Part shown: one piece after another, positions 1 through 64,000 of the stretch
Position numbering within the stretch: position 1 is the first letter of the stretch
How the letters are laid out: every line of letters starts with the position of its first letter
Source: Hormiphora californensis
Taxonomy: Eukaryota; Animalia; Ctenophora
Assembly (NCBI GenBank): GCA_020137815.1
Contig: CM035356.1
Coordinates: 4,588,001 to 4,652,000 of the forward strand
Length of the DNA: 64,000 nt
Direction: 5' to 3'
The notes under the pieces: model-generated
The model's database searches: none
Seen by the model: the letters and a program-made list of their open reading frames with translations, nothing else
What the model was told of the DNA's origin: nothing
Made by a program: the position numbers and the translations under genes

Positions 1-60
1 ACTCTCTCTCGATCGTCTACTCATCCTCAGATCATCTCAATCGCTCTCTCTCTCTCTCTC

Positions 61-489
61 TCAGAGTGTCTGATGCTGTGAGTGTTCATAACTCTCCTGA
101 GCAATGTGTTCCATAACCTCCGACTTTAACAGCTCCTTTACCTGCAGTGAGATTGTTACTTTAACTAGGGAGAGCAAGAGTGAGATTGCTACTTTAACTA
201 GGAGAGCAAGAGTGAGATTGTTACTTTAACTAGGGAGAGAGCAAAAGTGAGATTGTTACTTTAACTAGGGAGAGAGCAAAAGTGAGATTGTTACTTTAAC
301 TAGGGAGAGAGCAAAAGTGAGATTGTTACTTTAACTAGGAGAACAAACCTTGTATTTCAGGGAGATATCGTATCCGGTAAGTATGATGGTATCAAACAGC
401 TGTACTCCATATGCTATTAGTGCTTTAATAACGTTTACAAGCCGTGCTATTGTCTCACGTAGCGTCATTGATACCACTTCAATCTGAAT

Positions 490-566
<77 letters not shown>

Positions 567-3500
567 GAAGTGAGAGCGAGCTGTTCATTATTACTGTGAG
601 TTACACAGATTGCACTGTCTTTCGTAGGTTATTTGTGTGTTAAGTCTGTCTGTCTGTCTGTCTTCTGTCCCTGTCTGTGTGATCTGTCTTCTGTCTTTCT
701 GCCTGGTCTGTCTTCTGTCTGTCGTCTGTCTGACTGTTTGTACTGTCTGTCTGTCTAGTCTGTCCTGTCCTGTCCCTGTCTGTTATATCTGTCTGTCTGT
801 CTGTCTCACCGGTTGATCAGGTATAAAGTGTGGTCCGACCCATACGAAACCATTGCTGCCCAATATCACTGTAGCGTTACAGGCAGAACGGTGGAAAGTT
901 GAACTCCTTACTTTCGTTATTGATATTACACAACTTGGTACCTTGGGTAGAGAATAGTTTATTATGTGGAGATAGTTATTTTTTGAATGGATTTGGGCGG
1001 GGGGGGACAAGTTATCAATACATGTAGTTAAGGTGCTGAATGGCAAAATTTCACACTCGACTGGGGAAACCATCAAAATGGTACGAGCCAATTTCTTCAC
1101 AATGTGTCCAAAGATGGTCCCCAAACAACGACCAAAAACAGTTTTGTCCGTCTACGGTGGTGAGGGCATAGGGCCTATTTCCGATTTTATATGCGATGCG
1201 GACAAGTCTGTGAGGGGGGAATAACAAATCTTAAAGAAAGTTTGGCGGTTTTGGTCCCTGAAAAAAGGATCTACTCCGTGACCGTGGAACCCATCGTGTT
1301 AAGTAAAGAAAAAAGGGAAGGTAGAGCATGTCAAATAATTATCATTAACCCAATTCGCTAATGAAGATGAAAAAAACTAAAAACACATAACTTAGTCTAG
1401 CATAATTCTCGCAACTCCTCGAATCAAAACAATGTAATGGGGGAGTTGTAATATTGTACCCGGAAATGACTCACGCCCCGACCGGAAACCCCGCGTGTTA
1501 GATGGGGTGGGTGTAGAGCATGTGCACAAATTACCCTCAAAAAAAAAAAGAAGACCATACTGCTGAAAGAGAAATCAATTACATAATTGGGAAGGAAGGC
1601 AAAGAAAAAAAGAGATATTTAGTACGTCGACCACTGGCGGTTCTCGAAAATCGGTATCAATTGGAATTTTTTGGACCCGAGCAAAATGAGGCGAGTACCT
1701 GATACGCCTCAGATACCCTACTAAATATCTCCTCGTAAAGAACCCTCCCAGTGTATACCCCTCTTCACCCTCCACAGGATAACCCCTGCAAAAGCAGTGC
1801 TAAACGTAACCCAGAAAGGGAAATAACTACACCTGCGTGACCAACTACTGGGATAAAAAAAGATCTCCTCATGAGAATACCTCCGCAGTTACCCTCTGAC
1901 ACCTGCGCAAAAAGGTGAACCTCTGACGCCTGGGGAAACCCAAGATAGCCCGTGTGGTATACCAGGGCAACAACTTAATAGGCACCCCAAGGGGGGACCG
2001 GTGCCGCAGAGTAACAGCCCTGTAAACCACTGGGCGGGGGCAGTCATAAACCAAACCTCTGATCCTCCCAGAAAAGAGAAAGAAGCCTCATGACGAATGA
2101 GCGCGCGTCCACAAGGAGTACCCCTGACTGGACACGTATTGAAGAATACTAGCCCCGGCACCGTGGAAGACAACCTCCACGGAAATACAACCGCCGCTCT
2201 GACCTTCACATAGAGCCCCTGCTGACCACATCCCAGATAGACCCCTCTGACCCATGGCCCAAAGTGATGCCCTCTGACAACCTAGGGTGTACGGGAGACC
2301 CCCAATGCCCTCGCAGATAGACCCTCTCCCCAAATCTGAAACTCGCCAGATCTCCCTCTGACCCTCGCAGATAGCCCTCTGACCCCTTCCAGATAGCCCT
2401 CTTACACCACTCCCATATACCCCTCTTACCCTCCCAGATACCTCTGCCCTCCCAGATGACCTCTGACACTCCCAATACTCTCTGACCTCTCGCACAATAA
2501 CCTCTGGACCATCCCCGTTACCCTTCAACTGACACCTCCCAGATACCCTCTTACCCTCCCAGCTACCCTCTGACGCTACTAGAATACCCATCCCGACTCC
2601 TCGCATATGACCCTCAATCCCCCGCAGCCTGTCCAATACCCCTCTGGCCTCCCGGATACCCTGATAAACCACCTCTAAAGTGCTTTGGCCTAGCCAGCGT
2701 CCTGGTAGAAGAAAGAAGATCCCCTCTCTGATCCTACCTGATAAAATACCCCTCTGACCCTATATATTCCCTATGACCCTCCTAGACAATTTCCCTTATC
2801 GTCTTCCCGACCCGTAGGCCGTGCTTTGGGAGGACCAGAGGGGTATCTGGAAGGGCTTTAGAGTATCTAATAGGGTCAGAGGGGTATCTGGTAGGACCAA
2901 AGGGGTATCTTCTTCTTCTTCTACGAGGACACTGGCTAGTGCGGAGCACTCTCAGAGGGGTATGCATATAGTATGCTGGAAGTAGGGACTGGGGGAGGTA
3001 TCGTAGTAGGTTATCATAAGTGTTAAATCTTGTGGGGTTTTTGAGGGGTTCAGTAGTCATGGTCGTGGCGGGGGTAAAATACGGACCTTGAGTGGCTGTC
3101 GGGGACGGGTCTATAGGGTATCAATGTAGTTAGGGTCAGCAGGGCTATCTGCTAGGGGGGTCAGAGGGGTATGCTGGGAGGGTCTTATGGGGTCATTCAA
3201 GTAGGGTTCAAAAGTGGATATCTCAGGAGTGTCAGAGGGTATCGTAGAGGTCAGGGGCTATCTGGTAGGGTCATAGGGAGTATCTGGGGGGATGTGGGTG
3301 CAGAGGGTTATCTGTGAGGGGTCAGAGGATCCATACTAATAGAGTCACAGAGGGGGTATCAGTAGGGTCAGAAGATGGAACTTCAATAGAAAGAGGTCAG
3401 AAGGGTATTTGGGACGGTCAGATTGGGTATCTAGTAGGATCAGTGGGGTTTTGAGAGAGGATCAGAGTGCGGTATGCATGGAGGTCGAGGGGTATCTGGG

Positions 3501-6210
3501 AATGGTTCAGAGTTTATCTAGAGGGGAAAATTGGTCAGAGGGGTTATGTGACGGTGCAAGTGGTAGTCAAAAAGGATGTAGTCAAGGGGCTATCTGGGGC
3601 AGTGGTCAGTATGGTTATCTATGAGGGTCAGGAGGTGGGTATCTGGGGACGGTCAGGGGGGATGGGCTTTGGCTTGGAGGATCCAAAAGGGGTATCTTGC
3701 GATGGTCACGGTCTATCTGGGAGGGTCTGGGGGTTGGGTGAAGATCTGTATGGGTGAGAGGGTCTATCGTGAGGAGTGTCAGGATGGGAATCTAGGGCTG
3801 GGAGGATGCCCATTGTTATCTGGGAGTGTCAGAAAGTGGTGTACACTGGGAAGGGAGGTCAGATGAGCCTCTAGTAGGGTCTGAGGGGTATCAGGGGAGT
3901 GGTAGCGCTACATGGGGGGTGGGTTCCGTAAGGTCCAAAACAATCCAATTTTTCAGATTTTTCGAGAAGTGGTGGTCGACTAATTATGTAATTTATCTCA
4001 TCAGCAGATGGTTTTTGAGAGTGTAATTTTGACCTGCTACTACACTAACCCCCACTACCGGGGAACGCGGTTTTTCGTCGGGGTGGCGTCATGTTCGGGT
4101 CCAAACTCCAATTTGTTATTAAGATTTTTGCCGTAATTACGTGATACTAATTATGTATATTATCAGCCTCATTATCGGGGGAAAAGAATGGTTTTAATGA
4201 TTAATTTGACAATGCTCTTACCCCCCTAACACGATGTTTTCCGGTCGGAGTAGCCCTGTTTCCGGGACCCGAAACTCCCAGGAACTCCAATTTTTAAGAT
4301 TTTTTAGTCCCCAACCGTCACAGTACTTGATTGCGCATGCATATAAACAAAAACCGGAATGGAACCCTCTAAGCCCCGTCATCCCGAGCCGGACAAAAAC
4401 TTTTTGGGTTTTTCTGTGGGGGGTGACGACATTTGGGAACACAATTTGTGAAGGGAAACATGCTGGGGTACCAGTTTTATTTGCCCATTCTCGGCGGGAT
4501 GCAAGCCCGCATGCCCCTATACTGGGGATGGGTCCTGGTACTTAGCACTGGCACGTGGCCAACTATATTGTACACACATAATTACAATCCAATTTTACCT
4601 TGATTAGGACTCCCTCGGGTAGTTTCCCATATTTCTCGTGTGTCTCATGTGTAATCTTTACCTCCATCTAAATTACCCACCTCCGACACTTCTGCCTAGT
4701 GGTAATATATCAAGATACAGTCGGACCCCGATTTAGGGACACCCTCGGGTGAAATGCGCTCGTTGCCACTAAACGGGGTGTCTACTAAACGCCTCGTCAC
4801 CTTCGTGGTCATAATAAGGTTAAATTTCCTATTCGGGGTAAACAAAAAAGAATCCTGTACCCTAAATCGGGGTGCCACTAAGTCGGCGGGGGGCCCCTAA
4901 ATCGGGGTTCCGACTGTAATTGGATAGTTATTTACTAATAGCTACTAGTTTTGGTGGGGGGTGGTAGTCGAATTGGTTGATGTTATTGTGATTCACAGAA
5001 ACCCCAACTCAACCAGAACTGTCCAGCGGAGATATGTAACCGAGATATTTAACCAATATTAAACCAAATATTATCCAATAATAACATTAGTAGGTAACTC
5101 ACAAAACAAATAAGATGCTCCGGGCTCTACTGCTAAAATATTCCGCATCATCATCGAGCTCAATCGTTAAGAATTCTTCCGTCCTGCAGCACATTTCCAG
5201 GGAGGTTAGACAGGAGGTGAGAGCTGGAGTGTTGGCGTGCTAAACCCGTGACCTCCCAACAGTCAACCTAGAGGTAACTCAATGTGGGAACATAAACGTG
5301 GAGCAATGAGACCGTAGAAATGTAAAATCGTCTAACAATTCACGCAATATCCCCCGGAGGTTCTGTGTGCTACATGCGGGAGCTATATATAGCATGTATG
5401 TATACTATAGCTATAGTAGCTGCTAAAAACTACCCAGTTTTGTTTATGAAAATCCTTTAGAGCATGGGTAAAGGGGGGGGGGTCATGTAGCTCACCTTCC
5501 ACTTCTTCTGCTGCACCTCAGTCACTCTGCCTACTCAGCTGTCGCCCAACTGGTTTTGTCAGCGCCCTTCACCGCCTGTACCTACTACCTGACACGTCTC
5601 ACAGATACCAGCTTGTCAACCTGAGAGGAGAGAAGAGAGAGGAGAAGAGAGAGAGAGAGAGAGGGAGAGAGGAGAGGGGAGAGGCGAGATAAGAGAGAGA
5701 GATAGAGAGGGGGGAGGAGAGAGAGAGTGAGAGAGAGAGAGAGAGTATAAGATAGACGAGATAGAGCTAAAGCTGGATATAGAAAGAGAGTATATAAAAC
5801 ACAGACATCCCTCAGTACCACGGAGCAACGGGGGTGTTAATTGGCCCTCCTAGCTACAGTAGAGCTGATGATTAGTCATGACCCACTAGGTCCATGGACT
5901 TCATGACGTCAAGATTTTGTGTTAATCCACGTCACTAACCGTTAAAAAAGTCGTGTTCGACAAGTGTCGGTAAAAAACTAACGTATTGGGGGTTAACTAA
6001 GTGTATTATCACCATGGTTACACACCACTTAAACCGGATGGTTACGGGGGTACGGGGGCGCCTTGTTACAATGTACGCGTGGTGTGGCACGGAATGTGTT
6101 GTTTGGGGGTGGCTTCCAGATCCTCGATCCTGCGCTGCGCTATCATAACTCGTGTATCTCTTGTTTGAAGTAAAAAGGGAAGAAAGGGCGCCTGCGACCA
6201 AGTCGCCATC
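61..6210 (-). CDS. EXOSC2: Exosome complex component RRP4, multi-exon; 5' limit approximate, error-rich sequence
   Basis: Manually translated exons: ~5496-5620 VDKLVSV...VGRVTEVQQKKWK; ~5100-5268 NLPGNVL; ~4598-4696 AEV...KYGKLPEGVLIK; ~808-940 FHRSACNATVILGSNGFVWVGP; 349-484 RETIARLVNVIKAL...LFDTII; 61-142 VKELLKSEVMEHIA...stop. These are collinear with Rrp4 motifs. Confidence 0.88.
147..342. repeat. ~33-35 bp intronic minisatellite (GTGAGATTGTTACTTTAACTAGGGAGAGC) filling the last EXOSC2 intron
   Basis: About 6 direct copies between the donor at ~348 and the acceptor at ~143. Confidence 0.9.
950..4560. mobile_element. ~3.6 kb foldback/palindromic element with an internal ACCCCTCTGA-type minisatellite, in an EXOSC2 intron
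   Basis: 1061-1150 mirrors ~4390-4490 and 1460-1545 mirrors ~4010-4100. The minisatellite reads CCCTCTGA in 2200-2800 and TCAGAGGG in 2830-3900. The axis is near 2815. Confidence 0.7.
4718..4916. mobile_element. Tc1/mariner(pogo)-like MITE
   Basis: Inverted ends CAGTCGGACCCCGATTTAG and CTAAATCGGGGTTCCGACTG, with TA on both flanks. Confidence 0.8.
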
Positions 6211-6654
6211 ATTGAGCTATAACTTGGGGGGGGGGTACATGTGAATCCAAGATGGGTGGAGGGTGGTGGGGGTTTTTAAATTGAGTGCTAATTGGGAAGG
6301 AGTGGATGGGGTGGGTGAATACAGGAGAAGAAGGAAACGGGTCGGTGAATCCAGGTGTGGGAGTAGAAAAAAAATATAGGGAACAAGGCGGGAAGCAAAT
6401 TGACAAGTATCAGATGTATCGTAAGGAGAAGGTTGTGATATATGGGGTTAAAAGCAACACTCATGTTCAATTCCAGTAACACACAAAATCCCTTATAACA
6501 TTTTGACCCAAAATCATGAATTTCTACTGAAAGAAAAGAGTTCTAAATAAAAAAGAACAATCACTCGGACACGTTGGGGAGAGGACCATGTTAGCTCGCA
6601 CTGTCTACCACTTTTTCCAACAAAAAAAGGTATGGGCCGGGGGGAGGATCTCAA

Positions 6655-9600
6655 TTAAAATCTCGTTGGAACCCCGCTGATGGCACACAAAGCCTAAAAC
6701 AAACAGCAAAACGTCCCAGGCAGAATGGAGGGCAAAGTCTTTGATCTTGTGCTTGGTGGAAGTATGGTGCCACTGGCTAACGTTACATGTTGTATCAGCC
6801 TCTTCTGGGGTGCATCAGCCCAAAGCGGTGGGGCTGAGATGTGTTGTTCGACCGGGCCTGGGGGAAAGGGGAGTGGTAAGGGACATCCATTGCAATGGTA
6901 GCAAAGAGGTGGGATGGAGCAGAGGGGGTTGTTAGGAGATAAGATATTCGCTTTAAGGCTGTCTTGGCCCTAAAAGGCAATTGGGGGGGTCAGGCCCACA
7001 AGAACGGTTGATCTAATGGCTCTAGCAACGGGCAACGTAACCAGAAACCGATTATCTTTGAGGAGAATGTAGAATCACTTGAGGGGGTGACCCGCATTAA
7101 CTTGAACCAGATATGATTGTTTCCAAGTGAACACTAATTGTGGAGTCCTCTAGCCCACCCATCTTAGCACACACACTGTCAGGGAGAGACCCATTATAAC
7201 AACGTCCTTGGGTGGTTCCCAACGATGTGATGAGTCGGAGAAAATGCCAGATTACCCATCTTATATCCTCCTTTTAACGAGATGATGGGTTAAATGGTCC
7301 CGCCCTCTTCTTCTAAAAACAGATTGAATAGATATAACATCCCAATCTTCTTCTATCACTTCTAAAACTACTCTGGGCACTCTCGTTACTTGACACTTCT
7401 AAAGAACTATGCTGGGCTACTGAACGAAAAGTGGGGTGGCGGTCATGGGGATTCTCGGAATAAGTTATCTCCTGAGTGTACAATCGGAGTATGACATGCT
7501 ATGTTCTATGTCTGAAAACCCTCAAGCACGGAGAGGGGGCGATCTAGGCAAACATGACACTACTTGAATAAACTTGGCTACATCCTTTCTCCACCCTCAT
7601 TGGGGATGTGTGGTCAAGGTAGTAGAATATATTACTTAGATTTAGTGACTTTTTAGACTACTAAAATCACACTATATTGAGGTAAGCAGAAGAGTTAACT
7701 ATCTCAAGTGTCCAATCATTAATTATTGAATGTTACAAAGGTGTGTTAGTACTAACACCCCCGTAATATCTAGGGGTTGGTAACACCTTAAAGAAGAAAG
7801 GGGGGGGGGGGAAAGAGAGAACTTTGTACTAAAGCGAGCCACTCGAAGCAGTTGGTTTAGAGGTTAAAAGCAAGTTAAACCGGAACATTAATTTATCAGT
7901 ACAATGCGGGTTATCTTTTTTCTGCGCTGGTCACTAGGCAACTCACATAAAAAAACGAGCAGTTGTTGCTGGAAAATGGGTGTGGAAGACATGTTGCGTA
8001 TCATTACAACACCCCGATGGACATAAAAACAGTGGATTTTACCCTCCCGGAAAATATCTGGACGATTGCCAAAACTGAAGAAACCCTGAAGATTTCCTAC
8101 AATGGCCAATCTGCGGTTAACATTTTTCCCAGGTTTGATATAGACCAGAGAAAGGTTTCATGACAAACTGGGGGAGGGGATGTTTGTTATAGAGTGTACA
8201 TAAAAATCAAAAAACCCTGACCATGACACGGCATCTCTAGGGTACAGAGCCGCCTAATAAGTACGTGGGCTGGGTTGGTCAGGGATGACACTCGTCCTTA
8301 GTTATACTGTTGAAGAATCTGGGAATATGTGACCATATTTAGACACGTTTTATCACAACTCCAGGGGACTCATACTGATTTTCCGTCTTTCACACGCTCA
8401 TCTTGAGCACACGACAAGGTAGACACAAAACAAAAAGGAAGCGGGTGTATATTAAGAAAAGGGTGAGAAGGAGAAAATCATGATGCAATGGTACACGGGG
8501 GGGGGAACATTTCAAATTGCCGAGTGCGAATGCGGGTAGAGGAAAAGGGGGGTCAGCCTGCATCTTGGAAAAATGCTCAGCTGTGACAGTAGGTGAGTGT
8601 TATTGTAGTGAGAAATGGTAATGGTAGCGTAGGTATATGTAAAGGGGGGGGGAAAAAAAAAAAAGTAGCATTATGGTTTTTGGGTCTATAAAAGATATAC
8701 GTGTGTTAGGAAGATGGGTGTCAAAGGGGGGGGCTACCCCTTTCATGCTGGAGGAGGGGAAAAGAAAAAGAAGGAAAAGGTGTACAGTTGGTCCTATTGT
8801 TGTGTGGGTGTGTCGTCGGAAGGTTGTTGGTTTAACCCAAGTGTATGGTTAAAAAAATTCGGCACATGGGGAAGGTGTGTTTTCTCTTTTATAAACATGA
8901 ATTCGTATACACCAGCATTTTATATTTCTCTAAGACTCATTCTCACGAAGGACCAACGCCAAAAACCAAAACCACACCAAACCAAACCAACCAAACCAAA
9001 CAGGCAAGACCAGCTGCGAGAAACCCCAACAATGCATCCACCTAAACCAAACCAAAAGGACCAACAAACCAACCCAAATTGCCCACCAAAATGCCCACCA
9101 AATGCCCACCAAAAGGCCCACCAAAAGGCCCACCAAAATATCCACCAAACCAAAAGGCCCACCAAATGCCACCCAAAATATCCACCAAACCAAAAGGCCC
9201 ACCAAATGCCACCCAAAATATCCACCAAACCAAAAGGCCCACCAAATGCCACCCAAAATATCCACCAAACCAAAAGGCCCACCAAATGCCACCCAAAATA
9301 TCCACCAAACCAAAAGGCCACGCAATGCTCCCCGGACAAAATATCCACCAAACCAAAAGGCGCAGTACCAAACCTGCGACAGTTGAGTCGATCGTGTGTG
9401 TCACTGTTAGTCTCCGTGTTAAGAAGAAACAACTCCCGGCGGGCCCTCAAAGAGAGAAATGTCGCTCAACATTCTCCTCACAGTCAACTACTGCGCTGCT
9501 CAAACTCTGGAGGGAGATATGTTGTGTGTTAAACTGCATAGTTAAACTCTGTTAAATTCCCTGAAAAATAGTACCCTAGTTTTAGATCCTATAGCAGCAC

Positions 9601-12600
9601 CAGCTTGCCTTGTTCGAACCGTGTAATGCAAATGCAGTATGTGGACGGAGGGTTAGAACATCAGCCATCGTTAAAAACTTGCCTTTTTGTGGGTTTGTCG
9701 TTGGAATATTTTCTCCTCAATAGTACCGGTAGTTAGAAGCCGATAGATAAACACAGGTTTCTTCTGCCCATCCCGCCGACAACTCGTGAGGGGGGGCCAC
9801 CATCGCTGGTTTTTTCGTAAAGGGGAAAAAAGAGGGGAAAGAAGGAAAAAAAAAAAAAAGAGTAAGGAGAAGGGAAAAGGGGGAGGAAAAAAAAGGAAAA
9901 GAAAGGGGGGAGGAAAGCCAATTTAAACATTAAATAATTAAAGACAATGGAGAAGGTGAAAGTATTAAAATAAAGGAAAAATAAGAAAAAAGGGCAAGCA
10001 GGAAAGGAGAGAGAGGGAGGAGAGATGACAATGGACAGAAGGATAAGACAAGGATGGGGGAGAAAGGAAAGGAAAAAGCATAGAAGAAATAAAGGACGAA
10101 GGTCTACCTCAGAAAAATAGTCTCTTCACCATAATGAATACTGCTTCAACAAACACCAACCTCCACTGTACATACCAACAGAATACGTGACTAGTGGAGC
10201 AGTCACCGAATTCCGGTAATCATACACAACTACCCTAGAGCATGCAAAAGGGGAAATTCCTTTTCGTTCTTCCCCTCCCTGTCCCCCTCCCCCCCTCTAC
10301 TTGACTTGGGAGGACTAAAATACCTCACCCACTCGTAGGAGGGGGTAGGTGGCGGGGGGTTCAAACATCACCAATATTTGTGGTTTATATTAAGCCAAAA
10401 ACTAATTGAATTAGTTGGCGGGAAAGGTGGCCCACTTACACCTTTTGCTACTGCCGGGTATCACCAAGAACCTCTTATTTCTCTCCCTCCAAGCTCGGTA
10501 TCTCAACTCTCTTATTTTCAAGGGGTAACTTTATTCACTGTTCGTTCTTATCCCTCTGAGTGAAAATCCTTCCTACTGTTCTCTCTCTCCACTCTCTCTC
10601 TCACTCTCTCACTCTCTCTCTCTCTCATCTCTCTCTCTTCATCTCTCCTCTCTCTGCTCTCTCACTCTCTCTCACTCTCTCTCTCTCTCTCCCTCTCTCT
10701 TTCACTGTCTTATTCCATTGTATTCACCACTTATATCCCTGATCCCGGCAGCAGGCAAAGGTGTAAGTGGGCCACCTTTCCCGCCAACTAATTCAATTAG
10801 TTTTTGGCTTAATTTAGGTCCCTTTTTGGTTTTTAATTGCAGCAAGACATTATTTCATAATGTAATATTGTCGAAATAATGCGATATATGAGAAACGAGA
10901 CGAATTTCTGTGAAAATCGTATTTTAGACGTCATTATGACGTCATTTGACGTAATTAGTGACGTCGTAACGACGTAATTGCATCACGATATATTTTAAAT
11001 AAATACCCCAAAGGAGCTTGTAAAGTTTCATTGACCACAGTGGTCAGGAAAGGGAGTTTTTGTTAGAAAAACTTTCAATTTGCTGAATTTTCCCTCAAAT
11101 TTTTGACTTCCGACGCGATTTAAGGGCTCAAAATGATCAGCTACGAAAATTCGCAATATAGTATCTGAAAGTTCAGACGATTTGCCGGTAACGATTTTCC
11201 GTCAAATCAGAAATCGGAACACGTCTTCAGGGTGCTACAGGCGTTTGAAAAAAGTTAGTCGGTCTCGCGCAATGACGTCACTCGTGACGTCATTGCGCGC
11301 GTCACAGGAAAGATGGAGAGTCGCCACCGGAATGGGTACATGCACGAGACAATTATCTGTCGAATGCTGCTTGGTTTAAGGTCGTACGATGTCTGGTTCG
11401 TCTCAAACTGGGACCAAACGGAAGGTAAAAAAGCGTCTATACATCTATGTATGTATGTATATATGTATCAACCTAGTTATCCCCACACTGAATTTTCTGT
11501 TTTGGGGGTGGTGTTATAACTTTTGAACAAATTGAGCTAGCCACTTGAAATTTTTACCATCGATAGATGGCTACAAGAAGCTTCTGAGTACAAAATTTCA
11601 GCTTCCTAGCTCATCCGGTTCCGGAGTTATGGCGTGTCGAAAAGTGCCAAAATGGGCTAAAAGTATGAAATAACTATATATAGGGTAGCCACTGGCTATT
11701 TGAAACAGTTTTTCACTTTTTTCCCTTGCCTGCCCACAAATCAAGTCGAACCCAAATTTTTTTGACCTTGTGTTACCGAGACAGTCCCTGGGTAGTTTTT
11801 TGGGTGGTTGGAGATGTCTCATTTTGTCTTCCGGGGCCAGGGTCACGTGATATCTATCCAAATTTGGTGTTTCAGATAGCCCGCCTCGGTCTGCTAATTT
11901 GAAACACCCGTATCTCCCTCAATTTCTCCACGAAACCGAAATTTTTGACATGGAATAGTTAGAAAAGGGTTGTGCAGAGCCATTCCATGTCTGAAATCTG
12001 AATTTGTTTGCATGTGCTTGGTGCAGTGAATGTTTCCAAAAATTGTTTCAAATAGCCAGGAAAACAGTTTTTGCCCCAAATTCGGCCAATTTTTGGCGGA
12101 AATGGCTAAACTCATAATTCATATCCTCCCTATGCCCAAAATGAACATCAAAAATTTCCGACAGCGGATTTGGAGAAAAGTGTTTCAAATAGCCCTCCGC
12201 AGTGTTTCAAGTTACCAGACTCACTTGCCCTGCAGCTCATAACATAGCGAAAACCACTGAACCCGACTAATTTCGATACGCTGAATCACGTAAGCAACTT
12301 TTCCAATCCGTATGAGGTCGATAAAGTGCCCTAATTGAGTATAATTGGGTCTAATTGACCTTAATTGCTCAATTAAGGCATTTTCCCGACCTCTGAGGGA
12401 TTGGAAAGGTTGCTTACGTGATTCAGCGTATCAAAATTAGTCGGAAAAGTGCCCTCACATAAGTATAAATCATTTCCAGATGAAAAGTTGTAAATGGGGT
12501 AAATAAGACCCAATTATGCTTAATTAGAACACTTTTCCGATCTGAGACGGAGCCCAGAGGTTTAAAAAAGCTATTTATAATTATATTTAAGTTTCTCAAT

Positions 12601-15600
12601 TTTCATTTTTTGAAATAAAGAGGAAATCTTTGAATTTTTTGTTTAAACACAAGGATTGTTTCTATTCCAGAATTTAAAACAACGGCATGAGTACCTACTG
12701 TTTGCTATGCATCTCCCAAGACAGGCTACTACATACGCGGCACTACGTTTCAAATAGCCAGACCATGCGTTTCAAATAGTCAGACACTGTTTCACATTGG
12801 CAGGCGTTTCAAATAGCCAGTGGCTACCCTACGCTGTGAGCAAGCGGGCCGTTTTTGGGGGAATTTTTTTCGGGGGGTTGGATGGGGCCACCTTTGCGCT
12901 TGCCAGCGCAGTGACCAGTTAATTATTTAATTTACCGGTTAGCTCCAATAAGATTGAGACCACAACCACCTGCCTTGCTGCTTAACATAAACAGGAAATC
13001 CTTGCTGTCAGCATCGTTAAACCTATCAACTATCTTCATCCTCTTCTTGGCTGTCATTGAGCCATCCAACCTTACGTACTGGTACCTGGTGGATCATGGG
13101 CCGTTATGACGTCATGGGTTTATGACATAGTGTAGGAGGTTATGTGCATGAGTACCTAGAAATATCAGGACATATTTAGTTGATTGTACTGCGACAAGAC
13201 TACGAATACATCCCCCTTCCCCGTTCTCAAATTGAACCCTACCCTCTCATTCGTGCTAGGGTTTCAAACACATCCAGGGTCTGAGTGTAGTTTGATACCA
13301 GTACAAACTTATCGTCCGTCCGAGCCTTCGTAGACGCCAAGATACAATCTAGTACCGCCAGTTTTCCTGGGGAGGGCTTTTTGTAGTTTTACTAGCACGT
13401 GATGCCCATATAATATGGTGTTGAGTATCACGTGATGCCCATATATGGTGTTGAGTATCACGTGGTCACGTGCTGCTCACCTGACAGTGTTGGTTGGATG
13501 TGACGGTTGTTACAGTTACCCAGTAACTCTAATGCACCCTCCCAGCCTGGTGCTCTTTCCTCTGCTTTCTCTCTTATCAGGGCCGGGTCTGGGAAGCAGT
13601 TCGTTATATAACGGGGGGGGGGGGGGGTCTGGAGATCAGTTCATCACCCAGATATTTGCTATTTATTTGTTGTTCGTACTAGGAAAACCTTGTTATGTTC
13701 TAACCCTTCTTCACACAGTCTAGCTAGGCAAGGAAAACCTGCTAGGAAAACCTGCTAAACAACGTATTTGCTATCCTACGATAGTCACTTACAATTACAC
13801 AGCTTCTTAAGGTTTGTGATAGAAGAAAGAGCCCCCACTGCTACCTTCTTCTCCCCCTGATCTCCCGCTCTCATTGCAGCTCTTGTTGCTTTGGAGTTGG
13901 CAAATGATTGATAGATAGCAAGCTGCATGGGTGATGGGCGACAACACACAACCTGTTAGTATAATTGGTATTAGTGTTTTGGTAATCAAAGACTTTATAA
14001 AATTGACTACCTCTCTCCTACCCCTGAACGTCCTTTTTGAATGACCCCATTTCCCTACCTGTTCAATCTTGATGGGTAGATATTTCGAGAGAATTGCTGC
14101 TGTCCTCCGTATAATACACCTGATTAATAATAATAATAATGATTAGGAAACAAGAAATACACGGTTACCATTGTTACATGAATAGCAACCATTCAATAAG
14201 CTACAAATTATCATTTACCTATTTACAATGGCTAGCAGCTCCTTCAAGCACTCCTCCCCCTTTTCCTTGTCCTTATCACTAGCAAAGCTGTCCCGAGATC
14301 TGAGTATGGGATTCTCGAACCTCTTCCTAAACTCAGCTATAGTTCCCAACATGTCTTCATTGACAAAGTGCACCAGACTGTGGGAGGAGGGTTAGTTTTT
14401 ATAAAATCAAATTACAGTGGGGTGTCATTCCTCCTCTTAAATAGCATCAATATGAACGACCAATATGCACGATATGAACGACCAATTTAAAATTAACCGA
14501 GAATGTTATTACATCGAAGGACCAATGTTACTATGATACAGAGGGCAAAATGTAATTTGAAAAAGGTGGAGAAAGTTACCTGAAGTATTCCAGTAGATCG
14601 TTTTGGATTGGGGTACCAGAGAGGAGTACCCTTCTTTTGCAGTCCAGTTTGTTTAGAGCCTGATAGGTCTGGGAGTCACAATTCTTCAGTCGGTGGCCCT
14701 CGTCACATATTATCAGACCGATAGGACCTGATTAATTAGTTAACTAATGAGATGGCCCTCATCACAGATTATCAGACCGATAGGACCTAATTAATTAGTT
14801 AACTAATGGGATGGCCCTCGTCACAGATTATGAGACCGATAGGACCTAATTAAATAGTTAACTAATGAGAACCGATGGGCAATTAGCGAGAAACCAGGGA
14901 ACGGTAGCTGAAGGGGTTTTATAGAGGAAAAAAGGAATTTGAAGAAGAACTAAAGCCCCTCCTCCTGTCACCACCCGAAAACCAGAATGATGTTCATGAA
15001 CTAAACAACAGTGTTGTTGAAATATTCAGAAAACTAGCCTCTAGCACCTTGAAGATGAAGGGGAAGAAAAAGAACAAATTCCAATGGTACGACAGAGAAT
15101 GTGAGAAATCAAAAGAAGCTCTTGAGAAATGCTGCAAAAAGATATCTTCGAAATGTCAAGATAAAAAGATGAGCGAAGAATTTCACTGCCAAAAGCGAAC
15201 CTATCGCAAGCTTACCAGGAGAAAGAAAAACAGTTACAAGTGGAAACTGAACTCCAGAATATCTAACATGAACTCCCGCCAATTAAACTGGTCCGGAGTG
15301 AAGAAGCTCAAACATGAAACATCTGACGAGATTGACTTTGATGTTCTGGACCTACACAACTTCTACCTATTCTTCAAAAAGTTGTATTCCAGCAAGTGTG
15401 ACAAACCGATCTCCGATCATCCTGATCCCTCTGATCCTGAGTTTTACAACACGAGCACTAACCAGCAAGCAGTATTTCTTCTATGCCAACCAATCTCCAA
15501 AACAGAGCTGTCCGATGCCATATCGCGACTAAAAACGAACAAAAGCCCCTCGATAGATCTGATTACTAACGAGATGCTTCGCTCCACATCTAATGTTACT

Positions 15601-18326
15601 AAAGACGTCCTTGTCACGCTTTTCAACGGTTGTCTCACTCACGGGTGCTACCCATGGAACACTTCTATCACTACTGTGATCCACAAAAAAGGGGCGACAG
15701 ACAACCCGGACAACTTTAGGGCGATCACCTTGGGTAGTTGCATAGGCAAGCTCTATAGTAATATCCTACTGACCCGTATGGCAGACTTCAGAAAGTCCGT
15801 GTGCCCTGACACCGCCAATCAGCAAGGATTCGCTAAGGGTGCCCAGACCAGTGATCATGTCCTAACCCTTAAAACCATTCTGGACAAGTATCTACACATA
15901 AAGAAGCGAAGGGTCATCGCCTGCTTTATTGACTATCGTAAAGCATTCGATACGGTATGCAGATCGGCTCTCCTGAAAAAGCTGGGCTCAATGGGCATAT
16001 GTGGCAGCTTCTTCAACTGCATTTCCAACATGTACGAAAACTCATCCACTGCGATCAAACTCTCGGGAATGCTATCCGAATCGTTCTTTGTACGTATCGG
16101 TACGGAACAGGGGCACCCATTAAGCCCCGAGTTCTTTAAGATGTTCGTTGATGAGATGTCAAAGATGCTTAACAATACTAATGGATCCTTCCCTATGCTA
16201 GGCGGAGTCAACATCACCCATCTATTATGGGCCGACGATATTGTGTTATTGGCATTAGACAGAGTTACCATGCTGAATCTCATTAGTGTAGTCGGTGAAT
16301 ATGCGACCAAATGGGAGCTCGAAGTAAACACTAGCAAAACCAAGATCCTAGTGTTCAACTCATCGGGGAGGATCCTAAAGGAAGCTAAAGGCTACTATCT
16401 ACTCGGAAAAGAACTGGAAGCGGTGAAAGAATACACTTACCTGGGAATAACTTTCGTGGCCTCTGGTTCGTTGAAAACCGCCATGAAAAACCTATCACTG
16501 AAAGCCACAAGAGCTATTTCAATACTGAGGAGGACTGTTGACGTTAATGCCCTATCAGCCTGGACAGTTTTCAAGCTGTATGATGCTCTCATTGAGCCCA
16601 TTCTGACCTACGGCTCACCGGTATGGCTTCCATCACTGGAGGTGGCCAAAGCTCTGGACCAGTCAACTAGCTGTGATACTTTTTTCAAGCGTCTAACCTC
16701 TGATACATCTGAGAAAGTGCACCTGAGATTCATTAAGTGGGCGCTTGGTGTCCATAAAAAAGCCACTAATACTGCTTGCTACGGAGACTCGGGCAGAGCT
16801 CCTACATTTATATCTGCGATCAACCGTGGTCTTTCTTACTTTGACCGAGTAATGTCAAAAGAAGCAGATGGTTCAATCCTAGGCCTTGCCGGGGAAGAAC
16901 AGAGGTCTCTGAATCTAAATTGGTACTCCTTCTGGGAAAACATCCGCAACAATTTCACTAGAAATGACCTCGAGAGATTCATGATTAACCACTGGGATCA
17001 CTTGAGGCGGAACCAGTCTAAACTGAGCTATTACAACTCTGTGAAGTCAACGTACGGCTACGAGGAATATCTTAACCTGAGACGTGTAAACAGATGTGAA
17101 ATTAGCAAACTCCGGCTAAGTGCACACGACCTAAGGGTGGAGACTTCCAGATACTCAAACCACCAAACACCAAACTACTGTCGCTTCTGTTGTGATGGAC
17201 AAGCAAAACAGCTGCTCGATCAATTGCCACTTGCGGAACCACTCATCGAAAATGAACAGCATGTCCTAAATGAGTGCCCCACATACGAAGAAATGCGGCA
17301 AACTCTCCCAGACCACCTGCTCTCGGCCATCGCAAGCGGGGAAGCAGCAAACATTTACACCGAAAGGAATGGAAATGCCCTGAACAGGTTCCTCAAAGCG
17401 TCACATACATTACGAGTCAATTATATGGAACCATGAACACTTTTATATTTGCAGTAATCATATGTCAACTATTCCTGGTTAGGGCGTGTGTGGGTCTCGA
17501 TGCTCCCAGCGTCTGCCTGAGTAGAGACCAGTGGTGCTGCCGTGTGTGTGCCTCGTCGCAAATCAATCGGTTTCGCGGAGGGACAGGCAGGCGGGAGCAT
17601 TGCTGATCTGGCAGTCGCTGGGCCCATCTGTGTTTTTTTCCCCCTACTGTGCAGGATGGCACAGCCATGATGTTTTGGCTCTTTTCCTGTTGGTTTTATT
17701 CTATTCTATTCTATTCTATAGAACTGAGTAGTATGGTAATGGTAAATCAGGATGAAACCAAAACCAGAACTCGTTATTTAGGTCACGTGACTGGTTATCA
17801 GCCAATCAGGGACCAGTATTTCCTGATTCGATCAGGATGAAACCAAAACCAACCTTTTAACAGAGCGTTAACGTGAAGACGGAGTGTTTCATAGGACAGA
17901 ATTAGAACCGGATAAACCACTCTTCGACAGGTCACAAAGTCCTCTAAATCCTTGTCAATCTTTGCCTTGGTTCCAGAGTCAATAGCCAGAGGAGTTACTC
18001 TGCCTTTCAACCATTTAAAATACTCGTTGTACCAATTCTATAGACAGAGAGAGATATACACTGTGAAATGATGATGCAGATTTACAGATGAATTTAATTA
18101 TTGGGGGGGGGGGGGGGAGAGAAGGGGGTTTGAGTTTCCTGGACTCACCTTAACTAGTGAAGAAGGGCAGACAATAACAACACGAGATACAGTCGGCTTG
18201 CAGTCTTTCCCCTGTTTTAACAATGTCCACGACAAGGTGACACATTGTAACGTCTTACCCAATCCTGTAGTAGGGAAATAGAGATAGAGAGTGATAGAGA
18301 TGGAGGGAGAGAGAGGGAGATAGAGG

Positions 18327-18365
<39 letters not shown>

Positions 18366-19745
18366 CTTCTCTCTCTCTCATCTCTCTCTCTCTCTCTCTC
18401 CTATCTCTCTCTCTCTCTCTCTCTCTCTCTGCTCTACGACTCGATCGACCTCCACCCATCTCGTCATCCATGCTTGGCGAATCGATGCGCACACACACAC
18501 AGATTCTGAACAAAAAAAAATTGTCGGCGTAATACCACACTCATCTCCCAGTAAAACATCGAATACATAAATAAACCGTAATACATACCCCCTGTAGGAA
18601 AAAGTATGAAGTTGTCAAACTATATGCCAGATACTGTCTACCGCACTCTGCGAGAATTACTATCGGGTACTACTACTTACTCGGACTCGGGGTCACTCGG
18701 GCCCGGTCCGGAGAGGGTAGTGGTCAGTGGTCAACTTGGCATTATTTTCACCCAAACACACTGACCTCTGTTTACAGTCCCAGATGAGCAACCCAAACCT
18801 TGCCTTGTTCGACCCTCCAAGAGTGTGAACAACCCAAACCAAACACACTGACCTCTCTCTGGTGAGGTCTAAGGATATCCCCTAATACAGGATCCACGAC
18901 CACATGAACTTCCTCTTTAGCTTCCTCAGGTGGTGTATACATCACAAGGGCATTAGGGGCCTCAGGGTCATGTAGTGCCAACCGGACCCCACTCTTCTTG
19001 AGACCGAGAGATTTTCTGTAACCAGCTGAGGGGTAAGTGTTTGTAATGCAGCTCGAGAGGGCCTGGTTTGGAGAGGTCTTTCGTGTGATAAAAAGTGTTA
19101 CTTTGGGAAAATGTCTCAGAGCTTTTTCCCACGGTAGTATAAACGCGCGCCTATCCGATGCTGAAAAACGTAGTTTCAACTCAAAATATGCGCAGCGCGC
19201 GACTGCTAAAAACTGAGAAAAGTGTGCCACAACCGTGGACAACTAGCTGCTTCTCCATTTTATTATTTTCATCTACTTACTTGGAACATAATTAGGAATT
19301 GGAATTTGGAATGGCTTTGAGAGGAGATTCTTGATTAACGCTTCCTGAAATAAAAAACCATAATAAAACATAATAAAACATGAGCAAATCCATAAAACAA
19401 GAAAGAAACTCTTGATTTCTTACATGTGCAGATAACTCCATGCTATTGTTATTCTCCTTGTCCCCCTCCTCATCCTCTTCATCAGATAGATACCTTGGCC
19501 GCTTCTGGGTACTGCCAGTTGGAACTCTCTGGCTGGGTGCCAAGCTTCTCCGCTAAACAAGGGGAGAGTTACCATTGGTTACCATTGGTTACCATTGGTT
19601 ACCATTGGTTACCATTATTGGTATTGGAGTGAGTTGGGGGAAATCATGATTTGAGTTGGGTCCTACCTTGAGACAAAATATAGGGAAGTCCACCGCCACT
19701 AATACAATGATTAGTTGGTATTGATGTATTGTGGAATCTTACCAT
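6655..19745 (-). CDS. RAD54L: DNA repair and recombination protein RAD54 (SNF2 family), multi-exon
   Basis: ATG|GTAAG at 19745, then RRSLAPSQ (19552), LRPHQRE (~18860), [10 protein letters not shown]...VCPSSLVK (18148-18263), [11 protein letters not shown]...[14 protein letters not shown] (14580-14728), VRLDGSM...[19 protein letters not shown] (12936-13086), [27 protein letters not shown] (~9690-9790), VERHFS...[11 protein letters not shown] (9372-9508) and a final exon with QWHH...SAWD...FVCHQR (~6655-6850). Confidence 0.93.
7960..8165 (+). CDS. Possible fragment of a nested antisense gene inside a RAD54 intron, product unknown
   Basis: The ORF reads like globular protein ([17 protein letters not shown]), but the sequence is noisy and no full model can be built. 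Confidence 0.3.
8960..9372. repeat. 40-bp minisatellite (CCACCAAATGCCACCCAAAATATCCACCAAACCAAAAGGC) starting at a RAD54 donor site
   Basis: Near-perfect tandem copies at 9100-9360 that degenerate leftwards. They explain the overlapping low-complexity ORFs here. Confidence 0.9.
10745..12920 (+). mobile_element. Helentron/HINE-like non-autonomous element in a RAD54 intron
   Basis: 5' GCAAAGGTG...CACCTTTC inverted pair. The 3' end has CACCTTTGC followed by a GCGCTTGCCAGCGC stem-loop and CCAGTT. No coding capacity. Confidence 0.5.
11681..12831. mobile_element. Non-autonomous TIR DNA transposon nested in the previous element
   Basis: Perfect 26-bp terminal inverted repeats TAGGGTAGCCACTGGCTATTTGAAAC / GTTTCAAATAGCCAGTGGCTACCCTA, plus internal TTTCAAATAGCC subterminal repeats. 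Confidence 0.85.
14694..14868. repeat. 59-bp x3 repeat containing a RAD54 acceptor plus exon start
   Basis: Minus-strand unit ...AATYAG|GTCCTATCGGTCTGATAATATGTGACGAGGGCC ([10 protein letters not shown]) appears three times. Confidence 0.88.
14870..17720 (+). mobile_element. 5'-truncated non-LTR retrotransposon (RTEX-like), antisense in a RAD54 intron
   Basis: Long RT ORF with no endonuclease domain, a ~260-nt 3' UTR and a (TTCTA)n tail at ~17696-17720. Confidence 0.9.
15049..17436 (+). CDS. LINE ORF2 reverse transcriptase with C-terminal CCHC motif (795 aa open, N-terminally truncated)
   Basis: [63 protein letters not shown]...CRFC...HVLNEC. Confidence 0.95.
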   Translation: MKMKGKKKNKFQWYDRECEKSKEALEKCCKKISSKCQDKKMSEEFHCQKRTYRKLTRRKKNSYKWKLNSRISNMNSRQLNWSGVKKLKHETSDEIDFDVLDLHNFYLFFKKLYSSKCDKPISDHPDPSDPEFYNTSTNQQAVFLLCQPISKTELSDAISRLKTNKSPSIDLITNEMLRSTSNVTKDVLVTLFNGCLTHGCYPWNTSITTVIHKKGATDNPDNFRAITLGSCIGKLYSNILLTRMADFRKSVCPDTANQQGFAKGAQTSDHVLTLKTILDKYLHIKKRRVIACFIDYRKAFDTVCRSALLKKLGSMGICGSFFNCISNMYENSSTAIKLSGMLSESFFVRIGTEQGHPLSPEFFKMFVDEMSKMLNNTNGSFPMLGGVNITHLLWADDIVLLALDRVTMLNLISVVGEYATKWELEVNTSKTKILVFNSSGRILKEAKGYYLLGKELEAVKEYTYLGITFVASGSLKTAMKNLSLKATRAISILRRTVDVNALSAWTVFKLYDALIEPILTYGSPVWLPSLEVAKALDQSTSCDTFFKRLTSDTSEKVHLRFIKWALGVHKKATNTACYGDSGRAPTFISAINRGLSYFDRVMSKEADGSILGLAGEEQRSLNLNWYSFWENIRNNFTRNDLERFMINHWDHLRRNQSKLSYYNSVKSTYGYEEYLNLRRVNRCEISKLRLSAHDLRVETSRYSNHQTPNYCRFCCDGQAKQLLDQLPLAEPLIENEQHVLNECPTYEEMRQTLPDHLLSAIASGEAANIYTERNGNALNRFLKASHTLRVNYMEP
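17765..17835 (+). mobile_element. Partial copy of a short interspersed MITE
   Basis: AGAACTCGTTATTTAGGTCACGTGACTGGTTATCAGCCAATCAGGGACCAGTATTTCCTG, shared with 47229-47335 and 53650-53742. Confidence 0.85.
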
Positions 19746-19956
19746 TTGGACGGGAGTTAGGGGTGTCTAAGTTCCATAACATTACATTTTACCTAAACTG
19801 AAACAAATCTTAGTTGATTTAATTAGTTGATCTACTGATTCAGTCAATTAAGATAATGAAAACTAAGCCGTCTAAAACAAGGAGATACAAAATCGGCACA
19901 AAACACATATCAATCAATAAATTAGTTTCTGATTCTATACACAACACTCGGGTATA

Positions 19957-21463
19957 CTAAGGATCCTCAGGTTTAATTTTTCCTGTCATCATTCCATTAA
20001 TTGTGTTCCACCACGCAACAGTTCCTGATGTGCGGGGGGAGAGATAGCAATTGAGGGGGGGGGGGAGATAGCAATTGAGGGGGAGGGGAGAGATAGCAAT
20101 GGGGAGTGGAAGGGTGGGAGATAAAAATTGGAGGAGAAGACATAAACAAGGACAAACAAGAGGAAAAACAACAGTTTGTTTGGGATATAGTAACAACAAC
20201 ATGTATTTGACAGTGACATCACGTGACACATACCTAGAGATGACCCTCCATCCACAACTAGAGAGTGGCCAGTAACATACGGGGCTGTTAACATGAACAA
20301 AACTGAGTGAGCAACATCCTCAGGGGTCCCTAGCCTTCCCATAGGCACCTGTATGGGATTATAGTGGTTACAAAATAGTAGAGATCTGCCGATATTTAGA
20401 CATGTTTCACACGCCCCACGTCAGATAAGGACACAATTTGGGGTTTGAAGGTGAAACAAAGCACCCACCTGTTTTAAAGCGTCTCTGAACATTTTGGGTC
20501 CAAAGATACCATAGTTTTTTACAGCTGAGTCAGAGTGGATAATACCGGGGATAACATTATTTACTTGAACACCATACTCCGCTAAAAGATGGGAAGGGTT
20601 AAATCTGAAGGTCGACTTACTTCAGCGACATTGCATGGGGGAGGGGATCTCTTACCCCATTCCACGGCGAGTGTTTTGGAGAGTGCCTCCACTCCCGCTC
20701 TGGATGAGACGCTATGAGCAAAACCCGGCCACCCTCCCTCCAACTGCATTAGAATGTTGACAATAGACCCTCCATTCTCCTTCATGCAGGCTTTAAAAAC
20801 ACTCTGAGTGAGTTGAAACGTTCCCTTTAGATTCGTATTAATCACTGAAATAAAGAGGAATAGGAATTGAGAAGTGTGTTGAATTTGATTTATTAAAGGT
20901 AATATGAATGCTTCAAATAGTTTCCCTAAATAAAGATGTAATCCCTAAACATCCCTAATTATAATGGTTTCGTCTACAGTCCCTAACAAACATGATTCAT
21001 TATTTCCTAATATTTCCTACCTGCATCCCACCCATTAGAACTGATCATCTCAGCTGGCATAACAAACTGTCCTCCACCATTATTAACCAGATAATCAATA
21101 TTCCCCGCTGTAGTGATAGTCTTCTCTACAAAGTCATCAATCTCATCCTGTTTCCTGATATCACATCGGAACCCTATCACTTGACCTTCCCCGTCCTGTA
21201 ATGTTGGATATGTGTTTGAAACAAGAAAGGAGCATCACGTGCACCTCTCGATATAGATCACTTTGGAAAACTCCAAATTGTGTTGCCAATCATACCTGAT
21301 ACTTCTCATTCAGTTCTTTAGCAGCAGTTTCAGCCTTCTTCAGGTCCCGTCCTGCAATGGCCACAGTGCACCCCTTGGAAACCAGCAGTTCGGTGATACC
21401 CCGACCTATCCCCGTCCCACCCCCGGTAACCATGGCAACCCGACCAGATAAAGAGCTGATCAT
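19957..21463 (-). CDS. PECR: Peroxisomal trans-2-enoyl-CoA reductase-like SDR, 6 exons
   Basis: [20 protein letters not shown]...[10 protein letters not shown]...[49 protein letters not shown]...[12 protein letters not shown]; introns are GT-AG. Confidence 0.88.
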
Positions 21464-21651
21464 TATGATGCTACGCCGAGGTATCGAGATGTTACGTGTT
21501 ACATGGGGAGGTATAATAGCATTGGAGGCTTTGTGGATTGGAACACGATGATTCGGGAACAGACCAAACACAAATATTGTTGGAAGTTTGTTTCGGTTCT
21601 TTTAAAAAAGGAAAAAATAAATTAAACAGTGAACCATTATATTGTCTCTCT

Positions 21652-24600
21652 CTACGCCGCATTAAAAGCTGCTTTCTTGTCCTGTTCCAGATTCCGTATC
21701 TCCCTAACAACGAGAGATGCAGCTGCTACATCCGCAGACAGCCTGGCCCGGTCAATAGTATGCTGCCACTCTACCTCTCCCCACCTACAGAGAAGAAGTG
21801 AAAATATAGAGTTATAAGAAGAGGTCTAGGTTTATTTGAAGTTGGTAAATTGATAACAAATTGAATGATTACAAAGTGATATATATACCTATCAATCTGG
21901 TAGTCTGTCTCTAACATTGAAGCTGCAATGGCCTCCTCCGTATCAAGTCCACCATCCATAAGGGCAGTAGTAATGACAAGGGATTGGAGGGAGGCGGTGG
22001 CGTGTTGGTAGGCAGGCACTTCCCAGGGGTGCAGGGACGCTAGGTGTTTCCTTACCCGGTCTGAGGGTGTTTGTATCATAACGATAATAACGGTGATACG
22101 ATGAATTTTATTAGACTTTACCAAGACACTAAATCGATACCAGACTTACCCATGACTTACTAGTTACCTATGACTTACTACATAACTAGTTACCCATGAC
22201 TTACTAACTACTTACCTATGACCCACCGATGACTCACCTATGGTTTGCTGGGACTGCGGTGTCAGTGTAATATCGGTTGTTAACGCCAGGTGAACGTGGA
22301 AGGTGGTACTGAACCAATCCGTTATGGGGTCCCATCTGGAGATTATATTACAGTGTTACCAGGGGGGGGGGGGAGGGGAATGTGGTGCTGAACCAATCCG
22401 TTATGGGGTCCCATCTAGAGATTATATTACAGTGTTACCAAGGGGGGGAGGGGAGGGGAAGGTGGTACTGAACCAATCCGTTATGGGGTCCCATCTGGAG
22501 ATTATATTACAGTGTTACCAAGGGGGGGGGGAGGGGAAGGTGGTGCTGAACCAATCCGTTATGGGGTCCCATCTGGAGATTATATTACAGTGTTACCAAG
22601 GGGGGGAGGGGAGGGGAAGGTGGTGCTGAACCAATCCGTTATGGGGTCCCATCTGAAGATTATATTACAGTGTTACCAGGGGGGGGGGGGGAGGGGAAGG
22701 TGGTGCTGAACCAATCCGTTATGGGGTCCCATCTGGAGATTATATTACAGTGTTACCAAGGGGGGGGGAGGGGAAGGTGGTACTGAACCAATCCGTTATG
22801 GGGTCCCATCTAGAGATTATATTACAGTGTTACCAAGGGGGGGAGGGGAGGGGAAGGTGGTGCTGAACCAATCCGTTATGGGGTCCCATCTAGAGATTAT
22901 ATTACAGTGTTACCAAGGGGGGGGGGGGGAGGGGAAGGTGGTGCTGAACCAATCCGTTATGGGGTCCCATCTGGAGATTATATTACAGTGTTACCAAGGG
23001 GGGGGGAGGGGAAGGTGGTGCTGAACCAATCCGTTATGGGGTCCCATCTGGAGATTATATTACAGTGTTACCAAGGGGGGGGGGGAGGGGAAGGTGGTGC
23101 TGAACCAATCCGTTATGGGGTCCCATCTGGAGATTATATTACAGTGTTACCAAGGGGGGGAGGGGAGGGGAAGGTGGTGCTGAACCAATCCGTTATGGGG
23201 TCCCATCTGGAGATTATATTACAGTGTTACCAAGGGGGGAGGGGAAGGGGAATGTGGTGCTGAACCAATCCGTTATGGGGTCCCATCTGGAGATTATATT
23301 ACAGTGTTACCAAGGGGGGGGGAGGGGAAGGTGGTACTGAACCAATCCGTTATGGGGTCCCATCTGGAGATTATATTACAGTGTTACCAAGGGGGGGGGG
23401 GGAGGGGAAGGTGGTGCTGAACCAATCCGTTATGGGGTCCCATCTAGAGATTATATTACAGTGTTACCAAGGGGGGGAGGGGAAGGTGGTGCTGAACCAA
23501 TCCGTTATGGGGTCCCATCTGGAGATTATATTACAGTGTTACCAAGGGGGGGGGGGAGGGGAAGGTGGTACTGAACCAATCCGTTATGGGGTCCCATCTA
23601 GAGATTATATTACAGTGTTACCAAGGGGGGGGGGAGGGGAAGGTGGTGCTGAACCAATCCGTTATGGGGTCCCATCTAGAGATTATATTACAGTGTTACC
23701 AGGGGGGGGGGGGAGGGGGGAGGGGAATGTGGTGCTGAACCAATCCGTTATGGGGTCCCATCTGAAGATTATATTACAGTGTTACCAAGGGGGGGAGGGG
23801 GGAGGGGAATGTGGTGCTGAACCAATCCGTTATGGGGTCCCATCTGAAGATTATATTACAGTGTTACCAAGGGGGGGAGGGGAAGGTGGTGCTGAACCAA
23901 TCCGTTATGGGGTCCCATCTGAAGTGGGAAATGTTAAGGCAAGGAGGGTCCCATCTACAGAGATATCGTGGGAGATGGGGTAAACGTTTTACCTGCCTAC
24001 TCCAACTCTCACCTGCCTACTCCAACTCTCACCTGCCTACTCCAATTCTCACCTGCTCTTCTCTAGGGCAAACAATTGTTCCTCCTCGGGGGGCGCTCTG
24101 TAACACACTGTATCAGTTGTGAGGAACTCTAACATGTGCTCTACTTGCTCACTGTCAGGGATGGGCCGATCAGTCGCCTTGAAACACAACGTAGTCACCG
24201 GCATCATCTGAGGGAGAGGTTGGTTGGAAGATTTAAAGGAGAGAGAGGAAGGGGGTAGTTGAAAATACATAACATACCACTTCCAATAGCACCCCCACCA
24301 CATTTAAAGGATAGAGAGGGAGAGAGGGATATTATATGTAGTTCCACTTTCAATAGCGCCCCCCAACATTACCTCCTGAACCCCCCCCCCCCCACCAGAC
24401 ATTACCTCAAATATGATATTATCCTTCTGTGAGTCCCACTCTAGGGCCACTGCATTGGCCAGCCTCTCAGTTGGTATAATCAGTTTGTTCTTGAATGACG
24501 TCACTAGGTTATAGTGGTCTAACTGGACCTGAAACCCATCTCCAGCGGGGGCTATTGAGATGTCCTTGTAGAACCGCTTCCTGTCTTGTTTGAATGTGGC

Positions 24601-24684
24601 AAGGGAGCGGGTGAGGGTCGACCGGGTATTACCACCCGGAGTAAGGGATGTAGAGCGGAGGCGGAGTAGAGACCTTGCTAACAT
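21652..24684 (-). CDS. ATPAF2: ATP synthase mitochondrial F1 assembly factor 2 (Atp12), 5 exons
   Basis: Arg/Ser-rich presequence, KRFYKDISI, LANAVALEWDSQ, FLTTDTVCYRAP, WDPITDWF, ASMLETDYQIDRWGEVEWQH. Confidence 0.93.
22298..23921. repeat. ~78-80 bp x ~21 minisatellite; each unit is an ATPAF2 acceptor plus ~38 nt of exon 3
   Basis: Minus-strand unit ...ATCTCCAG|ATGGGACCCCATAACGGATTGGTTCAGCACCACCTTCC. Only the copy at 22335 continues into the rest of the exon. Confidence 0.95.
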
Positions 24685-24970
24685 TGCATACTACTATAGA
24701 TGTTATAGGGGTTGTAATAGTTTTAATAGTTGTAGGGGTTGTAATAATCTGGGGTCTGGGGAGTTTTAGAAAAACACGATTGGTTATGATAATCAATGAT
24801 TAGGTGTAGTAGCACAATCACAAATTTGGAAAATAAAAACATCACAACATCACTCCAGTGTTCGAATAAGAATTTATAAACCCGTCTTAAAAACAAACAT
24901 AAAATAACTCATTAACTTTTCAATAGTGGTAACCATGGTTAATGGTAACTGATCATGGTAATCATGGTAA

Positions 24971-25960
24971 CTAACAGGGGACAGTTGTCTCCCCTGGTAT
25001 ACGTGTATAACAAGACATGTCCTTCAACAGGTTATCTAGAAACTCCTTCTCCGGATATGAACTCTGAGTTCCCTTCCTTGTCACACTCTCACTGGCCACG
25101 GCACAACTCAGCCTCACCTTCTCCCTAAAGGCCAGGAACTTGCCATTACGTGACATGAGGCTAGCCAGAGCGCCAATAAAGGCATCCCCAGCCCCGGTTG
25201 TATCCACTGCAGCTACCTTGTTACAGGGGACATGGGTTACAACCCCTGCCTCATCGAGGTAAACCACACCGTTACCTCCCAGTGTTACCATAGCAACCTG
25301 GCAACCACGGGATTTGAGGACCTTGACAGCACTCTCTGCATCTGACACAGATGTGATGGATTCAATACCAAGTAGCACCTCAGCCTCACTCTCATTGACA
25401 CAGAACACATCAACTAGGGGGTACAGCTCAGTGGGGAGCTCCTTCACAGCTGGGGCAGCGTTGAAGATGGTGTTACAGGCGGGGTTAATTGATTTGATGA
25501 GTTTCAGAGCGGCCAGTGTGGTTTCCAGGGGTATCTCCATCTGGAACACAACAACCCGTGCTGACCCCAACATGTCCTTAGCATCAGTTATATCATCAGG
25601 GGTTAGTTTGTTGTTTGCACCCCCGACAATAACAATACAGTTCTCAGCATTACTGTCAACTGTGATCGTAGCGACTCCACTCGGCCCATCCACCCTTCCC
25701 ACATGACACACATTGATACCAACTGACTTCAAGTTACCCATGTAGTTATCACCAAACGCGTCCGTTCCTAGTTTCCCAACTAGACCGGTTGGGGTGCCCA
25801 GTTTGGCAGCAGCCACCGCCTGATTGGCACCCTTTCCTCCAAATCCAACAGCGAATTGGGTGCCATGGAGGGTTTCACCGGGTTTTGGTAGGGTTGGAAC
25901 ATAACTTATCAGATCTGTCATACATGATCCCACGACAACCACTTGTGGTGAATCTGACAT
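24971..25960 (-). CDS. RBKS: Ribokinase, intronless CDS, 329 aa
   Basis: VVVGSCMTDL, GFGGKGANQAVAAAKLG, NAAPA, VNESEAE, DTTGAGDAFIG (PfkB signatures). Confidence 0.97.
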   Translation of the reverse strand: MSDSPQVVVVGSCMTDLISYVPTLPKPGETLHGTQFAVGFGGKGANQAVAAAKLGTPTGLVGKLGTDAFGDNYMGNLKSVGINVCHVGRVDGPSGVATITVDSNAENCIVIVGGANNKLTPDDITDAKDMLGSARVVVFQMEIPLETTLAALKLIKSINPACNTIFNAAPAVKELPTELYPLVDVFCVNESEAEVLLGIESITSVSDAESAVKVLKSRGCQVAMVTLGGNGVVYLDEAGVVTHVPCNKVAAVDTTGAGDAFIGALASLMSRNGKFLAFREKVRLSCAVASESVTRKGTQSSYPEKEFLDNLLKDMSCYTRIPGETTVPC

Positions 25961-26325
25961 GATGCTAGAAGGTAGAAAAGTTAGTTAGGAAATAAGTAGT
26001 TGATAGTTGAAAAGTTATTTAGGAAAGAAGGAGAAGTCAGAGAAAGAGATCAGCAATTGATTCTAAAGAGCAATTAATAAAAGGATTCGTGTGATAGCGG
26101 TGGGAAATAAAAAGTGTGTAATTAAGAAAGGATAAAATGTAAACAAATTAAAAATGGACCAGTCAACATTAAATCCGGACAGATCATGTGCGTAATCTGT
26201 AAACAACACTGACAGTATGTAGCACACTCATGTCTATAATCAACAGTTTTCACTTTCCAAACTTTCAGTTTACTTTTCGGACTCCGTAGAACTGTTTGTT
26301 TAAGATAAGGGACTTTGAAGGACCT

Positions 26326-28633
26326 TTATCGAGGCTCGGTTCTTCTTCTAATTCTGACCCATCGTCTTCCATCTAACTCTGGTTCTGGCCCCCCTGATTC
26401 GCCTTTTGACACGTCTGATTCTGATTCTGATTCTGACCCATTTGATTCTGAGCCATTTGATTCTGACTCATCTGATTCTGATGCGTCTGAAGATCCAGTA
26501 TCCATTCTCTCATCGTGCTCCTTCATCAAAGTGGTTGCTGACCGGTCAGTCCGATGCACCACAAGTCTCTTAACAGTGTGGTCCGTGCTCTTCAGTACCC
26601 TTTGATAGTATGGACGTGATAACTTCGTCCTGTCGTGTGGTGTATGTCCTTTCAGCTGAAACAGAAAGTAGTGTGGACAAACAATAAGTATGTAAACTGT
26701 CTGACGAAATAAGAAAAAAACACCAGAAAGAAACATTAGAGTTAATATTATTTTCTAGATTAACTTTACCATGGCAAAGTTAATCTAGAAAATAATACGT
26801 ATTCACTCACTTTATCATTGGAGTCATTCAGTTCTACGGCTGCCTGCCTCTTCCTTTTCCTCTTTTCCAATTCGGAAACCTGATCCTTATGTTCAGCAGT
26901 GATGTGAACATGGAGATCCTGTTTACTGTCTGCTAGATGTCCACAGTGCTCACAGGCAACCTTACCCGGGTTACTTTTGGCTGCTTTGCAGATCCTAAGA
27001 TGTGCTTTCAGGTTAGATCTGAGAGTCAGTGTCACATTGCATCCACGGCAGGTTGCACGGTGCAACCTGGAGTGCACCGCTTCTATGTGCCTTTTCAACT
27101 GAAATATAAGTTCATTATAACATGACGTATCAATGTGATTCAATTGATCTAAAATTTCAAGTGAAAACAACTCCCCATATTAGCATCTAGGGGTTAACAC
27201 GTGTCTTGGTGAAAGCAGTGTAAGAACTCACGTTCCGAGTGGAGTTGGCTACGTAGTCACATTGGTCACAATCCGTTTTTGGCTGTATCCCCGTCTTGAA
27301 CCATACCACACAGTCTCTCTTGTGTATGGACATCGCAGCATCGGAATGGAATATTTTCCTACAGTACTCTGTAATTTGGGATGTTAGGAATATAAGGTTG
27401 GTGTTGTGGTGTTGTTTTGTGTGTGAGTAGTACTCTGTATAATATGGGAATTAAATGAAATATCGTATTGGTGAGTCATGTCCCCAACAGGAATGATTAC
27501 CCCAAAGCAATATATTTAAAGCAAGTACGAACCGCAGGGGAACTCAGTGGTTATTCCGTGCATCCTCTTTAGATGCCTCTCACTTTCCCGCTTCTTGGGT
27601 GTAGTGAACTCACAGTAACCACAGTCGTACATGATCCTGAAGGGACATAATATGAGGGTGAGAGGGTTACCACTGACCAGGGTGAGAGGGTTACCACTGA
27701 CCAGACTTTATTTAGTGTAGTATCCTTGCTTTAACCCCTTTTGAGTCAACCGCGAGGTTTATCCGTTGCCTTCAGTAAATTCAACCCAATATAACCCCTC
27801 TAAAGGGAGGGGTAACTTCGCAACCCCAACCCTGAACTAAGGGGCCCAACTCACATCGCTCGTTTCGCAGGTGGCCGGCGTTTATTTAAAAAGCGTTTCG
27901 TAGATATCCGCTGATACTTCGGGTATTGATCCTCTCGTTCTACTTGTTTTTCTTGATTTTCTTTTACTCCTTGATGTCCTTGATCTTCTTCTTCTCCCTC
28001 TTTTTCTCCCTCTTTTTCTTCTTCTCCCTCTTTTTCTCCTTCTTCCTCTTCCTCTTCTTCCTCTTCTTCTTCCTCTTCTTCTTCCTCTTCTTCCTCTTCT
28101 TGTTCCTCTTCCTCTTCTTCTTCTTCCACCTCTTCCTCCTCTTCGGAGCTAGAGTCAGGGCTATCCATAGAGCTCGGTTCTTGTTCACTAGCTGGTGCAG
28201 GTTCAGTACATACTTTTTGTATGTGTACCTTTAAGTTCCAAGAGTTGGAGAACAGTAGGTTGCACTGTGGGCACGCTCTCTGGTATCTCTTGAGATGTAA
28301 CCGCTTAATATGAATACTGACCTGAAATAGTTATTGATTATGTTGCTGCCCACTATAATTGTTGCTGGATTGGATTATGGACTTTGTGGAAGCATCAAGG
28401 TGTTGACTGCTGGTTCAACTGGTCAAAGAACTTCTGAATCAAATAGGTTCACCACTATTCGAACACCCAATTAGAGATTCCATTAGCAGACATTAACTTA
28501 CTAGGGTTGGTGAATCTGCGAAAAAAGGACAGCCGTCGTAAGGGCAATTAAATGATTTCTTCTTCGACCCACAAACCCCAGCTGAGTGCTTTTGAAGGAT
28601 ATACTCGTTGTCAAATGACTCATTGCAACGTTC
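26326..28633 (-). CDS. Multi-exon C2H2 zinc-finger protein with an acidic poly-Glu tract; start not identified
   Basis: Exons encode CPQCNLLFSNSWNLKVHIQKVC, CGYCEFTTPKKRESERHLKRMH, CDQCDYVANSTRNLKRHIEAVH and CEHCGHLADSKQDLHVHITAEH. The E-rich segment is at 27990-28145. Confidence 0.8.
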
Positions 28634-28727
28634 TAGATGTGATCATGAATTAATTATGGTCCTGTTGTTTTTTCGATTGGAACGGTAAAAATTTTCAAAA
28701 TGGGCAAATGTTTACGTTTACTCAAAT

Positions 28728-29070
28728 ATGTTAGGAACAGTTGCAACTAGGTGCCAGTTAGTCTACACACAGTTTGGGAACGTCTGTTGAATATTTGCCA
28801 GTACTCCTTGTGTGTTTTACCTTGTGTTGTGTCTCTTGTTAGTGTGAAATTGCTATCGGGTTTCATAAACTATGAACATTTGTTAGCTTGTCACGTTATA
28901 GGTTTAAATCTCCTCCCCCTCACCCTCGGCTGCGCCTCGGGTTCGGGGTCGTGATTTAAACCAGTTTAATCGCCCTGCCGGGCGATTAAACTCCAGTTGG
29001 CTATCGCCAGCTCGCGCTGGCGACAGCCAACTTGATAACGCGCCAAGCTACAAACGTTCATAGTTCATAT
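28728..29070. mobile_element. Hairpin-rich interspersed element (partial copy)
   Basis: Closely similar to 43640-43972; contains AATCGCCCTGCCGGGCGATT and other stem-loops. Confidence 0.8.
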
Positions 29071-30655
29071 GCACTTATCGCATATATGAGTGACTATCCA
29101 AGCCGTGTGGTTGCTTTGCAATTTTCTTCTGAAAATTTTTGGTCAAACGTCCAATCGAAAAAAAACATGACCTAATGGCAAAGTGCTCTGTGCTGCAGGT
29201 GTAATAAACTAGTTTTACTACTACATTATTATTAATCCTGATTACAATAACACTGTCAATATTACAACTACAAGTTCATACTTACTACAAGAAAACAGTC
29301 CTCCAAATCCATGCGTTGCACTCTTATGACGTAGCAATTCCCTCTTCCTACAAAAAGCCATAGAGCATTGATCGCATTTAAAGTTCAGTCCCATTCTCTA
29401 CAAGGGGGAAGTTTTGAAAGTGGTGTGGCCAAATTGGTGGGACCAAATAACCTGGGTTAAAACAGGCATATAGGGGAAGTTTTGAAAGTGGTGGGGCCAA
29501 TTTTTTTTGGTCACGTCATATATGAACATGATGAAATGTCTCGACATTTTTCGGTTTTTAGGCCAAAAAGTCGTCGACTTTAAAGTCGGATTTTTTGAAG
29601 TTGTCACCTTCAAATGACCGCGCATGTGAAATTTATCAATTTTGACGAGTACACCACACGTTAACAATTAACATGTGATGTGACACAAGAAGGGGGTGAC
29701 AACTTGAAAAAATCGCGCCCAAAAAACCTGAGGCTCAGGTTGTCATTCGCCATGGTCCGCTCCGTCACCATTTCCATCAGGGGACACCGCCGTTTGTTTA
29801 ATTTATTATTGCCATTGTTAGTGTGTGTACCACTGGGCGCCGTTACGATCTGGGTGGTGGTGGTGGTGGTACAGATATGTTATAGCGTGCCAAACTCTGC
29901 CCGTTAGGGCAGAACGACATTGCAACCTCGTCATAGCGTCTGTCATCGTGTTGTGGTCAGTTGATATCATTGCATTCATATTGTCAGTCAGTCATTGTAC
30001 TTGCAAGACACTTACGCAGCCCCCACGGTTAAAGGTCGGTTGCACTCTTCGCATCTCCGCCCCGTGAGGACATTGCAGTTATCTTGCGAATAAGCAAAAA
30101 GACAAGTTAGGGGGCACATTTTCAAGCTTGGGTGGCTGTGCAGGTAGGCCTGTTCGTTTGTTTGTTACGACGACGGTCCGTCGAGTGGACACTTCTCAAG
30201 CTTGGGTCTGGGGTAGTCTGTCTATAGTAGCTCTAATTAAATTATTGATTGGTAAGGTTTACTCCGGAATCATTATCAATGGTACACAATAGATGAACAG
30301 ACAATACAGACAGATGAACTTACAGCTTTTTGATGTATGATTGGTACCGTGATGTTGTTGATGATCAGATGAGAGGTGTACCATTTCCACTTCCAGTAGA
30401 GATCAAGATGAACAAAAATGATCAAATACAAATAAGAGGTGGGACAGATTGTAGCGTCCCTAGAATGTGTACGATGTTCTATAGGACAAGACGGGTGGGA
30501 CAGATAAGAGTTGTTACACGCGATAAGCGACTTTATTAGTGCACCAAAACACAAGGATTGTCCCTGTACTGGCGTGTTTCACAAAGTCCTCTAAATTGGG
30601 AAGGGCCAGGGTGGGGGAGGTGGGTGGGGTGGAGGGGTGGGTGGTGGCTAGTACA

Positions 30656-32581
30656 AGAAAACGAGCAGGTATTGAGTGCGTTAGAGATCAGATATTAGAG
30701 GTACTGTGTTGAAAGATACAGGAAAGGAGCACTATTTGACAGAATGACTGAACCAGACTAGGCGATGCGGTTGTAAATTGATAGATTTAGGATTAAAGAG
30801 AGACTTAGACGGGTGTATGTCAGTGTAACAGAGCATTCAAAATGAAACAAATATGAAACTGCAAATGTATGAACGATCTGGGTGTTTGGAGGCCTGTTTA
30901 CAGGTGCGCGCTGCCAAAAAAGTTGATTCACTAAAATGGCTCTAACCGCCAAACCACTCAACCGTTTTGGCTGATTCAAAGTTTATCTGGTAGCCGGTAG
31001 GGAGAAAAACGAGCAGGTATTGAGTGCGTTAGAGATCAGATATTAGAGGTACTGTGTTGAAAGATACAGGAAAGGAGCACTATTTGACAGAATGACTGAA
31101 CCAGACTAGGCGATGCGGTTGTAAATTGATAGATTTAGGATTAAAGAGAGACTTAGACGGGTGTATGTCAGTGTAACAGAGCATTCAAAATGAAACAAAT
31201 ATGAAACTGCAAATGTATGAACGATCTGGGTGTTTGGAGGCCTGTTTACAGGTGCGCGCTGCCAAAAAAGTTGATTCACTAAAATGGCTCTAACCGCCAA
31301 ACCACTCAACCGTTTTGGCTGATTCAAAGTTTATCTGGTAGCCGGTAGGGAGAAAAACGAGCAGGTATTGAGTGCGTTAGAGATCAGATATTAGAGGTAC
31401 TGTGTTGAAAGATACAGGAAAGGAGCACTATTTGACAGAATGACTGAACCAGACTAGGCGATGCGGTTGTAAATTGATAGATTTAGGATTAAAGAGAGAC
31501 TTAGACGGGTGTATGTCAGTGTAACAGAGCATTCAAAATGAAACAAATATGAAACTGCAAATGTATGAACGATCTGGGTGTTTGGAGGCCTGTTTACAGG
31601 TGCGCGCTGCCAAAAAAGTTGATTCACTAAAATGGCTCTAACCGCCAAACCACTCAACCGTTTTGGCTGATTCAAAGTTTATCTGGTAGCCGGTAGGGAG
31701 AAAAACGAGCAGGTATTGAGTGCGTTAGAGATCAGATATTAGAGGTACTGTGTTGAAAGATACAGGAAAGGAGCACTATTTGACAGAATGACTGAACCAG
31801 ACTAGGCGATGCGGTTGTAAATTGATAGATTTAGGATTAAAGAGAGACTTAGACGGGTGTATGTCAGTGTAACAGAGCATTCAAAATGAAACAAATATGA
31901 AACTGCAAATGTATGAACGATCTGGGTGTTTGGAGGCCTGTTTACAGGTGCGCGCTGCCAAAAAAGTTGATTCACTAAAATGGCTCTAACCGCCAAACCA
32001 CTCAACCGTTTTGGCTGATTCAAAGTTTATCTGGTAGCCGGTAGGGAGAAAAACGAGCAGGTATTGAGTGCGTTAGAGATAATCAGATTTAGAAGGTACT
32101 GTGTTGAAAGATACAGGAAAGGAGCACTATTTGACAGAATGACTGAACCAGACTAGGCGATGCGGTTGTAAATTGATAGATTTAGGATTAAAGAGAGACT
32201 TAGACGGGTGTATGTCAGTGTAACAGAGCATTCAAAATGAAACAAATATGAAACTGCAAATGTATGAACGATCTGGGTGTTTGGAGGCCTGTTACAGGTG
32301 CGCGCTGCCAAAAAAGTTGATTCACTAAAATGCTCTAACCGCCAACCACTCAACCGTTTTGGCTGATTCAAAGTTTATCTGGTAGCCGGTAGGGAGAAAA
32401 ACGAGCAGGTATTGAGTGCGTTAGAGATCAGATATTAGAGGTACTGTGTTGAAAGATACAGGAAAGGAGCACTATTTGACAGAATGACTGAACCAGACTA
32501 GGCGATGCGGTTGTAAATTGATAGATTTAGGATTAAAGAGAGACTTAGACGGGTGTATGTCAGTGTAACAGAGCATTCAAA
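30656..32581. repeat. 348-bp tandem array, ~5.5 near-identical copies
   Basis: An identical 73-aa ORF recurs at 30758, 31106, 31454 and 31802 (period 348). The last unit is cut at ...AGCATTCAAA. Confidence 0.97.
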
Positions 32582-32615
32582 CTTTTCAACACTACTTTAA
32601 ACAAATTAATTTGAG
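32576..32615 (+). other. Genomic copy of the ctenophore trans-spliced leader (SL) exon, not followed by GT
   Basis: TTCAAACTTTTCAACACTACTTTAAACAAATTAATTTGAG matches, from memory, the Pleurobrachia/Hormiphora SL. It is followed by GCTTGG... and an ATG 29 nt later. Confidence 0.85.
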
Positions 32616-32644
32616 GCTTGGCCTCTAGGTCCCGATGAATTAGC

Positions 32645-33688
32645 ATGAGTTTGAGGAACGGTACCCGGGACGCTGTCCATGACCTTACCAGAACGTTGGA
32701 GGCGCTAGGAAACTCCACGACGGAAACAGTTGAAGTATCCCGTGAGGCATTGGAGGAGCTGATAAACTCCTTCTCCAGGCTTGATGAATCTGTGAGTAAC
32801 CACCCCCCTGCCCCCCTCTGGTCATCAGTTGAACTTCCCAAATCGGCTGATATTGCTGGCGTTGCCCTTCACATGGCATCTATTATCCCCCTGATGCGGC
32901 CGACCACTTCCAACTCTTGAGGAAACTTTTGCTCGCGGAAGGTCCAGTCGTTTCAGCTGGTATAGTGAGACGGGGGTCAACTATGGTTGGAATGATGTAC
33001 ACCTTGTGGCTAAATCTGTACCTGGGGAGATCATGTCCATCATGAACAGGGTGAACCAGTTAACTGGACTCGCCTTCAACGGTTGCCTTGTCATCCGGTA
33101 TTTGGGGGTACCGGGCCACCCTGACGGTCTTGGGCTGCACCAAGACACCGAAAAGATGAATGTGCCAGGCCATCCGGTCGTGTCGGTTTCTGTAGGTGCC
33201 CCACGTACCCTACAGTTCCGAAAGGGGAATAACTGGTCCAGCGAACTTGCTGGTTCAGTAGTTATGCAGAGTGGTGACTCACTGCTGTTTAAACCCGATC
33301 AGAAGGGGCTGTTCCATGGGGTTGTTCACGCAGAAGGGAGACGCTATGTTCTATCATTCAGGAAGGTCATTGACCCATCGACATCATCAGATCAGACTGG
33401 AAGAGTTGAGAGGCCACCGGTAACTTTCCAGGGGACCACAACCCCCATTGTATTCGATGGAAATGTCTCGCCCCGCTCGAGCCTCCTCAGAGCGGTCAGA
33501 GCTACCAGGGGAAACCTTGTCTCACGGTTTTCTGCCAGGCCCACAGCAGCATCGACCTCCTTGCCGGTCTCTGTTTCTTCTTCTTCATCCGCTGCAGAGA
33601 ATCACAACACCTCCCTTGCACAACCATCCTCCTCCACTCCTCGGCCTGATGCTCCTCCCCGCTCTTCGACTACTCTTTGGCCTCCTAC
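32645..33688 (+). CDS. AlkB/ALKBH2-3-like 2OG-Fe(II) dioxygenase with a Ser/Pro-rich tail; frameshift near 32890; runs into the gap; probable retroelement ORF1 or retrocopy
   Basis: SWYSETGVNYGW, FNGCLVIRY, GLHQDTE (HxD), VVSVSVGAPRTLQFR, FHGV (distal His) and RYVLSFR (2OG-binding Arg pair). No introns. Confidence 0.88.
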
Positions 33689-33788
33689 NNNNNNNNNNNN
33701 NNNNNNNNNNNNNNNNNNNNNNNNNNNNNNNNNNNNNNNNNNNNNNNNNNNNNNNNNNNNNNNNNNNNNNNNNNNNNNNNNNNNNNNN
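33689..33788. other. Assembly gap (100 N, true size unknown)
   Basis: Run of N. The 3' part of IDH2 and the rest of the AlkB element are both missing here. Confidence 0.99.
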
Positions 33789-34724
33789 CACGTGCTCGTG
33801 ATCTCCACAAGATGAACAATTCAAGTATACCGTCATGAGACGTGTATAACAAACGTACCCATAATATTACTAAATTTAAATACATGAGCACACTTCCTCT
33901 CAGTAAACTATCTTGAGCATTATAAGCACACTACTGAGTCACAGCACTAACTTTAACAGTCAATACCCAATCAGTCGTATATAGTCATCATATCTCAACA
34001 CCCACTCTGCACTCAATCATCATAAGATTAGGACACATTAACACTACCTTGCATCAACACTGCATTATCAGTGCATGCGTACCACCCTAGACCACCCAGT
34101 ACCTACCTCAGTAGTATTGAACATCTCCCCCCGCCTCTCTCAGCCACCCAGTACCTACCTCAGTAGTATTACTAGTATTGAATATCTCCCCCCGCCCCTC
34201 TCAGCCACCCAGTACCTACCTCAGTAGTATTACTAGTATTGAATATCTCCCCCCGCCCCTCTCAGCCACCCAGTACCTACCTCAGTAGTATTGAACATCT
34301 CCCCCCGCCTCTCTCAGCCACCCAGTACCTACCTCAGTAGTATTACTAGTATTGAATATCTCCCCCCGCCCCTCTCAGCCACCCAGTACCTACTCAGTAG
34401 TATTGAATATCTCCCCCGCCCTCTTCAGCCACCCAGTACCTACCCAGTAGTATTACTAGTATTGAATATCTCCCCCCGCCCCTCTCAGCCACCCAGTACC
34501 TACCTCAGTAGTATTGAACATGCCCATTCCACACCCACCACGTCCACCCAGTACCTACCTCAGTAGTATTGAACATGCCCATTCCACACCCACCACGTCC
34601 ACCCAGTACCTACCTCAGTAGTGTTGAACATGCCCATTCCACACCCACCACGTCCACCCAGTACCTACCTCAGTAGTGTTGAACATGCCCATTCACACCC
34701 ACCACGTCCACCCAGTACCTACCT

Positions 34725-46372
<11,648 letters not shown>

Positions 46373-47228
46373 GATGGAGTACACAGGAACACTACAATAG
46401 GGGGTTACACAGTGGTTACACATTGGTTATACATTGGTTACAATTGGTTACACAGTGGTTACACATTGGTTACCATTGGTTACACAGTGGTTACCATTGG
46501 TTACACATTGGTTACCATTGGTTACACATTGGTTACCAATGGAAGTTTCATGTGGTGGGTATTGGGCAAGACACAAGCCATACAACATCCAAATGAAGGT
46601 ACAAGAAAAGATAAATGAAGGGAGATTTGAGAAGGGACTTCTAGAAGCAGCAAGAACAAAAGGGAACTGATGGATAGAAGGAGGGCTAATGAAATTGATC
46701 GTTGAGATAGTTATAATGAAAGAGGAGACACGATATGCGATATAGGAAGAGAAAGCGAAAGAGAGAGATAGGGAAATAAAGCGGAAGAGAGATGAGAAAA
46801 AGAAAGTTCGTGCAAAACATATTGGAGGGGTTCCGGGTTGGAATAAAAAACACAGGGCATTATTATGCAAGGTACAAAACAAACAAATAAGAGGGGGTTA
46901 CTATTGGTTACCATTGGTTACCAATAGTAACTCAAAACAGATTGGAGGGGTTCCGGGTTGTAAGAAAAACACGGGGAAATATTATGCAAGGTACAAAACA
47001 AACAAAATATAACAACATTCACTTCAGTCTGATATAATGCACTAAATTGTCAGTTCCAAGGTGTCAAACATACATATTTCAAGAACATTATCAAAAATAG
47101 AAACATGTCGATAAGGGATCAGATTAGATGTTGCCTCCTAGATCGGATTATTTGTTACCCAACTAGCTCATAACATTGCACAGGTTACAAACACGTGGTT
47201 TAAAATTTGCTAAACAGTCTACAGGTTA

Positions 47229-47335
47229 AGAACCGACCGAATCAGGAAATACTGGTCCCTGATTGGCTGATAAACAGTCATGTGACCTAAATAACGAGTT
47301 CTAATTGGTTGTCTACTTGTTTCGGTCGGTTCCTG
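47229..47335 (-). mobile_element. ~105-bp MITE, complete copy
   Basis: Inverted ends GAACCGACCGAA / TTCGGTCGGTTC. Three copies occur in the window. Confidence 0.85.
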
Positions 47336-47610
47336 CCCGGTAGTAGCGTGATAAAGGTAAACGTGTATCAGTATTAGGTCATCATTCACACATAAACACA
47401 TGCACACCAAAATATAAACAAGGTTTAGGACATACATCAAAAACTCAACACTAATTGCATAGTTAGACTGTGTTTCGCACGCGGCACGCGCCGCCCGCGA
47501 AACACAAATGTAAAGGAGGGTTAGAACATAACAAAACACTAACTAGTCTGTCATTTATCAGTAAAACACATTCTTCATCCCAAAATACAGGGTACCCAAT
47601 TTTCCAACTC

Positions 47611-50600
47611 TCATGCCACCAGGTTCCACTCTTCTTCAGTCGTTTCATTGACCTCACTGGGGGAGGATAGTTCACATCGGGTCTTCCTCCAACAATCTCT
47701 AATCATCTGGAGCCATAGATCCAGCTCCCAGTTAGTCTGAAACATGTCACAATGGTTACCATGGTTACCATGGTTTGTTACCGTGGTAACACAGTCACCA
47801 AGGGAACGACCCTTACACTAAGGAACGTCATATAATATACACTGACCTTCATTCTAAAGTTGTGCCACACACCCTCCTTCGCACCGGGAAGACACAAACA
47901 CAGGATTGTTACTGAATTGTTACTGACTTTATTAGGTGCACAGAGGAGAAAGCCGTAAAGTAAACTGCCGTACCACATCTCTGGGGGGAATGGAGTTGTC
48001 AAGCCAAATTATACCCCACCGGCCACCAATAATCAAACCTCTGTTATATTAGATAAAATAATTTTGTAAAGTAACTTCAAGAAACGGTCACGGAACGATC
48101 TGCGTGTAAAATCTCAAAATAATTCTGGTGTTTTGAAATTTAATCAATGAAAGGCAAAGGTGTGAAAACCATAGCACCTTCCTCTGCTGCAGTAGTACAC
48201 TAACAGATTTATCGTGAACCCAGGTTAGCCTGTCAGTAGTGAGGCACAAGTAAACCAGCTTCCAGTTGTTCCACAGGAAAGATTTCTCTAGTTTCTCCCC
48301 TCGCCCCTCAAGGACTACAGGACACCCGTCTGTCCGGGGGAGCGGAATGGATTGTAGGGACTCCCTCATATCCGCATCACTAGGGGGGGGGGTGTTGATT
48401 AGTTCAGTGACTGGCAAATTATACTAATGAGCTGAGCTGTTTATATTGCAGTGATACCATGTAGTGATTGTTGACGTTCAACTACAATAAAGCCTCTTGG
48501 CAAACTTTGCAGCCGCGGAAACCAATTAATTGTTTACCTGTTACTGACACTAAAGCAGCTTCCCTTGCTCCTCTGGAACAGTATCTCTTTATGCCACCGG
48601 TGTGGTCGGAACAGATCAAAGTTCTGGAATGACTCATCAGGTACTAGGCTGCTGGATCGGATGGTGGCACGCCGGGACGATGAACCTGGGGGAGGGGGAA
48701 CCTAGTGAGTAATGGGTGTTTCATTATCCTACACTATATATCAGGAAAATACTATATCACTGGAGAGCCAGTACTGTAAGAAAAATAAAGAATTGAAAAA
48801 GAGGGGGGACAGTGGACATACCGAACTTTGCCCCACCTACCAATATCAGTTACTGGTTTTGCATTAATTTTCCCGGGCTCAGGTCGAAATGGGGGCACCA
48901 GCTGTTGCCGTAGTGCTTTGTTCCAGTCTACACCGGAAAACCAATTGTGCGTTTTAACCTGGTGTTATAATATGTAGAATTCAGTTGATATATCATACAT
49001 GTTCTGAATTCATTCCTTCTCCCATAGAAACTTGGTTCGTATGGAACCTGTAAAATCGTTACAGAGGGGGGGGGGTTACAGGGACTGACACCCTGATCCC
49101 ATGTACCTCGCTGGCTCCATTGTTACCAAGGCGACGATACTGGTCATCCTCCAGCAGGCTGTCCAGGAGATCCCTTAGTTCATCGCTAATGTGAGGTGGA
49201 TAACTAATGGCTGGAGTACTTGTAACCATGCTTGGGACGTAACGGCTGAAATAAAACGAATAGATAACACATGAGGACCGATTAAGTTAAAAATTTATGA
49301 TCGTACACCCGAAACTGAACCAGTCTCTACTAAGCTTACCCGGTGGTTAAGATGTAAAGGGTACACCCGAAACAGAACCAGTCTCTACTAAGCTTACCCG
49401 GTGGTTAAGATGTAAAGGGTACACCCGAAACAGAACCAGTCTCTACTAAGCTTACCCGGTGGTTAAGATGTAAAGGGTACACCCGAAACTGAACCAGTCT
49501 CTACTAAGCTTACCCGGTGGTTAAGATGTAAAGGGTACACCCGAAACTGAACCAGTCTCTACTAAGCTTACCCGGTGGTTAAGATGTAAAGGGTACACCC
49601 GAAACTGAACCAGTCTCTACTAAGCTTACCCGGTGGTTAAGATGTAAAGGGTACACCCGAAACTGAACCAGTCTCTACTAAGCTTACCCGGTGGTTAAGA
49701 TGTAAAGGGTACACCCGAAACTGAACCAGTCTCTACTAAGCTTACCCGGTGGTTAAGATGTAAAGGGTACACCAGAAACTGAACCAGTCTCTACTAAGCT
49801 TACCCGGTGGTTAAGATGTAAAGGGTACACCCGAAACTGAACCAGTCTCTACTAAGCTTACCCGGTGGTTAAGATGTAAAGGGTACACCCGAAACTGAAC
49901 CAGTCTCTACTAAGCTTACCCGGTGGTTAAGATGTAAAGGGTACACCCGAAACTGAACCAGTCTCTACTAAGCTTACCCGGTGGTTAAGATGTAAAGGGT
50001 ACACCCGAAACTGAACCAGTCTGCCGCACAATAATAGATGTGGCCCTCTCTACACACCTCAGGCGCCATAAAGGAAGGCGTGCCCCTGTAATGATAAAAT
50101 GGGTGAAGTTTGGCGGGACAAATGAAATCATATTTAATATTTACACTGACACAATGTCATGCAGATAGGATACATCCAGATAGAATACATTCAGAGCACA
50201 TTTTAACAGACTTTCGACTTACGCTTTCTCTTGGCGTCCCTTAGAGCAGTCAACAGCGAGCCCCAAATCAGATATTTTTATGTGACCGTTACTGCTGACT
50301 AACACATTCGCAGGCTGAAATTGGGGACATATAATTATAAATTATCATCCCGAATGTGGATGCAATAATACTATTATTAACTGTCTTTTCTATTCCTAGC
50401 CCTCTAGTTATTAACATAACGATATAATATCTCATTGACATGGCACGAGTCTCTCCTCCCTTCCCTTTGTTTTTCTCTATGTCTCTTCCCTTTTATCTTT
50501 CTCCTCACTCTCTCCCTATATTACTCTCTCCCAATCTATCTTTCTCTATCTATCGTTCTCTCCCAATCTATCTTTCTCTTGTGGGCTCTCATCCGAGCCT

Positions 50601-53600
50601 GTTGTCATTAACAGCATACCAACAGCAGCTTAAGGCACCTGCATTAATGTTAATAGCCATGGGCACCATTAACGTTAATAGCCATGGGCAACCCCTTATA
50701 AAGATGTGTCTTAGAGCTTATTATCGCGAGACGAGCTATAAAACTAACTCAGTGTGCGCAATATGTTTCTATTTTTGCATGTGACAAATCTTTATCCAGT
50801 TTCTGATAAGATAAAGAATCAATTCCGGTTGCAACCGGGATCTTTATCTCATCAGTCTTTATCTCATCAGGAACCGGAGATATCGGAGAAATTGATCTGT
50901 CATGTTTAAAAACAACAATAGTGACAAATTACCCCGGTATAATACCCTAGTGACTTGCTAATAATGCTTTCGTAATTCTGATAACTATAAGACTATAGTC
51001 CCTGGAAAATGACTAAGGCGGTTCGTTAAGCGCGTTACCGGTAGTTTCAGGAGCATAGCAAGCAGGAAACGAAATTGTGATTCCATGCTTCCACTGTGTG
51101 CGACTGGGTTGGTTTTATATCTTGGGACAAATTAGGCGGACCAAATTTGCAAAAATAGCAGGAAAAATTATGCAGCGGGCACCTTGAACCACCTCAGTCA
51201 TTTTCCACGGACTATAATAGGCTCTTATTCTAGGAAATGGAAGACCAGGGAATACTACCAGTAACTACATATCCAGATATTCATGGAGGTGATGATAACT
51301 TTGCGACATGGGAGGCATCATGGTGGCCATTATTAGTAGCCTTCCTTTTGTTCGGCACTTTTGGATTGATGATAAACCTTTTCTCTTTTTTCTATTTTAA
51401 ACGGCAATCCGGTCTAGGAAATAGATTGCAGACACTCCTCAACTTGGTCGATATCATAACATGCCTTTACTTTATCTGCATAGTGACTCTCAGTTTTTCA
51501 TTCCGGAATTTCAATACAAAGACCGCTTCAAGGGCAAGCAATATTGATGTTATCGGGAGAGAGTTTTACACTCTCCTGGTTCCAAACCTCTGGCCTGGCA
51601 ACAGTCTATCTCTCAGTGATCAGAGCTATCCTTAGTAATAAACCTTTTTATGAGATAAAAAAGCAGCACCTCTATGCCTCTTTTATCGGGATTCTTATCC
51701 TGTTTTTGGGACTTATGATAGCCGATGGAGTGCTCATAGAACTTCCCTGCAACCAGGATATTCAAAATACACTTCAATCTCTGCAAGGAACCTCCTTTAT
51801 CTAACAAATCTACCATCAAAACAATACCCCGCCTTTCAAGCGGTTTTCCATCTCTGGTGAGGTTTCAACTTCCAGGGGTACTTCTAGAAGCGATCCCAGC
51901 TGCCCTCCTGATGTTAATACTGACAGTGTCCTCTCTCCTGACGTGGAGAGTTCTCTCCAAACCACGCAACCAACTTTCTAACTACTCCCACGCAGCAACC
52001 ACCACCCTCCTCATTTCCACTGTGTATGTGCTGTGTGCGGGGACTATAGTTACTGCACGGGCCTTTATCCGCCTAAACAAAACCAACTACACCACCAATG
52101 AGGCGACCTATTACAAACACCTCGGACAACTTGGAAAGATATCTATAGTAAAGTTGGCCAACTCAGTTCTCAATCCTCTGATATTTGTTGTCAGGAGCAA
52201 GAACCTCCGGCTCTGGATTGCGGGGAAGCTTCGGAAGTTGAGAGGAAACATTCTCAAGGGATAATATAACCAAATAGTGGAGAATACCGATACGAACTAA
52301 CTATCCTGTTAGGATCTTGGCTGCGTATAAATCTTGTGAGATGTCCGTGCAGCTGTAGCAAGTCGTGTATATTACTTTAGACTGCTAAATCCTCAGCTTA
52401 TAAAGTTGTAAAGTTGCTAAATTCCAATTAAACAATAGTTTTTGTGTCTGGACAATAGAACACTTAGTAGGGTTTACAAACTAGCTAGCTAAAAAAGAAC
52501 TTTATCAGGGTATTCCAGATATTTTAGCATAGAAACATAATAGCACACATTAACTGAAACACAATGGTTGGTGGTTGGTAACTTGAGTGGCTGGTACAGT
52601 ACTGAAACACAATGTAGTCCCACACTCCACAATTCCACCACCCAAATTAATGTCAGCCTCCTTCCTCTTCTTCAATATCACAATCAGAACTCTCCTCTCC
52701 CCTCGCTCCCCCAGGAGAACGATCCGGGGAAATGTACATATTTCAGAGTTCTTTTTTACTTGACAGAACTTGGTCTCTGCCATATAGACGCAGCTTCACT
52801 GGCTGCCAGACAGAGCCCTTCTTGTACTCATCGGTCCTCTTATCTGTTGCTACAAAAAATTTAGCTGGCGAACCCGCTTCACTGCCAGCGCTACATCATA
52901 ATCCTTCCGGAGTTCAGAAGAGAAAATCTTTATCTCCTGTTCAGATTGTAGATCTCCTGTTCAGCTGTAGATCTCCTGTTCAGCTGTAGATCTCCTGTTC
53001 AGCTGTAGATCTCCTGTTCAGCTGTAGATCTCCTGTTCAGCTGTAGATCTCCTGTTCAGCTGTAGATCTCCTGTTCAGCTGTAGATCTCCTGTTCAGCTG
53101 TAGATCTCCTGTTCAGCTGTAGATCTCCTGTTCAGCTGTAGATCTCCTGTTCAGCTGTAGATCTCCTGTTCAGCTGTAGATCTCCTGTTCAGCTGTAGAT
53201 CTCCTGTTCAGCTGTAGATCTCCTGTTCAGCTGTAGATCTCCTGTTCAGCTGTAGATCTCCTGTTCAGCTGTAGATCTCCTGTTCAGCTGTAGATCTCCT
53301 GTTCAGCTGTAGATCTCCTGTTCAGCTGTAGATCTCCTGTTCAGCTGTAGATCTCCTGTTCAGCTGTAGATCTCCTGTTTAGCTGTAGATCTCCTGTTCA
53401 GCTGTAGATTGCACCGCAATGATTTCTCTCTTCTTAAGTAACTGGCACTGTAATTCGATGACACTTTTCTGAGACTCCACTTATGCTTTTAATATGCAGC
53501 AATTTAACGGATATATCCATTCCTCTCACTCTCACAGTCGCTCTTTAACTTAATTACTCAGGTGGTCAAGTATCGAGAAATAAAAAACAGATAAACATTA

Positions 53601-56600
53601 CTCCTTGATTATTGTCGTTACTCGACACAATATATTGACTCTCCTCTACCAGGAACCGACCGAAACAAGTAAACAACCAATCAGAACTCGTTATTTAGGT
53701 CACGTGACTGGTTATCAGCCAATCAGGGACCAGTATTTCCTGTCTTTTACCAAGGTGTGAATATTAGATACACAATTGGGTTACACAGAGAGGTTAACGC
53801 AGGGATAACAGTCACTGAACACAATATAAAGGTGTAATCAGCTCTCGTGCTTCCAAAGATGGTCTCCTCACGAAGCCTTATCCTGTTGATCACATTCATC
53901 AAACAAAAGGAGCAGAATATTACCAAACTACCTGAATTCATGATAAGAATCTTGAAAGTTCCGCGAAATGATCGTTTCCTCCCATGTCCGATCGGTTTAA
54001 ATTGCACGTGCACTAATTTAACAGCGGTTAGAATGGTGAAGACCATGCCAACTAGCTGGCCCAATATGGCGGGTGCCGTAGGAATAAGAACTAAATGCCA
54101 CATTTTTAATGTAACAGATCCAATCTCACTAGAAAATGGGATATAAGCCTGAGCACCGATAGCAAACTGAATTTTCCCGAGAAATATGATATTGTCATTA
54201 CCCCAGCCATAGTCATGGGCACGTAGACTAAAGCAGATATCAGGACTCCAAAAATGGTTTTCCCGGGTAGAATCTTAAGGGGGAACGCTATTTGAACAAA
54301 TCTTGTTACTGTAAGCACAGCAGTTGTTGTGGCCGGTCCAAACATTAAACTCACTGTTAGAGCACCTAGCGGTATCCGAGTCCAGCCGACTTCCAGCCAT
54401 CCTTGAAAATACTCATCTTCAGTGGAGTGCAATATAATGTTCTGGTTCTTGGGTTGATACACCGTCACAGCTGTTGTGGAGGAAATATAGAGGGTTGAAA
54501 GGAGGTCCATAGTAGCGAGACACAGGTACAAGTTCCGGGCGAGTGAGGATCGTTTGCGGGAATTGTGTCGTAGGACTAGGATGTTGAGAGGGATGGAAAG
54601 GAATGGTGTAGAGACATAAAAAAGAAAGAGCAGGAAGTCAGGTTCTGAAGTCCCTCCTTCACTAAATATTGCCATTATTGATGATAGCTAAAACAGAACT
54701 GATTGTATAACTGCTAAATATTCCAACTACAAAAACCATAGCTCATCATAACGCAGTAATAGCTTATCATAACGCAGTACTAATACTGCATATTACATAC
54801 TACGGCAGTACGTAATATGCCTCATTAGTCATTTAAATAAAGTTGTATAGCTGCCAAATCTTCCAACTAAAACCATAGCTTATGATAAAGCAGTATATGG
54901 AATGACTAATGAGGTATATTACATGTAATATGCCTCATCAATCATTTTAAAATTTTGGGACGCAGGCTCGTGCACTAAAGTATTGTATTGTTCATACTAT
55001 TATTTTTTATTTGCAACAGCACAAAGTTAAAGTACAGCAACAGCACAACTAAAGTACAATAATCTGCCTCGACCTGTGGTCTCGGATCATTATTTTGTAC
55101 TTATAACACTCGACCTTCGGTCTCGTGTTTTCAGGTACAACTTGTAGGCATAATAAAATCCTACATGATAACACCATGATAACACCATCATATGTCACTA
55201 GTCATTACCAACCTTAAGATCTCGATATACGACATGCTTTGTGGATGTTTCCAAAACCCACGCCCCGGCTAAAAAGGCTGCTTCCCCTTAAAAGCTGTTT
55301 GGTTGTTGTTCCCAAATTCCAATCACCCCCTGGAGGAGAGAGGGGAAAAAGGGGAGAGGGGAGAGGAGGAAGGAGAGGGGAAGGGGAAAGGGGGGGGGGG
55401 GGGGGGGGTAAAAGGGGGGGGGGGGGGGGGGCCCCCCCCGGGGGGTTTTGGGGGGGGGAAAAAAAAAAAACCCCCTCGGGGGGGGGGGGTTTTTGGGAAA
55501 AAAAGGGGGGTCCCTTTTCCCCCCCTTTTCTTCCCCCCTTTTTCTTTTTTTTAAACCCCCCTTTTTTTTTTCCCCGTTTTTTTTTTTTTCCCTTAAAACC
55601 AAATTTCTTCCAAAAACCCTTTTTTTTTCTTTTTTCCGACTTTTTTTATTTTGTCCCCCCCTTTTTTTTCTTACTTGTTTTTTCCGTTTAAAAAAAAGTT
55701 TTGTAAAAAGTTCAGTAAAGTTTAATTTTTTTTGGGGGGGGCCCCTTAAAACCCCCTAAAAATTTTTGTTTTGTTCCAAAAATTTGGGGGAAAAATTTTT
55801 GGGTTTTTTCAGTAAAAAGGGTTTTTTAAAAAAAAGTTTTTTTTAACCGAAAAGGGGCCCCCTTTTTTTTTTGGGGGCCGGGGAAAAAAAAGTGGGCCCC
55901 AAAGGGTTTTTTTTTAAAACCCGTTCCTTGATTTGGGGTATTAAAACCCCGTTAAACCCCTTGTTTAAAAAAAACATAAACCCTCCCCCTTTTTGGGCCG
56001 TCTTTTTGTTTTTTTTATAGGGGGAAAAAAACCAGGGGCTTTAAAGGGTTCCCCTTAAATTTTTTTCCCCCCTTTTTTAAAAAATTTACATGCCCCCCCC
56101 AAAAATTTTTCCAAATTTTTACCCCCCCAAAAACCCCCCCCCTTTTTTTTTTCCTTGTAGTGCCACGATGAAGGGACTATCAAAAAGACAGAACATGTCT
56201 CTCTCCTCAAATGCCATCTGAATCCCCCGTTCTGATTTACGTTCCAGTAGCATGTGTTTGTTCACGTACTTGAGTGCGTGTAACGTCACTGTAAAATAGT
56301 TCAGTATTCTAGTTCCAGTAACATGTGTTTGTTCACGTACTTGAGTGCGTGTAACGTCCCTGTAAAATAGTTCAGTATTCTAGTTCCAGTAACATGTGTT
56401 TGTTCACGTACTTGAGTGCGTGTAACGTCACTGTAAAATAGTTCAGTATTCTAGTTCCAGTAGCATGTGTTTGTTCACGTACTTGAGTGCGTGTAACGTC
56501 ACTGTAAAATAGTTCAGTATTCTAGTTACCGAAAGAAGGGTTGTATTGTTCATACAACAGCACAAGGTTACACATAATTTTACAGCTGAAATTAGCAGAC

Positions 56601-58070
56601 CCCGTTTTGATTCTTAGATCGGGTCGGCGCGCTGCCAGACAGAAAATTAGTAGAATCTTCTAAAACAACCGCGTCTCTGTATTTGATTTGGATGTCTTAT
56701 GTCTTGCAGGTGTTACCGCTATCTAACGGCAATCATACGGTATGATTCCTACCCGTGTCAGACTTGGAACAGGCAAAAACATCGCCAAACCCTCCGCTCC
56801 CCACTTTTCTGTAGTGCTTGAAGTCGTCATCACTGACCTAGATATGGATATAGTTTACAAAAGGGAGTTTACTATGTAAACAAATGATATACCACCCAGT
56901 GATAATCTTGTTATGGGTCTTCCCTGCTTATTATATATGCAGAAACCCACACTCACTCGCCCTACACTAACAACTTGGGGTGAACAGTGAACTTCTTGCC
57001 CGACCCCCCTCTAACCGTCCCACCTTCCCCTCAGTTCTCACCGTGCCCCTACCCCCCCCCTTCCCCTCAGTTCTCACCATGCCCCCCCCCCCCACGTACT
57101 GCAACAAACCTTAATGTTTTCCTCAATATACTTCCACTGAAGATATCGGGTGAAGTAGCTGGACCTTGTGAAATCAAAGTACTGTTCTTTTTCAAGGTAG
57201 TCCTCGATTGTACTCCGCAAACTCTGAATAGGTTACCATGGTTACACAAAAATGACATAGCTGTAATTTTGAATACTATGGTTACCATGGTTACCGCTGT
57301 AACCATGGTTACATAACTAATTATGTACCTGAAACACCGATGGCGAAGTTTGTCCATTTCTGATACTTTGCTCCACCGGTTCGAGCAGTTTGGGCGTATA
57401 AATCGAGTCTGATGCCAGCTTATCGGGGAAAATGTACCTAGGGGTGTCACAAAATAATATCTAGGGATGTCTGGGTTACCATGGTAACAGACTAAGGTAA
57501 CACATTATGCCTAGACCACGGCACAGTGATGTCCCTTACAGATATTAGTATAACAGTACAGTAACCTTTAATTTAATTGCATGTATACTTGTCATAAAGC
57601 TCCTTCGCCTCTGTTGACCGGAGTGTGGTATGGTCCATCTTCTCGAAATCTAGGACAGCATGATGAAGATCCCAAGCGGACAGACCCTTCGAATCAGACT
57701 CAGCGTTACCCTTTAGAAATGCCCTTGGAGATGGAGATTAGAGACAGGGGTGTAAATATTATATAGCGAGAGATAGAGAGAGAGGGAGGGAGAGAGAAAG
57801 AGACGAGAGAGAGAGAGAGGGAGAGAGATAGAGAGAGAGATGGGGGTAAAGAGAGGGATGCAAATTCAAAACGAAAAATCACCTAAATAGTTCCCGGCCG
57901 AGCAAGTCCTCAAAAACTGTTTCAAATCCCAACTCAGCCCTATTATCCAGGAGGACCCGGGTTGTAAATTCCACGCTAGGATCAGGAAGGGTGATGACAG
58001 GTGGGTCAGCATCCTCTAAACGGGATATTATCAGAGCAATGTCGGCTAAGTGCTCCTCCAATCCTGCCAT
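47611..58070 (-). CDS. G protein-coupled receptor kinase of the GRK2/3 (beta-ARK) type, RH-kinase-PH, many exons
   Basis: MAGLEEHLADIA...LPDPSV...FEDLLGRELFR; DDFKHYRKVGSGGFGDVFACSKSDTG; HVVYRDLK|PANVLV...KISDLGLAVD; GTPSFMAPEV...ADWFSFGCTLY; PH-like LEGRGEKL...NWKLVYLCLTTDRLTW; stop at 47611. Confidence 0.88.
49303..50022. repeat. 58-bp x ~12 minisatellite containing a GRK exon end plus donor
   Basis: Minus-strand unit AGACTGGTTCAGTTTCGGGTGTACCCTTTACATCTTAACCACCGG|GTAAGCTTAGTAG (DWFSFGCTLYILTTG). Confidence 0.96.
51237..52264 (+). CDS. Intronless rhodopsin-class orphan GPCR nested antisense in a GRK intron; apparent frameshifts (error or pseudogene)
   Basis: Three consecutive hydrophobic ORFs: TM1 GLMINL, TM2 LNLVDII, TM3 TVYLSVIRA, TM7 NSVLNPLIFVVRS. 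Confidence 0.78.
52934..53409. repeat. 19-bp x ~25 minisatellite (GATCTCCTGTTCAGCTGTA)
   Basis: Near-perfect tandem copies lying between the two GPCRs. Confidence 0.97.
53650..53742 (+). mobile_element. MITE copy abutting the end of the second GPCR
   Basis: CAGGAACCGACCGAAACAAG...GGACCAGTATTTCCTG. Confidence 0.85.
53747..54675 (-). CDS. Intronless rhodopsin-class orphan GPCR nested in a GRK intron; one apparent frameshift near 54110-54150
   Basis: TM1 SIPLNILV, TM2 LATMDLL, TM3 AVLTVTRFVQIAFPL, TM7 TSLCNPIVYLIF. Confidence 0.8.
56241..56527. repeat. 71-bp x4 repeat containing a GRK acceptor plus exon start
   Basis: Minus-strand unit ...CTATTTTACAG|TGACGTTACACGCACTCAAGTACGTGAACAAACACATGCTACTGGAAC. 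Confidence 0.93.
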
Positions 58071-58564
58071 GTTACCATGTTGGTTTCCCCAATTAGAAAC
58101 TGGGTAATACTTGAATCAATAGTTGCACGCCAAATAATATAACCGAGAGAGTGTGGGTGGTGTTTTGTTGACTTGTTGTTCGACCCTTCAAAAACTGGTT
58201 TGTTGTTTAGATTTGAGAAGAGAATCTTGATACCTGCAGTTCAGTTCATTTCTAATAAAAGGAACAAGTTGGTCATTTCAATGCATGTTTCAAATATGTT
58301 TCGGTGTATACAGGCAAAATAATAACCTTGTATTTCAAGATTAATCATATAGCTCGTTTTCAAATAATCATAATACAATATTTACAGGCATATTATACAA
58401 AACCGGACATGAGGACTAGAATATACTGAGGTGCAGAGTTTGCATACATACTATATTTGACATGCTGTTAGGCTCCGTGCATGTGATATATATATATTCA
58501 TTTTGGCACACATGCAGGTCTTATAAATGTAACATATATAATGGGTCGTATTACATGTCATATG

Positions 58565-59620
58565 AGAGGGTCCCGGAGTATCGAGTTCGTTACAGAGGGT
58601 AAGAAGGGGAAGAAGAAGGGGAAGAAGAGGGTTAGTGGGTGTGGGATCCTGTCAGGCGCTAAGGACTGGGTTGTCCTCTCTGACATCGGAAGTCAGCTCA
58701 AGTTCCCGGCGGAGATCGCCCAGACCAGGTTAAGGCCTGATCTTGTTGTCTTCTCGCGAGAGGTAAAGACGGTGATCTGGTGGGAGCTCACTTGCCCTGC
58801 GGAAGAGAGAATAGGGGATGCCCATACTCTCAAGATTGAACGGTACACGGACCTTGAGAGGGAGTGTGAGTCTAATGGGTGGAGGTGTTTTAATATGGCG
58901 GTAGAGGTTGGGGCTCGAGGGCAGGTGGCGGATAGTCTGGTTAGGGCAGCTTCTCGTCTTGGGTTTAGAGGGAGGGGTCTTAGGAAGCTGGTTAAGGATA
59001 CGGGGAAAGAGGCTGCTCACAGTTCCATGTGGATCTACTTCCATTCGGCGAAGAAGGAGTGGGAGTACAGGAATGTGGAGTAGTGGAGGCAGTGAAGTGG
59101 TTGAGACTCGCCCTCGCAGTGGAGTGTGTGTTTGGACGGGTGTACCCTTACTGTCATAAACCTGTCAAAGGGGGAGGCAGTGAGGGACCCCAGTCGACAC
59201 ATTCATTCCGGGCAACTGGGTATAGATCGAACGGTGGTCTCAGATTATCGAGATTGCCGGGGCGCCTGACTTAGTACCTTGTGTACCCGTACCGAATTAA
59301 AGCCCCGAAACGGTGTCAGGTTTACGGCTGATGAGTTCGATCTGAGTCTCGGTTTCTGGCGAGTGTCCACATTTACCATCTTAGTGGACGGAGGGTCTCG
59401 GTCTTTCCGCTGTTCCGGATCTCTTGGTGTTTGGCGGAGTTAGGTGTGGTTAGGTTGCGTTTAGGTTTGGAGGTTTGGAGGTTGGTGGAGGTTTGGTGGA
59501 GTTTTGGAGGTTGTTGGAGGTTGGTGGAGGTTTGGAGGTTTGGTGGAGGTTTGCTGGTTGTTTGGTTTGGAGGTTGGTTTTGCGGGGTTTGTCTCGGTTC
59601 TTTGGGTTTGGTCTGGCAGC
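58565..59620 (+). mobile_element. 5'-truncated Hero-like (R2 group) non-LTR retrotransposon: restriction-like endonuclease end plus 3' UTR
   Basis: RLRPDLVVFS...WELTCPAEE...KIERYTDL...GWRC...VEVGARG, stop at 59083, then a GC-rich UTR ending in GGAGGTTTGGT repeats. Confidence 0.85.
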
Positions 59621-59787
59621 ATGATTCATGTTCTCAACTTACTTTTTTCTCCTGCACTTATTTCACTAAGTAATATAAAAGTTGTTTCGCTACTTAATAA
59701 AACCCCCTGAAGCTAGTAAACCAGAGAAGGAGATAAAGCAGAGAGCAGTCTACTGGTCAGCTGCGAGATAAAACAGAGAGCTGTCGA

Positions 59788-61550
59788 TTACTGGTCAGGG
59801 TTGGTGTGGTTAAAACAGCCGTCATGATAGACTGCAAACACCGTGGCTACCGCCCAAAGATGGGGGTTCTGGAAGTTTGCCGAGCCATACCTGTCATGGT
59901 CTGCATTCCATAGGCATCTGGATACTACACGGACATCCTGACCTGTCACCTGGAATATGGAGCATTAGTAACCACTCGAATCTCTATTATAATTTGGAGA
60001 TGTCGCGTCGAAGTGGTGGTCGTTCGTTCAGCGGTATCTAAGCGACAGACTGCTCCTTCATAAAACACTTCATATGACCAAAGCTGTAAAGCTGTTGCTC
60101 AAACTTTTGGAACTTCCAGTGGAAGTTTCGTAATACTTTCGAATGACTTTTAACATGTCAGTCTTCATGGTTACCGATACAGTTGCCATGGCAACCGTGT
60201 TATTGACGTTGAAAGTGACGAAAAGAACCACCCGGCGAAGCCGGGTGGGTTATCAAAAAGCCCTTACTTGAGGCGCACCCAATGGGTGCGCTAGTCTCTA
60301 TTATAATTTGGAGATGTCGCGTGATGGTCGTTCGTTCAGTGCGTTTCTACGCGACAGTGCTCCTTCATAAAACACTTTATATGACGAAAGCTGTAAAGCT
60401 GTTATTCACACTTATGGAACTTCCAGTGGAAGTTTGTTAATATTTTCGCATGACTTTTAACATGCCAGTCCCCATAGTTACCACTTTAGTTGCCATGGCA
60501 ACGGTTTTATTGATGTTGAATGTGAAAGAACCACCAGGCGAAGCCGGGTGGGTTATCAAAAAGCCCTTACTTGAGGCACACCCAATGGGTGCGCTAGTAC
60601 AGTTAAAGGTCGATCATTGTACTTAATCAATTAATAATTATGAGTTAATTAAATATCTAATTAAATACCTGCCCAATGGTGACCCAACAGATGAGTTTGT
60701 AGCGTGCCACTTCCTTTATCTCCCTCCTTATCTCATCTTTTATAACGTCAGACAACTGGTTACACATCGCCTTACACACGTCATGCTCATACCTGGTACA
60801 CACTGGTTACTATGGTTACCATTCCGGTTACATACACCCACATGTGATAATACCTAATAAGTACATTATAAGTGAAACACTTGGGTCAAGAAGGAGGGGG
60901 CGTTACTATAACAACACGAATATATTGCAAAGAGGACTGGGTCGGTTAGATTTATATTACAGCACAAAGCTAGGACTGGGTCGGGTTGCCATGGTAACGC
61001 ACTTACTTCATTCCAGTGAGACGGGAGTCGATGATCCTCTGAATGATGTTACCAGCTCTAGATCCTGGGAAGACAACGTCAGGACCCGTTCTGTAGCTGT
61101 TTTCCTGTACAAATTGAAACGAGTTATTTAGTCACTTCTGTTCTCCTGTTGAGTTGTTTTATATGAAGTTTTTTAAAAAACCTGACACTGGGAAAATATG
61201 TTATTGGTTTGGGCAAATTCCCTTTTTTAGGATCAGTAGACATGCAAATCATTTTGATCAGCATTTTAAAAGCTATATCTATCAGCCCCCAAGATTTTTT
61301 ACCTGTACAACTAATTAATCAGCATTCAGCGTGTTTCATGCGAGATATCAGGGGACACAACTCTTACATATTCAACACGTGGTTTTGCCATGGCGGCCCT
61401 TCTCAGGCTGGCTATGGAGCTGCCCGTGTCACTGTAGCACTTGGAGAGCCTCCTTGTTGGGGCTGCATCCCCAGTCTCAGAGATGCGGCGGGTTCGGGCT
61501 ACTACTGCTGCTGCTGCCGGTTCTTGGACGGTGGAACGTCGTGCTATCAT
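59788..61550 (-). CDS. Tctex-type dynein light chain (TCTEX1D1/DYNLT5-like), 4 exons
   Basis: ENSYRTGPD...LTGMKYEH...LSDVIKDEI...RYKLICWVTIGQ...VRVVSRCLWNADHDRY...LWAVATVFAVY. Confidence 0.88.
59981..60597 (+). mobile_element. Two tandem ~310-bp non-autonomous Helitron-like elements in a Tctex intron
   Basis: Each starts TCTCTATTATAA and ends with a GCRCACCCAATGGGTGCGC hairpin plus CTAG|T. An A precedes the first copy. Confidence 0.8.
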
Positions 61551-61838
61551 AGTGTCTGTAGTTGTAACTTGTAAGTTGAGATGGTTATTAGTTGTAAAGA
61601 TGGTTGTATCATATCAGAATCTGTTGTTACTCAACGAATAATCTGATAATCAGATGATGGGGATCAACAAGGTATAAACAAATAGTGTGAGAAAAATTTA
61701 TATTATTTTCAACATTTACATTTTTGCTCATATCAATAAATTACCCCAGACAAAATGATATTTTAAAAGAATAAAAAACTATCTAAATTTTAAAAAGAAA
61801 ATAAGAATTAGTTACGCCAGATAAAATCAGGTTTCAGT

Positions 61839-62546
61839 TTACAGTGCCCTGGAGAAGAGAAGCAGAGATTTGTGTACGGGAGGTACTTTATCCAATCGAG
61901 GTAGCTGGCTGCCATCAGCCTCCTTGATCTCATCATACCTCACCTCCCTCTCAATCTCATAACCAAGCTTCTTAAAGATGGCCTGGGAGTAGACCCCCGT
62001 TCCAATGGATATACCGTGAGTGCAGCCTTTACTCTTAGCCAGCACCTCCGACTCAACAATCAGCCTCTCACCCAAACCATGGCCCCTGTGGTCTGGATGA
62101 ACCACAAGAAAGGTGTCGGAGAGAATCTTATCAGTGGAGAACCTCTCGAAAAAGGGTGTTTTGTCGTACCCCGCTGCAGCGAACATGAGGGGGAGTCGTG
62201 TGAAGACAGCCTCGTGGTCCTCAGCAGATGCAAACAGCCAGAACAAGATACTAACAATGGTGGAATGGAGCCACTTCCACAGTGAGATCAGCAGGGGGTA
62301 ACTGGGCATGTTGACATCACCCAGTCTACATCCCACAACATCCCCAGTCTCCGTGTCAACAGCCATGACGGTGTACCCACTACTTGCTATGGGTGCTATG
62401 AAGCCTTGGTCCCACAGAGGGTACCGGTAGAGGGGGCAGATGATGGACCAAGGTTCCTCTGTGTAAAAGTGACCCATCATGGCCACTATCTCCTGGACTC
62501 GGTCAGGTGTGGCAGGCACCACGCGATATCGGTCAGAGGATGTCAT
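61839..62546 (-). CDS. GNAT acetyltransferase, arylalkylamine N-acetyltransferase-like, intronless
   Basis: HFYTEEP, MAVDTETGDVVGCRLG, VVHPDHRGHGLGERL, TGVYSQAIFKKLGY. Confidence 0.9.
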   Translation of the reverse strand: MTSSDRYRVVPATPDRVQEIVAMMGHFYTEEPWSIICPLYRYPLWDQGFIAPIASSGYTVMAVDTETGDVVGCRLGDVNMPSYPLLISLWKWLHSTIVSILFWLFASAEDHEAVFTRLPLMFAAAGYDKTPFFERFSTDKILSDTFLVVHPDHRGHGLGERLIVESEVLAKSKGCTHGISIGTGVYSQAIFKKLGYEIEREVRYDEIKEADGSQLPRLDKVPPVHKSLLLFSRAL

Positions 62547-62999
62547 GTTCCTGCAACATAGATAATGGGATTAGGAATGAACATTGAATAAGACTGAAGG
62601 TCGATTTCAGCCGCACGAGGGAATTTCAGGGGAATGAGGGGGGAATGAGGATGACGTATTGAATAAGCTTTTTTCAAAGAAGACCCGATTTAAGGAATCA
62701 TCAATCAATAAATCTAATAAAAGATACAATTTATTACATGAGATTAAAAGAACATTTTAGTGATATAACTAGCTGGTCAAATAATTTACACATTGCTTCA
62801 CAGTGCAGTTCTTGTATGGATGTACACTGTAAAGTTTCTATGGTAATAATTTACATTTAGGAAAGTTTAAGAGATTTTACCACTGGTAATCATTTCATCA
62901 ATGCTACAGAGAACATAAACTGGCGTAGAGGCATGTTAATTTTGTTAATATTTTGCTAATTAACATGACAAGCTCCCCCTGCCCCCATTGAATACCAGT

Positions 63000-63716
63000 T
63001 CAAAGGACTTTAGTAAAGAGTTTTGCTGACTGGTGTATTTTTGGTAGTTTCCCCAGGTTGGGCAGCTGCTCCCCACTTTCTAACCGGATATCAGAATACA
63101 TAGTCTCCTGCTCCATTTTATAACCCAACCTATGGAAGACCTTCTGAGAGAAGATCCCGGTTGCCACAGCCACGGTGTGAGTACAACCTGCTGCCCTGGC
63201 AACAGCTTCAGATTCCGCCAGGAGACGCTCACCCAGCCTAGCACCACGTGCAGTAGAACTAACACAGAGGAATGTATCGGAGAGGATCTTACTACAGTTG
63301 AAAACTTTGAAGTATCGCCGCGGGGTGTACCCGGTAGACTCACTGATCAGAGGTAACAAAACCAGCTCCCCATACCGTATCCCCGGTGTAGCATACATCA
63401 AATACATCCCAAACACGATCCATTCCCAGATCCAGTTCTTGAACCGCTCCAGGAGAGAGTAGTGACTCTTGTAAACTCTACCAAGACGTATCCCCACTAT
63501 CTCACCGGTGTGTGTATCGGTTGCCATGACGCTTACCCCGCTCCGTGCACATGGTCCAGTTACCGAGAAATGGAACATTGTGTGAGGAGGGTTGTTAGAT
63601 CCCATCAGGATGGAGAAGGGCTCCTCAGGAAAGAAATGGGTGTTCATGAGGTCGGAAATTTCTTGGAGGCGGTCAGTGTTACATGGGATTGTTTCGATAC
63701 GATACCTCTCACTCAT
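63000..63716 (-). CDS. GNAT acetyltransferase, tandem paralogue, intronless
   Basis: HFFPEEP, GEIVGIRLG, VSSTARGARLGERL, ATGIFSQKVFHRLGY. Confidence 0.9.
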   Translation of the reverse strand: MSERYRIETIPCNTDRLQEISDLMNTHFFPEEPFSILMGSNNPPHTMFHFSVTGPCARSGVSVMATDTHTGEIVGIRLGRVYKSHYSLLERFKNWIWEWIVFGMYLMYATPGIRYGELVLLPLISESTGYTPRRYFKVFNCSKILSDTFLCVSSTARGARLGERLLAESEAVARAAGCTHTVAVATGIFSQKVFHRLGYKMEQETMYSDIRLESGEQLPNLGKLPKIHQSAKLFTKVL

Positions 63717-64000
63717 GTTGCAGTACTGTTGACCTGGGCCTGTTAGAGGGCCTAAAGGAAAACAAAGATTTCAATGAAAAAGAAACTTAAATGAAGAACA
63801 ATACTCATTTCATCATATTATATAAGTAAGGGGGTCGGCCAATATCGGCCATATAATGTAAAAAAGTAAAACCAGTTGATATTGCGAAGTAATAAAGGCT
63901 AAAAGTTAAAACTACAGACGAATGAACAGAAACTTTGCACATAACTTTCTAGTTACACATCACAGATCTGAACAATAATATTATCATCTCAACATTACAC

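Follow-up and report, generated by a model that had tools for sequence, protein, structure and literature searches.

Mirage-type minisatellites across exon-intron junctions in four neighbouring genes of a ctenophore

Nine minisatellite arrays spanning exon-intron junctions, five at donors and four at acceptors, were found in the RAD54, ATPAF2, IDH2 and GRK genes of Hormiphora californensis, within a 64-kb window (the whole stretch of DNA analyzed, on contig CM035356.1). They occupied 9 of the 96 splice sites modelled. Judged from the sequence, the nine are “mirage” minisatellites, a class known from amphioxus and from the human F7-VNTR, and this known repeat class is thereby extended to Ctenophora at high local density. 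The arrays probably arose by ordinary local tandem duplication in very short introns, with no aim at splice sites.

The arrays were located by TRF, and all ten listed in an earlier note on this DNA were recovered at or near the positions reported there. In nine of these ten, an exon part and an intron part both lay within the unit at the true splice site, as had been described; the tenth (GRK 57019–57093) was rejected as an acceptor array, as it begins 17 nt inside the intron that follows donor 57110, is purely intronic and contains nothing of the exon. The nine spanning units, of 20–80 bp and repeated head-to-tail in 3–33 copies (TRF), were each a contiguous exon plus intron segment of the genome and showed no sequence kinship with one another. 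The gene models, on the minus strand and stop-free, comprised 48 introns in the window; about 10 of these have an approximate or placeholder end, in error-rich or gap regions and in some genes. The intron ends of the zinc-finger, Tctex-like and EXOSC2-like genes are of this kind, and their models were made without homologue checks.

Table 1. Junction-spanning arrays and related repeats in the window.
Feature	Position	Strand	Repeat	Used splice site	Decoys
RAD54 acceptor array	14694..14870	-	3.0 x 59 bp (25 nt intron + 34 nt exon)	before 14727 (CAG)	2 (TAG)
RAD54 donor with single decoy copy	18752..18856	-	not an array	18853
ATPAF2 acceptor array	22298..23921	-	~20.5 x 80 bp, 38 exon nt	before 22335	20
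ATPAF2 donor array	23991..24056	-	3.3 x 20 bp, 4 exon nt only	after 24053
IDH2 donor array	34092..34768	-	~12 units, ~46 exon nt	after 34723
IDH2 donor array	42380..43061	-	~11 x 61 bp, 14 exon nt	after 43046
IDH2 intron 1 acceptor array	44438..46066	-	~33 x 42-50 bp, 16 exon nt	before 44454	33
IDH2 intron 1 donor array	46123..46290	-	5.5 x 30 bp, 15 exon nt	after 46276
GRK donor array	49303..50022	-	12.4 x 58 bp (~44-45 nt exon + 14 nt intron)	after 49978	11
GRK acceptor array	56241..56527	-	4.0 x 71 bp (23 nt intron + 48 nt exon)	before 56288	3
GRK intronic duplication	57019..57093	-	2 x 36 bp, purely intronic		0

With a GT or AG dinucleotide required for listing, 94 decoy sites were counted at the nine arrays. 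The used 9-mer was matched exactly by 34 of the 36 donor decoys, and 26 of the 58 acceptor decoys scored as high as the used site. Ungapped homologue alignments crossed five array-bearing sites, namely the RAD54 acceptor, both ATPAF2 sites, the GRK acceptor and IDH2 intron 1 (local), and hence the terminal copies are needed at these sites. The RAD54 acceptor region was identical to Bolinopsis RAD54 at 171 of 201 positions, and ATPAF2 aligned with the ATP12 homologue P0243 (153/253), both without gaps. Indirectly, these alignments suggest that the spliceosome likely passes over the decoys, as had been proposed. In the earlier note the functional exon was said to be the terminal copy in every case; this is a consequence of geometry and no evidence, for where a unit holds only part of an exon, only the terminal copy connects to the remainder. 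Two introns carried facing donor and acceptor arrays. In the IDH2 gene, the exon following the 34092 array was not found up to the assembly gap, and about 4 kb of mostly error-rich DNA breaks into the distal side of the 42380 array, of which a remnant unit lies near 38270.

After collapsing the arrays, the median length of the 48 modelled introns was 167.5 nt. The spanning arrays were dominant in the length of five introns and made up 5,548 of 34,907 intron bases (16%), a share too small for the main source of intron length that they had been taken to be. Furthermore, 22 of the 31 arrays in modelled introns were purely intronic, and thus the genome makes such arrays generally; six of ten checked lay ≤17 nt from an exon edge. 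When all intron bases served as the null, the 9 of 31 arrays that spanned a junction exceeded the 3.2 expected (P = 0.0025), whereas after masking of error-rich, retroelement, nested-ORF and microsatellite DNA 9 of 27 did so against 6.3 expected (P = 0.15). The 40 compact introns gave 7 of 15 against 5.0 (P = 0.19; range for compact introns, 0.14–0.19), and units of ≥30 bp under full masking gave 8 of 13 against 4.5 (P = 0.038). Across nulls and unit sizes P ranged from 0.0002 to 0.19, in one window that was chosen for this very pattern. Left out of the null were arrays with a period <10, the coding repeats at 26428 and 27943, and those outside modelled introns (9108–9361, 10927, 19568, the 30658 satellite, 46403, 58601 and 59463); the 40-bp, non-spanning array at 9108–9361 went uncounted because the far end of its intron is unmodelled. 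Enrichment at splice sites is thus a matter of the null chosen, and the earlier statement that the pattern exceeds chance is not established. A mutational process initiated at junctions, also suggested in the earlier note, was not borne out, since the excess is no longer significant once the null takes account of the short introns, and arrays lying wholly in introns occur near exon edges as well.

Ordinary duplication would account for the arrays as follows. With introns of only about 170 nt, duplications would often straddle a junction. A first duplication of 20–80 bp would be seeded by slippage or microhomology-mediated repair and would then grow and be homogenized via slippage or unequal exchange, like any minisatellite. 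Selection would purge duplications lying wholly in exons and spare those straddling a junction, which are tolerated because one copy remains joined to the exon. The spliceosome would choose the exon-proximal site, the first donor or the last acceptor, and the latter choice would need cross-exon recognition; rare use of a decoy would mostly yield stop-containing mRNA, cleared by nonsense-mediated decay. Repeat remainders of 3, 6, and 6 nt at the ends of three arrays fit microhomology seeding, and a 6-nt remainder spans the ATPAF2 donor. In the IDH2 34092 array the proximal units form a subfamily of 55 bp that resembles the exon, and the distal units a diverged one of 52–61 bp, which would fit stepwise turnover. 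An older 9-nt decoy was seen near 23947–23955 in ATPAF2, and a single 18-nt copy of the RAD54 donor 18853, made up of 4 exon and 14 intron nt, lies 87 bp inside the intron as a possible array seed. Against simple duplication, the distal end was an exon-derived part unit in three arrays, the GRK donor (24 nt), IDH2 46123 (about 15 nt) and ATPAF2 acceptor (about 45 nt) arrays, and therefore a single simple duplication is insufficient without later deletion. Also against ordinary duplication are the unmasked and long-unit excesses, the clustering in IDH2 (4 of its 10 splice sites bear arrays; permutation P = 0.016) and the RAD54 array, at whose ends no microhomology remainder was found. A reverse-transcriptase ORF starts about 40 nt from the far end of this RAD54 array.

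The same excesses and the clustering by gene would favor a mutational bias that seeds duplications at or near the junctions of active genes above the geometric expectation, a possible but doubtful origin. Candidate routes are transcription- or splicing-coupled R-loops, forks stalled at G-tracts and templated end joining. The density of 9 in 96 sites, two single direct repeats of 18–21 nt located at RAD54 donors or 2 nt away, and the three distal ends with exon-derived part units point the same way, and the mechanism generating mirages is called unclear in the available text of PMC3087553. However, the compact introns showed no significant excess, the window was selected for the pattern with the non-spanning 9108–9361 array uncounted, and proximity of purely intronic arrays to exon edges is expected in short introns. 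G-tracts were rejected as a general cause, being present on inspection in only three of the nine spanning units; a G/C homopolymer lies within the ATPAF2 acceptor unit. The fuller proposal, that a mutational bias coupled to transcription or splicing turns roughly a tenth of the splice sites of this ctenophore into ladders of decoys and that acceptor ladders are skipped through cross-exon definition, is considered unlikely.

Inflation or mis-joining of some or most long arrays by error-prone assembly is very unlikely. The window does contain long error-rich stretches and a 100-N gap, an IDH2 exon has a 1-nt frameshift against its homologue, and 11 GRK2 residues are missing from the GRK model directly behind the GRK donor array. 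Nevertheless, the 71-bp GRK acceptor array was recovered in short-read unitigs of two samples, each belonging to a different study; the loop unitig reached 3.4x and 4.4x the depth of the flanks, where four copies should give 3.6. By this coarse measure, for this one array of the nine, about four copies are present in both samples, and hence it is no assembly artefact. One read set that may be RNA covered no exon of the stretch compared with reads, a negative result that does not bear on expression or decoy use. Furthermore, units of long arrays share recurring variants, unlike random errors; in the ATPAF2 and GRK arrays, variants were common to several units.

It is still less probable that the decoy arrays are selected regulators that adjust gene output by way of alternative splicing with nonsense-mediated decay, or that vary the IDH2 presequence. 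The strength of the decoys would suit such a role, and two pseudo-sites are used in human 6-16 and CBS, according to the accessible part of PMC1557585. Additionally, the first three donor decoys of the IDH2 46123 array are in frame and without a stop, and use of each would add 10 aa to the N-terminal presequence. However, youth and homogenization account for near-identical units, and the stops that use of 81 of the 85 decoys with known frame would bring were rejected as a sign of design, being the default in intron-derived inserts. Least probable is RNA-templated repair from spliced mRNA or cDNA, raised in the earlier note: an exon-1-derived part unit does abut an exon-2-derived one in the middle of IDH2 intron 1, but an exon-exon junction was seen in none of the nine units, intron was contiguous with the exon part in all nine, and the joint is not an mRNA junction because exon 2 lacks its first 9 nt there and the sequence runs on into the array’s intronic part, so that a deletion between two arrays would fit.

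These arrays carry a warning for annotation, as they yield false repeated exons and disrupt spliced alignment. A first-come or cross-intron rule would select the first acceptor decoy, and that of ATPAF2 would close an intron of normal size, 135 nt; acceptor arrays could thus serve to probe exon definition in a non-bilaterian and, as far as the gene models indicate, would imply it in a short-intron ctenophore. The available text of PMC6142364 places the main shift toward exon definition in bilaterians and notes raised exon skipping in Mnemiopsis. If junction bias and skipped acceptor ladders were both true, cross-exon definition would be the operating rule in a short-intron, very early-branching animal lineage, with splice-site competition experiments provided by nature in the hundreds. 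A junction excess, if it held genome-wide, would bear on the origin of mirages.

The earlier note knew of no description of such arrays as a genome-wide phenomenon; in the literature the class is already named and described, as seen in the accessible parts of PMC3087553, PMC3902484, PMC1557585 and PMC2812944, on which the following comparisons rest. No ctenophore mirage case or genome-wide enrichment test was found in a search that covered few subscription papers. In amphioxus, mirages duplicate both donor and acceptor boundaries, in Adh3, the globins BflGb6 and BflGb9, troponin C and PGBD5 (PMC3087553, PMC3902484). The likeness lies in a minisatellite-sized unit across an authentic junction with usable GT or AG, in donor and acceptor types. 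The ctenophore differs in having four neighbouring genes, 9 of 96 sites and up to 33 decoys, as well as two introns with facing arrays. The amphioxus mirages are also polymorphic in length, are spliced normally and show concerted evolution with divergent boundary units, whereas the ctenophore arrays are known from genomic DNA; normal splicing has been reported for human F7 too (PMC1557585).

Human donor-spanning VNTRs are described in five genes, F7 (intron 7), 6-16, CBS, lamin B2 and PDGF (PMC1557585). Their first monomer lies across the exon-intron boundary, identical pseudo-donors come next, and splicing normally takes the site furthest upstream; like the unit of the ATPAF2 donor array, that of F7 holds 4 exon nt. 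The human VNTRs are on the donor side only, whereas the ctenophore also has four acceptor arrays, for which the 5′-to-3′ scanning rule of that paper fails because the last site must be used. A systematic survey of human segmental duplications for variable internal tandem repeats at exon-intron boundaries (PMC2812944; 27 intron modifications post-curation) likewise concerns minisatellite-sized units, but in young paralogues and often with new introns or alternative transcripts, whereas in the ctenophore existing introns of conserved genes were lengthened. Finally, the Rogers model of intron gain by tandem genomic duplication (cited in PMC3087553) similarly has a segment bearing splice signals duplicated and tolerated since the extra copy is spliced out; there a proto-splice site inside an exon gives a new intron, whereas in the ctenophore an existing junction is copied into an existing intron.

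Nine tandem arrays whose repeat unit joins an exon edge to an intron edge were delimited by tracing sequence matches out from the splice sites in use. TRF reported all ten arrays that the earlier note lists; the remaining one, at 57019-57093, was rejected as a splice-site array, its sequence being intronic. When all 96 modelled splice sites were screened, the same nine were recovered, together with a single 18-nt copy at the RAD54 donor at 18853. The decoys listed, that is, the additional donor or acceptor copies within these spanning arrays, amounted to 94.

Spanning arrays, with the position of the used splice site and the number of decoys
Gene	Type	Used site	Strand	Decoys
RAD54	acceptor	14727	minus	2
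ATPAF2	acceptor	22335	minus	20
IDH2	acceptor	44454	minus	33
GRK	acceptor	56288	minus	3
ATPAF2	donor	24053	minus	3
IDH2	donor	46276	minus	4 (listed)
IDH2	donor	43046	minus	9 (listed)
IDH2	donor	34723	minus	9 (listed)
GRK	donor	49978	minus	11

Of the 36 donor decoys, 34 were the same as the used 9-mer. With a scoring matrix built from 33 of the window's introns, which favours used sites, 26 of the 58 acceptor decoys equalled or exceeded the used site. Among the 85 decoys of known frame, use was predicted to give a stop in 81, a frameshift in one and an in-frame piece in three, all three falling in the IDH2 presequence. IDH2 intron 1 consisted almost wholly of two arrays facing each other, with about 35 nt of unique intron left; at 46060-46130, the donor array's last part unit was fused directly to an acceptor-array part unit.

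The four genes all lie on the minus strand, and the joined exon models were stop-free for RAD54 (9 exons), ATPAF2 (5), IDH2 exons 1-3 and GRK exons 1-6. Alignment to homologues needed no gap at the RAD54 acceptor (171/201), at the two ATPAF2 sites (153/253) or at the GRK acceptor (105/110). Over IDH2 intron 1 the alignment was ungapped locally (93/113), a 6-aa gap lying upstream of it in the presequence. The best named match of a RAD54 exon was Bolinopsis microptera (96% over 49 aa), and a GRK exon matched, at 96%, a EukProt protein with an identifier in the style of Pleurobrachia gene models; the two matches mark the window as ctenophore, probably close to Pleurobrachia. Pfam placed ATP12 in two ATPAF2 exons, and RGS and kinase domains in the GRK homologue. 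A GC donor was apparently used in the RAD54 intron at 9682. The assembly of the window contained error-rich stretches and a 100-N gap, ahead of which the remaining IDH2 exons were not found. One IDH2 exon carried a 1-nt frameshift relative to the homologue P0054. At donors 43046 and 34723 the exon stopped where the homologue continues, and the exons following these two were missing or in bad sequence. At the GRK donor junction, GRK2 residues ~388-398 had no counterpart; this absence of ~11 residues between the flanking exons (49246-49303) may be genuine divergence, or may stem from a lost mini-exon or a deletion in the assembly.

The reality of the arrays was borne out in reads for the GRK acceptor array, the one array to which this check was limited (four of the seven listed runs, over 56160-57760). 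Run X1 possibly comes from the source sample; its 101-nt loop unitig (71+30) had a depth of 104.5, 3.4 times the flank's 30.4, where 3.6 times is expected for four copies. In run X5, an independent sample from another study, the core unitig reached 1331.5 against 302.9 (ratio 4.4), and unitigs spanned the unit boundaries. Run X2 gave no coverage of the array; the sole possible RNA run, X7, had no exon coverage in the stretch compared.

The null model covered 48 modelled introns, whose median length after collapsing each array to one unit was 167.5 nt; units were placed at random within an intron or over a junction, provided that no exon or intron was covered entirely. With every intron base included, a site was spanned by 9 of 31 arrays against 3.2 expected (P=0.0025). 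In the 40 introns not longer than 500 nt, P was 0.19 (7/15 vs 5.0 expected). Masking error-rich DNA, in which TRF performs poorly, gave 0.019; adding the retroelement to the mask gave 0.057, and adding nested ORFs and microsatellites as well gave 0.15 (9/27 vs 6.3 expected). Among arrays with units of at least 30 bp, 8 of 13 spanned a site, with P=0.0002 before masking and 0.038 under the full mask; in compact introns 6 of 9 did so (P=0.14). IDH2 held four of the nine spanning arrays on 10 of the 96 sites (permutation P=0.016). These figures depend on masks of our own choosing and on a window picked for showing this pattern, and they exclude a non-spanning 40-bp array; a modest excess at junctions is no more than a possibility. 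Spanning arrays, which the earlier note called a main source of intron length, were not the main one: they added 5,548 of 34,907 intron bases (16%; purely intronic arrays, 8%), yet they dominated single introns, which on collapse shrank from 1,717 to 127 nt in ATPAF2, from 1,821 to 102 in IDH2 and from 732 to 70 in GRK.

Regarding origin, the nine units were mutually unrelated and each was a contiguous genomic segment, none with an exon-exon junction, which argues against RNA-templated repair. Seeding was probably by slippage or microhomology-mediated repair; end remainders of 3, 6 and 6 nt in three arrays are consistent with microhomology, and the RAD54 array had no such remainder. A longer exon-derived part unit ended three arrays, and two ends were broken or fused. 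The arrays would next have expanded and turned over like other minisatellites; the two subfamilies of the IDH2 array at 34092 were taken as a sign of this. Survival would then act as a filter, since a duplication straddling a junction keeps one copy joined to the exon; the terminal position of the functional copy, which the earlier note reported for all arrays, is thus a geometric necessity. Tolerance would require choice of the exon-proximal site. For donor arrays, this would be the F7 rule, as given in passages of PMC1557585; acceptor arrays require use of the last site, even though an intron of normal size (135 nt in ATPAF2) would already be closed by earlier decoys, and this suggests cross-exon recognition. 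The targeting mechanism proposed earlier is unproven, and unneeded for this window.

Other features were noted in the window. An 842-aa stop-free reverse transcriptase ORF (RVT_1; 14908-17436, plus strand), probably part of a non-LTR retroelement, lies within RAD54 intron 6 and starts about 40 nt from the acceptor array. A 64-bp element at 17746-17851, with further copies at 47235-47302 and 53679-53742, has 21-bp direct-repeat flanks starting 2 nt inside a RAD54 donor; such long target-site-like repeats could seed arrays. An intronless ORF with an AlkB-like 2OG-Fe(II) oxygenase domain (32895-33689, plus strand), possibly retroelement cargo, adjoins a 348-bp satellite (30658-32581) and the assembly gap. 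The large GRK intron (50086-55212) holds a 25 x 19-bp array and two unannotated ORFs on opposite strands, without a Pfam match; an expected kinase exon was not located. The sequence at 56596-56630, with very high summed contig depth and inverted-repeat-like loose ends in three runs, is probably a small mobile or regulatory repeat. Palindromes that we take to be RFX X-box-like recur at 57475, 60182, 60489 and 60985 (related sites at 21425, 24928, 47754 and 57231-57312), several in introns or close to gene starts, and in each of the four runs the summed depth of the 57274-57312 motif was very high. An intronless PfkB (ribokinase-like) gene (24974-25984) and a tandem pair of GNAT acetyltransferase ORFs (61842-62570 and 63003-63770) also lie in the window.

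In the literature searched, we found no ctenophore case of junction arrays and no genome-wide test of their enrichment; passages of a ctenophore genome paper (PMC8527503) give tandem repeats as 13% and do not mention such arrays. The class itself has been described: according to passages of PMC3087553, amphioxus "mirages" are minisatellite-like duplications of 5' and 3' boundaries alike, at several loci, with normal RT-PCR products, length instability and an origin called unclear. Passages of other papers add PGBD5 and troponin C (PMC3902484) and a survey of human segmental duplications for such boundary repeats (PMC2812944). A 21-aa piece occurs about 18 times in the unrelated BTB-Kelch protein P0244; this could be a mirage array wrongly annotated as exons. 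The nine ctenophore arrays are real, dense and well formed, and belong to this known class; like the amphioxus mirages, they occur on both the donor and the acceptor side.

Follow-up and report, generated by a model that had tools for sequence, protein, structure and literature searches.

Why should a copy of the spliced leader (SL) be encoded in genomic DNA directly ahead of an open reading frame (ORF) with an AlkB domain? The question is raised by a locus of the ctenophore Hormiphora californensis, contained in a stretch of 64,000 nucleotides (GCA_020137815.1, contig CM035356.1, positions 4,588,001 to 4,652,000) that is referred to here as the window. The explanation that we consider probable is that a LINE-type retrotransposon, copied from an SL-trans-spliced RNA almost up to its cap and inserted into a 348-bp repeat, has its 5′ end in the window. 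The features of the locus are listed in Table 1.

Table 1. Features of the SL-headed locus, in window coordinates.
Feature	Position	Strand	Remarks
348-bp tandem array, apparent insertion target	30658..32581	+	TRF; self-BLAST; 5.5 copies, high-copy repeat
6-nt overlap, 5′ junction microhomology	32576..32581	+	common to repeat unit and SL (TTCAAA)
SL copy	32576..32615	+	40 nt; without first 3 nt of 43-nt SL exon
5′ UTR	32616..32644	+	29 nt; two YAG sites and 2-codon uORF
2-codon uORF	32635-32643	+	inside 29-nt 5′ UTR
Likely LINE ORF1, 5′ part	32645..33688	+	N-terminal helix region, AlkB domain, Pro/Ser linker
AlkB-type 2OG-Fe(II) oxygenase domain	32949..33335	+	Pfam PF13532, E 1.5e-16
100-N assembly gap	33689..33788	.	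hides esterase, any ORF2, 3′ tail, any target-site duplication

The initial annotation had recognized the 40-nt stretch as the ctenophore SL minus its first few bases, and the identification was correct: the stretch is identical to the last 40 nt of the exon in an SL RNA gene array on a public contig (L022), and to the final 40 nt of the 44-nt H. californensis SL as printed in PMC8527503. In a scan of the whole window allowing up to 20% mismatch, it was the single SL-like match. As described from the letters alone, it is followed by GC, then by 29 nt, and then by the ATG. In the true SL RNA gene of L022, the SL exon continues into GTAAG and the units alternate with 5S rRNA; the window copy has GC in place of the GT donor and lacks the SL intron, which agrees with the earlier view that the copy is no SL RNA gene. 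An Rfam search of window positions 29500-35200 returned no match. The YAG sites of the 5′ UTR place an AG at 32627-28 and at 32642-43 (+13 and +28 after the SL). The terminal AG of the integrated SL sits in GAG, a rare splice acceptor, and canonical YAG sites are retained just downstream of it, in the window as in related elements.

On its upstream side, the SL abruptly replaces the 348-bp unit, the switch lying at 32576 with only TTCAAA in common, as had been claimed. An overlap of at least 6 nt is expected at 0.15-0.9% of random joins. The 348-bp repeat does not resemble the SL gene repeat of L022, and it occurs in very many contigs of the independent sequencing runs X2, X5 and X12 and in none of X18. 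Its last full unit in the window shows 8 gap positions, where the preceding three units have none, and the SL-ORF join is located in an error-rich stretch, 1.1 kb from the contig end. The ORF does run opposite to the flanking zinc-finger and IDH genes, both on the minus strand, and upstream of the SL-ORF copy we see no host gene on the sense strand. To the right of the assembly gap, self-BLAST within the window found no 348-bp unit and no element sequence. Since the second half of the IDH gene is absent from the window, a long gap is possible and the genomic context is not certain.

The annotation of an intronless AlkB ORF held in part. The AlkB domain is present, and the 1044 bases seen before the ORF enters the gap at 33689 contain no intron, but the ORF is frameshifted: reading from the ATG at 32645, a stop is reached after 91 codons, at 32918-20, and the AlkB domain lies in a different frame. 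The frame breaks at ~32886-32916, where contigs of X2 and X5 have five extra letters and keep a single frame. Given these extra letters and the 8 gap positions in the last repeat unit, the frameshift is likely an assembly error, although a real lesion in the window copy is also possible. The closest solved relative of the domain is human ALKBH2 (PDB search, E 4.5e-7); iron ligands H-Q-D in the window align to H-R-D in ALKBH2, and the distal His and Arg were seen by inspection. With H-x-D ... H and the distal Arg pair in place, the domain qualifies, as judged from its sequence, as an AlkB-type 2OG-Fe(II) dioxygenase; its predicted role is to clear the RNA or cDNA of the element of methyl marks or damage.

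The protein relatives bear on the claim that the ORF family is of retroelement origin. A search for longer fused forms of the protein P0001 returned solely P0003, which is 76% identical over 84% of P0001 and combines AlkB with a Lipase_GDSL_2 domain (SGNH esterase). P0003 carries the SGNH esterase of a known LINE type of ORF1; by inspection, it has the G-D-S and G-T-N-D motifs and lacks the Asp at the D-x-x-H position. The window sequence stops before this domain. Esterase ORF1s are described as a feature of non-LTR elements (PMC3905857). Both domains are present in 53 of the 91 relatives of at least 400 aa, and APE or RT in none of the 91 scanned; members with a recorded taxon are mostly ctenophore. 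The link from ORF1 to ORF2 comes from one distant gene model, P0275 (a member of the 90% cluster of a Mnemiopsis protein), with the order AlkB-AlkB-SGNH-APE-RT, in which both domains match P0003 distantly (28%, E 4e-9 pairwise). P0275 is presumably CR1-like, a label given by motifs. Searches of viral, metagenome and genome contigs gave no DNA locus for the AlkB-esterase relatives. The AlkB-esterase architecture of P0003 and the continuation of P0275 into APE-RT support a retroelement origin, and the window ORF is likely a LINE ORF1 rather than a plain AlkB gene.

To sort SL matches by what follows them, as the initial annotation had proposed, we scanned public contigs for 29 exact nt of the SL, a threshold by which the identity of the heads is partly given by construction. 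Ten of the 34 SL-bearing contigs were LINE- or ORF1-like (7 APE-type LINEs and 3 ORF1-like), one was the SL RNA/5S gene array, and the other 23 were mRNA-like. The arrangement SL-ORF1-APE is found at 7/34 loci, 4 of which also have RT. No SL match came from viral or genome contigs. At the LINE/ORF1-like loci the SL heads measure 35-43 nt and 9/10 are truncated at the 5′ end. The flanks of the SL-headed loci match neither one another nor the upstream region of the SL gene, and variable 5′ truncation is seen on several LINE families. These families are mutually unrelated, with ORF2s about 24-34% alike, and their ORF1s have no similarity to the window ORF. Three of the loci (L007, L008 and L015) we take to be L2-like, going by their motifs. 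A 3′ tail is visible in L008, L015 and L032, as a TAT/ATT-repeat tail plus flank in the first two; the flanks are short or collapsed and leave a target-site duplication unreadable. In the window and at the 33 loci other than the SL gene, no tandem relic comes after the SL. The TTTCAG that stands behind the SL in L020 and L032 might have been a remnant of the beginning of the SL, an idea that we gave up because the match stops after 5 nt.

Contigs of the independent runs, which were classed as DNA (X18 as RNA) by guess, were compared over the locus. The SL-UTR join of the window is present in contigs of X5 (0 mismatches) and X12; when a bridge is defined by 31 letters on each side, none of the short contigs over this join reaches 31/31. 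Among the contigs listed for X1, X2, X5 and X12, none crosses 32576 from the repeat unit to the SL; as rare variants are lost from contigs, this does not speak against the junction. X12 records 11 and 13 and X5 record 30, from the AlkB-ORF family, start inside the SL, behind other letters, and X1 record 8 and X5 record 31 start at 32627. In X2 record 22, the SL is joined 13 nt further in, after the first downstream AG. This use of the next AG in a DNA contig suggests that trans-splicing may have acted repeatedly. Alternatively, the 13-nt shorter form could have come about by a deletion between two AGG triplets. The contigs of X18 lie on the SL only, and no RNA data set was listed with the stretch; neither observation bears on expression. 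Depth on the main ORF contigs was 139 in X2, about 2200-3600 in X5 and about 285-350 in X12, values that we do not take as copy numbers.

Several other explanations have to be weighed against a LINE copy made from trans-spliced RNA. An assembly chimera or cDNA contamination could have created the SL-ORF join, given its position in an error-rich stretch near a contig end and the guessed DNA status of the runs; it is very improbable, since the SL-UTR join recurs in a second sample and in a second organism, both also holding the non-coding 348-bp repeat, and since each of the long contigs L003, L007, L020 and L021 contains the flank, the SL and the LINE together. A misjoin of array to SL at the window locus only, which would leave the nature of the element unchanged, has a small but real chance of being correct. 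Elements that insert site-specifically into SL RNA genes, in the style of CRE, SLACS, CZAR and NeSL, exist and would put an SL exon before an ORF (PMC3636483, PMC8869645). Such an insertion is extremely improbable here, as the window SL is preceded by a repeat that has no relation to the SL gene unit, the flanks and variably truncated heads of the surveyed loci do not fit it, and the ORF2s found are of APE and not restriction-like type. If the element were instead Penelope-like, of the esterase-bearing Neptune type, the Pleurobrachia bachei gene model P0002, in which the ORF1 linker is joined in frame to a Penelope-type RT, would be accounted for, and esterases are known from Penelope-like elements. 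The probability of this is very low: the matching family (P0007) is a single ORF of ~875 aa with neither esterase nor AlkB, and P0275 ties the AlkB-esterase type of ORF1 to APE-RT. Moreover, in gene model P0070 the same RT comes after an unrelated start, so P0002, which alone suggests an RT + GIY-YIG unit, is probably a chimera or a nested insertion.

The locus could also have arisen when the processed mRNA of an ordinary host gene, one for an AlkB-esterase protein, was retrocopied. Host mRNAs have the SL 1-64 nt ahead of the ATG, a range that includes the 29 nt of the window, and no ORF2 is seen in the window. This origin is nevertheless very improbable, because P0003 matches 397 clusters at 50% identity, far above the expectation for a host gene family, one relative runs on into APE-RT, and X5 has several overlapping variant contigs along the ORF. 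Host genes are likewise missing from the 8 loci with at least 17 nt of unrelated upstream DNA (5 LINEs, 2 ORF1-like loci and the SL gene), in a scan whose low-coverage metagenomes favor multicopy elements over single host retrocopies. A different proposal keeps the LINE but holds that capture of the SL happened once or on few occasions, and that it has since been inherited as the element's 5′ end, serving as internal promoter or translation enhancer. Trans-splicing at YAG sites inside the element would then produce the ORF1 mRNA and nothing more. The RNA-gene heads of SINEs act as their own 5′ end or internal promoter, and the SL exon of Ascaris serves as a promoter element. GAG is a poor acceptor, and better sites lie further in: four L2-like loci have a conserved GGTGTTTTAG directly before the G-ATG of ORF1, behind a 145-162-nt T-rich leader, three other SL-headed loci have TTTYAG immediately after the SL, and the window has its two YAG sites. 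In Cer1 of C. elegans, the genomic RNA escapes SL1 splicing and the subgenomic RNA is spliced (PMC3315495). We still regard this proposal as unlikely, in that the heads of unrelated families all agree exactly with the SL gene and then break off abruptly, with diverged UTRs behind them, the nine of ten heads that are 5′-truncated would be dead ends, and re-splicing followed by re-integration would fit the 13-nt shorter DNA form.

In DNA, then, the SL is joined to a short UTR and an AlkB ORF, and other ctenophore LINE families begin with the same SL. Under the favored reading of a LINE copied from trans-spliced RNA, the element RNA would be trans-spliced to the host SL like a host mRNA, target-primed reverse transcription would stop 0-8 nt before the cap, and the cDNA end would anneal to the target via a few shared bases, 6 nt at the window. 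The least secure step is that the 5′ end may be remade by trans-splicing in each cycle, in which case copying would not depend on the survival of a dedicated 5′ promoter. Use of the acceptor at the integrated SL end would give the window form, and use of a YAG further in the 13-nt shorter form. Constant re-splicing should tend to remove downstream YAG sites, so the persistence of these stronger sites behind the weak GAG in DNA copies counts against renewal. A broader scheme is offered tentatively, at less than even probability: several unrelated ctenophore LINE families may have given the making of their 5′ ends over to host trans-splicing, with the integrated SL end as acceptor, such that read-through transcripts become capped full-length element RNA, 5′-clipped copies are healed in the next round and no promoter of their own is required. 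These families would account for a large share of the SL copies that number in the hundreds in ctenophore genomes, and one large family would have added an AlkB demethylase to its RNA-coating protein.

A close parallel is given by the SL-relic (DinoSL/DinoRL) retrogenes of dinoflagellates, in which a DNA copy of the SL likewise precedes an intronless ORF; in the accounts that describe them, they are read as reverse-transcribed trans-spliced mRNA in which repeated rounds leave traces (PMC12014239, PMC3942190). The dinoflagellate passengers described there are host genes and a new SL splices inside the old one to give tandem relics, whereas here the passenger is probably a retrotransposon's own RNA in an animal host, the ORF being one of a large family with two domains and a link to APE-RT, and tandem relics are absent. 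The C-terminal SGNH esterase resembles the esterase-type (type IV) ORF1 of CR1, L2 and RTEX LINEs, e.g., ZfL2-1 (PMC3905857, PMC4120745), and an esterase ORF1 ahead of an APE-RT ORF2 is shown here in one relative, P0275. Unlike in type IV ORF1 LINEs, AlkB precedes the esterase and the 5′ end is a host SL; a word search in PMC4120745 gave no mention of AlkB or oxygenase. Retrotransposons with an AlkB-type oxygenase are reported as Gypsy elements of Phalaenopsis orchids, whose AlkB demethylates m6A RNA in vitro (PMC9289625). As described, these are LTR elements with an ALKBH5-like protein in a separate ORF, while ours is a non-LTR ORF1 fusion nearest to ALKBH2 and known from sequence. CRE1/2, SLACS, CZAR and NeSL-1 are non-LTR elements that also adjoin an SL exon in DNA, but by the descriptions in PMC3636483 and PMC8869645 they use a restriction-like endonuclease to target SL RNA genes, and here the SL heads the mobile unit, at dispersed sites and with an APE-type enzyme. 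Cer1 shares SL trans-splicing of retrotransposon RNA; in its description (PMC3315495), it is an LTR element whose full-length RNA is not trans-spliced, so that the SL is not copied into DNA. Our literature search found no earlier report of SL-headed animal LINEs; Repbase, outside that search, may already describe SL heads or AlkB ORF1s.

LINE copies normally lose their 5′ promoter by truncation. A constant 5′ end supplied by the host would be another route round this loss, and would tie transposon survival to trans-splicing. SL-headed LINEs also offer a testable account of the genomic SL copies counted in ctenophores, 718 in H. californensis and 491 in M. leidyi, in a passage that draws no link to transposons (PMC8527503), and may explain many of the scattered copies; genomic SL matches should accordingly not all be taken for SL RNA genes. 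Where present, SL heads show precisely where a full-length LINE begins at its 5′ end, and they preserve a record of the splice sites used. The large family with an AlkB and esterase ORF1 is a candidate for an animal LINE with its own nucleic-acid demethylase, an activity that is predicted.

The 348-bp tandem array gives way abruptly to the 40-nt stretch, as the initial annotation had claimed: TTCAAA, the only bases common to both, is read through in five copies of the unit, and in the sixth copy the 40 nt take the place of the unit from 32576. These are the last 40 nt of the 44-nt Hormiphora californensis spliced leader (SL) published in the accessible portion of PMC8527503, and they agree with the exon of L022, a metagenome contig with a true SL RNA gene array, which bears out the view that they are the ctenophore SL minus its first bases; since the L022 exon is 43 nt, the window copy is without the first 3 nt. 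Also as described, the SL is followed by GC rather than GT, then by 29 nt and the ATG at 32645. By computation, 0.15-0.9% of random joins overlap by at least 6 nt; the array-SL junction is known from the window assembly alone. The same portion of PMC8527503 reports 718 genomic SL copies in H. californensis and 491 of a related motif in Mnemiopsis. The 348-bp unit (30646-32581) is part of a very high-copy repeat: one contig from sequencing run X2 joins another site in it (32377) to the SL, and in contigs tandem units of other lengths start anew at the same end (32398), with a branch to CCTAAC-like repeats at 32385. We presume, as a guess, a Helentron-type origin.

Coordinates of features in the window and in contig L022
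Feature	Position	Strand	Remarks
LINE ORF2 fragment, 842 aa	14908-17433	+	reverse transcriptase (PF00078); distant from SL-headed group; no SL match nearby
Ribokinase-family (PfkB) gene	24974-25984	-	single exon
Tandem array, 348-bp unit x5.5	30658-32581		tandem repeat detection
SL copy, 40 nt	32576-32615
Short uORF	32635-32643
100-N gap	33689		ends visible window ORF
IDH exons	44437, 43178, about 37890, 34880	-
Garbled stretch inside IDH	about 36000-42400		homopolymer-rich, resembles unpolished reads; features there unreliable
ORF like start of LINE endonuclease	41895-42464	-	within IDH intron; no Pfam match
L022, tandem SL RNA/5S rRNA gene features	263-381, 692-735, 1041-1159, 1470-1513

An exact 29-nt SL pattern, which itself dictates identity over those 29 nt, gave 35 matches at 34 loci in public metagenome contigs, counts in which shallow metagenomes favour multicopy elements. 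The matches could be sorted by what follows, as had been proposed. In 23 loci the SL lies at most 7 nt from the contig end and precedes a host-like gene (judged by translation; five were Pfam-scanned, three with matches); L022 is the one SL gene array, a 778-bp unit in which the SL, here running into GTAAG, alternates with 5S rRNA. The other ten carry a LINE or ORF1-like ORF: seven have ORF1 and an ORF2 with APE-type endonuclease (L003, L007, L008, L015, L020, L021, L034), and three an unnamed ORF1-like ORF (L016, L031, L032). Reverse transcriptase (RT) is reached in four of the seven; L003, although its Pfam score is below cut-off, is 60-81% identical to the other SL-headed LINEs. Six of these LINEs group together, with ORF2 similarity of 56-67% between the four long members; L020 and the protein P0275 are distant from them. 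L008 and L015 span the element from SL to TAT/ATT tail and flank; L032 ends in an AAT tail. L032 and L016 each start with the SL, encode a single ORF1-like protein with a coiled coil, lack ORF2 and end in a short repeat tail; they are candidate ORF1-only non-autonomous elements. All seven SL loci of library Ga0233438 fall in the LINE or ORF1-like groups, which suggests a DNA library; the other four matches from the L020 library are mRNA-like.

The SL heads agree with the SL gene exon over 35-43 nt and then stop abruptly. Eight loci have at least 17 nt upstream (five LINEs, two ORF1-like, the SL gene and no host gene). Their flanks are similar neither to one another nor to DNA of the SL gene: unrelated flanks, rather than one shared flank, stand ahead of the SL heads of these metagenome loci.

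The intronless AlkB ORF of the initial annotation stands in part. An AlkB domain is indeed encoded (PF13532, E 1.5e-16), with human ALKBH2 as its closest solved structure and H-x-D aligned, but the frame from the ATG stops after 91 codons, the domain lies in another frame, and the ORF enters the 100-N gap. Contigs of runs X2 and X5 have five extra letters at 32886-32916 that keep a single frame, and relatives read through where the window frame breaks. The last full 348-bp unit contains eight gap positions against none in the preceding three, which marks the stretch as error-rich; an assembly error is therefore the likely cause of the break, a real lesion being the lesser possibility. A motif search of the window did not recover the rest of IDH, so a long gap is possible.

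Among named proteins, gene models of Pleurobrachia bachei come closest (86%), which makes a pleurobrachiid ctenophore the probable host. P0003 (675 aa), 76% identical to the P. bachei model P0001 and with the same start Met, joins AlkB to an SGNH esterase by a proline-rich linker. Ahead of its true start, P0001 carries at residues 10-29 a segment that belongs within the AlkB region, which suggests tandem or nested copies. A homology search of cluster representatives at E 0.001 returned 397 matches; among the best 150 of these, 91 new matches of at least 400 aa were domain-scanned, of which 53 combine AlkB and esterase and none has APE or RT. Two AlkB domains precede the esterase in P0157, P0183, P0207, P0225 and P0236. 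Atlas neighbours also combine AlkB and SGNH esterase and, where a taxon is given (few members have one), are mostly Ctenophora. P0275 (1443 aa), which clusters at 90% with a Mnemiopsis protein, has AlkB, AlkB, SGNH, APE and RT in order, evidently a gene model fusing ORF1 and ORF2; it matches P0003 across both domains at only 24-31%. The P. bachei model P0002, in which an RT of Penelope type follows the ORF1 linker, speaks against this, but we read it as a probable chimera: the Penelope family concerned has one ORF of 875 aa and no esterase, and in another gene model the same RT is fused to an unrelated start. Esterase ORF1s occur in CR1, RTEX and Penelope-like elements (PMC3905857, accessible portion).

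In X5 (0 mismatches) and in X12, a second organism, contigs again show the window SL-UTR join; these runs, with X1 and X2, are presumed DNA by guess, and their contigs include the non-coding repeat. Short SL-UTR contigs all fall under the bridge bar of 31 letters on each side of the join. From the SL, dozens of contigs run out in either direction into mixed sequence. Deep X2 and X5 contigs share SL, UTR and first codons (32589-32657) at ~90% before diverging into another sequence, as expected of a sister family, or a non-autonomous one, that shares this head. In X2 record 22 (30 and 51 letters) the SL is joined 13 nt further in, directly after the AG at 32627-28, and X1 record 8 and X5 record 31 start exactly at 32627, where the two forms would merge. 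This shorter form suggests repeated rounds of splicing and re-integration, although it would equally fit a deletion between two AGG triplets.

Most likely, element RNA is trans-spliced to the SL and reverse transcribed at a target nick until only a few bases short of the cap, its 5' end then being joined to the target through microhomology, a scheme drawn from the exact exon boundary, variable clipping, the overlap of 6 nt and what is established for LINEs. The self-renewing step of the initial annotation, without a promoter and at the AG of the SL itself, is plausible, though less likely than not. GAG, in which the SL ends, is a rare splice acceptor, the two clearly read host IDH acceptors end in CAG, and DNA copies retain canonical YAG sites after the SL: TTTYAG right behind it in three loci, YAG at +13 and +28 in the window, and GGTGTTTTAG conserved ahead of ORF1 in L003, L007, L008 and L034. 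Both a two-step scheme, with a distal SL on genomic RNA and mRNA spliced at an inner YAG, and a single past capture of the SL would account for these sites too. Upstream of the window copy there is no evident host gene on the sense strand, which leaves read-through without a visible source. GGTGTTTTAG is acceptor-like and directly 5' of the G-ATG of ORF1, behind a T-rich leader of 145-162 nt. A uORF of 1-4 codons precedes ORF1 in all five short-UTR SL-headed elements (the window, L016, L020, L031, L032; not fully independent) and may damp ORF1 translation; one of the 23 host-type mRNAs has such a uORF, and none of the six long-UTR LINEs.

An SL gene was rejected for the window SL, since GC stands in place of GTAAG, as was an SL-targeting element of the kind in the accessible portions of PMC3636483 and PMC8869645. 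Dinoflagellate SL-relic retroposition (PMC12014239, PMC3942190, in part) is alike in its working, but the window element is no host retrogene, and in Cer1 only a subgenomic RNA is trans-spliced (PMC3315495, in part). Orchid Gypsy elements carry AlkB (PMC9289625, in part); word search of the accessible portions of PMC4120745, PMC8557442, PMC5408684 and PMC12477816 gave no mention of AlkB, and those of PMC5240408 and PMC4233971 added nothing on SL-headed elements. In the mostly open-access literature covered, neither animal LINEs with an SL head nor AlkB-esterase ORF1s were the subject of any paper found. Repbase entries may include AlkB in some cnidarian CR1 ORF1s.

We regard it as very probable that the element is a LINE and that it arose from trans-spliced RNA, and renewal by trans-splicing at each cycle as likely; the explanation as a whole is put forward with reasonable, somewhat lower confidence. 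The host SL as the 5' end of LINEs is a real feature, general in ctenophores.
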